NCBI GenBank assembly: GCA_963775685.1
Contig: CAVZJV010000007.1
Location: 1-47,574, forward strand
Source of the DNA: Candidatus Bathyarchaeota archaeon
GTDB lineage: Archaea; Thermoproteota; Bathyarchaeia; Bathyarchaeales; Bathycorpusculaceae
Length of the DNA: 47,574 nt
Direction: 5' to 3'
The notes under the pieces were generated by a model, which ran no database searches, was not told the DNA's origin, and saw only the letters and a list, made by a program, of their open reading frames with translations. The translations under genes and the position numbers were made by a program. Below, in pieces: positions 1 to 47,574 of this stretch; position 1 is the stretch's first letter; every line of letters begins with the position of its first letter.

Positions 1-201
1 TTTAAGTCAATGTTGGGGGGAATTTAATGCGCTCTTGCAGGGGTGTTTGTCTGAAACCTTGTTGTTTTTGTCAGTTTGTGGAGGGTGGGGTTTGGGGTTT
101 AAGGGTGATAGGACAATTGAGTTTTTCTCGTTAAATTCTTTTTTTGGTTTGGCTTTTTTCTGTATTCTGGTTTATTAATGCACAATATTTAATATTCAGT
201 A

Positions 202-1227
202 TTGAGTCGTAATATTGGTGATTATATTCTGCTGGGCTCAATCCAAAGGCACAAGGCAATCACAGCCGCAACACTACTTATCTTATTCATAGCCTTGATT
301 CCCATATTTGAAGCAAACACCAAAAGCGCCTCCAAACCAGCAGCACCCCAAGAAATCGACAATCCAGACACCCTTAACCATTCCAAAAATCCAACAAGAA
401 CAATGTGGCTAGACAACCGATATCTTTACGGCAACAGCCCAGTAAAAAACGTTGCCCAAGCAAAAGCTTTCTTAAACAGCATAGCAAACCCAGATTTTAT
501 ATACTTAAGACCCGCCCGCGTATACAACGGGAACCCAAGTGTCGTAAGTGTAATGACTCTAAATTTTGCGTCCTTAATACATTCCGCATCCTCAAGAACC
601 AAAGTTTTGGCAATCGTAGATATAGTCACTGAGAAATCCAGCGACAAACCAAATGACCCCGACTTTTTAACAAGTGATATTTACTGCGACCTTTCAAACG
701 CAAGCAGCCGAAACACGCTTGTGGAAACTATGTCTCAAGTTGTAAATAAAAATGATTTTGATGGAGTATATCTTGACATTGAACCATTAAATTCTGGCAC
801 AGCCTGGCTTCCTCAAATGATAGAGCAATTTAAAGCCCTCACCGATGGAAAAACTGTGATAGTTTATGGTTTTTCATTAGTTGATGATTCGCAAGCGGGA
901 AAATATGATTGGTCAACATCTTATCTAAAAACGGTTTGCTCCTTTGCAGATTATGTTGAACTTAGGTTATACAATTTTAGATTACAAACACCTGAGGCCT
1001 ACAAAGAGAAGGTCCAAGAACAGATAACAAGAGTTGAGTCAGCTGGTTTAACCCAAAAGATCTTGTTTAACCTTCCCGCTTATCCAGCCAGCCCTAATCA
1101 TGACCCCGCAATTGAAAACATTGCCAATGCAGGTCCTCTGGTTCAAAAGTACAATACAGGTTTATTTTCCCAAGTATATATGACAGAAACCAACTACGCC
1201 GAATACCTTGGACTATTTGCAAAGTAA
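202..1227 (+). CDS. Membrane-anchored GH18-like (TIM-barrel) glycoside hydrolase
   Basis: N-terminal TM helix; FDGVYLDIEP resembles the GH18 DxxDxDxE motif; ADYVELRLYN and LFNLPAY match GH18 strands. Confidence 0.65.
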   Translation: MSRNIGDYILLGSIQRHKAITAATLLILFIALIPIFEANTKSASKPAAPQEIDNPDTLNHSKNPTRTMWLDNRYLYGNSPVKNVAQAKAFLNSIANPDFIYLRPARVYNGNPSVVSVMTLNFASLIHSASSRTKVLAIVDIVTEKSSDKPNDPDFLTSDIYCDLSNASSRNTLVETMSQVVNKNDFDGVYLDIEPLNSGTAWLPQMIEQFKALTDGKTVIVYGFSLVDDSQAGKYDWSTSYLKTVCSFADYVELRLYNFRLQTPEAYKEKVQEQITRVESAGLTQKILFNLPAYPASPNHDPAIENIANAGPLVQKYNTGLFSQVYMTETNYAEYLGLFAK

Positions 1228-1395
1228 GAAAGAAAACAGTTTTAGAAAAGCACTTAACTCAGGCAAAACCATTTCATTTGATAACGAAAAAAGACACTAC
1301 CCAAATATTTAATCTAAACCGGAATTAGCGGGCAGTTGGGTGTGTTTGTTACAAAATTTTTGATCGTAGCAAATTCAGCTTTCATCATTTGCAAG

Positions 1396-1951
1396 TCATC
1401 TAACAGCTCTACGAATTGGGTATATTTTTTGGGTCCAGAGTTTTGCCATCACTTGAATAGTCTCTTGGGTGCAATAAAATAACGCAAGGTTTGAGTTACT
1501 TAGCGAATCCGTGCAATGGTTGAGTATGTCAGTTTCAGAATTCAGAGTGGTTTGGCTACAGTGTTTTGTGGAAACAGTATAGCCTACGTGCCAGATGTAT
1601 CCGTCATTAAAATATTCTTCTTCCGTAGCGGACATTGTTTTGAAGTTAAGTTTTGAAAGGGCTTTGGTGTTATTTCCGATGTGGAAGTTGGGGTTGGTTG
1701 AGGTTTATCTGTTGTGGTTGGTGTGGGAGTGAATGATTGTGTTGGGGGGGAAAAATTGTGGGAGTTGGCGTTGGTGAAGTTGTTGGGGTTGATGGTTGGT
1801 TGACTATAAGATAAGCCAATCCGGAGCTTGCTCCAATGAATATAATTAAAATAAAAAGAGTAGCCATCTTTGCTAAACCTGACTTTGACACAGAAGGATC
1901 CAATACTGTCTTTTCTTTACCCAAAGCCCGAACATCTACCTTGATGAGCAA
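1396..1951 (-). pseudogene. Frameshifted membrane-anchored Pro/Thr-rich surface protein
   Basis: TM helix plus PTPT linker in ORF 1670-1951. A shift at the G7 tract (1744-1750) continues as PTQSFTPTPTTTDKPQPTPTST, and a second shift joins ORF 1396-1635. Confidence 0.5.
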
Positions 1952-2220
1952 CTATAAAATATTTTGATTTATATAAACAAATTAATTCTTGGACAGAGTG
2001 TCCCGATGGGTAAATTGGGTTAACTTAAAGTTAAAGGAGAAAAAACTGCAAGAAAACAACGCAACAATGACCTCTTTCCAAAATATCGGTCGAGAGACAG
2101 CAAAATCGTTACGTTTTTGAATATTAAGTCAACTTGTCTTTTGTGTCTATGAATACATTTTCGTCCATTGTGAGAAGTATGTCTTGAATCGATTTTCCAT
2201 TTTTACAATGCGCAAGTGTC

Positions 2221-3303
2221 TTAAGTTACCCAGGGCAATCTGGTAACTGTAATTTTACTGTATTCCACTATACCTGCGGGTAGTTGTGGTATGCCGGGGT
2301 AGTCGCCTGGGTGGTTTTTTTCTGCATCTTGATTATAGGCTATCAAGGAAGCTTGTCCGGCTTGATTTGCACCAACCATTATAATGTCAAATTGAAGTCC
2401 GGTATCATTTGGTCCACCAATGGTTACAGGAGTTTGCCAAGATCCTGTCTGCTGAACAATTGCTGCTGCCGGCATTGGAAAGTAGAGATCAATTTTTTGG
2501 ATATAGACAATAGCCCAGATTACTTGTCCTGAAGGAATATTCTGTGAAGTTCCTTGAGCCGCAACAATCTGACTAACTGAAGACCCAGCTATTGGAAAAC
2601 TGATGTTGACAGTTGGAACAGTTATTGTCACTGTGTTTGAGGCAGACGACATAACTGGAGTAGAAGCACTATCCGTCACCTTACAAGAAACCAAATGGGA
2701 ACCCCCACCAGCAGTATAAGAATAACTCGAACTATCAGAACCCACAGCTGAGCCGTCTAAGTACCATTGATAATGAATCAACCCAGAACCCCCACTTGCT
2801 GTGGCAGTAAACTCTTGAACCTGACCAACTCCCAGCGTTACAGGGCCGACAGGAGAAATATTCACAATGGGATTGGAATTGTGAGGGTTTTGAGGTTTAA
2901 CGGTTAGGGTGTATGTGCAGGTGTGTTCTTTTCCATCAGCCCCGGTTCCCTTTATTGCTATTGGATAGTCGCCTTCGGGAACATTTGAAGTCACTGTTAT
3001 TATAACGTTTGAAGTGTAGGCTGGTTCAGGTTTGTTTGATGGAGGTTGAGGGTTGACTATCATGCCGCTTGGATGTCCAGCAGCGCTAAGGCTTACATCA
3101 TAGTCGTAATTATGGATGCTCTTTACAGTAATCGTAATTTGTGTCACACCCCCCTGTAGCACAGACCCGCTTATCGGGTTAACAGAGATCTGAAAATCAG
3201 CTATACGATCTGGCTGATTATTAAAAGCGGCGTAAATTGTTCCGGCTCCAACTATTGCAGTCACAATAACTGCTATGATTGCTATTTGATTTCTTGTTAC
3301 CAT
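2221..3303 (-). CDS. Secreted/anchored protein with tandem Ig-like beta-sandwich domains
   Basis: Signal/TM segment; DFQISVNP..G.Y.I.IKGTG and YQWYLDG Ig/PKD-like motifs. Confidence 0.75.
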   Translation of the reverse strand: MVTRNQIAIIAVIVTAIVGAGTIYAAFNNQPDRIADFQISVNPISGSVLQGGVTQITITVKSIHNYDYDVSLSAAGHPSGMIVNPQPPSNKPEPAYTSNVIITVTSNVPEGDYPIAIKGTGADGKEHTCTYTLTVKPQNPHNSNPIVNISPVGPVTLGVGQVQEFTATASGGSGLIHYQWYLDGSAVGSDSSSYSYTAGGGSHLVSCKVTDSASTPVMSSASNTVTITVPTVNISFPIAGSSVSQIVAAQGTSQNIPSGQVIWAIVYIQKIDLYFPMPAAAIVQQTGSWQTPVTIGGPNDTGLQFDIIMVGANQAGQASLIAYNQDAEKNHPGDYPGIPQLPAGIVEYSKITVTRLPWVT

Positions 3304-3620
3304 TTTTTGTTCTTCCTTCCAAATCTAATAAACTCAAAATTAATTTTTATAGGATAGGCGGCGAGTTTGCTTCTTCTTAGTGTTGTTTTGAATTCATTGT
3401 CGTGAGAAATATTCTGGCCTCTCAGTCTCTTTCCCTTTGCGCCAATATAATTATGACTTGAATCTTCTTTATTACATTATCTGAAGAAAATCAACAATGA
3501 AGCGGCTATGAACCCAAATGTTTTCTATGTAATTACTCCAGCAATAAGAATGGAAAAATGCAAAAAAATTCGACTTAATTGACTGAAAAAATTTGTCTTA
3601 TTGACTTAAAAAAGCATGAA

Positions 3621-3675
3621 AGAAACCGCAAGAAAAAAACATCAAAAACCCAAAAACAAAACAAAAAATAATTAA
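3621..3675 (+). repeat. Left arm of imperfect inverted repeat (partner 4995-5052)
   Basis: AGAAACCGCAAGAAAAAA here; reverse complement TTTTTTCTTGCGGTTTCT at about 5033-5050. Confidence 0.55.
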
Positions 3676-3724
3676 AAATACCCCTTCCCGTCATCAGGAG
3701 ACGTTGAAAGCACAAAAAAAATAG

Positions 3725-3790
3725 AAGAGCTGAAAACTACTTACTTTACCCGTAGTGCTTAAAATGTAGGAAGCTGCTGTGTTCTTGAAC
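3725..3790 (+). repeat. Direct repeat copy 1 flanking first TA pair (partner 4791-4860)
   Basis: AAGAGCTGAAAA..TGCTTAAAATGTAGGAAGCTGCTG vs AAGAGCAGAAAA..TGCTTAAAATGTGGAAGATTGCTG. Confidence 0.55.
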
Positions 3791-3872
3791 GTCATTTTGG
3801 AATCTTTTTTGGTTTCTTGGCTTCGGGCGTTGGCCTTGCTCCGGAGGGACTTTGTAATTTATGGTGAGGTAA

Positions 3873-4277
3873 CTATTTTGTCTGTTGAGGGTCTTTTCGG
3901 GGTATCTTTAGGCTATTGAAGTGCTTGTCAAAAGATATTATTGCTTCTGCTTGTACGTTCAGTGCTGTTGTGTATTGGATAGCATCGTCCATGTCAAGGT
4001 TCTGTTGTAATGCTGTTTCCACAGCGTTTATTTCATCTGTTATGGTTGTATGGTATATGTGCAGTCCTTTGTATGCGGTAAGGCTTGAGAGGAAGATTTT
4101 GAGTTCTTCTAATCTATTAAGGTTGTACATGATTACGATTATGGAATGTATTGTGAAATCGGTCACTACACCGGTTTTTTTGCCTCTTCGGATTAGGTCT
4201 AGGAAGTTTTCGCATTCTTCTTTTCTATCTTGAAGCAAAAGGACTTCTAGAAAAATGTTGGTGTCAACAAGATACAT
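3873..4277 (-). CDS. vapC: VapC PIN-domain ribonuclease toxin
   Basis: MYLVDTNIFLE, LDMDDAIQY, IISFDKHF PIN motifs; overlaps upstream antitoxin. Confidence 0.92.
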   Translation of the reverse strand: MYLVDTNIFLEVLLLQDRKEECENFLDLIRRGKKTGVVTDFTIHSIIVIMYNLNRLEELKIFLSSLTAYKGLHIYHTTITDEINAVETALQQNLDMDDAIQYTTALNVQAEAIISFDKHFNSLKIPRKDPQQTK

Positions 4278-4542
4278 GATTGAGCACTTTTTTAGCCCAA
4301 AGTTTACGGATTTCATGTTGGAGAGTTACTGAATCTATGTCTACATCTTTGAGTAGACCTTCTATAGCTTTTACAGGGTCGCCTTCAAAATTTGGATTTT
4401 CCTGCTCTGCGGTTGATAACCAATTTAAGATTGCGTCTTCCGCGGCTTTGCTTAGAGCTCCTTTTGTGTAACCATATCTTTTCATGGCTGCTTCTCTGAA
4501 TTTTCGTTCCAGTTTAGTGTCGATTTGAACTCTTAAAGACAT
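4264..4542 (-). CDS. vapB: RHH-type antitoxin
   Basis: MSLRVQID..ERKFREAAMKRYGYTKGALSKAAEDAI ribbon-helix-helix pattern directly upstream of vapC. Confidence 0.8.
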   Translation of the reverse strand: MSLRVQIDTKLERKFREAAMKRYGYTKGALSKAAEDAILNWLSTAEQENPNFEGDPVKAIEGLLKDVDIDSVTLQHEIRKLWAKKVLNHVSC

Positions 4543-4790
4543 GACTATATTACCAAATGGGCATAAGGCAAAAAGGCCATTTATACTTTTCTTTGAATTA
4601 TTCACCTATCCGGGGGCTGTCAATGCTTCAAAATGGTTACACATCAGAATCATCAACTACGTCTGCCTTTGTTCTGTGTCAGTTAATGTGCTTCTCCGGA
4701 CGGAGTTATGTTAATTGAAATTGGAACTTTAGAACATCAGATCAAGAACATCCCTACCTTTGTTAAGAATCAATAAAAATGAAAAAGGAA

Positions 4791-4860
4791 AAGAGCAGAA
4801 AAATGCTCATTTAAATTACTTATGGTTGCTTAAAATGTGGAAGATTGCTGCGTTTCTGGG
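4791..4860 (+). repeat. Direct repeat copy 2 flanking first TA pair
   Basis: Similar to 3725-3790. Confidence 0.55.
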
Positions 4861-5270
4861 GTGCAATTAATGTCAATAGCGAAGCTGATTTTCTCAAGTT
4901 TTCTTAGAAATCTGCAAGTTGAAGGGCACCATGGTTTGTGTGTAGGCAGATTTAGATGGTAATTGATTGGTCTTCTTTAGGAGTAACCATTAACTTAATT
5001 TCTTCTTGTTTTTGTTGTTTTTTGATTCTTTGTTTTTTCTTGCGGTTTCTTTTGTAGGGTATAGTGAGTGTTTGAACGAAGAGGTTTTAGCTATCATTTT
5101 AGCGGTTTCTTGTTTTTGTTTTGTATGCGTTTTCTGAGTGTTTTTTTAGAGTTTTTTTAAAAGTATTCTGTGGAAAATTATTTAAGGTTATACAGTTGAT
5201 ATGAGTATTTTGGTTTGGAGAAAGCTCAGCGAGGCTTTTTTTAAGCCGAAAAGAATTAGGAGAAAGAGAA

Positions 5271-7850
5271 ATGCAAAACAAAATAGTTTCTATAGCATTA
5301 GCTTCGTTGTTAATACTCTTAATGTCAGCTTCGATTTTGTTTGTTCCAAACGCTAGCACACATACGCCTCCGTTGACAATTCCAACTTGGGCCTACCTTA
5401 GTGTTATGCCAAATCCTGCGGGCATTGGTCAGGAAGCGTTTGTTAATTTCTGGATTGACAAAGCACCCCCAACTGCAGCTACAATCTATGGCGATCGGTG
5501 GCAGGATTTTAAAGTCACTGTCACAAAGCCCGATGGAAGCAATGAAACCCTTGGACCCTTCACATCCGACGATACTGGAGGAGCCCACACAACCTACACG
5601 CCCTCTGTTTTGGGTAACTATACTTTCCAGATGAGTTTTCCAGGGCAAACCTTAGCAGGCGGCAATCCCCCACCAGCGGGCTATTCTGCGGCTATTTCAG
5701 GGTTGATTGGTGATTACTATTCTGGCAGCACAAGCAAGCCAGTGACGCTAGTTGTTCAGCAAGAACCCATACCTGGCGAGTCAACTAACCCAAATCCCAT
5801 CCCTTCAACTTATTGGCAAAGACCGATATATGGCGAGAATTTGGACTGGTACAAGATTAGTGGAAATTGGCTTGGCTTAGCAGCGGTTGGTTTTACGAGG
5901 GCAACGGGTCAGTATAACGCAAGTGGAAACTTTAACCCCTACACGACTGCGCCAACCAGCGCTCACATACTATGGACAAAACCTTTGGCACCTGGAGGCC
6001 TAATTGGAGGAGAATTTGGTGGGAACCAAGCGGGCAGCAGTTACTATTCAACTTCCCAATATGAACCTAAATTTGGCGGTATAATAATAGATGGAAAACT
6101 CTACTACCAAGTTCTACCGGGATCATCAACTAACCCGGCGGGTTGGGAAGCCTTGGACTTGCGCACGGGACAAGAATTATGGTTTAAGGACACAACTGAA
6201 CCTTTGCTTTGCGGTCAAGTGTTGGATTACATATCGCCAAATCAGTTTGGTGGCTTATCTTATCTTTGGAGCACTCAAACAACTGTGAGCCCCAACTATG
6301 GGTCTACATATGGCATGTATGACACGATGACAGGTAACTACATACTAAGCATAGTCAACGGCACATCATTTACATTGACGGAAGATGATGGTGGAAACCT
6401 AATAGGCTACTATGTCAACGCAAGTACCGCAAATGCATACAAGGCGCCTACGCTAAATATGTGGAATTCTACTCAATGCATCATTACTGGAACAAATGGT
6501 CTAGACCGCTGGCAGTGGAGGCCAACCCAAGATGCCCAAGTTGATTTCTCAAGAGGGATCATGTGGTCAATGCCCATAGCAACCAATGTTTCTGGGGCAA
6601 CGTTTAGTCCAGGTCTTAGCATCAGTGCAGTTGGCGCAAAGGTACTTTTGTTGACTTCTACTCCGACCGCTTTGAGTGGGGGTCTATCTTGGCAACCGGG
6701 TTGGCGTATAATTGCGGGCTACAGCACCAGTACAGGACAGCAATTGTGGGGTCCGATGAATCAGACCGAAGAACCGTGGGTTAGGCTTGATACATACGGT
6801 ATTTCAAATGACATGTGGTTTGAGTTTGATCACGAAAATCTAGTTTGGAGCGGCTATAACGCTAACACCGGAGAAAAGCTTTGGCAGTCAGATTCCTACA
6901 ATAGTCCTCCTTGGGCATACTTTGTTAACTATAAACCCGTGGTTGCTTATGGCAAGCTTTTTGCATCTGACTTTGGCGGGCAAGTCCATGCCTACGATAT
7001 CACAACTGGCAAACAAGTGTGGCAATTCTCCACAGGCTCTAGTGGCTATTCAACTCCCTATGGCATCTGGCCTCTTGTTCATGTTGAAGCTGTCGCTGGC
7101 GATGAGGTTTTTCTCTCCGGAGGACACACCTACAGCCCACCTCTATTCTTGGGCGCGCAACTATACGTGTTAAATGCTACCACAGGCGAGAAAGTTTGGA
7201 GTGTTTCTAGTTTTGACGACTCTAACGCAGCTAGCGCCGCTATAGCTGATGGCATCTTTGTGAAACCAAACGCCTACGATAACCAGCTCTATGCGTATGG
7301 TCAGGGGCAAACCGCAACTACGATCTCGGTTATGAATACTGTTGTGCAGGAGGGATCTCCCTTAGTGATAACTGGTACTGTTACTGATCAATCTGAAGGG
7401 CAAACCTGTCTTGGAATTCCCGCTAAAGGCACACCGGCAATATCGGACGACAGCATGAGTGTTTGGATGGAGTACCTCTATATGCAACAGCAAAAGCCAA
7501 CCAATGCAACCGGCGTTCCTGTTACCATAAATGTTCTTGACTCAAACGGCAACTACAGACAAATCGGCAGCACCAACTCCGACATAAATGGAGTGTTTAG
7601 CTTTGTTTGGAACCCCGATATAACGGGCTCATTTACTGTCATGGCTAACTTTGAGGGCACAAACGCGTACTATTCCTCAAGTGCAGAAACATCTTTCTAC
7701 GCCACATCAGCAACAACACCGATGCCGACCTTTGTCCCCGTCACCTCTATGGCTGACACCTACTTTATTCCTGCTGTCGCCGGTCTTTTTGTCTTAATTA
7801 TCGTAACGCTGGTTTTAGTGGTACTGTTGATGGTTAGAAAAAGACCATAA
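5271..7850 (+). CDS. PQQ-binding-like beta-propeller surface protein with C-terminal TM anchor
   Basis: Signal peptide; repeated A.D..TG...W propeller motifs; C-terminal TM plus RKRP; paralog of 27569-30094. Confidence 0.88.
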   Translation: MQNKIVSIALASLLILLMSASILFVPNASTHTPPLTIPTWAYLSVMPNPAGIGQEAFVNFWIDKAPPTAATIYGDRWQDFKVTVTKPDGSNETLGPFTSDDTGGAHTTYTPSVLGNYTFQMSFPGQTLAGGNPPPAGYSAAISGLIGDYYSGSTSKPVTLVVQQEPIPGESTNPNPIPSTYWQRPIYGENLDWYKISGNWLGLAAVGFTRATGQYNASGNFNPYTTAPTSAHILWTKPLAPGGLIGGEFGGNQAGSSYYSTSQYEPKFGGIIIDGKLYYQVLPGSSTNPAGWEALDLRTGQELWFKDTTEPLLCGQVLDYISPNQFGGLSYLWSTQTTVSPNYGSTYGMYDTMTGNYILSIVNGTSFTLTEDDGGNLIGYYVNASTANAYKAPTLNMWNSTQCIITGTNGLDRWQWRPTQDAQVDFSRGIMWSMPIATNVSGATFSPGLSISAVGAKVLLLTSTPTALSGGLSWQPGWRIIAGYSTSTGQQLWGPMNQTEEPWVRLDTYGISNDMWFEFDHENLVWSGYNANTGEKLWQSDSYNSPPWAYFVNYKPVVAYGKLFASDFGGQVHAYDITTGKQVWQFSTGSSGYSTPYGIWPLVHVEAVAGDEVFLSGGHTYSPPLFLGAQLYVLNATTGEKVWSVSSFDDSNAASAAIADGIFVKPNAYDNQLYAYGQGQTATTISVMNTVVQEGSPLVITGTVTDQSEGQTCLGIPAKGTPAISDDSMSVWMEYLYMQQQKPTNATGVPVTINVLDSNGNYRQIGSTNSDINGVFSFVWNPDITGSFTVMANFEGTNAYYSSSAETSFYATSATTPMPTFVPVTSMADTYFIPAVAGLFVLIIVTLVLVVLLMVRKRP

Positions 7851-8253
7851 AACTGCAACCAAGACTATCTTTCCCCCTTTTTTATTCTAAAAAGTTTATC
7901 TTCCTTAATCTCTGTTAGCTTTCGAGAAGTTATTGTTTGGTTGATAGTTCGGATGATGCCCTTTTGTTTTAGCCGAAACCATCTCTTCTACATTTTGCAG
8001 CTCTACTTGTTTATCTTAAGAGCGAGGGTGGTTTGTTTGCCTTTGATTGAGCGGTGTTAGCTTTAAAGCGAGTTGCAGAGTGAAACCGGTTTAGAGTCTC
8101 CAAGTACGTAGGGTGAAAATACAAACTTGAGACAGACAAAATTCTGCATGTGGCCATAACACTTGTGAGTTTTTATGGTTTTTTGGTATTGATTTAAAAT
8201 CAATAAAGCTTTTACATTAAGAGTTCCTAAACAAAATGGGAGCAGGCATCAAC

Positions 8254-8478
8254 ATGGCAAAACCAACTTTCAGAACAAAACGCAGCAAACTTGCAATAAT
8301 CTTGCTGGCCCCCTTCTTCATCTTTGTGCTTATAGCCTGTTGGAGCCTCCGCTGTATAGGAAAACCCTGGCACCAGCTAAATCAAGCACAGCAGCTAACC
8401 GGCAATATGTCCACAAACCATGACCCAATAGAGCTTTTGGTGAGTCCTCAACAAGAAGAACAAATACAGGCAAACTAA
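8254..8478 (+). CDS. Small single-TM hypothetical protein (paralog of 18964-19179)
   Basis: MAKPT..SK..IILL.P..W.L..IG.P shared with 18964; shared upstream AATAAAGCTT. Confidence 0.65.
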   Translation: MAKPTFRTKRSKLAIILLAPFFIFVLIACWSLRCIGKPWHQLNQAQQLTGNMSTNHDPIELLVSPQQEEQIQAN

Positions 8479-8784
8479 GTCAGGACTTTTTTTTTAAATC
8501 AACGAAGTTAAATTGTTTTAGAATGTGGAATATTATGGTTCAGTGGATCCGGTTGAGTTGACAAATTCTAATTATTGAGATGTTAAGATTTTTTTAAAGT
8601 ATCCTTCCATATGCTCGCAGTTGTGGTTCTCAACGTGGTTATTTCGCGGCGGTCATGGGTCCCTGTGGACACTATCAGTGGGGGGCAACTCGAACCTTTG
8701 CGAGGTTGAAGCCCGCTTGCTTTTAATGGTTTATTCAGCAATAAATTTATTATAGTTAACCATAGTTTGATATAGTGAGCTATA

Positions 8785-9018
8785 ATGAAGGACGAAGATG
8801 TCACCACAATTCAACTTAAGAAATCAGTAGTTAAGGAGTTAAAAGGCATACGGAAGTATCCAAGAGAAACATACAACGAAACCATTTTGAGTTTAATTAA
8901 AGCTGCAAAAGAAACCAAGAAAAATAGGCAATACGATGAGTTTCTCCACAGGATTCAGCAGGCGAAGATGGAACAGTTATGGGATAATGAGGAAGATGAG
9001 GCGTGGGAACATGTCTAA
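8785..9018 (+). CDS. Putative antitoxin (RHH-like)
   Basis: TTIQL..L...R.YPRETY.E.I..LI; acidic C-terminal LWDNEEDEAW; overlaps the PemK toxin. Confidence 0.75.
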   Translation: MKDEDVTTIQLKKSVVKELKGIRKYPRETYNETILSLIKAAKETKKNRQYDEFLHRIQQAKMEQLWDNEEDEAWEHV

Positions 9019-9328
9019 GCCTGGGGATGTTATACTTGCAACTGTGCAGTTTACAGATACCGCTGAAGTGAAAGTCAGGCCGGCGGTGGTTCTATTTGAG
9101 GAATTGGGAAACGTTGTAGTTGCAGGTGTAACCAGTAACCTCAAAATGAAAGGAATACCCCTGACCAAAAGCGAAGGAGCCATAAAAGAAAGCGTCATAA
9201 AACTAAACTACATCTTCAGTATCTCAAACGAAATGGCTTCCAAAGTCCTCTTTCACCTAAGCAAGGAAAAAAAGCAGCTGATTTTTGATGAGTTAACCAA
9301 AAGGCTTGGAGAACTCAAAATTAATTAG
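9011..9328 (+). CDS. mazF: PemK/MazF-family endoribonuclease toxin
   Basis: KPGDVILATVQFTD..K.RPAVVL..VVVAGVTSN..S.IK PemK signature. Confidence 0.85.
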   Translation: MSKPGDVILATVQFTDTAEVKVRPAVVLFEELGNVVVAGVTSNLKMKGIPLTKSEGAIKESVIKLNYIFSISNEMASKVLFHLSKEKKQLIFDELTKRLGELKIN

Positions 9329-9330
9329 GT

Positions 9331-9355
9331 TGGCGCAGGGGTAGGGATTCGAACC
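9331..9355 (-). other. tRNA 3'-end fragment (att-like remnant)
   Basis: Minus strand reads GGTTCGAATCCCTACCCCTGCGCCA (T-loop, acceptor 3' strand, CCA); no matching 5' half upstream. Confidence 0.7.
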
Positions 9356-9644
9356 ATGGGTCGGGTAGCTTTCGGTCAAGGATCATCCGGGTGCCATAGC
9401 GTTTCTGCTTAGTATCTTTGTTGCTGGTTTCTGGTTCCTGTCCCAATTGTGCTGAGGGCTGCCATGCTTAGGTCTTGATGTGATACCGCCAGACAAACAT
9501 CGTACGCTAAAAATGCCGGCACGTTCCATAAACACTAATAATGACCACAAACAACTGCCCCAACAAACCGTCGGCTCCTCATTAACATTAACTTGGAGCC
9601 AATAAAGGTTCAATTGTTTAGGCGTTTTTTGCTGTTTGGGGAAT

Positions 9645-9772
9645 TTGTTGTCTTGCTAAGGTTGTATTTTATCCAATTATTTGGTTAATAATGGTGGTTT
9701 GCATGGTTGAAACAACTTACTATAAAGATAAGGTATATCTTCCAAGGCAGGTGTGCGAAAGCTCGGGTTAGT
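9645..9772 (+). pseudogene. Truncated duplicate of promoter and 5' end of AbrB antitoxin 11896
   Basis: Aligns with 11840-11966; ATG 9703 reads MVETTYYKDKVYLPRQV then frameshifts. Confidence 0.85.
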
Positions 9773-9904
9773 TATGTTAAGCTCGATTAAGTTTTAATTT
9801 GTTATTAGGCTATTGCAGTTTTCAAACATAAAGGGGCAAAAGGGTGAGAACAGACACTGTTCTTAGTGGTTTTCTTCGGAGTTATTAAAAGGCGTTTGGA
9901 TGTT

Positions 9905-10315
9905 CTATTTTAGGGGGGTTCTTTTAATTTCTTTGATTTGGTCAAAGTCTTCATCGTCGCTTATGATTATTGTTGCTTTTCTGCTAAGTGCTGATGCAAC
10001 GTGGATTGAGTCGCGTGGGCTTAGTTTGTATTTGTTCATAAGTGATTGAGCTTGAGATATTATCGCTTCATCGGCATTAATGAATTCTAAGTTTGGAAAA
10101 CCGAGTAGTTTTTGTCCTAGAGTTATTCCGCCATTTCTGTCTAACAGTTTGGATGCTACCCAAACAACCTCATCCCAAGTCAAGGTAGATGTCGCGGCGG
10201 ATAGTTCTTTGTTTTCTATCTTTTGAAGGATTTCTTTAGCTTTCTTTGCTTTTGGCTCCAAGTCCGGCGAATAGAGTGCTGAGTACAAAAATACGTTGGA
10301 GTCAACGTATTGCAT
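9905..10315 (-). CDS. vapC: VapC PIN-domain toxin
   Basis: YVDSNVFLY, STLTWDEV, LSPRDSIHVASA, IISDDEDFD. Confidence 0.93.
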   Translation of the reverse strand: MQYVDSNVFLYSALYSPDLEPKAKKAKEILQKIENKELSAATSTLTWDEVVWVASKLLDRNGGITLGQKLLGFPNLEFINADEAIISQAQSLMNKYKLSPRDSIHVASALSRKATIIISDDEDFDQIKEIKRTPLK

Positions 10316-10553
10316 GCCGCAAAGCTACCTCTTGATCTATTATTTCTTTGATGTTGACGAGCTTTTTTAGTTTTGGGGCATGAGTTGTGGTGTAGTATTC
10401 TGTGTAGCTGCCCTCGATTTTTGGTTTGCTTATAACTATTTCGTCGCCTCGGAGTTCCAAAATAACTTCAACTCCAGGCTTCAGACCCATCGCATCCCTT
10501 ATTTGTTTAGGGATGACTACTTGGCCTTTTGGCCCTATATTTTTTTGTGGCAT
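10302..10553 (-). CDS. vapB: AbrB/MazE/SpoVT-family antitoxin
   Basis: IGPKGQVVIPKQIRDAMGLKPG AbrB motif. Confidence 0.9.
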   Translation of the reverse strand: MPQKNIGPKGQVVIPKQIRDAMGLKPGVEVILELRGDEIVISKPKIEGSYTEYYTTTHAPKLKKLVNIKEIIDQEVALRHAIR

Positions 10554-10700
10554 TTTGGATACCAATTAGTAATTCTGTTCAACTTGGATTTATACTTTCC
10601 CACCAATAGGTGCCACTATTCACTTCTGCTTCAGCAACTGACACTGGACAGCGTCTTTTTCCCGGATTACTCGTAGATGGGATTGAATATAATACTCACT

Positions 10701-10848
10701 TTTTATTAATACTTACGACTTGTAATGTAAAGTTGAGAACCACAACATGAAACTAACAAAAACATCCAGCATAGCAATAATCGCCCTAACAATAACCGCA
10801 CTAGCCCTAACACTAACAACCGCCGCAATTCTAAGCGCAAATCAAACT
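10701..10848 (+). pseudogene. Truncated duplicate of promoter and signal peptide of gene 15344
   Basis: ATG 10747 MKLTKTSSIAIIALTITALALTLTTAAIL aligns with 15298-15445, then switches to the repeat element. Confidence 0.85.
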
Positions 10849-11073
10849 TATACGGCCACTTAGTAGAGTTACCATGGAACCCTTCTAACGTTATTGTCTG
10901 CTAGACAACAACCGGTGTTTTTGCAAAATATGGGGTTTGTTTTGGTTGCTTTTCTTGTTTGGGCTTTGCAGCGTTTTCTGGCTGCGTCTTTGCCCGTCGC
11001 TATGTGGTTGAAAAAGATTGTTGGAGGCGGCTTGTTCTAGTGCCTTTGTATGAGCGAGAAAAGTTTTCCACAA
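10841..11073 (+). repeat. TA-associated element, copy a (5' segment)
   Basis: TTGCTTTTCTTGTTTGGGCTTTGCAGC.TTTTCTGG.TGCGTCTTTGC shared with 12660-12710; reverse complement of 24975-25133. Confidence 0.85.
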
Positions 11074-11125
11074 GCCACAAAAGGGAAATCGACACCAAGT
11101 CTTCAAATGTGTCCGCTTGCGAGAT

Positions 11126-11521
11126 CTATAGTGTTTCACGTTTTAACTCTTTGATCTTATCAAAATGCGGGTCCGTTGAAACAATAAAGTCTGCTTTAAT
11201 AGCAATAGCAGTGGCAGCGTGGAGGGCGTCTCTTGGCGCCAAATTGTGTTCTTTGATGAGTTTTAAAGCATCCAAGGTAAGTTTTCTGTCTGTGGAAATG
11301 ATATCTATATTTGGGAAGTTTAGGAGTGCATAAGATGTTTCTGTGGCAAGTTCTGGTTTACGTTTCTTTATTGACCAAAATATTTCATCAAATGTTAATA
11401 CTGAGGTGGCTGCTTTTTGGTCACCTTGTTGGATTTGTTGAAGCAGAGCTCTTGCTTTTTGTCCAGTCTCTTCAGTGTTTATAGCTGCATAGATGAAGAC
11501 ATTTGCGTCTAGGTAAAGCAT
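11126..11521 (-). CDS. vapC: VapC PIN-domain toxin
   Basis: YLDANVFIY, SVLTFDEI, LAPRDALHAATA, IVSTDPHFD. Confidence 0.93.
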   Translation of the reverse strand: MLYLDANVFIYAAINTEETGQKARALLQQIQQGDQKAATSVLTFDEIFWSIKKRKPELATETSYALLNFPNIDIISTDRKLTLDALKLIKEHNLAPRDALHAATAIAIKADFIVSTDPHFDKIKELKRETL

Positions 11522-11766
11522 TAAGGGTTTCTCTGTTCAAGTTCTTCTTCGTATTCGTGGGGATTTATTTTCTCGTTTGAGTGTATTTGCTCTGCTATTT
11601 TTTTGAATACAGCTACTCCATCGAAGCTCGGTTTTTTAAGGATTAGTTTGTCGTCTTCAAATGTGAACAGGACTTTGGAGCCTGCTTCTATTTTGAGTGC
11701 TTTTCGCATAGTTCGTGGAATAACTACTTGGCCTTTTGGACCGACTTTCATTTCTTCCTCAATCAA
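11521..11766 (-). CDS. vapB: AbrB-family antitoxin
   Basis: KVGPKGQVVIPRTMRKALKI; stop overlaps the vapC start. Confidence 0.9.
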   Translation of the reverse strand: MIEEEMKVGPKGQVVIPRTMRKALKIEAGSKVLFTFEDDKLILKKPSFDGVAVFKKIAEQIHSNEKINPHEYEEELEQRNP

Positions 11767-11863
11767 AGTCTTACCTTCAGTTATACTTTTGTAGAACCCA
11801 TATTTATACTAAACTTAGCAACGTCTCTATAGAGCAGAGTTGTTGTCTCGCTAAGTTTATATT

Positions 11864-11883
11864 TTACCCAATTATTTGGGTAA
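11864..11883 (+). promoter_or_regulatory. Palindromic operator of TA promoter
   Basis: TTACCCAA-ttat-TTGGGTAA between a TTTATA TATA-like box and ATG 11896. Confidence 0.65.
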
Positions 11884-11895
11884 TATAGTGTTTGC

Positions 11896-12138
11896 ATGGT
11901 TGAAACTACGTACTATGAAGACAAAGTGTATCTCCCGAGGCAGGTGCGCGAAAAGCTCGGGTTAGTCGATGGAGACGTTTTACACATTGAAGTCGTCGAG
12001 AGAGGAGTAGCCAAATTGAGCGTAGTACGCCGGTGCGGTGCCTCCAAGCGCGCCCTTGAAAAGTTAGATAACCCACCTGATCTGGGAACCATCAAAGGCA
12101 AACTTATAAGAGAAGAAATCTATGAAGACATTACTTGA
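11896..12138 (+). CDS. vapB: AbrB-family antitoxin
   Basis: KVYLPRQVREKLGLVDGD; C-terminal REEIYED; overlaps vapC. Confidence 0.85.
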   Translation: MVETTYYEDKVYLPRQVREKLGLVDGDVLHIEVVERGVAKLSVVRRCGASKRALEKLDNPPDLGTIKGKLIREEIYEDIT

Positions 12139-12559
12139 CACAAACATTCTAGTTCATGCCTATAACAAATCTTCGCCCAATCAACAACAAGCAAGCAAAA
12201 TCCTCAAAAAAGCCATGCAGGGCGAAATCCAAGCATGCCTAACACCTCAAGTGCTCTACGAATTTTTCGCCGTAGTCACCAGCGCCAAAAGAGTTGAACA
12301 CCCAATATCATCAAGTGAAGCTGCAAATCTTTGCATCGACCTCTGGGAGTGCAATAAGATAGAAAAATTGAACCCTTCAGGAATAGCGCCTATCGAAGTT
12401 TTCAAATTTGTAGAAGAACTTAATTTGTCTAAAGCTGAGATTTTCGATTGCGTCTTGGCTGTGACCGCCAAAGAGAACAGTATAGACAGCATATATACTG
12501 AGAACATTACAGATTTCAAACCTTACAAATTCATAAAAGCAGTAAACCCATTTGTATAA
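12122..12559 (+). CDS. vapC: VapC PIN-domain toxin
   Basis: LLDTNILVHA, PQVLYEFFAVVT, IFDCVLAVT, IYTENITDF. Confidence 0.92.
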   Translation: MKTLLDTNILVHAYNKSSPNQQQASKILKKAMQGEIQACLTPQVLYEFFAVVTSAKRVEHPISSSEAANLCIDLWECNKIEKLNPSGIAPIEVFKFVEELNLSKAEIFDCVLAVTAKENSIDSIYTENITDFKPYKFIKAVNPFV

Positions 12560-12599
12560 TCGCTAATTTTTCCATTTTAAGCTTCTATTGTGAAGTGGT

Positions 12600-12965
12600 T
12601 TGTTTGTCTGTAAGAAGAGACATGAGTTATTGCACTGTGAAGTAAAAGTTTGTTTTGGGTTGCTTTTCTTGTTTGGGCTTTGCAGCATTTTCTGGTTGCG
12701 TCTTTGCTTGGTCGCCATGCGGTTGGGTAAGGTTGTTGGAGGCAGCTTGTACTAGTTGTTGTTTGGGCGAGTAAAGTTTACAACAAAATTCAGGCTACTC
12801 AATGAATGCAACTTTAGAAGCTTTCTAACAGAAAATAACAGAGGATGATTAGTTGCCGTTGAGGTAGCGTGTTAGGTTAGGTGCTCGCCAACGCCTTGTC
12901 GTGGAGAATGGTGACGGCACAAATACTTTTAATTACTTGTCCTTTTTTTTGAAAAAAGGCGAATG
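12600..12965 (+). repeat. TA-associated element, copy b (longest; 5' segment plus core)
   Basis: Contains the segment shared with 10841-11073 and the core GTTAGGTGCTCGCCAAC..GTGGAGAATGGTGACGGCAC at 12876-12920. Confidence 0.85.
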
Positions 12966-13056
12966 AGAAAAAGGTGATTGTTTTGGGTTGTAAGTTTTTT
13001 CAATGGGTTGTTTTCTTTGTCTACTAGGGCTTTCTCGATTAATCAACAGCCTATTG

Positions 13057-13552
13057 CTAAAGTTCTTTTGCCACTTTGTTAACGACAGCCTCGCTTATTC
13101 TAAAACCTGTCTCACGTAGCCTTTTGAGAGCTTTTATGATGTCGGGTTTATCGATGACTTTGGCATCATACATCACTCTCAGGACCCACAAAGTCCCCAC
13201 GACGTTTAAGTTCATAGCTTTAGCTCTTCTTCGAGCAGCTTTATCGTCTAGCACAATTTGGTCCGCTTTCTCTTCTGATGCTAAAGCTATTGTTTCGGCT
13301 TCACCTAAGTCAAGCGGATCCAACAAAGCGTTAACAAGTAAGCTGTTTCTGACTTCCTTGACTTCAATCAAATTAGCCTTCACTGCCTCTTGGAGTTCAT
13401 GTTCACCCATTAACCCCTTCCCTGCTATGCAAATTTTCTTCGTAGACCGCTTTAGCTACAAGAATTCTTTTGAAGATTATTTGCAGTTTGTTGAGATACC
13501 CTAAGTTGCTTAAAGCTATAATAACTGATGAATTCAGAACAGCTTTGTTCAA
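13057..13552 (-). pseudogene. DUF3368-type PIN toxin with two frameshifts
   Basis: TTG 13552 reads MNKAVLNSSVIIALSNLGYL; two +1 shifts in A4 runs join LDLGEAETIALA..LDDKAARRRA..GTL. Confidence 0.8.
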
Positions 13553-13779
13553 ATCATAAGCTCCTTAAGAGCTTCCTTATCCGTGTAGGGATAAGCTGAG
13601 ATTCCTCTTTTCTTAAGTTCAACAAGAAATTCTTGGATAGGAATTTCGGCTATTTCTGCAGCTTTTCCAACGCTTATGGAACCCTTAGAAAAGGCTTCAA
13701 TTGCGGCAGCCACCTTAACGTCTCGTTCAGACAAGAATTCTGGAACTTTAACCTGTACCACTTTGGTTAAGAAACCCAC
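13549..13779 (-). CDS. UPF0175-family antitoxin
   Basis: AIEAFSKGSISVGKAAEIAEI...FL.ELKKRGI UPF0175 pattern. Confidence 0.85.
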   Translation of the reverse strand: MGFLTKVVQVKVPEFLSERDVKVAAAIEAFSKGSISVGKAAEIAEIPIQEFLVELKKRGISAYPYTDKEALKELMI

Positions 13780-13891
13780 CCTCCACTTTGTTCATACATA
13801 ACCGCATTAAAAAACATGTTGGAGCTCACATAATTTTCTGTTTTGCTCCAAAATCAAGTTAGGATATCTGATTCATGTTAACCCGAAGAGA

Positions 13892-13940
13892 TTGCTCGTC
13901 AACCTCATGTCGTGGAGAATGGTGACGGTACAACTACTTT
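13892..13940 (+). repeat. TA-associated element, copy c (core)
   Basis: TGCTCGTCAACCTCATGTCGTGGAGAATGGTGACGGTACAACTACTTT. Confidence 0.85.
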
Positions 13941-14006
13941 GAGCTATAAAAGGGAGTTAAATTGCTAAGATTATGTTTGGAGGTTTGTGTTGGCTGTGGT
14001 TTGTCG

Positions 14007-14285
14007 TTATTTGTTTTTTTTTTCGGTTGTGATTTCTTCGATTGGTTTTGGTGGGGGTGTTGTTGCCATTGTATAGCCTATCCATGCGCCTATGCCTAAG
14101 ATAGCTACGAAGGCTACGAATACTGGGGCTGCAATGAGCCAGAATCTAACATCAGCAGATGCGCCTATGTTTAGCCAGGGCTGGATTAATTGTTGATAAC
14201 CAAACAGTGCTCCTAAGTAAACTACAGCGACAACTGCGCAGACAAGAAGAATCGCACCACCTATTGTTTGATCTTTACTAGCCAT
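14007..14285 (-). CDS. Conserved archaeal 2-TM protein (WIGYTMATTPPPKPIEEI family); paralog of 33857-34147
   Basis: SKDQ.IG..I, two TM helices, same C-terminal motif as 33857. Confidence 0.8.
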   Translation of the reverse strand: MASKDQTIGGAILLVCAVVAVVYLGALFGYQQLIQPWLNIGASADVRFWLIAAPVFVAFVAILGIGAWIGYTMATTPPPKPIEEITTEKKNK

Positions 14286-14595
14286 ATTTTTTTCACCACC
14301 TAACAAAAGAAGGATTAATTGTTATCGATTGTTGACTAACATATTAACCATATTCTTTTTTCGGCACTATACTGATTTGTTTGAGATTTTTGTCTTTGTT
14401 TGGTTGTTGTGGGTTTTGTGTGCTGTTTGTTTTTGTTGGGTATTTTTTGAGGTTGTGAATGTGGTTTGGGTTGGTTTTGGGGGGTTGGTTGTTATAGTTG
14501 TTGATGGGTTTTTTTTAATTATCGTTTGGAAGGTTTTGGGGTGCATCTATAATAGGGTCTTTTGTTATCTGGGTTTGAGTTAAGAGGATCTGTAG

Positions 14596-15438
14596 ATGTT
14601 TGCAATTGGCCATTTTGCTTTGGGATATATATTTGGGAGGGGCACCTCAAAGCTCGCCAAAGTAGCGTTAAATCTTCCTCTTTTACTTGCAACCTCAATT
14701 CTACCAGACGTTGATTTGCTCTTTCGTTTTCTCATACACAGAGGACCCACCCACTCAATAATCACAATATCTGTCCTGATGATCCCATTCTTCATTATCT
14801 ACCGCAAACAAGCCCTTCCCTATTTTGCAGCCATGCTTACCCACATACTCATAGGCGATTTTTTCACAGGAGGCAGCGAGCTTTTTTGGCCGCTATCTCA
14901 CGACTTATTTGGAATATTGAACTTTGAAGTGACAAGCCTGGGTATCGAGGTTGTGGAGCTTGTGCTTTTCCTTGTAGTTGTCCCAGTTATGTATAAAATG
15001 GGTGATTTGCAGACGCTTCTAAAACCTCACAACAAGAATTGGGCTCTAATAATCCCGTTGGGATCAGTTATTGGCCCTTTGATTTCGCTTGGTCGAGGTC
15101 AAGAAGGTTCGCTTCCAGCCCTTCTTGTTGTGCCAAGCCTGTTATGCATAGTTATATTTGCTTACTCTATTTTTATTTGGCTAAGAGCTGGCATTTATCA
15201 GAATAAAAATAGACTGCAACTTGACAGTGCATATAAAGTTTCTTTGATGTGTATTTGTGTTCTTCTTCTTGACAGTGTTAACCATCAATACCTAATGTTT
15301 ATTAATACTCACTACACGAGATGTAAAGTTAGGGAACAAAATAATGAAACTAACAAAAACACCAACCATAGCAATAATCGCACTAACAATAACCGCACTA
15401 GCCCTAACCCTAACAACCGCTGCAGTTCTTACCAATAA
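14596..15438 (+). CDS. Membrane metal-dependent hydrolase (YdjM/DUF457-like)
   Basis: GHFALG, LPDVD, HRGPTHS, HILIGD motifs; the tail overlapping 15344 is probably run-on from a lost stop. Confidence 0.8.
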   Translation: MFAIGHFALGYIFGRGTSKLAKVALNLPLLLATSILPDVDLLFRFLIHRGPTHSIITISVLMIPFFIIYRKQALPYFAAMLTHILIGDFFTGGSELFWPLSHDLFGILNFEVTSLGIEVVELVLFLVVVPVMYKMGDLQTLLKPHNKNWALIIPLGSVIGPLISLGRGQEGSLPALLVVPSLLCIVIFAYSIFIWLRAGIYQNKNRLQLDSAYKVSLMCICVLLLDSVNHQYLMFINTHYTRCKVREQNNETNKNTNHSNNRTNNNRTSPNPNNRCSSYQ

Positions 15439-15793
15439 TCAAACTGTTCCTTTAAACGGAACAATAAACGCCGTAAACCTAGACGTATACACCGACAGCG
15501 ACTGCACCCACGCCGCCAAAGCCCTAACCGTAGGAACCCTAAACCCAGGCGCCACCGCAACACAAACAGTCTACATAAAAAACACCGGCAACATAGCCGA
15601 AACCCTAACCATGACAACCAACAACTGGAATCCTACAAGCGCCAGCGACTCATTAACCCTAACCTGGAACCGACAAAACACAATCCTCCCAGCAGGAGAA
15701 TCAATCCAAGCAACCCTAACACTAACAGCCGCATCAAACACCGGTAGCCTAACAACCTTTAGCTGCGACGTAACACTCAGCGGCACACAATAA
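15344..15793 (+). CDS. Secreted beta-rich hypothetical protein
   Basis: Signal peptide; VYTDSDCT, G.LNPG, YIKNTGN; strongly A/C-skewed codons. Confidence 0.75.
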   Translation: MKLTKTPTIAIIALTITALALTLTTAAVLTNNQTVPLNGTINAVNLDVYTDSDCTHAAKALTVGTLNPGATATQTVYIKNTGNIAETLTMTTNNWNPTSASDSLTLTWNRQNTILPAGESIQATLTLTAASNTGSLTTFSCDVTLSGTQ

Positions 15794-15795
15794 AA

Positions 15796-15843
15796 TTAAG
15801 ACAAAACTAAAGTGTCACTAAGACTGTTTGGTTTTTGTCTTAA
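15796..15843. terminator. 11-bp inverted repeat between convergent genes
   Basis: TTAAGACAAAA ... TTTTGTCTTAA immediately after the stop at 15793. Confidence 0.45.
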
Positions 15844-15859
15844 ATATAATGTCAAATAA

Positions 15860-16056
15860 AGGTTGCAGGGGTTTTTTGGATGCGCCTTATAATGCCACGT
15901 TCCGTCTGCCAAAGACTGCACCAAAGAGGGATGTTATAGTGGCCATTAAATGAGATAGGCAAAGTCAAGTTTAGATGCTCGCCACCCCCAGATTTATGGA
16001 GAATGATGACGGCACAATTTTTTTGTGTTAGTAGATAAATTTTTTGAAAAATCGCC
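15860..16056 (+). repeat. TA-associated element, copy d
   Basis: AATGCCACGTTCCGTCTGCCAAAG..GTTTAGATGCTCGCCA..GGAGAATGATGACGGCACAA; reverse complement aligns with 19998-20118. Confidence 0.85.
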
Positions 16057-16065
16057 AACAACGAT

Positions 16066-16671
16066 TTAGGGGGTTTGGGTTAGATTCAATTTAAGATTAA
16101 CGTATCGGTTGTTGAATTCTATGTTGCCGGTTTGACTGTTGTACATCCATAGTTCGAAGAGTAGGTTGTATTGGTTGGTTGTGGTTGTTTGGTTCCAGGT
16201 GGAGGGTTTGTTTATGGTTGTGGTTTGGCCGTTTATTTGGATGTTGCCGATGGTTGTTTGGTTGTTTTGGGTGTGTGTGTTGGTGATTGAGAAGCGCACC
16301 GGAACCTGAAAGGTTTGTCCATCTTGGATTGAGAAGCGTAAGTCATAGCAGGGTTGGGTGGGGTTGGTTACGCCTACGAGCCTGTCGGGCAGGGCGTCAG
16401 AGGCATTGTAGAGCTTAACATAAACTTGGTAGTAGGCCAAGGATCCTATGTGGTTTGTTACGCCCAAGTTTATGGTGTAGTTTTGGTTGGGCACAATGTT
16501 GTAGGGGTAATCGGCTGCCATTTGTTGGGATCCAAGCAGGTACAGCTCCGAAAACTGCTCTTCAGCCGGCAAGGAAATTAATGCCGCAATGGAAGGAGAA
16601 GCGAAAACCAGAATTCCGATTACGCCCACCGCGATTAGGATAAGTTTGTAATCATTCAGCTTCATCGCCAA
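16066..16671 (-). CDS. DUF1616-domain protein
   Basis: TM then EQFSELYLLG..A.DYP, LGVTNH.G..YY.VYVK, LLFELW. Confidence 0.78.
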   Translation of the reverse strand: MAMKLNDYKLILIAVGVIGILVFASPSIAALISLPAEEQFSELYLLGSQQMAADYPYNIVPNQNYTINLGVTNHIGSLAYYQVYVKLYNASDALPDRLVGVTNPTQPCYDLRFSIQDGQTFQVPVRFSITNTHTQNNQTTIGNIQINGQTTTINKPSTWNQTTTTNQYNLLFELWMYNSQTGNIEFNNRYVNLKLNLTQTP

Positions 16672-17179
16672 CGACCTCCGGTTTCATGTCGCCAATGCGT
16701 TTGATGTAGCTGCCTTTGAGGATGCGCCAAACCCAAAACAAAACAAAAACCAAAACAATCGACCCAACCGCGCTAAAGGCCACCGTCAACACAAGACCCG
16801 TCTGACCAGAAGCTTTGGCGTCGGTTTGGGCAGTTTGCGCTAAAGAAGAAACTTGACCCGCAGTTGCAACCACGCTATCAACTTTAGCCTGGACGTCGGT
16901 GATGTCGCCGCTGCGGTAGGTGTTTTCGGCTTGAGCCAACAAGTCCGCGGCACCGTTTAGCTGCACAAGAAGGCTGGTTACGTTTGCACCTGCTTTCTCA
17001 GCTTCAACTACGTCGCTAAAGGCTTGGTTTAAGCGGTTGTTAGCGGTCTGCAGATTGACTTGTATAGCGTCGGTTTGTGCAGCTCCAAAGTGTATTTCAA
17101 CACAGGCGCTAAGGGTTAGCAGGAAAAGCAAACTTAAGGCCAATATTTTTTGAGAAATACTAATTCTATGTCCCTCCAC
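16652..17179 (-). CDS. Hypothetical membrane-anchored helical protein
   Basis: Signal peptide, AEKAGANVTSL helical domain, C-terminal TM; operonic with DUF1616. Confidence 0.75.
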   Translation of the reverse strand: MEGHRISISQKILALSLLFLLTLSACVEIHFGAAQTDAIQVNLQTANNRLNQAFSDVVEAEKAGANVTSLLVQLNGAADLLAQAENTYRSGDITDVQAKVDSVVATAGQVSSLAQTAQTDAKASGQTGLVLTVAFSAVGSIVLVFVLFWVWRILKGSYIKRIGDMKPEVVGDEAE

Positions 17180-17267
17180 AGCTTTTAACGAGATTTTAAC
17201 TTAAAGCAGGTTACCAAAATATTTAACCCTTATTCGAGAACAAAGCCAAAAAATACGCTTAGTTAGC

Positions 17268-17990
17268 TTACCAAGCGTCTAGTATGATGCGTTTGAAGAT
17301 TTCGTAACCGTTTTTTAATCCAAGTTTTTTCTGACCTATTCTTTGTCTGTACTGAATTGGGATCTCTACGATTTCTTTGCCTGTTTGCTGCACATAGTTG
17401 TTTAATTCTACTTCTATGTCAAAGCCTTTTGACTTTACCTTCCACTCTCTTAGCAGGTTGGCACGAATTGCCCTAAGCCCAGTTAACGGATCTTTTAGTG
17501 CAACACCGTTTACGTGATTGTGAGCAAATGCAATTAGTTTGTTTCCGATGTGAAATATTCTATGCAGCGCTTCTGGGTCTACGTTGCCGTTTAAGCGGTT
17601 GCCACATACCATGCCAACTTCAGGTTTTTCTTTTAGGATCTGGATCATTTCGGGAACGTATTGGGCTGGGTAGGTGTAATCGGCGTCTGTGAGTACGACA
17701 TATTCTGTTTCTGCGCCTATGAGTTGGAGGGCTTTGGCTACTGCATCACCCTTTCCTTTTCCATCCTGGACTGCAACCTTTGCACCCAAATTTTTAGCGA
17801 TCTCACTTGTTCTGTCGGTGCTTTTGCCATCGACAACGATTAATTCAGCAGCATCAAGGGCATCTAGCATCTCTGTTATGGTGAGGCCTATTCCTTTCTC
17901 CTCGTTTAGAGCGGCTATGATGACCTGAGTTTCTGCACTTCTTTGCGCTTCTTCTTTATTTAATGGATTAATTAGCATCCTTTCACTCAC
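17268..17990 (-). CDS. Glycosyltransferase family 2 (DPM1-like)
   Basis: IIAALNEE, VVDGKSTDRT, GKGDA, TDADYTYP, GFDIEVE. Confidence 0.92.
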   Translation of the reverse strand: MSERMLINPLNKEEAQRSAETQVIIAALNEEKGIGLTITEMLDALDAAELIVVDGKSTDRTSEIAKNLGAKVAVQDGKGKGDAVAKALQLIGAETEYVVLTDADYTYPAQYVPEMIQILKEKPEVGMVCGNRLNGNVDPEALHRIFHIGNKLIAFAHNHVNGVALKDPLTGLRAIRANLLREWKVKSKGFDIEVELNNYVQQTGKEIVEIPIQYRQRIGQKKLGLKNGYEIFKRIILDAW

Positions 17991-18092
17991 ACAAAACCAA
18001 TGGCTAACTTAAGATATAAGACACTATGAAAAAATCTGAAGTATATCGAAAACCGAACTATTCTACATCAATCTCAGGCTTTACCGAATCAT

Positions 18093-18404
18093 CTATGCAA
18101 TCCTGTTACATAAACTTTCCAGTTGCTCTCGCTCTGAACCCAAAGACTCCAGCATCTTCTGTGCGCGATCGTAGCGTTGATGGAAATAGTTGTACTCTCT
18201 TAGGAATCCCTGGCCCTTCAAAGTCAAAAGGTACTTACCACGGCTAACTTTAATAAGGCCTGCACCTGAAGCAACCTCTAAGTATTTTTCAAGCAGGCTA
18301 AAGCTCAAGTTTGCCGCATACATTATGCGAGTTTTGCTTGCGCTAAAGTGCGCCGCTTCCAATATAGCTACCACGATGCTTAGGCGATCACGGTTTTTAC
18401 CCAA
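18093..18404 (-). CDS. Winged-helix transcriptional regulator
   Basis: NRDRLSIV..IL, KTRIMYAANLS, YLLT.KG..FL. Confidence 0.85.
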   Translation of the reverse strand: MGKNRDRLSIVVAILEAAHFSASKTRIMYAANLSFSLLEKYLEVASGAGLIKVSRGKYLLTLKGQGFLREYNYFHQRYDRAQKMLESLGSEREQLESLCNRIA

Positions 18405-18504
18405 CAAAACACCCCACACATTAACTTGAAACATACAAGACAAGAAACTATTTTCTAGAGAGAACTCTGCAAGGTCCCTTCCTGAAGGAAGCAGACATGG
18501 GCAG

Positions 18505-18822
18505 TTAACTCTGACTAGAACAAATTTCCCTTGCCTTCTTCCCCCCAATATAGCTCCTCTTATCTGCTGTATCAGTTCTTAAGCATTTTGCATTATAATT
18601 TTTACTGTAATAGTAAAACCAGCCAAAAACAGCAAAACCCCAACAAGCCAGCCCACCAAACACCCAAACTCCGCTTCCAAGCGTTAAACCGATGACCATA
18701 AACAGCAAAACAAAAACATACACAGCCAAACAACCCATTTGCCATGTATCGTGTGCCCTTAGTTTTGCCGCCATCTCCATACGCCCATAGCAAGCAATCG
18801 CCCCAAAAACCATATAAGCCAT
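18505..18822 (-). CDS. Possible small membrane protein (frame uncertain)
   Basis: Hydrophobic ORF within a G/T-skewed patch; competing frames. Confidence 0.25.
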   Translation of the reverse strand: MAYMVFGAIACYGRMEMAAKLRAHDTWQMGCLAVYVFVLLFMVIGLTLGSGVWVFGGLACWGFAVFGWFYYYSKNYNAKCLRTDTADKRSYIGGKKAREICSSQS

Positions 18823-18963
18823 ATTCCGACCGCGGAATAGCCTTGAAAACTATCATTGTTTTCAAAAAGGAACCCAAAAAATAGTCAGATAAGACTTGTG
18901 TATCAGTAATTAATAAAGCTTATAACCCAAAAACCAAGTAACTAAAATGTTGCTGGCTACCAA

Positions 18964-19179
18964 ATGGCAAAACCAACCCCCAGAAAACAAGGCAGCAAAA
19001 TCGAAATAATCCTACTATCACCCTTACTTGTCGTCATCTTCCTAGTCGGCTGGACCCTATACAACATAGGCGAACCAAACCACACACAAAAACAAAAACC
19101 CGCAAAGATAAGAGTCCGAAGTCAAGAAGATATTGAGCTAATGGCTATTCCAAGAGACGAACAATCAATAACAGTCTAG
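18964..19179 (+). CDS. Small single-TM hypothetical protein (paralog of 8254-8478)
   Basis: See 8254-8478. Confidence 0.7.
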   Translation: MAKPTPRKQGSKIEIILLSPLLVVIFLVGWTLYNIGEPNHTQKQKPAKIRVRSQEDIELMAIPRDEQSITV

Positions 19180-19647
19180 ACCAACAGGCAACAAATCAGG
19201 CTGCATCTTCACTTTGAAGGGTTTGACAAAACAAATCAAATCAGAATTCGCCTGCGACAGCTACTACAAGCCAGCAACGCTGCGCATCTTGCAAAGAGAC
19301 CTAACGGTTCTCTCAGAGGATCCCTTGGGTACACCCGCAGCTTAGACACCTGCTTCTTTGGCTTTGCTATCTTTAAAAAACGCAGTCTTCCACAACTATG
19401 CTTCAAATAAATTCGAATCAGAGCAATTTTAGCCACTCACCTTTTGTTAATTCAAAAACATTTTTCTGATGGTAATTTTTGAAAATTTAATAACGCGATT
19501 TCTGCATTTTCGGTTCGGTTTGGTGTTTTAATGAATTTACAGCTTAAAGTTTGAAACTTTGTCAGAGCTAAATATTGTTAGCTTTGTCAATTCTTCATTG
19601 TCCCCATGAAACAAAAATAAAAGAGATCTCCTTCAGGTCACCTTTTG

Positions 19648-19737
19648 TTAACCTAGCTATGGTTTCAGGTAAGTCTTTGAAGCGCTCATCTCCGGTTAGA
19701 ATTTTGGAACTTTGGATTGATTTATTCTGGCTATTGC
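19648..19737 (-). pseudogene. vapC C-terminal remnant
   Basis: Reads AIARINQSK/KILTGDERFKDLPETI, matching TARINQCRLLTGEEHFQNLLETI at 47062-47140. Confidence 0.6.
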
Positions 19738-19850
19738 AGGTTCAGGCGGAGAGCAGTATTGAATAAAAATCAAGTAGACCCCTTGGAAGAGATGATGATG
19801 CAACCGAATTTGCACATCGACAGTCTCATCTATCAAAACTTGCAGCATTT

Positions 19851-19948
19851 AGCTACCAAGAGTTAGTTGATTTGGGCCAGTTGGCGCCAGAGAAGTTGTT
19901 GTAGTTGTTACTGCTGCAACTGCTTTCTGCAGACCGGTTGCAACAACA
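19851..19948 (+). repeat. Second repeat family, copy 1 (partner 30171-30256)
   Basis: ATTTRGGCCAGT..GCGCCAGAGAAGTTGTTGT..GCAGA...TTGCAACAAC in both copies. Confidence 0.75.
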
Positions 19949-19991
19949 ATCAAACACTAATTCCTATCAAAATTAACGTCGCAAAACTTTG

Positions 19992-20118
19992 GTTGCGCCG
20001 TCATCATTCTCAAACCACATGAGTTGGCGAGCACCTAAACCGTACCACGCTTAGCTCATTAATGGCAACTATAACAGCCCTCTTTGTTGCAGCTTTCGGC
20101 AAACGGAACGTGACATTT
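19992..20118 (-). repeat. TA-associated element, copy e
   Basis: 19998-20118 matches 21646-21766 at 120 of 121 nt by manual comparison. Confidence 0.92.
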
Positions 20119-20286
20119 GGCGGTCACCGCCAAGAAGCGATCGAAAATCTCAGCTTTAAGAAACTGAGTAGTTGAAGAATATCACAAAACTTTGTGATAA
20201 ATTAGATTTCCTTTTTTCCGGATGCTTGGAGAAAGTTTAAAGATTTCCGAATTGTATTTGTTGCTAAGAATTAATGGTGATTGGCA

Positions 20287-20483
20287 TTGACTGTGACAGC
20301 TAACAACGCTGAAGTAAAGTTGGTTCTTGAAAAAACTAGACAGTATCCAGCTTGAGGCTCCGAGTATTGCTTCTACCTGAAGAAGAGGTATAAGAAGAAG
20401 AAAAAAGAAACTTGATGCAGCTCGAAAAGAAATTGCAAAAGGCCAAAAAAAGCCTTGACGCATTACTTAAAGAACTGTATTAA
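20287..20483 (+). pseudogene. RelB-like antitoxin pseudogene
   Basis: Across frameshifts reads MTVTANNAEVKLVLEKLDSIQLE..LLLPEEEV*EEEKKKLDAARKEIAKGQK.SLDALLKELY. Confidence 0.6.
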
Positions 20484-20533
20484 TTAGGGCTTGGCTTTTG
20501 AAGGTTTAAATTTTATGTTCAATAATTATTGAT

Positions 20534-20806
20534 GTGGTGTTTGATGTGTCTTTGGCCAGTGTTGTTGATGAGTTTCCTTTATTTAGGGAAAGAGAGGCGA
20601 AGGAGCGTTTCTTGTTGGTTTTGGGTCTTCTTGCTTCTCGAACTGTTACTTTAGGTAAGGCCGCTGAGGTTTTAGGTATGTCTCGGGTAGAGTTTTCGGC
20701 GGTGCTTAGAAGTATTGGTTTTAAGTATAGTTATTTGGATGATGAAGAGTTGACCAAAGAAGTGGTTGCAGGCAAAGATTTGTTGAAGAAGAAGCGGTGT
20801 AGTTGA
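20534..20806 (+). CDS. UPF0175-family antitoxin
   Basis: VTLGKAAEVLGMSRVEF..L...G; overlaps the PIN gene. Confidence 0.85.
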   Translation: MVFDVSLASVVDEFPLFREREAKERFLLVLGLLASRTVTLGKAAEVLGMSRVEFSAVLRSIGFKYSYLDDEELTKEVVAGKDLLKKKRCS

Positions 20807-21276
20807 AGGCTGCTATAGATAGTTCAGTTTTAATTGCTTTAGAGAAACTTGGTTACCTGAAATTAGTTGGAGAGATATTCGATAAGTTGGTTGTTGCTGA
20901 ATCTGTTCTTGAAGAGATAAGAGGCGATGAAGTTTGCACCGTGGTGAGTGAGTTAACGAGTGCTGGGTTGGTTGAAGTTGCGAAGGGTTCTAATCATGAA
21001 TTATTGAACTTGCTGTCGTCCAGTCTTGGGAAGGGAGAGACTGAAACTATTGTGATAGCGTTAGAGTTGAAGGCTGATATTGCGTTGCTTGATGATTTAA
21101 GGGCTCGCAAAGCAGCAAGGCGTTTGAAGGTTAAAGTAATGGGTACCTTGGCTGTATTGAAAGTTTTACTTGAGCTGAAGTTAGTGGAGGAGCAGCCTGT
21201 GGCTTTGTGTGAAAAACTGATTAATCAGGGCTTTTGGGTAGATGCTGAATCATGTTTAAAGATACTGAAGGGGTAG
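20803..21276 (+). CDS. DUF3368-type PIN-domain toxin
   Basis: IDSSVLIALEKLG, LGKGETETI, LLDDLRARKAA, GTLAVL. Confidence 0.88.
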   Translation: MKAAIDSSVLIALEKLGYLKLVGEIFDKLVVAESVLEEIRGDEVCTVVSELTSAGLVEVAKGSNHELLNLLSSSLGKGETETIVIALELKADIALLDDLRARKAARRLKVKVMGTLAVLKVLLELKLVEEQPVALCEKLINQGFWVDAESCLKILKG

Positions 21277-21281
21277 GAAAC

Positions 21282-21380
21282 TTACGTTATTCTTAGAAAG
21301 CTCAATGGAAAGCATCTGCTTGAAGTGTATGGCATTTGAAGAGGATACAATTAGAGTCATAACTACTTTTATGACATCTC
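21282..21380 (+). pseudogene. Possible DUF4258/BrnT-like toxin C-terminal remnant
   Basis: Reads YVILRKLNGKHLLEVY / EEDTIRVITTFMTS across a shift. Confidence 0.35.
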
Positions 21381-21396
21381 AGGATGCTCTTCAAGC

Positions 21397-21610
21397 GAAG
21401 TTATATTAAAAATCTTTAACAGTCAAAAACCGAGGTCGCAACTCACGAAACTCAGAGTGTTGCGGCACTATGACATAAAGAAACTTAGGCTGCACCGACA
21501 CATATAGAGCAAAAATCGGGGATATGCGTATAATTTATGAAATCGTCTGGAATCAGTGAAATGTCAATGTGCTGATAATTGAACCAAGAGAAACAGCCAC
21601 TCTTGAATGA
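21397..21610 (+). pseudogene. relE: RelE-family toxin pseudogene (3' part)
   Basis: Reads YDIKKL.GCTDTYRAKIGDMRIIYEIVWNQ*NVNVLIIEPRETA, a RelE signature. Confidence 0.75.
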
Positions 21611-21645
21611 TGAAAGAGTAGTAAGCAAGGAAGATAAACAAGCGA

Positions 21646-21880
21646 CCGTCATCATTCTCAAACCACATGAGTTGGCGAGCACCTAAACCGTACCACGCTT
21701 AGCTCATTAATGGCAACTATAACAGCCCTCTTTGTTGCAGCTTTTGGCAAACGGAACGTGACATTTCAAGATGCATCCAAAAAGCCCTCCAAAGCCTATG
21801 AAACAAAAGCAACCCAAAACACACCCTCACTGAAAAATGCAAAAACCTTGTCTTCTTCTAAAAGACAAATAAAACACTCC
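21646..21880 (-). repeat. TA-associated element, copy f (links core and 5' segment)
   Basis: Near-identical to copy e, then continues AAAAGCAACCCAAAACA..TGCAAAAAC..AGACAAA as in copies a, b and i. Confidence 0.9.
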
Positions 21881-21988
21881 AAAACAGAAACTTAAATGTC
21901 AAGCTGCTTGGTTTTGGTTTAATGTCTTGTTCTAAAAAAGATAATTCAAATATAATCCATGTATCATTATATGTAATTGTTGGTATAC

Positions 21989-22189
21989 TTGACCGAATGT
22001 TTAGCAAAAACAAGGAAAGTCGGCGGTTCATTAGTAGTTACCTTGCCTAAAGAGCTAGTTGAGGCTAACAGAATTAAGGAAGGTGAAATTATTGAAATTA
22101 AAATCAAGAAACTGCGTAAAGATGGCTTTGGAATCCTCAAAGGAGTAGGTCCTTTCACCGCCCAAGATGAGTTGACAACGCATGGCTAA
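21989..22189 (+). CDS. vapB: AbrB-family antitoxin
   Basis: KTRKVGGSLVVTLPKE..IKEGE; FG.LKGVGPF. Confidence 0.88.
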   Translation: MTECLAKTRKVGGSLVVTLPKELVEANRIKEGEIIEIKIKKLRKDGFGILKGVGPFTAQDELTTHG

Positions 22190-22568
22190 GTATGTTATAG
22201 ATGCTTATGCGTGGATTGAATATTTGGATGGAACCGATTCAGGAAGCAAAGTCTCTGCGATTCTTGAAAACAACAATGACATATTTACCTGTGCAGTAAC
22301 TCTTGGAGAAGTTGTCAGTAAAGTTGCACGGATGGGCAAAGATGCAAAGGTCGCATATGATGTTTTACTAGGAAATTCGCAAGTAGTTAATGTCGATGAA
22401 GAACTTTCATTGCAGGCAGGATTGCTACATTGTGAAATGCGTAAAACTGCCAAAGATTTTAGGCTTGCAGATGCCTATGTTTTGGCTACTGCAAAAAGGC
22501 TTGAATCTAAAATTCTAACGGGGGATCCTCACTTTAAGCCCTTTAAAGAAGCAATAATGATAAAATAA
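22182..22568 (+). CDS. vapC: VapC PIN-domain toxin
   Basis: VIDAYAWIEY, TLGEV, LADAYVLATA, ILTGDPHF. Confidence 0.93.
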   Translation: MAKYVIDAYAWIEYLDGTDSGSKVSAILENNNDIFTCAVTLGEVVSKVARMGKDAKVAYDVLLGNSQVVNVDEELSLQAGLLHCEMRKTAKDFRLADAYVLATAKRLESKILTGDPHFKPFKEAIMIK

Positions 22569-22667
22569 AATCTGGTTAACTACATCCAACAGAATTAACC
22601 TACCGAATCCTAACCTTGTGATGCAAATTTGGCCGTGTCTGTTTCTTTACAGGATTTAACTTTTCAT

Positions 22668-22765
22668 ATTCACCATTTCTCAAAAAAACAAGTAAATAGA
22701 CAGTAGTTGTACCGTCATCTTTCTCCACAAATCAGGGTTGGCAAGCACCTAAACATAACTTCGAC
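22668..22765 (-). repeat. TA-associated element, copy g (core plus 3' tail)
   Basis: GTAGTTGTACCGTCATCTTTCTCCAC..GGGTTGGCAAGCACCTAAAC. Confidence 0.85.
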
Positions 22766-22862
22766 GTAATCATTGTGTTGTTGCACTGCACTCTTATCCA
22801 AGCTAAAAACGTTGCAAAACATATATAATTACATTTTATATATTTTGTATTGTGTAAAAGTA

Positions 22863-23162
22863 ATGTCTGAGTCTGAAACAATATGTCTAAGACTATCCAA
22901 AGAAACAGCAAAAAAACTTCGCGAAATAGCTAAAAAAGAAGAAAAAGACCGATCAACCCTGATACGCGAAATCTTAGAAGAAGGCATCTAAGAAAAAAAC
23001 ATAGCGTACGCAATAGAGCTATACCAAAAAGGGCGCATAACAGGCTGGAAAGCAGCCCAGCTAGCAAACATCTCGCTGTGGAACTTCTATAAACTCTTAA
23101 CTGAAAAAGGCATCCTTCTACAATATTCCCAACAAGACCTCGAAGAAGACCTCAAACCCTAA
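22863..23162 (+). pseudogene. RHH plus UPF0175 antitoxin with internal stop
   Basis: TAA at 22989 interrupts ...EEGI*EKNIAYAIELYQKGRITGWKAAQLANISLW. Confidence 0.82.
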
Positions 23163-23174
23163 AAGGAAAAGACC

Positions 23175-23704
23175 TTGCCTGTAATCTCAGATACCAGCCC
23201 CTCATATGGCTTGCAAAAGTGGGTAAAATAACCCTCCTAAAAGATCTCGTTGCGGAAGTAATTATACCTCAAGAAGTGTATACAGAAGCAGTAGAAAAAG
23301 GATTACAAGGCGGATTCACCAACACCCAGACCATAAAAGAATGCATAAATGAAGGCTGGATAACCCCCTCCAAACTAACCTCCAAAGACCAAAGTATACT
23401 CCAAAAGATCTCTGAAAATACCAATGAAATCCACCAAGGAGGAGCTCACGCAATAGTCTTGGCGCATGAAATGAAATTATTGCTACTGATGGACGAATCA
23501 GCTGGACGCACATTCGCCGAGGCTAGGGGGCTAAAAGTAAAAGGAACAATCTATGTAATCATAACCGCCCTAAGAAAAGGCCTTGTCAGTGAAACGCAAG
23601 CCAAAGAAACGGTGCTAAAAATGGTAACTAAAGGCTTTCGCCTAGAACCAACTCTACTTGCTCGACTAATCATCGAAATAGAAAAATATCATTTCAAAAA
23701 ATAA
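23175..23704 (+). pseudogene. DUF3368-type PIN toxin, frameshifted near start
   Basis: TTG 23175 reads MPVISDTSP; a missing base in a C run is needed to continue LIWLAKVGK; GE is changed to GG in IHQGGAHAI. Confidence 0.8.
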
Positions 23705-23821
23705 CCACTCAAAGCATAAAACATATAACTTCTAAAACTAAAAAACATCACCAAAGTTTGCTAATAATTTATTGACGTTTTCCTTCAACAATCAAAGAAT
23801 AAAGTCTTATTGCAAAGTTAG

Positions 23822-23880
23822 TCTTAGGTGCTTGTCATCTACCCGCTCATGCATAGTTTGAATATGGTCGAAGTTACGTT
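23822..23880 (+). repeat. TA-associated element, scrambled fragments (copy h)
   Basis: TTAGGTGCTTGTCA and GTCGAAGTTACGTT match the reverse complement of copy g and its flank. Confidence 0.45.
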
Positions 23881-23887
23881 CCTTTTT

Positions 23888-24526
23888 TTAGTTGACATAG
23901 ATTAAGAGCTTTTCCAGGTCGGGTATGATGCAGTCTGGTTTGGCTTCTTTTAGCTGTTGGATCGTTGCTACCCCTGTGGTCACGCCAATTGTTTTGATGC
24001 CAGCGGCTTTTCCTGTTAAGATATCTATAGGGCTGTCTCCCACGTAGAGGCATTCATCTTTTTTTATTTTGAATTCTGCGATGATCTTGTTGAGTCCCTC
24101 CGGGTTAGGTTTATTCTTGACGTCTTCCTTAGCTAGCATAATGTCAAAATAATCTTTTAGCGAAAATTTCGATGCAACCACCCCTAACGGTTTGCTTGGG
24201 GTTGTGGTCAAAAGACCTAACTTTATCTGCTTAGATTTTAGAGTTTTCAGAGTCCTTTCAACGTGTGGTAGAAGTTGGCAGCGTGTTCTGCAAAATGCAG
24301 TGTATGCCTCAAAGACGTCTTTTTCAATTTCTTTTGCGGCGGACTCGGTTATATGGGCTTTCGCGCTTATAATGTCGATGAGTGGTAATCCAGCCATACG
24401 GCCAAGTAACTCGACTTCGATACTCGGCAACCCTCTCTTTTTGAGTGCATCGTTTAACGCGTTAAAGACCATCTCCATTGAATCAACTATTGTACCGTCG
24501 AAATCAAACACAATGCCCTTAATCAT
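23888..24526 (-). CDS. HAD-superfamily phosphatase (phosphoglycolate phosphatase-like)
   Basis: FDFDGTIVDS, LLTT, KPNPE, YVGDSPID motifs I-IV. Confidence 0.92.
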   Translation of the reverse strand: MIKGIVFDFDGTIVDSMEMVFNALNDALKKRGLPSIEVELLGRMAGLPLIDIISAKAHITESAAKEIEKDVFEAYTAFCRTRCQLLPHVERTLKTLKSKQIKLGLLTTTPSKPLGVVASKFSLKDYFDIMLAKEDVKNKPNPEGLNKIIAEFKIKKDECLYVGDSPIDILTGKAAGIKTIGVTTGVATIQQLKEAKPDCIIPDLEKLLIYVN

Positions 24527-24690
24527 CAAATCTCCCAGACGGAGATGAACCATCTTTTATTAAAAGCTAATTGACGCAACCATCTTTTTTTCCACAAATA
24601 GCTAATTCGCTTCTGTCAAAAACTTCCCTGAACCAGCATACTCGCCTAACCTTTGACAAATACACTAATAGACAGCTCTAGACGCTACTT

Positions 24691-24867
24691 CTATAGGGTA
24701 GCCTGGATTTTAGTGTGATCTTTGTTTTTAAGAAATTCGTCGATGAGCCTACTTTTGCCTATGCGCCTTCTTCCATTGACAACTATCATTTCTGACCCTG
24801 TTGTAGAACATGCTTTTTCTAACGCCGCAAGTTCAGCACCTCGATCATAGAACCGCAAATTATCCAC
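24691..24867 (-). pseudogene. Truncated archaeal ATPase (ATPase_2 family) N-terminus
   Basis: RFYDRGAELAALE..MIVVNGRRRIGKSRLIDEFL with Walker A, then a stop after 58 codons. Confidence 0.75.
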
Positions 24868-24959
24868 GCCAAGGATAAGCCTATCACTGGATAATTATTT
24901 AAATTTTAGGACTAAACAGACATAAAACAACCCAAAAAAACAAATCACCAAAACCAACC

Positions 24960-25133
24960 TCACCAAACCCAATAGCCACGGACACAGACGCAACCAAAAC
25001 CTACTCCAAACCCCAAATTAAAAAAGCAACCCAAACCAAACCCCCAATTTTGCAAAAACACCAAGTTGTTGTCTAGCAGACAAAAACGTTAGAAGGTTCA
25101 AAGGTGACTTCCACTAAGCCGTCTAGGTTTGAC
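24960..25133 (-). repeat. TA-associated element, copy i (5' segment)
   Basis: TTTTGCAAAAACACC..GTTGTTGTCTAGCAGACAA.AACGTTAGAAGG is the reverse complement of 10880-10930. Confidence 0.85.
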
Positions 25134-25282
25134 TTGTCTTTTTTATGCCAGTGTGAGTTTAGGGATCACTATTCAGCCGTATTTGATCATTTTAAACAAA
25201 AGTCTCCTGATGAATCCTAAAGCGATGGGATGTATACTCGAACTAAAGCAAGGCAGGGCATTATAATGAATAAGTTTTTTAG

Positions 25283-25312
25283 ACACTTTTACACTTTTAC
25301 ACTTTTACACTT
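25283..25312 (+). promoter_or_regulatory. Tandem ACACTTTT x3.75, probable antitoxin operator
   Basis: Perfect 8-bp iterations ending 10 nt before ATG 25323. Confidence 0.6.
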
Positions 25313-25322
25313 AGGTCATAAC

Positions 25323-25598
25323 ATGACTGTTACTATAAAAATAGACGACGCAAAAAAACAAAAAATCGACCGTTTTCTAGCCAGGATAGTGCTTCAGGAA
25401 GGCAAAAAAGTAACTATACAGGAAGCCGTTGGCATCATGATTGATCATGCGCTTGAAGATGAGGAAGCTTTCACTCAAAACTTCACAAACCTTCCTCCAT
25501 TGGAAGAAGATCCAGCATGGAAGCTGCTTGAAAACCCCAAGCACTGGGGGGTCAAAGATGCATCAACCCGCATAGACGAGTTTTTATATGGAAGCTAA
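25323..25598 (+). CDS. vapB: Putative RHH-like antitoxin
   Basis: MTVTIKID..K..ID; C-terminal D.STRIDEFLYG; overlaps vapC. Confidence 0.78.
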   Translation: MTVTIKIDDAKKQKIDRFLARIVLQEGKKVTIQEAVGIMIDHALEDEEAFTQNFTNLPPLEEDPAWKLLENPKHWGVKDASTRIDEFLYGS

Positions 25599-26016
25599 TC
25601 TGATGACAATTTTTGTCGATACAGGCATATTCGTAGCCTTACGGAACGCAGAAGATATCAACCACCAAAGAAGCAAAGAACTCATGATAGCTGCTTTAAA
25701 GGGGAATTGGGGCAGAATATACACCTCAGACTACATTATCGACGAAGCGATAACAACTGCCTTAGCAAGAACAAAAAGGCATGATATTGCGGTTGATGTT
25801 GGTTCATATATTATAGAGTCCCCAAGGTTTATCAAAATAACAATCGACAACGAAATTTTCAATGAAGCTTGGTTAAAATTTAAAACGCTAAAGGATAAAG
25901 GTCTTAGCTTCACTGATTGCACTTCAATAGCCCTATCTCAAAAACAAAGAATAAAGCAAATCTTAAGCTTTGATTGCGGCTTTGACGGTATAATGCAAAG
26001 ACTATGTTTAACTTGA
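25588..26016 (+). CDS. vapC: VapC PIN-domain toxin
   Basis: IFVDTGIFVA, TSDYIIDEAIT, LSFTDCTS, ILSFD..FD. Confidence 0.93.
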   Translation: MEANLMTIFVDTGIFVALRNAEDINHQRSKELMIAALKGNWGRIYTSDYIIDEAITTALARTKRHDIAVDVGSYIIESPRFIKITIDNEIFNEAWLKFKTLKDKGLSFTDCTSIALSQKQRIKQILSFDCGFDGIMQRLCLT

Positions 26017-26579
26017 AACTGTAAACAAAATCTATAAGCTATAATGTCAGCAACCAAAGCAAACCCACAATTTTACGCAATAACGAATATCTCTTCTCCA
26101 TCACACGAAAAACTTATCCCTTCATAGGCGCTAAATCGTCTGGTTGCACATCCTTGATAGTTGGAATCCCTCGTTTAGGCATTTGTTTGCAACCTCCGAA
26201 AAAATGGCTAACCACCTCATCAGGGCAATAGTAGCCACTGCCAAGCTTGTATCTGGCTTCCCGAGCACACCCATATTTATCACACACAATCGGCTCATTA
26301 AGCGGCAGACAATGGCAGTGGATTGGCTCGTTTCAACCAATGGAGCCGCTCTAGACTCAACCGAAAGACCCCCAAAGAAGAAGAACAGTGAAAAACTTTG
26401 TCCTCTTCTATAGTTCAATACTCGTTCTGTTTTTTTGTCGGAAACCTCAGCTACCACAGACATCGCAGGTTTTTGCGCATCACAAATCTTTCCGCCGCGG
26501 AGCCAAGATTCGCTGCGAAACGTGCTTACTTAAAAAACTTGAAGGGTTTATTTTTTTTTAGTTTATTTGCTGAAGTATT

Positions 26580-26840
26580 TTATTCATACACTTTTTTTCC
26601 GAGTTCAACATCATGAAAAATAACTCTTTCCTCTTGCTCAGCAATTTCATAGAGATAATTCGATATTTTCCAACTCGTACTTTCCATAAACCCTTAAGAG
26701 GACCAACATGCATGATGCCGTTGCCGGGCTTTATGAGCGTTCTTTAAATGTTTCCACAATTCAAAATTCTAGACTTTACTGTGCTTGGCAATTGTTTCTC
26801 TTTTTAAGAAATGCTTTAGAAAATCTTGGGGTTTAGGCAT
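26580..26840 (-). pseudogene. relE: RelE-family toxin pseudogene
   Basis: Reads GPLKGLWKVRVGKYRII/YEIAEQEERVIFHDVELGKKVYE* with several frameshifts. Confidence 0.8.
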
Positions 26841-26841
26841 G

Positions 26842-27068
26842 TTAGTTCAATATTTTTTCTAGTCATTAATTGAGCATTCAACGTATTCTCCTTTAGCTAC
26901 CTGCTTTTACTCTCCTCAATGGCTGCTATTTTTTCTTTATCTGCAAGGTGCCTCTAACGTTGCAAGTATATGCTCCATTTTAATGTAAGTGCCGACCATT
27001 TCCTTGAAAAGTTTCTTGGAATATTCTTCCTTCTTTTTGATTTTGCGTTCTCCTCCAACTGAAGGCAC
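26842..27068 (-). pseudogene. Antitoxin pseudogene upstream of relE
   Basis: Reads YIKMEHILATLE/LADKEKIAAIEESK/QVAKGEYVECSIND; abuts the relE start. Confidence 0.65.
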
Positions 27069-27568
27069 CTGAATAATAGACTGTTTAAGCGCCCCTTACT
27101 TCTTTTCAGACAAACCTCAATAAACAATAAGACCTCTTCTTATTAGAGCAAAAAAACTACCCCATTCTTTCTAGTCCTTAGCCCATCCCACCCCATCCAA
27201 TCCAACATTGAGCCATGTTGACTTAAAGGATAAAATATTACTCGCCCATCCCAACAGCAACTCGAAAACAGCCCAAACCAAAAAACCAAACCACTCCACA
27301 ACCAAAAGATCGGATGCAAAAACACCGAATTACCCCATCCCCACAAAAACAAAACAAAAACCTTCGGTGACCGATTGTAACAACTACCAAAACAAAAACA
27401 AACCATTCCAAGTGTTGGTGTTATATCAAAACATTTATCAAAAAATTGTCGTCAGTACCCAATTTCCAATAAACTATATAAATTATTAAAAAGAACTAGT
27501 ACGAGAGCAAAACACACATTTTTAAGGATTTTGTTTCGCTCATAACAAAATTAAAGGAAAAGAACAAA

Positions 27569-30094
27569 ATGCAAAACTTGAAACATAAAATTATGGCCAT
27601 AACGATTTCGGCAATTCTAATGCTCTCCTTGGCTTCCATAATGCTAACAACAACCGCACACGACCCACCATTCAAAATTTCAACATACGCTTTCCTCAGC
27701 ATTGAACCCGACCCCGTCGGGGTTGGTCAAGAAGCATACGTAAACTTCTGGATTGACAAACCTCCACCAACTGCAGCCAGCCAATACGGAGACAGATGGC
27801 ACAACTTTGAAGTAACAGTCACAAAACCAGACGGAACAACCGAAAAATTAGGACCATTTACGTCAGACGACACTGGAGGATCACACACTGTTTACACACC
27901 AAGCGTAACTGGAAACTACTCTTTCGTATTCAACTTCCCTGGAGAAACCTTAGCAGGTGCCAACCCAATTCCAGGCGGAAGCGCAAACGACGAATTTATC
28001 GGCGACTACTATCAACCCAGTACAAGCCAAGTAGTCACTCTATATGTACAAGACGAACCAATAATGAACGCCCCATCAAATCCGCTTCCAACAAACTACT
28101 GGACACGCCCAATATACTCAGAAAATCTTGACTGGTACAAAATCAGTGGAAATTGGCTTGGAACAGTAATGCAAAGTCACGGCGGAGCATACTACAACAT
28201 CAGCGGCAACTTCAACCCGTACACTGAAGGACCAAACAGCGCGCACGTACTCTGGACAAAGCCCCTCGCACCAGGAGGCATCATCGGAGGCGAATTCGGA
28301 GGAACCGAATACGGCAGCAGTTACTACCAAACTCCACAGTACGAACCCAAATTCCAAGGCATAGTTATAAACGGAATACTTTACTTCAAAAGTGTCCCAG
28401 GCAGTAGCACCTACCCAGCAGGATGGGTTGCTTTAGACATCCGCACAGGCGAAACAGTATGGACAAAAGAAACAACTAACTCACTTCTATGCGGCCAAGT
28501 GCTCGACTACATTTCCCCCAACCAGTTCGGTGGACTCTCATACCTTTGGAGCATTGAACCCACGGTGAAACCCAACAAAGGCACCACATACGGTCTATAC
28601 GATGCAATAACCGGAAACTGGATACTAGATATCGTCAACGCAACCTCTTTCAGCAAAATCGTCATGGACGAAGGCGGAAACCTATTAGGCTACTACACCA
28701 ACAACACCGACAACACATTATGCATGTGGAACTCAACCAAATGTATTCAAGGATTAGATGAAACTCGCTATTGGTACTGGAGACCAGTACAAGGTGCAAT
28801 GGTTCCATTCGACCAAGGCATACAGATGCAGGCACCCTTACTCACAACCTATCAAGGCGCAACCATTAGCCCCAAGTTCAGCATCTTAACTATGAGTTCA
28901 GACATCGTGCTTCTCCACTCAACACCAGTAGCCCGATTCGGACTCGGCTGGGACCTTTGGGTTGGATATGACGCACACTCAGGCAATCTACTGTGGGGAC
29001 CGACAAACCACACCTATGTACCATTCGCCAGAATAATGGACAGCCCAGCAATGGACGGCAAAATCTTTGAATTTACACATCCAACAATGACATGGGACGC
29101 CTACAGCCTATCAACAGGAGAACATGTATGGGGACCAACACAACCGTACGATAACCCATGGGGTTACTTCGTAGCTTACGACCCCATCGTGGCATATGGC
29201 ATGCTCTACCAGTCTGATTTCAGCGGAACGCTCCACGCATATAACGTCGACACTGGAAAAGAAGTATGGACATTCTCCACTGGAACAAGCGGTTATGAAA
29301 CTCCATACGGCACTTACCCGCTCTACCACATTGAAGCAGTTGCAGACGGAAAAGTCTACGTCGAAGGAGGACACACATATAGTCCACCAATATTCAAAGG
29401 GTCACAGTTGTGGGCGATAAATGCAACCACAGGCGAGAAAATCTGGAGCGTATCCAGCTTTACAACTGTCAACCAAGCCAGTGCAGTTCTTGCAGACGGC
29501 GTCTTAGTAGAACCCAACGCTTACGACAACCAACTATACGCCTACGGCAAAGGACCTAGTTCAACCACCGTTTCAGTGCAACCCTTCGGACAAAAGATGG
29601 TCATTAGTGGTACTGTCACAGACATTTCTGCCGGTACAAACCAACAAGCACCCGCAGCCAACTTCCCACATGGTGTTCCAGCTATTTCAGACGAAAGCCA
29701 AAGCGCATGGATGGAATACGTCTATATGCAGCAACCTAAACCCACCAACGCGACAGGAGTTTCAATATCAATCGATGTTCTTGACTCCAATGGCAACACA
29801 CGAACAATCGGCACAACCACAAGTGACTCAAACGGCGCATTTAGCCTCACATGGACGCCAGACATAGCGGGTGACTACAAAGTCAGCGCCAATTTCTTAG
29901 GCTCCGAATCATACTACCCATCTTCAGCTGAGTCCTTTTTCACCGTTACAGAACCAGAGCCAACAGTTGCCCCTGCTTTAACCACACCATCGGTAGCAGA
30001 CCAATACTTCATTCCAGCAATCATAGGGCTGTTCGTATTCGTCGCAATAATTGGCGTTGTATTGGCATTATTGATGCTCAGGAAACGACCATAA
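27569..30094 (+). CDS. PQQ-binding-like beta-propeller surface protein with C-terminal TM anchor
   Basis: Paralog of 5271-7850 (VNFWIDK.PPTAA, LLCGQVLDYISPNQFGGLSYLWS). Confidence 0.88.
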   Translation: MQNLKHKIMAITISAILMLSLASIMLTTTAHDPPFKISTYAFLSIEPDPVGVGQEAYVNFWIDKPPPTAASQYGDRWHNFEVTVTKPDGTTEKLGPFTSDDTGGSHTVYTPSVTGNYSFVFNFPGETLAGANPIPGGSANDEFIGDYYQPSTSQVVTLYVQDEPIMNAPSNPLPTNYWTRPIYSENLDWYKISGNWLGTVMQSHGGAYYNISGNFNPYTEGPNSAHVLWTKPLAPGGIIGGEFGGTEYGSSYYQTPQYEPKFQGIVINGILYFKSVPGSSTYPAGWVALDIRTGETVWTKETTNSLLCGQVLDYISPNQFGGLSYLWSIEPTVKPNKGTTYGLYDAITGNWILDIVNATSFSKIVMDEGGNLLGYYTNNTDNTLCMWNSTKCIQGLDETRYWYWRPVQGAMVPFDQGIQMQAPLLTTYQGATISPKFSILTMSSDIVLLHSTPVARFGLGWDLWVGYDAHSGNLLWGPTNHTYVPFARIMDSPAMDGKIFEFTHPTMTWDAYSLSTGEHVWGPTQPYDNPWGYFVAYDPIVAYGMLYQSDFSGTLHAYNVDTGKEVWTFSTGTSGYETPYGTYPLYHIEAVADGKVYVEGGHTYSPPIFKGSQLWAINATTGEKIWSVSSFTTVNQASAVLADGVLVEPNAYDNQLYAYGKGPSSTTVSVQPFGQKMVISGTVTDISAGTNQQAPAANFPHGVPAISDESQSAWMEYVYMQQPKPTNATGVSISIDVLDSNGNTRTIGTTTSDSNGAFSLTWTPDIAGDYKVSANFLGSESYYPSSAESFFTVTEPEPTVAPALTTPSVADQYFIPAIIGLFVFVAIIGVVLALLMLRKRP

Positions 30095-30170
30095 GAATAC
30101 TAAAATAAACTCCTTCTTTCCCCTTTTTTAGTCTTTCAATATTTTTAATTAAAAGATGCGGGCTCAGTAA

Positions 30171-30256
30171 AGCTATCGAGATTTTGATTATTTAGGCCAG
30201 TAAGCGCCAGAGAAGTTGTTGTTGCAGTTGCCTTCGGCAGATTGATTGCAACAACT
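30171..30256 (+). repeat. Second repeat family, copy 2
   Basis: See 19851-19948. Confidence 0.75.
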
Positions 30257-30417
30257 TTTATTGACACAAGAATAAGTTAAGAGAAGATGCAACTGCTACT
30301 GCAACAATTGAATTCTGCAAATTAACTGTTGCATTTACCACCCTTCAATAATACATGCAAAAAATAACTCATAAGCACTCTAACCCCCATGGCAAATCAA
30401 CGGGTTATTAGAAAAAA

Positions 30418-30465
30418 GTTGTCCTGTCAAAATCCTCCATATTTGGGGTTAGCGAGCACCTAAAA
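30418..30465 (-). repeat. TA-associated element, copy j (core)
   Basis: GTTGTCCTGTCAAAATCCTCCATATTTGGGGTTAGCGAGCACCTAAAA. Confidence 0.75.
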
Positions 30466-30560
30466 ATGACGCCAAACCTGATAGAAAGCTGCGGTCCTGC
30501 CAGACATCAATAGTGGGAACGCTTAAATTAGTGGAATAAGAATTTATTGTGGGAAATTCA

Positions 30561-30815
30561 ATGAGCGAAACAACCGCGAAAATAGATGAGAAAGGCAGAA
30601 TAATGATTCCCAAAAACATCAGAAAGGCAGCCAAAATTAAGCCAGGAACATACGTTACCATCAAGACAACAGACACAACCATAATAATAGAACACGCCGA
30701 ATCTATAGCCGAAAAATATGGCGGCCTCTTCCAGATAACAAAATGGCCTGAAGACTTGGACGAATTCATGGTGGAGGCAACCAGAAAATGGTGGACAAAT
30801 CACGCTTCTACGTAG
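30561..30815 (+). CDS. vapB: AbrB-family antitoxin
   Basis: KIDEKGRIMIPKNIRKA..IKPG. Confidence 0.9.
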   Translation: MSETTAKIDEKGRIMIPKNIRKAAKIKPGTYVTIKTTDTTIIIEHAESIAEKYGGLFQITKWPEDLDEFMVEATRKWWTNHAST

Positions 30816-31213
30816 ACGTAAACGTATTTGTCTACTGGCTTGGAAATCACCCAAAATACGGGCAAGTAGCCTTGGAATATATCAAGAAAATGGAAACCTC
30901 CCCACGAGGAAAATACGTAACATCAGCTTTAACACTCTATGAAACACTAGTAATAATAGGTGGCTTAACAGGCAAGAAACTGAAAGACAAGAACTTTGTA
31001 CAACAAGTCATCAACCCTATAACGAGCATCAAAGGATTAGTTATCGAATCCCTTAGATCAGAAGACTTCAAGAAAGCTTCAGATTTGATGAATGAATGCA
31101 AACTCGACTACGAAGACTCACTACATCTAGCCATAGCAACAAGAACAGGTGCACAAGAAATAATCTCAAACGATAAAGACTTTGACTGCACCAAAATCAA
31201 AAGAACCATGTAG
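30788..31213 (+). CDS. vapC: VapC PIN-domain toxin
   Basis: YVDVNVFVY, TSALTLYE, LDYEDSLHLA, IISNDKDFD. Confidence 0.93.
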   Translation: MVDKSRFYVDVNVFVYWLGNHPKYGQVALEYIKKMETSPRGKYVTSALTLYETLVIIGGLTGKKLKDKNFVQQVINPITSIKGLVIESLRSEDFKKASDLMNECKLDYEDSLHLAIATRTGAQEIISNDKDFDCTKIKRTM

Positions 31214-31267
31214 ACAACTGCAAGCGAAATTTTCAATCTCAACCTAAAAACGCGATCAATTAGCAAT

Positions 31268-31326
31268 TAGTGTACCGTCAGCATTTTTCTCCAATCGGGG
31301 TTGGCGAGCGCCTAAACCTAACTACG
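31268..31326 (-). repeat. TA-associated element, copy k (core)
   Basis: TGTACCGTCAGCATTTTTCTCCAATCGGGGTTGGCGAGCGCCTAAACCTAAC. Confidence 0.82.
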
Positions 31327-31492
31327 CAGGTTTTATTTCAATTTGTGTAACCACTAAGGAGTTATTTTGGCAAGTTAGAAATCGATACACAAACTTAGTA
31401 ACTTTTTAACACTTATTACATTATCCGTTCAACTTGTTGAAGCCTCAAAAAACATAAATAAACGATTCTTAATAGAACAAAGTAGTGATTTC

Positions 31493-32008
31493 TTGTCATC
31501 TAAATCAAGTTCAAAAAAGCCAACCAAAAAAGCCCCAAATAAAGCCCCAATCAAAAAGCTCACACAAACAGACAACGAACGATTAAACAAAATCATATCC
31601 AAAACACCGCCTATCGAGAAATTGGATCCTAAAATTTACCAAAAACTGCAATCAGCAATTAATGAAGCAGTCGAAAAAACTCTGCCTGAATACAAAAAAT
31701 GGCTAAACTCTGAGTTTGGCCGGAAAGTTGTAGCTGACGATTGTCCAGTTGAGATATGTAGCTCATGCGGAAACGATTGCCCCGTTGAAATCTGCAGCTC
31801 ATGCGGAAACGATTGCCCCGTTGAAATCTGCAGCAGTTGCGATAATGAGGGCAGAATTATTGGTAAAGTTGCCAAAGAGGCAGTCGATGAGGCAATAAAT
31901 GCAGCATTCAGATCTGCCTTAGAAGAAAAAACAAAAAAAGGCAAAGTCTCCGAAGGCAAAATGAGGGCCAATACAAAGAAACGATTAAAGAAAGCGCTAA
32001 AAAAATAG
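31493..32008 (+). CDS. Basic hypothetical protein with triplicated Cys-rich motif
   Basis: (DCPVEICSSC[G/D]N)x3 flanked by helical Lys-rich arms. Confidence 0.7.
   Translation: MSSKSSSKKPTKKAPNKAPIKKLTQTDNERLNKIISKTPPIEKLDPKIYQKLQSAINEAVEKTLPEYKKWLNSEFGRKVVADDCPVEICSSCGNDCPVEICSSCGNDCPVEICSSCDNEGRIIGKVAKEAVDEAINAAFRSALEEKTKKGKVSEGKMRANTKKRLKKALKK
31739..31846 (+). repeat. 36-bp in-frame tandem repeat x3
   Basis: GAT TGY CCM GTT GAR ATM TGY AGC ... units differing mostly at synonymous positions. Confidence 0.95.
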
Positions 32009-32364
32009 GAGTTCAATAAGGATCATTCTGCTGTGACTAAAATAACCAGGCAACCGCATATAGACAAAAAGGGCAGTGCGACCGCAATTAATCCGAGAAG
32101 TATCAAAAGGATAAAGCGAAACTAGAAAAGGTCATGCAGGCAAAGGAAGAGCACATAAACCCAATCTTAACCACCGAATTAAACTATAGAAAACTTACAC
32201 AAAAAATCCATAATTCTTTTCTATTTAGTCAAGACTACCAGAGCAGACGCAATGAACACTTAGACTAAAATAAAGAAAGACAATTCTAGAAAAAAGACTG
32301 ATGCAAAAGCTTTTCAGTTAATAATTACATAAATAATTTTAAAGAATGAGTTGAGTTAGAATCC

Positions 32365-32577
32365 ATGCCTGCTCCAACTGTGAAAGATGGTAAATGGTCA
32401 AAAGAACGTGAGAGAACAAAATCTGGAAGATGGCGAAAAAAACGCTCCGACGCTAATCAACCCAGACAGAAAAAATCAAACCGAAAATACAAAATCGCCA
32501 TCGCAGCAATAGGCATAATTGCCATCGCTTTAATAGTGATTTATCTCTACTTCCACGGTTTGTTGAGATTGCCATAG
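32365..32577 (+). CDS. Small basic protein with C-terminal TM
   Basis: RTKSGRWRKKRSDA followed by a hydrophobic tail. Confidence 0.6.
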   Translation: MPAPTVKDGKWSKERERTKSGRWRKKRSDANQPRQKKSNRKYKIAIAAIGIIAIALIVIYLYFHGLLRLP

Positions 32578-32946
32578 TAACTAACATAGCAGCTAAAACA
32601 ATCCAAATCAAGTCCTGCACCGTCAATCGATGGCCTTAAGGACTTTAAATTTAATAGTTTTAAAAAGGGCCCTTAAGTTCAATTTTCAACCGGTAAACTT
32701 CTCAACAAATTGTGTTATCCCTCATTTTGGTTTAGATTAAGATCAATACAAACTCCTCATTTAATCGTGTCCCAAAAAAATGAAAATTTTGGTTAACGTT
32801 TTATTGTTTGCTTTGGCCAAGTTTATTTCTCAAAATCGAATTTTCTTCAGTAACAAACCTCCAAACTAGATGCTCAAAAACTAGACCTGAATAAGCGCTG
32901 AAGAGCTCAAGAAGAGGGTAAAGATTTTTCGCCTAAGAAGCTTTTT

Positions 32947-33174
32947 TCAGTAATGTTTGGCCGCTTCTTTTAGGGTCTTTTCAACCAGTTCATTTTCGAT
33001 CCGTTCTTGCTCAGAAGCGGCTTTTACAGGGTCTTTTTCTCTTTCCCCATGCTGAGAGGCATGCGCTTCAATAGCCTTTGCCATCATCTTCAGATCGGGA
33101 ATCAACAAAATCTTAAAACCACATTCGCATTCAATGAAAGTGCCACCTTCTATTGGAAAGTCATTCTCAGGCAT
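32947..33174 (-). CDS. Small CxC/His hypothetical protein (paralog of 46616-46891)
   Basis: IECECGFKILLIPDL..M.KAIE.H...H. Confidence 0.72.
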   Translation of the reverse strand: MPENDFPIEGGTFIECECGFKILLIPDLKMMAKAIEAHASQHGEREKDPVKAASEQERIENELVEKTLKEAAKHY

Positions 33175-33856
33175 TAACATACACCCCAAATCCACTTTGA
33201 ACTAACACTCTAAAATGAAAACTTAAGAAGTATATTCCTAAAACACAAATAATCCCGACCAGCAAATAGCCAACCGAGGTCTTAATAACAATTAGATGCC
33301 AATTTCGCTGCTTGCCTGTAACTTCCTCTAGCCGTGCCTTGGCTAACACTCCATATGACACGGAAGTTGGGGGCACTAGCGCCAAATTGCATCTCTAACC
33401 TTTTCTGAATTCAACACATTTAGCAACTTACTAAACACCTGTCTGACTCATAGATGCTTTGTGGAATATTCATTTTCGAGACACATTTTTTTATTTAAAC
33501 CTTCTGAATCCTGAGTTAAATTGCGGAAATGTAGAACACAACATATCTAGCAGTCAAATCTCGATATATGACACATCCGGAAGGTTCCTTTAAAAACTCA
33601 AACCTCATAATGTTTGACGAGAAAATAAAGTCCAATGAACTCACTAAAAAAGATCGAGCAAAACCACAACTCTTGCGTTAATTCGATCGGATCTAGCCCT
33701 GAGTTAAAGAACAAAATAGAAAACTCGAGAAGAGTGAGTTAATGCTGCTTGAGCAAAGCCAATAGAATCAGAACTCAAAAACTTCGATATTTAGAAAAAG
33801 GTACAGGATGACTAAAGTACAACCTATCAAATTATGTGTTTAAGGTGGTGAAAAGC

Positions 33857-34147
33857 ATGAGTAAAGATCAAGCAATAGGGGCAGCAATCGTTGTAGTCTG
33901 CGTGGCTGTCGTGTTAGCATATGTGGGACTTCTGTTCTTCTATGACCCATATTTCATATCTTTCCTTAACATCGGTTCTCAAGGAAACGTTCAATTCTGG
34001 CTTATCGCGGCTCCCGTCGCCATAGCCTTCATTGCCATACTGGGCATTGGAAGCTGGATTGGATACACTATGGCAACAACTCCCCCGCCAAAGCCTATCG
34101 AAGAAATCACAACAGAATCCACCGATAGCAACAAACCAGCGCCATAA
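33857..34147 (+). CDS. Conserved archaeal 2-TM protein (paralog of 14007-14285)
   Basis: MSKDQAIG..FWLIAAPV..WIGYTMATTPPPKPIEEI; GGTGGTG ribosome-binding site. Confidence 0.8.
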   Translation: MSKDQAIGAAIVVVCVAVVLAYVGLLFFYDPYFISFLNIGSQGNVQFWLIAAPVAIAFIAILGIGSWIGYTMATTPPPKPIEEITTESTDSNKPAP

Positions 34148-34679
34148 TCCTACCAACCAAAAACAAAATATTTTTTGTTTTTTTTAATTGAAGTCATACT
34201 GAATTACAATCCTTTTTAGGCTTTACTGCGGCTCAGGGGCAAGGAGAAGAAAGAACACAAATACAAATTCACTTGATAAGTATGTCATAATTATTTTAAC
34301 CAAAGCCCACTCAAACCCAACTTTTCTCTTTTCGTTCTATTACTAACATTTGTTACCACCTTTAATACAGACAGAGAAAAAATATCAAAGGTTGTTAGCA
34401 CAAAAACCTCAACATTTTTGAGAAAAAGAAAAAACAGGGGTGCACAAACAATAGTTCCTTCTTTCAAAAGCCTATCGCCCGAATAACCAGTAGAAGAAGA
34501 AACCCCACTCACCAACACTTCTTCTTTCAAACATAGCTAAAGAGAGTTAACCTCAAAAGCAGGAAACCCACAATTCTTTCATCTTTAAAAATCAACGATG
34601 TTGACTGCAACAATCAAATACCAAAAAGGGTACATCTTTTGGTTTTTTGAGCCTTCCAGATTCTTCGAATAAACTATCT

Positions 34680-34799
34680 TTAGAATGTTAGTTGTTTTGT
34701 GTTGGGCGCTTTTTTGTCGTTGTCTTCATACCAGTAGTTGACCCAGTCGGGGTCTAATTCTTCAGCTATTGTATCTGGAACTTTTTTTTCTGCTTTCAT
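34680..34799 (-). CDS. Candidate 39-aa small protein
   Basis: MKAEKKVPDTIAEELDPDWVNYWYEDNDKKAPNTKQLTF; below the ORF-track cutoff. Confidence 0.3.
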   Translation of the reverse strand: MKAEKKVPDTIAEELDPDWVNYWYEDNDKKAPNTKQLTF

Positions 34800-35078
34800 G
34801 ACTTAAACCTTGAGAAAGCAAACTTATTTGACAACAGTATTAGCTCTTATGAATCTCAAATACTATTTTTCATCGATATTTACTTGTCAAAATCTTGCAA
34901 ATCCAACAACTAACCACAACTTTATCGAAAAACTATACAAAAAAACAATATAAAAAATACCCAATATTTTTTAAAACAAGACATTTTTGCGCCGCTAAAA
35001 TTCTCAAGCACATGAACTAACCAACACCAAGATAACTACCATCTTAGTTGATAATCAGAGAAAAAGTGGTTCTTGAGA

Positions 35079-35495
35079 TTAAAGTTTGGGTTTAGGCGCT
35101 ATTTTTGGTGAAGCTTCTGGTACACAATCAATAAGGGTAGTGGAAGACGGATAAGACATCCTGCTCTTATTCATGACTGCGTGAGTTGCAGCTTTGCGTT
35201 TGTAGGTGTCAAAATAGAGGACTCGGTTGCCCTCGACCTTTTTCTGGTAAGTTTTTGGGTACATATACTTGAAGAGGTTCTGTGCAGTCGGGTTTTCAAA
35301 AACCGGAGAGGCGTACTCGTTGAAGTGAGCTGCGTGTTCCTTGTAAAATGGAGCCCCAAACTTTGACCTGCCAGTCTGATAGAAAAGCTTTCCAAAACAA
35401 AGTGCACTCAGAGTTCCACAAACTACGCAGCGACGCCGATTTATTTTCACTCTCTGAACAGAATCATAATGCAAATCATGTTCTTGTGTTTCCAT
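35079..35495 (-). CDS. Hypothetical protein (CxxC)
   Basis: ORF with RRCVVCG; follows 35513-35755 on the same strand. Confidence 0.5.
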   Translation of the reverse strand: METQEHDLHYDSVQRVKINRRRCVVCGTLSALCFGKLFYQTGRSKFGAPFYKEHAAHFNEYASPVFENPTAQNLFKYMYPKTYQKKVEGNRVLYFDTYKRKAATHAVMNKSRMSYPSSTTLIDCVPEASPKIAPKPKL

Positions 35496-35512
35496 GTCAG
35501 ATGCCCTCTGGC

Positions 35513-35755
35513 TTACCTGAAAAATTGATCATCACATTCGTTTTCGATAATCTCGATGTAGCCGCGTTCTTTGCAAAAAGCCATTATCTTTTTTAACAGC
35601 GGGTCGTTGACGTTTTCGAACTCTTTTCTAAAACCGATATTTCCATTTTTCACGCTCAGGTCAATACATCCGCCATCGATTTGATAATGGTAGAAACCAA
35701 ACTTCTCGCCAGCACATTCAACAAGAACATTCCAATCCTCAATAATATTTATCAC
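35513..35755 (-). CDS. Hypothetical protein
   Basis: Protein-like composition; AGGTGA ribosome-binding site upstream. Confidence 0.6.
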   Translation of the reverse strand: MINIIEDWNVLVECAGEKFGFYHYQIDGGCIDLSVKNGNIGFRKEFENVNDPLLKKIMAFCKERGYIEIIENECDDQFFR

Positions 35756-36012
35756 TTTATGTCACCTAAACCTATGGTGCGGCAACAAAATAAAGGAATT
35801 CTGGCAGCCCCAAAGAACAGGGTTCTTTGAGATCCCTCCCAAAGAAGAGGGTCCAGATATGTCAATAATTGAGTGTTATCAATCAATATTTTCGCTCTTT
35901 TTGACACCTTCAACAAGCAAATGTCATATTGCAAAAGTCGATCATTACATCAACGTAGAAGAAAAGAGTTTTGGGCTAAAATATTCTGGGCTCTTCAGGA
36001 TTTTTCCTGGAC

Positions 36013-36588
36013 TTAGGGCATGTATGGCTGTGGGCTGGGAGTAGGCATGTAACTAGTTCTTGTAAATGGGGTAGAGGTGAAGCTGTTATCCTTTTCTGTT
36101 ATCAAAGTTATTGTATATTGGTTTCCAAACGACAAGTCAGCGTTTGGGAAGTTTATGTCGAAGTGAACTAAAGTTCGCATAGCTGGTAGAATTTGTGGTT
36201 GCATCTGCTTATTATTTTGGACAACGATGTTGCCTGATGAATCTCTTATTATTGCATCGATAATTACTATGTCAATACCTGATAGTGATTCTCCAAATAC
36301 GGTAATGCTGCTTTCGTTAACGTTGGCTACTCTTGCGATACTAATTCGTTCTTGAGAATTGTTGTTTAAGATTTCACCATCCAATTCGTTGATTGATGAT
36401 TGTAAATTACTGAGTTTATTCTGCATGTTGCTATAGTCTATGGCAAGTTGGTTATAATTTGATTGCATGGCGTTAAGCCTATCTTGGACATTGAAGGTTA
36501 AAAATGCCAGGGTAGAGCAAATTAGAATCAGTATAGTTATGGAACCAAGCAATATTTTGTTGTTTTTGGCTGTGGAATTGGGCATCAT
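36013..36588 (-). CDS. Membrane-anchored coiled-coil plus beta-domain protein
   Basis: TM helix, heptad region, GNQYTITLITEKDNSFTS. Confidence 0.7.
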   Translation of the reverse strand: MMPNSTAKNNKILLGSITILILICSTLAFLTFNVQDRLNAMQSNYNQLAIDYSNMQNKLSNLQSSINELDGEILNNNSQERISIARVANVNESSITVFGESLSGIDIVIIDAIIRDSSGNIVVQNNKQMQPQILPAMRTLVHFDINFPNADLSFGNQYTITLITEKDNSFTSTPFTRTSYMPTPSPQPYMP

Positions 36589-36655
36589 GGTGATCAATTA
36601 TTTCGCTTTTTGTTTAAAACGTTTCCTGATATTTCTTTGATTTTAGTTTTTGCGT

Positions 36656-37047
36656 TTACCTTATTTGTTTTGCGTTAATTAAATCTGCTAAGATTATCAT
36701 TGCTGCCTCACTTCTAATGCCAATGAAGATGTCGTTGGCGGGATTTTGATCAAGGAATTGTGAAAGATGGGCATTGTCTGTTAATTCGTAATAGTTGGTT
36801 ATTCCTCCAATCCTTTGGTTTATTTGCATTTTCTTTAGGTATTCGCGCTTTTCGAGGTCTCTAACTCTCTTATTAACGGTCGAGTCCCTTGTGCCCTTAA
36901 AATATAGAATGCCCCTTACATTCTTGCCTATTTGCTAGTTGTTTGTGGCTGCTTGATTCCCAACAACTATAATATGGCGCGGTTTAGAGGTGCTCCTCTA
37001 CCTATGAACGGGTCCACTGCAATGCCTTTGCTCTTATCCCACGCCAT
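36656..37047 (-). pseudogene. Winged-helix regulator pseudogene
   Basis: Reads FIGRGAPLNRAIL*LLGIKQPQTT/..STVNKRVRDLEKREYL..NYYELT with one stop and one frameshift. Confidence 0.6.
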
Positions 37048-37812
37048 CCTACAGTTCTCTCCCGCTGCAGGAAAGCAGTTCCATGGAAGTCACTTATTGC
37101 ACTAACTCATGCAAAAAACTCACCTTAGCCGTGGGAAAAATTTTCTAGACACGATACGCCTCGGGCAAAATTCAGTAAACCATATTTATATAGCAAAATT
37201 GCTAGCTCCATGCATAAAATAACGAGTTACCGAAAGCTAAAGCGAAAAATTTAGCGTTATTTCACGGAGTACAATTCTAGGCAAGAAACATTTTAACGAG
37301 CTCATTTCTAGGCAAGAAAGAAATTAAGAAGAGCAGAAACAATTTTGGTGCGCACAAAATCATGTTATCTCGGTCATTCTTTTTTCAAAGCGTGTTTCTT
37401 GTTGTGTCTAAATGGTTGGAAAACGCAAAAACTTTATTCAAATTGTCCTTCTCTCAACTGATGACTATTGCAGCAAAACCATATCTCAACGCTGAAGCAG
37501 TAAACCTTGAAGTAGAGATAACAAAAGCACATGTCTTCTCAGAGAACTGCCTCGAAAAACATACCAATGCAACAACAAAACGCTTATGCTTCCTTTCTTC
37601 GAATCTTTATTATGCTTTTTTCTTTCTTTTTTGAAAACGCGATTCCCCTTTATGCTTTCATATTTGGCCCTTTGGTTCTTATCTGGAGGCACTATTTTGA
37701 ACGGCACCTTGTTTGGTAAAGCAAGTTTAGTATGTGACTTTCAAGAATTATACCGTTACTTGTTGATAATTTCCTGATTGAAAGATGCCGTAAGCTATGC
37801 AAAAAAGACTTT

Positions 37813-38082
37813 GTGTTGGTTACTGACTTTATGATGCACTTGAAAATGGGAAAGAAAATCCACTTGAAAGAATATGAAACTGACAGTTTAGCCGAGGATT
37901 TAAACGCATTTTTTGACCGTATGGTTAACGTTGGTTGCTTTAATTTCCAGTTCGCGGTCACGAAGGAAACGCAGGATCTCATGGATTTCTTTGGGGAAAC
38001 GCAGGCAAACCGACTCATGCTCATACACTTTGCCTTTGTAGGTCTTCCGAACGATGTAGAATCCAAGCTTCACCAAACCTAA
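37813..38082 (+). CDS. Hypothetical protein
   Basis: ORF convergent with polX; no recognised motif. Confidence 0.4.
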   Translation: MLVTDFMMHLKMGKKIHLKEYETDSLAEDLNAFFDRMVNVGCFNFQFAVTKETQDLMDFFGETQANRLMLIHFAFVGLPNDVESKLHQT

Positions 38083-38088
38083 CCCTTC

Positions 38089-38688
38089 CTACACCTTCTT
38101 ATTGTCTGGCAGCATCCAAACTGGCTTGCATTCAACGGTCTCGCGCTCAGTGGGCGACGGATAGGGCAAACCTAAAGCATCAAACACCCCTTGCTCACTC
38201 GCTCCAGCCACAGCCATACCCTCCTTGATTAGGCCTTCACTATACTTGAGCCGCATTCCTTTTGAGAACGCATACCCAGCCAACCACATATTATGATCAG
38301 CTGAACCCGTACAGACAAGCAAATGGATCCCAAACGTTGACGGTTTGGCGCGGTAGAAATCCACTTGAAAGAGCCCCTCTTGGCAGGGCACAAAAGCTTT
38401 GATGACGCTGTTACCTGCACAGTTAGGCTTAGCTTTTAATTGCTTGAGCTTTTCGTTAATCTTCTGCCATTCAGCATCGCTTTTTGCTGCGATGACAAAG
38501 TCAATGTCGTGTATCTTGGGTTTTTGCCGTCTTATGCTTCCTGCAACCTCTATCAATTCACAGAGAGGTTCTACAGCATTTTTTATTTTGGCTGCAATTC
38601 TTTTGGTTTCTTCTAAGTCTTGCTCTGCCACTATTTTTATCGTATCTTCAGGAAAAAGTGTGGATTGTTTTTTCATCAATTCAATCAC
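38089..38688 (-). CDS. polX: Minimal family X DNA polymerase (palm plus C-terminal domain only)
   Basis: AGSIRR, HDIDFV, QVDF, TGSADHN, SEQGVFDALGLPYPSPTERE. Confidence 0.9.
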   Translation of the reverse strand: MIELMKKQSTLFPEDTIKIVAEQDLEETKRIAAKIKNAVEPLCELIEVAGSIRRQKPKIHDIDFVIAAKSDAEWQKINEKLKQLKAKPNCAGNSVIKAFVPCQEGLFQVDFYRAKPSTFGIHLLVCTGSADHNMWLAGYAFSKGMRLKYSEGLIKEGMAVAGASEQGVFDALGLPYPSPTERETVECKPVWMLPDNKKV

Positions 38689-38976
38689 TTACCGTTGAGG
38701 TTCCTTATTAGGTTCGCCAATGGGTTTGTCGGAGGATAGTTTGTTTTCGAGTTTTCGCAACTGCTTTTGGTGACCCAACATAATAGACATGACCATGGGC
38801 TCAAAGATTACTGGGTTTGTGGCGTTGCTGCTTTCCGAAGCAAAAATCCTGCATAAATCCATCAGCTCATCAAGCGCTTCCCGATCCGCCTCGCTGGCCA
38901 ATGCCTTTCTAAAACCCCGCCACCTATCAATCTCAAACTCCAAAGCTATGCGATAAGCCGGAACCGTCTTTCCCAT
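38689..38976 (-). CDS. arCOG07300-like small helical protein (PolB2-associated family)
   Basis: MGKTVPAYR.ALE.E..RW.GFRKAL...DREA.D.L; recognised from memory of the family consensus. Confidence 0.65.
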   Translation of the reverse strand: MGKTVPAYRIALEFEIDRWRGFRKALASEADREALDELMDLCRIFASESSNATNPVIFEPMVMSIMLGHQKQLRKLENKLSSDKPIGEPNKEPQR

Positions 38977-38979
38977 GTA

Positions 38980-39204
38980 TTATGTCCCAGCGCTTCTAAC
39001 GTGAGTGATGTGAGATAGGACGAATTCTTGTTCTCCGAGGGTTTTGTGGAGTAAGTCTTGGATTGCAGCGTTCATGTTGCCTCTGTAGTAGGGCTTAACA
39101 ATTTTTTCTACAAACTCGGCAACAAGTGACGGCGAAACACCGTGGAACGTTAAACCTATTGAAAGGTCCTTTTCAGTCGCAAAAACGGCTACTTTCTTTT
39201 TCAT
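38980..39204 (-). CDS. Small hypothetical protein, possibly RHH-like
   Basis: AGGTGG ribosome-binding site; first gene of a tight three-gene operon. Confidence 0.7.
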   Translation of the reverse strand: MKKKVAVFATEKDLSIGLTFHGVSPSLVAEFVEKIVKPYYRGNMNAAIQDLLHKTLGEQEFVLSHITHVRSAGT

Positions 39205-40102
39205 ACTTAACCACCTAACCCGCCTCTATAGTTGAGCCTAATAAAAAGAAGAACGTTAAACCGTAGTTCGGGAGCAGGGGGGAGAGGGCAGTAAAAGTGA
39301 AGCATTCTCATCGAAAAATTTAGCGCCAACTTTGACAACTGATTATGGATAAGTTAACCCTCAATTTCTAAACCACTAGCATTTTAAACAGTAACAGCTA
39401 AAACAACAATCCAATGGCATTATGACAAAAGAGAGCAAGAAGACAGAAGATCCAAAGAAAACATGAGCGTCGCTATTTCTTTGAAGATACACCACCGGGG
39501 CTCTAGTACTGAAAATGGCAAAAACCTCTGGGCCCAACACAACCACAGAATTATCTTAACATGTTTGGAACACACGCGCTGATAACTGATGGCAGGAAAA
39601 TCAAGCAAGGCTGATGTCTGGATCAACTTACAATTCTTCATTAAATTGCTTTTCATTTTTCTTTTCTCCCTAAAGAGAAACTGAACCCAAAAGCTCCAGT
39701 AAAACCTGATTTTCCCCTGAAAAAACAATGTATACAATAGAATATGTAATTCAAAATTGACAATAACTTACGGTATTTGTTCCAGCTTAATTCGTTTTGC
39801 AAGAAACTCCACAAGTGACTTATTCTAAAGCTTTCCTGAAAGATTCAACAGTTTTACCCACAACCAGCAAAGCCTACAGACAAACAGAAACACTTCATAG
39901 GAAAAAAACACTGAACCCAAGCATCAGACGAAACCACATATAAAAAAGATGACCAAACGATTTACTCAAATAGCAGAGGCTGAGGCAAAAGAGAAAGAAA
40001 TTTTTAGGCGTTAGTAGCCAAAAACACATATATGGCTGGCTGCAATGTTTTTTCATGTACCGTCAATTAGGTTAAATATATAGTATTTTGGTGCTGGTTT
40101 AA

Positions 40103-40516
40103 TTGACTCTTAAGCTTTACATCATCAAACGTAATGATTTAGATGACTATTCAAAGAGGAACCGCTTTTGTGTTTCGGTAATTGACCTAAATAAGTCTGA
40201 GAGTTATCCTTCAAACTTCGTTTGTATGCTTCCAGCACACATTGGTAAGAGCACAAATCAGAGTGGTTATGAAAAGCTTTTTGGAGAAAAAAGCACTCAA
40301 CAAGCCAAGACCCTATTACATGAAGCCTTGAAGGGGGTTGAGGATTCCGAGATTAGGGGTGAGATAGAGCGAAGGTTAAAGTTGCTTGAGCCCAAAAATT
40401 CTATCCAAATTAAATGTTGCAGTTGTGGAAAAATATTCTTGCCTAGACGAGTAAGAAAGTTCAAGAACAATTTTTGCGAAGACTGCATCAAGAAAAAGTT
40501 CGGATTCCGAGATTAG
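40103..40516 (+). CDS. Hypothetical protein with C-terminal Zn finger
   Basis: CCSCGK..FCEDC. Confidence 0.75.
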   Translation: MTLKLYIIKRNDLDDYSKRNRFCVSVIDLNKSESYPSNFVCMLPAHIGKSTNQSGYEKLFGEKSTQQAKTLLHEALKGVEDSEIRGEIERRLKLLEPKNSIQIKCCSCGKIFLPRRVRKFKNNFCEDCIKKKFGFRD

Positions 40517-40870
40517 ATTAATCAGTCTTATTTCTTGGATAAGTAAAAAGTTGCATTTAACCTGTTATCGATTTATGATATTAGAAATGTACTCTGGACT
40601 AGCTCAATGAAGGAAAACATAAAGGTCAATCCCTAAATAAATTCCATCACAAAAATGTGTTCTTCCTAAACAAGAAGACCTAAAAGTTACCAGCTAAAAA
40701 ATTGAAGGCTCATAGGTCTTTGAGCGATCGAAGCGTTTGCCCATTTCGAAAGCTTAGTTTAAGCGAAGAGGGCAAAAACAAAAAATTTCTGCCAATCTTC
40801 AAGCCGTAAAAAATTGCTTTTTACGCTCAAGATATATAGAAAATCAAGAATTTTTTAAGGAAAAAAGTAA

Positions 40871-40961
40871 TGGTAAGTGGATTTAGCCAGGGGCTAGCAA
40901 TGGCAGGCATAAAAGATAGAAGCTTGCCTCCTCCTTTGTTAGCCGCCAAACCCACTTAGCA
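40871..40961 (-). ncRNA. Candidate structured RNA / long stem-loop
   Basis: On the minus strand a 14-bp outer stem (two G-U) plus GGCTA/TAGCC, CAA/TTG and AGGCA/TGCCT inner stems. Confidence 0.35.
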
Positions 40962-41126
40962 ATCTACCAGTTGTTACATCCTTCCTTAACAGCTTCTACA
41001 CCCCAAAATAATATAAAATAATGTTGGCACACCCTGTAACAACAGTCCATATTAAAGGTATAAATAAACAACCGATACTGCGCATTTGCAAAATCTTAGT
41101 TTGGGGCTTTTTGTGGAAACCACCAA

Positions 41127-41426
41127 CTATGTTATTCTGTGTTCTGCGTGCAAGATTTTGCCATCATCTATGATAGGCAGAGCTTCATTTAGTTCTTTGA
41201 AAGTCTTTAGAACACTTATACCGCGAGAGGTTACTGCGTAAACTATGTTGTTTCTTCCAACTTTTTTCTCTTCCACTAATCCTTGCTTTTTTAGAATCCC
41301 TAGGTACTCTGTCACTAATTTGCAGTTCATATTAGCTTTATACATGACATGAGTCAACTTCAAAGGACCTCTTTGCGCAAGAACCTTCAAAATATCAACG
41401 TACATTTCTATGTTTGAGCGGCGCAT
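41127..41426 (-). CDS. Winged-helix transcriptional regulator
   Basis: MRRS..EMYVDILKVL..GPLKLTHVMYKAN..Y.VT.RG. Confidence 0.88.
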   Translation of the reverse strand: MRRSNIEMYVDILKVLAQRGPLKLTHVMYKANMNCKLVTEYLGILKKQGLVEEKKVGRNNIVYAVTSRGISVLKTFKELNEALPIIDDGKILHAEHRIT

Positions 41427-41581
41427 ATTTGATCGGTCTTAACTTAAACTAAAAATAAAATTAACGCTATGTGCGTCATTTAGGGCATTCACATTAGACA
41501 CTATCGCCTAAGTCATTTTTAGGGGACCTACCTGAGGTCTGGATTTTCAGGTTAGTACATAGGTTACATCAAAAACAAAAG

Positions 41582-41818
41582 TTAGTTGTCCTGAATCACC
41601 ATCAGTGTCAGCGAGTTTTTTACACCTGCGATGGTCTTTATTCGCAGCTTAGTGATTTCTTTGACCTTGTCGATGGAGTTGGCCTTTATTTTAATTAATA
41701 TGTCGTAGACGCCATATAGTGCGTGAGCTTTTTCGACTTCTTCAACTTGTCTTAAGCTTTTTAAGACTGCATTTTGAGTATTTGACTCGGTGTTTACTAA
41801 AACAACTGCTGATATCAT
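41582..41818 (-). CDS. Stand-alone Lrp/AsnC ligand-binding domain protein
   Basis: AVVLVNTE..V..AHALYGVYDILIKI..I.GV..SLTL. Confidence 0.88.
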   Translation of the reverse strand: MISAVVLVNTESNTQNAVLKSLRQVEEVEKAHALYGVYDILIKIKANSIDKVKEITKLRIKTIAGVKNSLTLMVIQDN

Positions 41819-42101
41819 AGTTAATCACCTCGTTATTTTGCATTTATCTTGAAAGGGCATAATTAAGATATTTGGACGCATGGGTGAAGCCACAAAGCGA
41901 TAACTAAAATTAGAATCAACAAGAAAAACAAATCATAGCAGCAGGGCATTTTCATAAAACATCCTCTAGGCTCAAGAATTGACTAAAACTGAATTTAAAG
42001 TAAACGAAGAACAGACGTTGGCAACAGTGGAGACTTCAATAAAAGTACTCTTGAAGTTTAAATCCCGATATTCAACGAGATTACCGGTGACCTGATTATA
42101 G

Positions 42102-43769
42102 TTAGAATTTTTTTCTTTTTAACCTAACAAAAATCAGGCTTACAGCTACAAGTGCTATGATGAGGAATAATGCTGCTGGCAGGATGTTGAATTCGTCAGC
42201 AGAAATTGGTGTTGAGGTTGGCGTTTGGGTGGGTTGGGTTTCGAGTACTCCATCAGTGATGGATACTCTGTGAGTGCTGTGGATATAGGCGAAGCCTAAA
42301 TTCCACGAATCGCCATTATCGGCAAGCACATAACTAACAGGCGCGTCGTCCATGGTGACTTTGAGGGCGCCGCCGTTTGGCATAACAGATTTGGCTATGG
42401 TGACATTGGTGGAGCCTGCAGTGCCACTTGGGCCACTGACAGTGAAGCTGAGTGTTGCATTTTCGGGGTTGAAGACTACGTCGGTTACGGTGCTGTTAGT
42501 TCCAATATGGAAAGGATTGCCCTCCGAGCCGCCGCTGTTTGGCACATTAATGCTTGGAAATGTCATGGAGTTGGGAGACGCTGCTTGATTCGGTGATGTT
42601 AGAATCGGGTTTATGCTCACGGTGCCATCATAGGGCTCAAAAGAGTTGTCCCAGATGCTGTTTTCGATAGCTTGCGTATCGGTTGTTCCCCACCAGTTGT
42701 TTGCTGCATCAAGTTTGTTGCCAGTGTAGAGATAGAAGAAGTATTTGCCGTTATTTTCCATGTTGTTGTTTTTCACGGTTAAGGTAGGTCCGTTGCTTAC
42801 TACTATGCCCCTTTGGTTGTTTCTTATCGTATTATCTGTTATGATGGCGTCAGATGCAACGTGAACTGCGTCTCTTGTGGTGTTAACGATTAGATTTCTC
42901 TGAATGGTTGTGGTGCCGCCTTCCAAAACAGAAATTCCATCTAAGCAGCCTGTAATGACGTTATCAGTTATAACTGCGTCATGCAGCAGATTTTGGTAGT
43001 CCCCTGTAATTCCGATACCAGTACCAAGCCAGCTGTTGTGTATCAAGTTGTATAGACTGTCTAAATCGCTGTTGAAGTTCACGTACTTTAATCCAGTGAT
43101 TAGATTGTTTGTTATGGTGGGTCTGCCGCTCTGGGCAAATGATATTCCTCCCTCAATGGTGTTATGGGAAATTACTGGGGCATCCACATTGTTGCCGCCT
43201 TCGCTGATTATTATGCCCATTATGCCGTTTGAGCTAATTGTTGGAGACCCTCCGGTTATGCGTATTCCGCGTTGGCTGTCGGCTCCATAAATGAGGTTGT
43301 TTGAAATGCTGGGCGATCCACCATTTATTAATACTGCTTCGAAGCTGTTTGCTGAGGCTCGCCCAATGATGGTGTTGCCGTTAATTGTGGCCGAACTGCC
43401 AATGATAAGATTAGTGGGATTTAAGATTGCATTCTCAATCACGCTGCCAGAACCGCTACCTCCAAGGGAAACGTCTCCGCCCGTAAAACTGATTTTTTCA
43501 GAACTCGTACCTCGGGCAACCAAGATGCCGTTTACCAGCAACGTGCAGTCGCTTGGAATTTGTATTGTGACGCCAGGCTCAACGGTTAAAGTTGCGCCAA
43601 AGTCCAAAGTTAGGTTTCCATTTAACGTGTAGGGGCTGTTAGCTTTAATCCAAGTTATACTGGAACTAATTGTACCGCTGTAGTTTTTAGCGCCATAAAC
43701 TGTTGCAGTTACAAAAGACATTGCGCAAAGTAACAATGCGATTAATACAGCGTTTAATAGACGTTTCAT
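42102..43769 (-). CDS. Right-handed parallel beta-helix (NosD/pectin-lyase-like) surface protein
   Basis: Signal peptide, SPYT..LTVEPGV, repeated P.I.NN.I, NNWWG, C-terminal TM. Confidence 0.85.
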   Translation of the reverse strand: MKRLLNAVLIALLLCAMSFVTATVYGAKNYSGTISSSITWIKANSPYTLNGNLTLDFGATLTVEPGVTIQIPSDCTLLVNGILVARGTSSEKISFTGGDVSLGGSGSGSVIENAILNPTNLIIGSSATINGNTIIGRASANSFEAVLINGGSPSISNNLIYGADSQRGIRITGGSPTISSNGIMGIIISEGGNNVDAPVISHNTIEGGISFAQSGRPTITNNLITGLKYVNFNSDLDSLYNLIHNSWLGTGIGITGDYQNLLHDAVITDNVITGCLDGISVLEGGTTTIQRNLIVNTTRDAVHVASDAIITDNTIRNNQRGIVVSNGPTLTVKNNNMENNGKYFFYLYTGNKLDAANNWWGTTDTQAIENSIWDNSFEPYDGTVSINPILTSPNQAASPNSMTFPSINVPNSGGSEGNPFHIGTNSTVTDVVFNPENATLSFTVSGPSGTAGSTNVTIAKSVMPNGGALKVTMDDAPVSYVLADNGDSWNLGFAYIHSTHRVSITDGVLETQPTQTPTSTPISADEFNILPAALFLIIALVAVSLIFVRLKRKKF

Positions 43770-44020
43770 CTCTCTATGCCCCTCTAATCTTTAACTATCA
43801 TACATTAGTATATACTTGCCCATCTTCAGCCCTGGTAAAAACAACCGACTCCACAGCTATCAAAAACTTATTTGTTTAAAAAAAATAAGATTACCAAAAA
43901 ATGGATTGAAACAAAACAGAAAGCTGGACAACAAGCCAAAATCGGCAAAGAGGAAAAACCAAAATAGCACTTATTAGCAAAGGTAGACGCTATGTAAGTC
44001 TTCTTCTTACCTGGAGAGGC

Positions 44021-44335
44021 GTGTTTCTAACCTTCAAACTCGTAAATGGATCAGGATTGTTAACCAGCCATCGGCTAATAATAGAACATAATCCCGACAA
44101 GTTGAATGAGGGAAAACGCAAAGACTACTCCCTAAAATACTTCGAAAAAGCCCAAATAAAAAACACACCCCTAACAGCACAGTTCCAAACAGTAAAAGTC
44201 AAAATCCAACTCCCAATTTATGCCCCCAGCTTACTACAAGAGATCAAAGACTTCATTGAAGAATCAGCAAAACAAGCAACGAAAACCAGCTCACCCACGA
44301 AACTCCGCCTCCATACCAGAAATAAAAATCTCTAG
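44021..44335 (+). CDS. Hypothetical protein
   Basis: GGAGAGG ribosome-binding site, GTG start; GLLTSHRLII. Confidence 0.45.
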   Translation: MFLTFKLVNGSGLLTSHRLIIEHNPDKLNEGKRKDYSLKYFEKAQIKNTPLTAQFQTVKVKIQLPIYAPSLLQEIKDFIEESAKQATKTSSPTKLRLHTRNKNL

Positions 44336-44845
44336 TTTGTTTGATTCCAATAGTAAACGGCTGGATTCTTTTCTTCTACCGAGAACGCTTGGTCTTGATA
44401 AAAAAATCTAATTTTGTTCCGTATCTGCAGGGTTTATCTTGTAGAATGCCCCAGATTAGGTTTGATCTATCGCCAGGCTCACAAACCCCCAAATTTTGTC
44501 TTCAGTCGACGCATACCCCAGCCGTAATTATGCGGCAACCCCAAAGCCGCTTCTGCATTGACACTGCCTGTTTTAAGTCAGGTTTCTGAACTATTTCGTT
44601 CCAGAAGCGTTTAAGCGCATCAAAGTGTTGATCTTGAAGTGTGCCATAAACGCCTTCTCTCTTGCTAGATTGTCAACTTTCAAAAGCACGTGTTAGTGCC
44701 CAATGCCAGCCTCTTTTTTCAGCAACATGCTCGCCGAACTCTTTTTCGAAACGATGTCGGACTTACAAACAAGCGGTTATTAGTCAGATATTGGCTATCT
44801 TATAAATAGCATCTTAGAATATTTGTTTTAAGGGAACTGAATTGA

Positions 44846-45553
44846 TTGCATAGCATAATCAAGATTTGGCATAATGCCAACATTAAAACTGTTGTGGCTA
44901 TTTTTCTTATCGTTGGCATAGTCATTGGTTCTTACTTTGGTTTACAATTAGGTTTGAACACTTCTGTTCCCTTCAGAGTAGTTGAAAGCGGCAGCATGAG
45001 TCTTCCTCTTAACTTCATAACTGGACCACCCTACGCTTTAAACGATTTCTTATTAACATTAGAGCACCCCTTTGACAGAACCCTCGACACAGGCGATATA
45101 ATAATTATCCAAAAAATTGACCCAAAAGACTTGAATACGAATTATCCTAACAGCGATATTATAGTTTATAAACCCCCTACGGACCCAACGGAAACTCCGA
45201 TTGTCCACCGCATAGTTGAAGTACAAGAAATTAACGGAACACTTTATTTCCAAACTAAAGGCGATGGAAATCCCAGCGTAAAATATCCAGCAATCCCCTC
45301 AGAAAGCAATTGGGACTCTCATACAATCTGGCACACAGGTCAAGGAGTTACTAACGACGCTGTCGAAAGCAGAGTTGTAATGCGTATCCCATTATTTGGC
45401 TGGGTAACACTCTTTATGAAACAAAATTCTTTAGCTTTACCATTAATTATCGGAATAATACTGTTGCTTGTGGCTCTAGAGTTTGTAGTTCCAATCTTTA
45501 GAGATAGGAAGAAAGCTCTGTCAATCAAGGCACAGGTAAATGTTAACGGTTAA
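44846..45553 (+). CDS. sec11: Signal peptidase I (S26B, Sec11-type)
   Basis: VVESGSM, GDIIII, PIVHRIV, TKGD.N, two TM helices. Confidence 0.88.
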   Translation: MHSIIKIWHNANIKTVVAIFLIVGIVIGSYFGLQLGLNTSVPFRVVESGSMSLPLNFITGPPYALNDFLLTLEHPFDRTLDTGDIIIIQKIDPKDLNTNYPNSDIIVYKPPTDPTETPIVHRIVEVQEINGTLYFQTKGDGNPSVKYPAIPSESNWDSHTIWHTGQGVTNDAVESRVVMRIPLFGWVTLFMKQNSLALPLIIGIILLLVALEFVVPIFRDRKKALSIKAQVNVNG

Positions 45554-46408
45554 CCTCAAAGAAAGGAAGGGGTAGCAGATAAAAGAGTTCAGTTTTAATC
45601 TATAACCAAACGGGTCCAGGACCATTATACCCTAAGGGAGGACCCGCAGACTTAGCAACTTCTAGTCCTGAATTGCTTGTTCCCATTAAGTCACCACAGC
45701 CCAGCAACAAGACCAAAAAAACCATAAAATTTCGTAAAAAACTATTCTTTTACTAATTGAAGAAAACTCAGTAGGACCTTTACGAACCCTTGCTCTCCCC
45801 AGAGAACTCATTAGAAGATAGGGAAGCAATTTCAGTTTGGCAGAGCGCAGAGATGAAGATTAGGGTTCTTTTTTCTTGATCCGTTTGTACCTTTCCTCAA
45901 GGCGCCTATCTCTTTCTTTCCTCTCAAGACTAACAAGAGGAGCCACCGCCATAGCCCCAAGACTTCGACCGATTTTCTTAACCAAATTCATCAAATCAAC
46001 ACTTCCTAAACTATGATTCCCCACCCAGCGTTTAAGGTATATTACTACTTCTGATATATGTCAACCAACGAATTATCCAACCAACAAAATACAAGATACA
46101 ACCCACAAAAAACAAACACCACACAACAAACAACCAAAACCACACTCAAAAACGCCCAACATCTTTCTTCTTAACACAAAACCTCCAGCACCAAAAAACC
46201 CGAAAAACCCAACATAAAGACAAACAAACAACACAAACAAAAACAAATTTCCTCAAAGAATTGTAGACTGACCCTGAACCATAAAGCGGGTTTTACATTC
46301 TCTACAAGTATAGCAAGCTAAGGCAAAGATTGCATTTTCTATTTTTCTGTCCGGATTAGAATTCTCTGCTCCACATTTGGGGCAAACAACCATCATTCAG
46401 ATAGCGCC

Positions 46409-46603
46409 CTAAACCTGATGAGTAAGAGGTTGCTTTTTTGGTTCAACTACTGAGCGGTACTTGCCGCAGTACTGGTAGGGTCCATAAACGCAGGTTCTAG
46501 CTCCAGGATCATGCATCGAGCAACCCCTACGCTTTGGGCAGCCTCTGAAAAGACTACGACATTTATCTTGCAATTTCACAAATCCAAACCCCAAAACACC
46601 CAT
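46409..46603 (-). CDS. Small Cys-rich hypothetical protein
   Basis: GGAGA ribosome-binding site; CPKRRGC..C..YCGKYR. Confidence 0.45.
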   Translation of the reverse strand: MGVLGFGFVKLQDKCRSLFRGCPKRRGCSMHDPGARTCVYGPYQYCGKYRSVVEPKKQPLTHQV

Positions 46604-46615
46604 TTCTCCTTGTTT

Positions 46616-46891
46616 CTACACCCTCAAGTCGCGGTCTTTGTTGCGAAGTACTTCAGAAACAGCTTCCAATTCAGAAATTAAAGAAAAAGCCTGAGCAACC
46701 AAATTTAATTCCACGGCCTCTGTCGCTTTATGAGTTAGAGCAAAATTCGCTTTATGCTCTAGTACATGTTTTTCGATCGCGTTTCCCATAGCTACCAAAT
46801 CAGGAATTAGAAGAATCTCATAACCACATTCACACTTTATAATGGGCAAATTCCGAGTCAAAGCATAGTTTAGCATTTTTTTTGAAGACAT
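46616..46891 (-). CDS. Small CxC/His hypothetical protein (paralog of 32947-33174)
   Basis: IKCECGYEILLIPDL..MG.AIEKH...H. Confidence 0.72.
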   Translation of the reverse strand: MSSKKMLNYALTRNLPIIKCECGYEILLIPDLVAMGNAIEKHVLEHKANFALTHKATEAVELNLVAQAFSLISELEAVSEVLRNKDRDLRV

Positions 46892-47061
46892 GAAGACATA
46901 TCCAAACACAGGTATGCATTTTTGAATAAAAAGCAAGTTCAAAAAACCACAATATTAAAAAAATCGGAATATAGATGCCCAACCAAAAACCTCCAACGCT
47001 TCAACCTCTACAACACCTACAGATTACCAAAAAATAGAAAAGAGCTACAATTTACGCGCCG

Positions 47062-47465
47062 CTAACCCAGCCAAATAGTCTCCAGCAAGTTCTGGAAATG
47101 CTCCTCGCCTGTCAGAAGTCTACATTGATTTATCCTAGCAGTAACAAGACGATGGCGTCAAATAAGCTAGAGTATTCTGCTTGAAACTTGTTGCTTTTAC
47201 AACTAGTTCATTTTGACATGTTGCCGCTCCCAGAGCTATCGTTGAATCGATCTGCGCTATGATTGAGGTCGCTGCGATGATATCTATCCATTCTATGACC
47301 TTATTCTCATCATTGCCTTCTTTTAGGAAATTTCGAGCAATCTCAGCTAACACACTGCGCGGAGTATACACTTCCTTAGCGGTTTCAAGTATTTCATCAA
47401 CTTTCTTACCTTTTCGCTCCAAGCAACAACTCAACCCATGCATACGCATCAACTACGATCTTCAC
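47062..47465 (-). pseudogene. vapC: vapC pseudogene
   Basis: GTG 47465 reads MKIVVDAYAWVELL, then VLAEIAR, LFDAIV, LLTGEEHF across at least three frameshifts. Confidence 0.8.
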
Positions 47466-47574
47466 CAGATCCACCTCAATAAATGGCTCTATTTTATTTT
47501 TTGCAACCCCAAAACCTTTCTTCAGAACAGCACTACGCCGTCTTTTAACCAATAACTAAATCATCTCATCCATC
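47466..47574 (-). pseudogene. Antitoxin remnant (partial, window edge)
   Basis: Reads VKRRRSAVLKKGFGVAKNKIEPF, similar to the 21989 antitoxin C-terminus. Confidence 0.4.

Follow-up and report, generated by a model that had tools for sequence, protein, structure and literature searches.

A conserved two-block element at the junctions of TA-rich cassettes in a variable surface-glycosylation island of one Bathyarchaeia genus

Which element separates the TA genes that crowd one region of a Bathyarchaeia chromosome, and do genes come and go at it? Bathyarchaeia rank with the most abundant uncultured archaea in soils and sediments, and little has been described of how their accessory genes are acquired and shuffled. 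The window analysed here is the whole stretch of 47,574 nt of contig CAVZJV010000007.1 (assembly GCA_963775685.1), from the soil archaeon Candidatus Bathyarchaeota archaeon. Its genome is 97% complete and holds a second copy of the island on another contig of the same assembly, C14.

A preliminary description of the window had counted at least 11 partial copies (lettered from a on) of a single tiled element of 300-400 bp. With an nhmmer profile we found a core of about 60-75 nt in eight of these (b, c, d, e, f, g, j and k). The core consists of two near-invariant blocks with a variable spacer of 5-12 nt between them, and is specific to the arrays described below. Copies a and i hold the second segment of the supposed element only, and the fragment at 23822 is unsupported, because its score of 13-14 stays below the 95th percentile of shuffled sequence (15). 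Copies b and f do join both segments as described. The second segment is nevertheless a separate repeat family dispersed over the genome, and since it also occurs alone at 20 further places outside both islands, with no core match listed beside them, the "one element" is a composite of the core and a dispersed repeat. The coordinates of cores, long forms and TA pairs in the window are collected below.

Core copies, second-segment copies and TA gene pairs in the window, in order of position.
Feature	Position	Strand	Evidence and remarks
MazE/AbrB + PIN pair	9905..10565	-	Pfam
Second segment only (copy a)	10910..10990	-	Long-form profile; member of the dispersed family, no core
MazE/AbrB + PIN pair	11126..11766	-	Pfam
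MazE-like + PIN pair	11896..12559	+	Pfam; convergent with core b
Core b, long form (core + spacer + second segment)	down to ~12576	-	Long-form profile 12834-12960, 12617-12703
Core b	12874-12926	-	nhmmer E 7e-14
UPF0175 + DUF3368 pair	13057..13779	-	Pfam
Core c, cut within the 3' block	13893-13937	-	nhmmer E 1e-9
Core d + part of long form	15863..16051	-	Long-form profile E 2.8e-38
Core d	15963-16020	-	nhmmer
Core e + 75 nt of long form	19962..20119	+	Long-form profile
Core e	19989-20045	+	nhmmer
UPF0175 + DUF3368 pair	20534-21276	+	Pfam; within cassette e-f
Core f + complete long form incl. second segment	21605..21896	+	Long-form profile E 8e-57
Core f, 5' block cut at CCGTCA	21645-21693	+	nhmmer
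MazE + PIN pair	21977-22568	+	Pfam; within cassette f-g
Core g	22703-22760	+	nhmmer E 1e-15; right partner of the C14 junction
RHH + DUF3368 cassette	22773..23704	+	Pfam; shared with three other genomes at 84-86% identity, with differing surroundings
Weak second-segment copy (copy i)	~24955..25118	+	Score 53 vs shuffle maximum 19; no core
Unknown ORF + PIN pair	25230..26016	+	Pfam
Core j, degenerate	30416-30469	+	nhmmer E 1.3e-4; long-form profile E 1.1e-7
MazE + PIN pair	30549..31213	+	Pfam; between cores j and k
Core k	31267-31323	+	nhmmer E 1.3e-13

All 12 firm core copies of the genome lie on the window contig and on a 22-kb stretch of C14. The genome-wide scatter that would have spoken against the preliminary description was therefore absent, the cores being confined to two islands. 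Elsewhere we found cores solely in some genomes of one Bathyarchaeia genus, with one or two islands per genome, and with unrelated flanks in at least 14 assemblies; recurrence of the core by chance is excluded. A collection of viral sequences gave no match to the 3' block, Rfam 15 gave none in the window at gathering score, and the window has no tRNA gene and hence no tRNA-derived att site. The element was not described in the literature that we searched on archaeal integrons, attC sites and gene cassettes, on Bathyarchaeia integrons, or on archaeal TA genes and intergenic repeats. The island itself is a hypervariable accessory region within the cell-surface glycosylation region of this genus. 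It is built of long arrays of cores with cassettes of one or two genes between them, and within the arrays a preferred spacing is seen (stop codon, about 50 nt, core, about 85 nt, start codon). In short-read assemblies of several metagenomes contigs are broken at the core. Contigs of four DNA runs, compared with the island, gave only short pieces from relatives, with loose ends near core or long-form edges and one weak joint, and do not enter into the evidence here.

About half of the genes in the cassettes are TA genes. Next to cores, 57 of 113 ORFs belong to TA modules, and seven of the 12 PIN matches of the host genome fall within the two islands; this strong enrichment bears out what was expected from the preliminary reading. 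Its further claim that direct repeats bracket TA loci holds at the Pfam level for the core pairs b/c, e/f, f/g and j/k; for a/b the bracketing comes from the second segment alone. The repeats around cassette e-f are long, 19998-20118 and 21646-21766 being 99% identical over 121 nt and extending 75 nt beyond the core. A platform specific to TA genes is not what we see, as genes for a sugar epimerase, a flippase, a glycosyltransferase, NUDIX and YdjM proteins are bounded by the core too. In five more genomes the array borders held sugar, surface-protein, radical-SAM, ATPase and TA genes only, and no recombinase. ATPases of the AAA_14+DUF4143 and ATPase_2+DUF234 types stand beside the first core in two places, both of them outside the window.

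Comparison of islands shows presence and absence of cassettes as well as swaps and inversions, and the breakpoints fall within the core or next to it. The C14 island copy joins the left side of window core e to the right side of core g and lacks the 2.7 kb between them (20046..22748, plus strand), with two TA cassettes; in a three-way alignment the crossover maps to within 11 nt at the 3' block's end. Between genomes, 55 of 171 ends of homology blocks (43 blocks) coincide with a core, where random placement gives 7.8 +/- 2.7, and window positions 22707-23710 recur in three other genomes with different neighbours each time. Junctions at the very end of the 3' block arose in two independent cases, and among copies crossovers are seen at both blocks. 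An 18-kb inversion between the two island copies has one end in the long-form repeat, off any fixed core position. In one complete relative a lone core, free of cassettes and TA genes, adjoins the ortholog of a gene that bounds the array of another genome; it is the kind of empty site that the preliminary description had proposed to look for. The proposal that the platform gains and sheds TA modules is thus borne out by the deletion junction on C14, by the block ends at cores and by the cassette with changing neighbours. A candidate second indel, at window positions 7900-8170 relative to C14, was rejected because it was not clean.

Could the repeats be remains of a gene or of ordinary duplications, with no function of their own? 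Some long-form copies are open, with ORFs of 74-83 aa, and the array of one relative contains large tandem duplications (6.7 kb). However, only seven of the 102 frames of 17 long forms are free of stops, in three different frames and close to the five estimated from composition, so that a protein-coding long form was rejected; the long form has no Pfam match, and column variability has no clean 3-periodicity. The core is moreover better conserved than its coding surroundings, and keeps its sequence where flanks are unrelated. We therefore regard a decaying paralogous small gene or a plain segmental duplication as very improbable. Two further readings of the core were tried and dropped: a C-terminal peptide on either strand, as spacer length differs between copies by several bases, including non-multiples of three, and a C/D-box sRNA, as the box-like ATGATGA varies between copies (judged by eye).

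Core orientation is uniform within each array (22/22, 8/8, 6/6 and 6/6; 10/10, 7/7, 13/13, 8/8 and 5/5), while within such arrays TA pairs confirmed by Pfam are found on the opposite strand as well. The preliminary description had proposed that core and adjacent TA genes mostly share a strand. This fits six of the eight window cores but fails in relatives, where, of 74 short-form cores, 37 were followed by a co-oriented ORF and 24 by one on the opposite strand, with no next ORF within 500 nt of the other 13. With 24 of 61 next ORFs on the other strand, the core is not simply the promoter or leader of that gene.

Several features nonetheless resemble those of a transcribed unit. Upstream of the core lies a T-rich stretch (-47 to -33) followed by an A-rich one (-30 to -22), with A reaching a frequency of 0.77 at -26. 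Predicted RNA folding favours the core strand (mean z -1.4, below zero in 11 of 12 copies) over the opposite strand (mean z +0.24, below zero in 4 of 12); covariation in the stem did not exceed that of shuffles. For a promoter element, however, it is unusual that the conserved blocks are rich in G+C and come after the putative TATA region, on its downstream side. When we calibrated the signal on the genome's own genes, no positional TATA signal was visible upstream of them, but only a G-rich ribosome-binding signal.

The copies themselves are mosaics. Some differ in the spacer alone, and two adjacent cores have the 5' block and spacer in common and differ in the 3' block. Spacer mismatch is 0.42-0.88 in the 24 pairs that share the left flank only vs 0.50-0.88 in unrelated pairs, so that the spacer is linked to neither flank, with linkage in single cases only. 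The two blocks can pair as inverted repeats, though imperfect ones (89% of cells paired), and half-cores occur as solo 5' and solo 3' blocks. A cassette has unlike spacers to its left and right, apart from two cases of longer duplication. Pairing blocks, free spacers and solo blocks would all suit non-autonomous mobile cassettes joined end to end, in which each unit would begin on the left with a 3' block and finish on the right with a 5' block, the spacer being insertion-junction DNA and a transposase acting in trans. We consider such a system improbable: no transposase was found among the scanned neighbouring ORFs and no Y1 HUH transposase in the host genome (PF01797, 0 matches), the spacers beside a cassette give no sign of target duplications, and cores are not dispersed over the genome.

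Our preferred reading, which we hold tentatively and at a little under an even chance, sees the core as a conserved unit at gene junctions that is probably transcribed. Its copies would recombine through the homologous recombination of the host and through gene conversion, in the manner of PeSL elements. The C14 junction, the block ends at cores, the cassette with changing neighbours, the uniform orientation of arrays, the mosaic copies, the homology running past core e and the inversion end in the long-form repeat speak for it, as does the failure to find a recombinase among the neighbouring ORFs. Crossover between two direct core copies would release a cassette as a circle with one core, and a single crossover of this circle with any resident core would reinsert it, always leaving direct repeats. 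Reinsertion through direct repeats would thus give all cores of an array the same orientation, regardless of which strand the genes use. Short-patch gene conversion would also edit the copies and so give the mosaics, and TA pairs would accumulate because they resist loss. The module would owe its near-invariance to a function of its own, and a role in transcription is the likeliest, as the sequence features suggest; with a putative promoter marked by the A-rich block that lies 22-30 nt upstream, and a predicted stem-loop that forms better in RNA of the core strand, it would act like PeSL. Against this explanation stand the lack of excess covariation in the stem, the placing of the G+C-rich blocks and the next ORFs on the other strand. 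Homologous recombination moreover needs no particular sequence, and the block arms of 17-22 nt are short substrates.

The main rival is a strict, integron-like capture system, in which the core would be the site of a dedicated recombinase that is encoded elsewhere or belongs to an unrecognised family. The enzyme would cut cassettes out as circles and insert them at a resident core, and the solo core of the complete relative would be a primary insertion site. In copies with unrelated flanks identity is about 83% in the 5' block and about 90% in the 3' block, and shared cassette genes are 80-92% identical; block identity that equals or exceeds that of the cassette genes makes a sequence-specific protein likely, and this protein could be a recombinase. 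Near-invariant blocks beside diverging cassettes, confinement to arrays with strict co-orientation, both junctions at the 3'-block end, the solo core beside the ortholog of an array-bounding gene, the half-cores and a TA enrichment like that of chromosomal integrons all argue for this reading, and CALINs without IntI are common in archaea according to Ghaly et al. 2022 (PMC9668308). The enzyme is where the reading suffers. No recombinase was found among sets of 29, 34, 34, 64 and 113 ORFs neighbouring cores, nor beside any of about 10 arrays, and the tyrosine recombinase or HUH transposase that the preliminary description proposed to look for beside a full-length copy did not turn up at the arrays. 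The best match of the host genome to the IntI-type integrase model TIGR02249 scores 45 bits against a cut-off of 265. None of its 20 PF00589 matches lies on the window contig or near C14:1.05 Mb, none was found within the arrays of five further genomes, and one array-bearing genome has three weak PF00589 matches in total, the best at 27 bits. Further, an attC site travels with its gene, whereas here the spacer goes with neither flank and both blocks have crossovers; a spacer of variable length would be intolerable for a duplex two-arm site, and as a DNA hairpin the core is no more stable than shuffles (z -1.3 to +1.5, 10 copies). We thus find strict capture possible but doubtful. Its fullest form, an archaeal capture system without IntI or folded attC, with a two-block site of about 60 nt, a recombinase encoded away from the arrays and circles inserted at a primary site in the glycosylation island, we think rather unlikely; it would have built arrays of 40-60 kb dominated by TA and surface-sugar genes. 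For the preliminary idea of a capture platform, cassette turnover at the element stands, while dedicated machinery is not shown and the mosaic copies fit homologous recombination or gene conversion at least as well.

Whatever the mechanism, TA, defence-like and surface-glycosylation genes are exchanged as modules at a defined DNA element, in an integron layout without the parts that define integrons. If host recombination is responsible, an integron-like architecture can arise from nothing beyond a conserved junction module; if a dedicated enzyme is, the recombination system of these genomes is a new one, acting on a site that is short and well defined. Either way, the element is a practical marker for their variable islands.

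Among known systems, REP/BIME elements with RAYT are hairpin-forming intergenic elements, often after gene ends, that spread genome-wide with a Y1 HUH enzyme. The core is likewise short, conserved, intergenic, predicted to form a hairpin and often placed after gene ends, but it is confined to one or two islands, in a genome without a Y1 match. MITEs and other non-autonomous transposons have terminal inverted repeats plus target-site duplications; the blocks of the core are imperfect inverted repeats, and the spacers flanking a cassette differ outside the two duplications.

The integron likeness goes further. The superintegron of Vibrio has near-identical repeats, and integrons and CALINs share with our arrays co-oriented conserved sites between cassettes of one or two genes, a strong TA content, presence or absence of cassettes at a site, sites alike within a lineage, and many arrays without a nearby integrase. 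Here, in contrast, there is no IntI-type integrase, no R''/L''-L'/R' architecture and no stable single-strand DNA hairpin, the variable middle is unlinked to the upstream gene, and about 85 nt of cassette-specific DNA separate the site from the next start codon. That the arrays are a canonical integron remnant with diverged attC sites is the least probable of the readings weighed here, although the layout matches and CALINs without IntI are listed in Bathyarchaeia genomes (Data S1 of PMC9668308). As the preliminary description had noted, there is no canonical attC and no visible integrase: the three RYYYAAC...GTTRRRY pairs in positions 9500-33000 all lie away from cores, and core-centred windows do not exceed the region in fold stability (z -1.0 to +0.8). 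In the supplement text examined, the core motif is absent and the cassettes listed for the Bathyarchaeia genome are not TA genes (PMC9668308).

The closest parallel is with the PeSL (promoter-early stem-loop) mobile regulatory cassettes of T4-type phages, where, according to Arbiol et al. 2010 (PMC2839356), recombination between copies shuffles modules and yields mini-circles. PeSL belong to phages, and their bacterial promoter and terminator are proven, whereas our element sits on an archaeal chromosome, both features are predicted, and the cargo is mainly TA modules with genes on either strand. In both, a short conserved intergenic unit recurs between the genes of a hyperplastic region, and where close relatives differ by insertions, deletions or replacements, these end at the units. 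Exchange between near copies could release circles with no need for a dedicated recombinase.

The window, C7, is one entire 47.6-kb contig of an assembly of 3.06 Mb in 14 contigs. Pfam matches confirmed the toxin-antitoxin (TA) genes that the preliminary description had reported in it (see table). The repeat noticed beside these genes is likewise real, being recovered by repeat finding, blastn and an nhmmer profile, but its extent and its list of copies had to be corrected. Conservation is strongest in a core of about 60 nt, which has eight copies in the window and further copies on C14, the largest contig of the same assembly. Aligning 53 distinct copies, drawn from several genomes, showed two near-invariant blocks (approximately GTTGTGCCGTCATCATTCTCC and GGTTGGCGAGCACCTAAA) with a spacer between them whose sequence differs from copy to copy and whose length differs by several bases; weaker conservation continues for about 15 nt leftward and 12 nt rightward of the core. 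Copy pairs with unrelated flanks are ~83% identical in the 5' block and ~90% in the 3' block, values that at least match those of homologous cassettes between genomes (80-92%), which suggests that the core sequence itself is either under constraint or homogenised all the time.

Coordinates of cores, TA gene pairs, second-segment copies and large surface-protein genes (window coordinates unless C14 or a relative's locus, L033, L072 or L076, is named)
Feature	Location	Strand	Basis or remark
Cores	12.9, 13.9, 16.0 kb	-	nhmmer profile
Cores	20.0, 21.6, 22.7, 30.4, 31.3 kb	+	nhmmer profile
Cores, firm	C14: 1,048,440; 1,051,926; 1,057,317; 1,070,359		nhmmer
Core, weak	C14: 996,156		nhmmer
MazE/AbrB + PIN pair	9905-10565	-	Pfam
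MazE/AbrB + PIN pair	11126-11766	-	Pfam
MazE/AbrB + PIN pair	11896-12559	+	Pfam
MazE/AbrB + PIN pair	21977-22568	+	Pfam
MazE/AbrB + PIN pair	30549-31213	+	Pfam
Unknown ORF + PIN pair	25230-26016	+	Pfam
UPF0175 or RHH + DUF3368 pair	13057-13779	-	Pfam
UPF0175 or RHH + DUF3368 pair	20534-21276	+	Pfam
UPF0175 or RHH + DUF3368 pair	22773-23704	+	Pfam
Second-segment copies	10910-10990; 24955-25118
Second-segment copies, examples	C14: 774665-774793; 542192-542296; 1922085-1922169
Second-segment copies, further examples	C14: 2076085-2076156; 2241838-2241953; 507887-507965
PQQ-beta-propeller + Ig-like genes	5271-7850; 27569-30094		~840-900 aa
PQQ-beta-propeller + Ig-like genes	L033:9389-12007; L072:8694-11384; L076:7040-9691		~840-900 aa

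Most of the window has a second version in its own assembly: positions 3800-47574 are homologous to C14:1,044,258-1,086,013 at 83-99.5% identity (99.5% over the last 2.8 kb), with collinear flanks and a middle that is rearranged and partly inverted. The pair represents either a co-assembled (binned) second-strain version or a true ~40-kb duplication, and in both cases it allows a direct comparison of two natural versions. On C7 the order is left flank, core e, TA cassette, core f, TA cassette, core g, right flank; the C14 counterpart has a single core between the same flanks, and this core resembles e as far as an 11-nt stretch that ends the 3' block; beginning with the base that follows, it resembles g. 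Single cassettes are also common to several genomes without shared neighbours, window 22707-23710 being 84-86% identical in three others. Between genomes, 55 of 171 homology-block ends (43 blocks) fall at a core (-35 to +80) against 7.8 +/- 2.7 on random placement, an excess that the intergenic position and the conservation of cores would partly produce anyway. An empty site, which the preliminary description had proposed to look for, is present in a complete one-contig relative: it has exactly one core, after a sugar epimerase gene, and no TA genes beside it, and the neighbouring gene has an ortholog (71% over 289 nt) that comes immediately after the final core in an array of 13 cores in another genome. 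A second one-contig relative has no cores. The junction on C7 and C14, the shared cassettes and the block ends support the proposal of a platform where cassettes, TA and other, come and go.

A degenerate solo core at C14:925891-925938 (E 0.006, 14-kb search) lies 2.5 kb from the genome's own homologue of the gene bounding arrays in two relatives. The C14 copy also lacks a 2.1-kb segment holding two MazE+PIN pairs. In the window this segment is flanked by direct repeats (9645-9760 and 11840-11953; ~115 nt, 86-89% identity) that extend over the opening codons of the antitoxin gene (11896); it is an insertion or duplication without core involvement.

A typical core stands ~50 nt past the stop of one gene and ~85 nt ahead of the next start, with one or two genes separating cores. 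TA genes dominate the cargo. Across other genomes and metagenome contigs, ORFs that lie within 2 kb of a core and are at least 110 aa long number 113 (123, less 10 at loci duplicating arrays already scanned), and 48 of them are PIN, 7 DUF3368 and 2 HepT; in the window's own genome, the two islands make up about 3% of the DNA and hold 7 of 12 PIN matches. They are not the sole cargo, since UDP-GlcNAc 2-epimerase, flippase, glycosyltransferase, NUDIX and YdjM genes are also bounded by cores. Nor does gene strand follow core strand, a polarity that the preliminary description had called mostly fixed: of 74 short-form cores, out of 82 with sufficient flank, 37 have a co-oriented next ORF, 24 an opposite one and 13 no ORF within 500 nt, and Pfam-confirmed minus-strand UPF0175+DUF3368, MNT+HepT and PIN pairs sit between plus-strand cores. 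By eye, a RelE/ParE-like frame (RIIYEI-type motif) broken by stops, a decayed toxin gene, lies at ~21440-21610 in the cassette between cores e and f. A truncated signal-peptide ORF (10727-10843) is 86% identical to 15334-15445, the start of a 149-aa Ig-like/CARDB-like gene (15344-15793), and ORF 31493-32008 carries three tandem 36-nt repeats (31737-31844) whose encoded unit, by eye, contains Cys-x-x-Cys.

The earlier joining of two segments through copies b and f was correct, as 17 cores run on into a ~250-nt long form of core, spacer and second segment, but the element is composite. The second segment alone occurs at 20 further sites of the genome outside both islands, with no adjoining core match listed by the long-form profile, and these copies resemble an independent repeat, scattered over the genome and marked by TGACGTT-type direct repeats. 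Copies a and i of the preliminary description are of the second-segment kind only, and its fragment at 23822 scores at chance level. Few frames of the long form are open (7 stop-free of 102 over the 17 copies, in three different frames; ~5 estimated from composition), indels of its spacer have lengths not divisible by three, and Pfam matches neither of the two open examples; on these features the long form may be non-coding, a reading that we hold at low confidence. Members of the second-segment family (~150-200 nt, at least 20 sites in this genome) carry TGACGTT-like direct repeats, two or three in number, and share a stretch of the form CAGACGCAACC...CAACCCAAAAC that is conserved; words resembling TTGTTGTTCT stand at either end. 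The family looks MITE-like or regulatory. Where long form e breaks off, positions 20116-20158 hold an inverted 43-nt piece (93% identity) of the PIN gene 12122-12559, matching 12430-12472.

The element was detected in 8 of 61 genomes (our own and 60 relatives), all of one genus: 7 of 36 genomes of that genus with our own excluded, and none of the 24 genomes of the order's 20 other genera. An exact-pattern scan of one genome per species (~185,000 species) returned 30 stretches in 14 assemblies, all titled Candidatus Bathyarchaeota archaeon; the 3' block had no match in the viral collection, and metagenome contigs yielded 28 stretches, many with the match near a contig end. Within a genome, cores are clustered in one orientation (22/22, 8/8, 6/6 and 6/6 in four arrays of two relatives; 10/10, 7/7, 13/13, 8/8 and 5/5 on single contigs of five more), and arrays span 20-60 kb amid genes for surface sugars and surface proteins. 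Large paralogous PQQ-beta-propeller and Ig-like surface proteins lie at or in the arrays of all genomes looked at, with many diverged paralogues elsewhere in the genome. One relative's array (L034:14704-17259, genome G029, contig C3) holds a D5-N/DUF5906 primase-helicase gene (851 aa), which suggests the remains of a plasmid or virus that had integrated there; next to this gene no integrase was seen.

Upstream of the core lie position-specific T-rich (-47 to -33) and A-rich (-30 to -22) stretches, counted from the first block. An archaeal TATA region whose transcript starts at the first block would presumably fit this placement, as would a T-tract terminator belonging to the preceding gene. 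When 12 copies were folded with RNA parameters, most of the minimum-energy structures predicted for the core strand contained a two-stem hairpin (outer stem of 9 pairs with a bulge, inner stem of 5), and on that strand the mean z is -1.4 (negative in 11/12); on the opposite strand it is +0.24 (negative in 4/12). By eye, G-U pairs are the source of this asymmetry. The pairs can form in 89% of cells, and their covariation does not exceed that of shuffles. The folds lend weak support to a predicted transcribed stem-loop on the core strand.

Spacers differ as much between core pairs sharing the left flank only (n=24), or short-form pairs sharing the right flank only (n=58), as between unrelated pairs, and in certain copies the spacer is the sole difference. 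One adjacent pair has the 5' block and spacer in common and not the 3' block, and solo 5' and solo 3' blocks occur. The repeats bounding the cassette between e and f are 121 nt at 99% identity, so homology reaches well past the core, and one end of the C7/C14 inversion falls in a long-form repeat. Compared at this level, the copies look like products of homologous exchange and gene conversion. No recombinase or transposase was found among scanned neighbouring ORFs of the arrays. A dedicated site-specific recombinase, as yet unseen, is a serious rival explanation that we hold to be less probable. A circle bearing one core would, by a single crossover with a resident core, always give direct repeats, so uniform orientation would follow from circle integration under any recombination system and is by itself no argument for a dedicated enzyme. 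As our best reading, held tentatively, we see in the core a junction module that is conserved and probably related to transcription, with copies that would recombine through host recombination.

We found no description of the core element in print. Ghaly et al. (PMC9668308, Data S1) list attC clusters without integrase in Bathyarchaeia genomes, and these may overlap with the present element; in the supplement text searched the core motif does not appear, and the cassettes that it lists hold genes other than TA. In our genome the best match to the integron-integrase model scores 45 bits against a cut-off of 265, none of 20 tyrosine-recombinase matches lies on C7 or near the C14 island, and no Y1 HUH transposase was found; nor do tyrosine recombinases occur inside the arrays of five other genomes, one of which has just three weak matches. 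Cores lack R-box pairs, core-centred windows fold in no unusual way, and the hairpin that a core could form as single-stranded DNA does no better than shuffled sequence (z -1.3 to +1.5). In layout and behaviour the arrays resemble integrons, as the earlier analogy had it, yet they do not belong to that class. On our best but tentative reading, the core would be the archaeal-chromosome counterpart of the PeSL cassettes of phage (PMC2839356).
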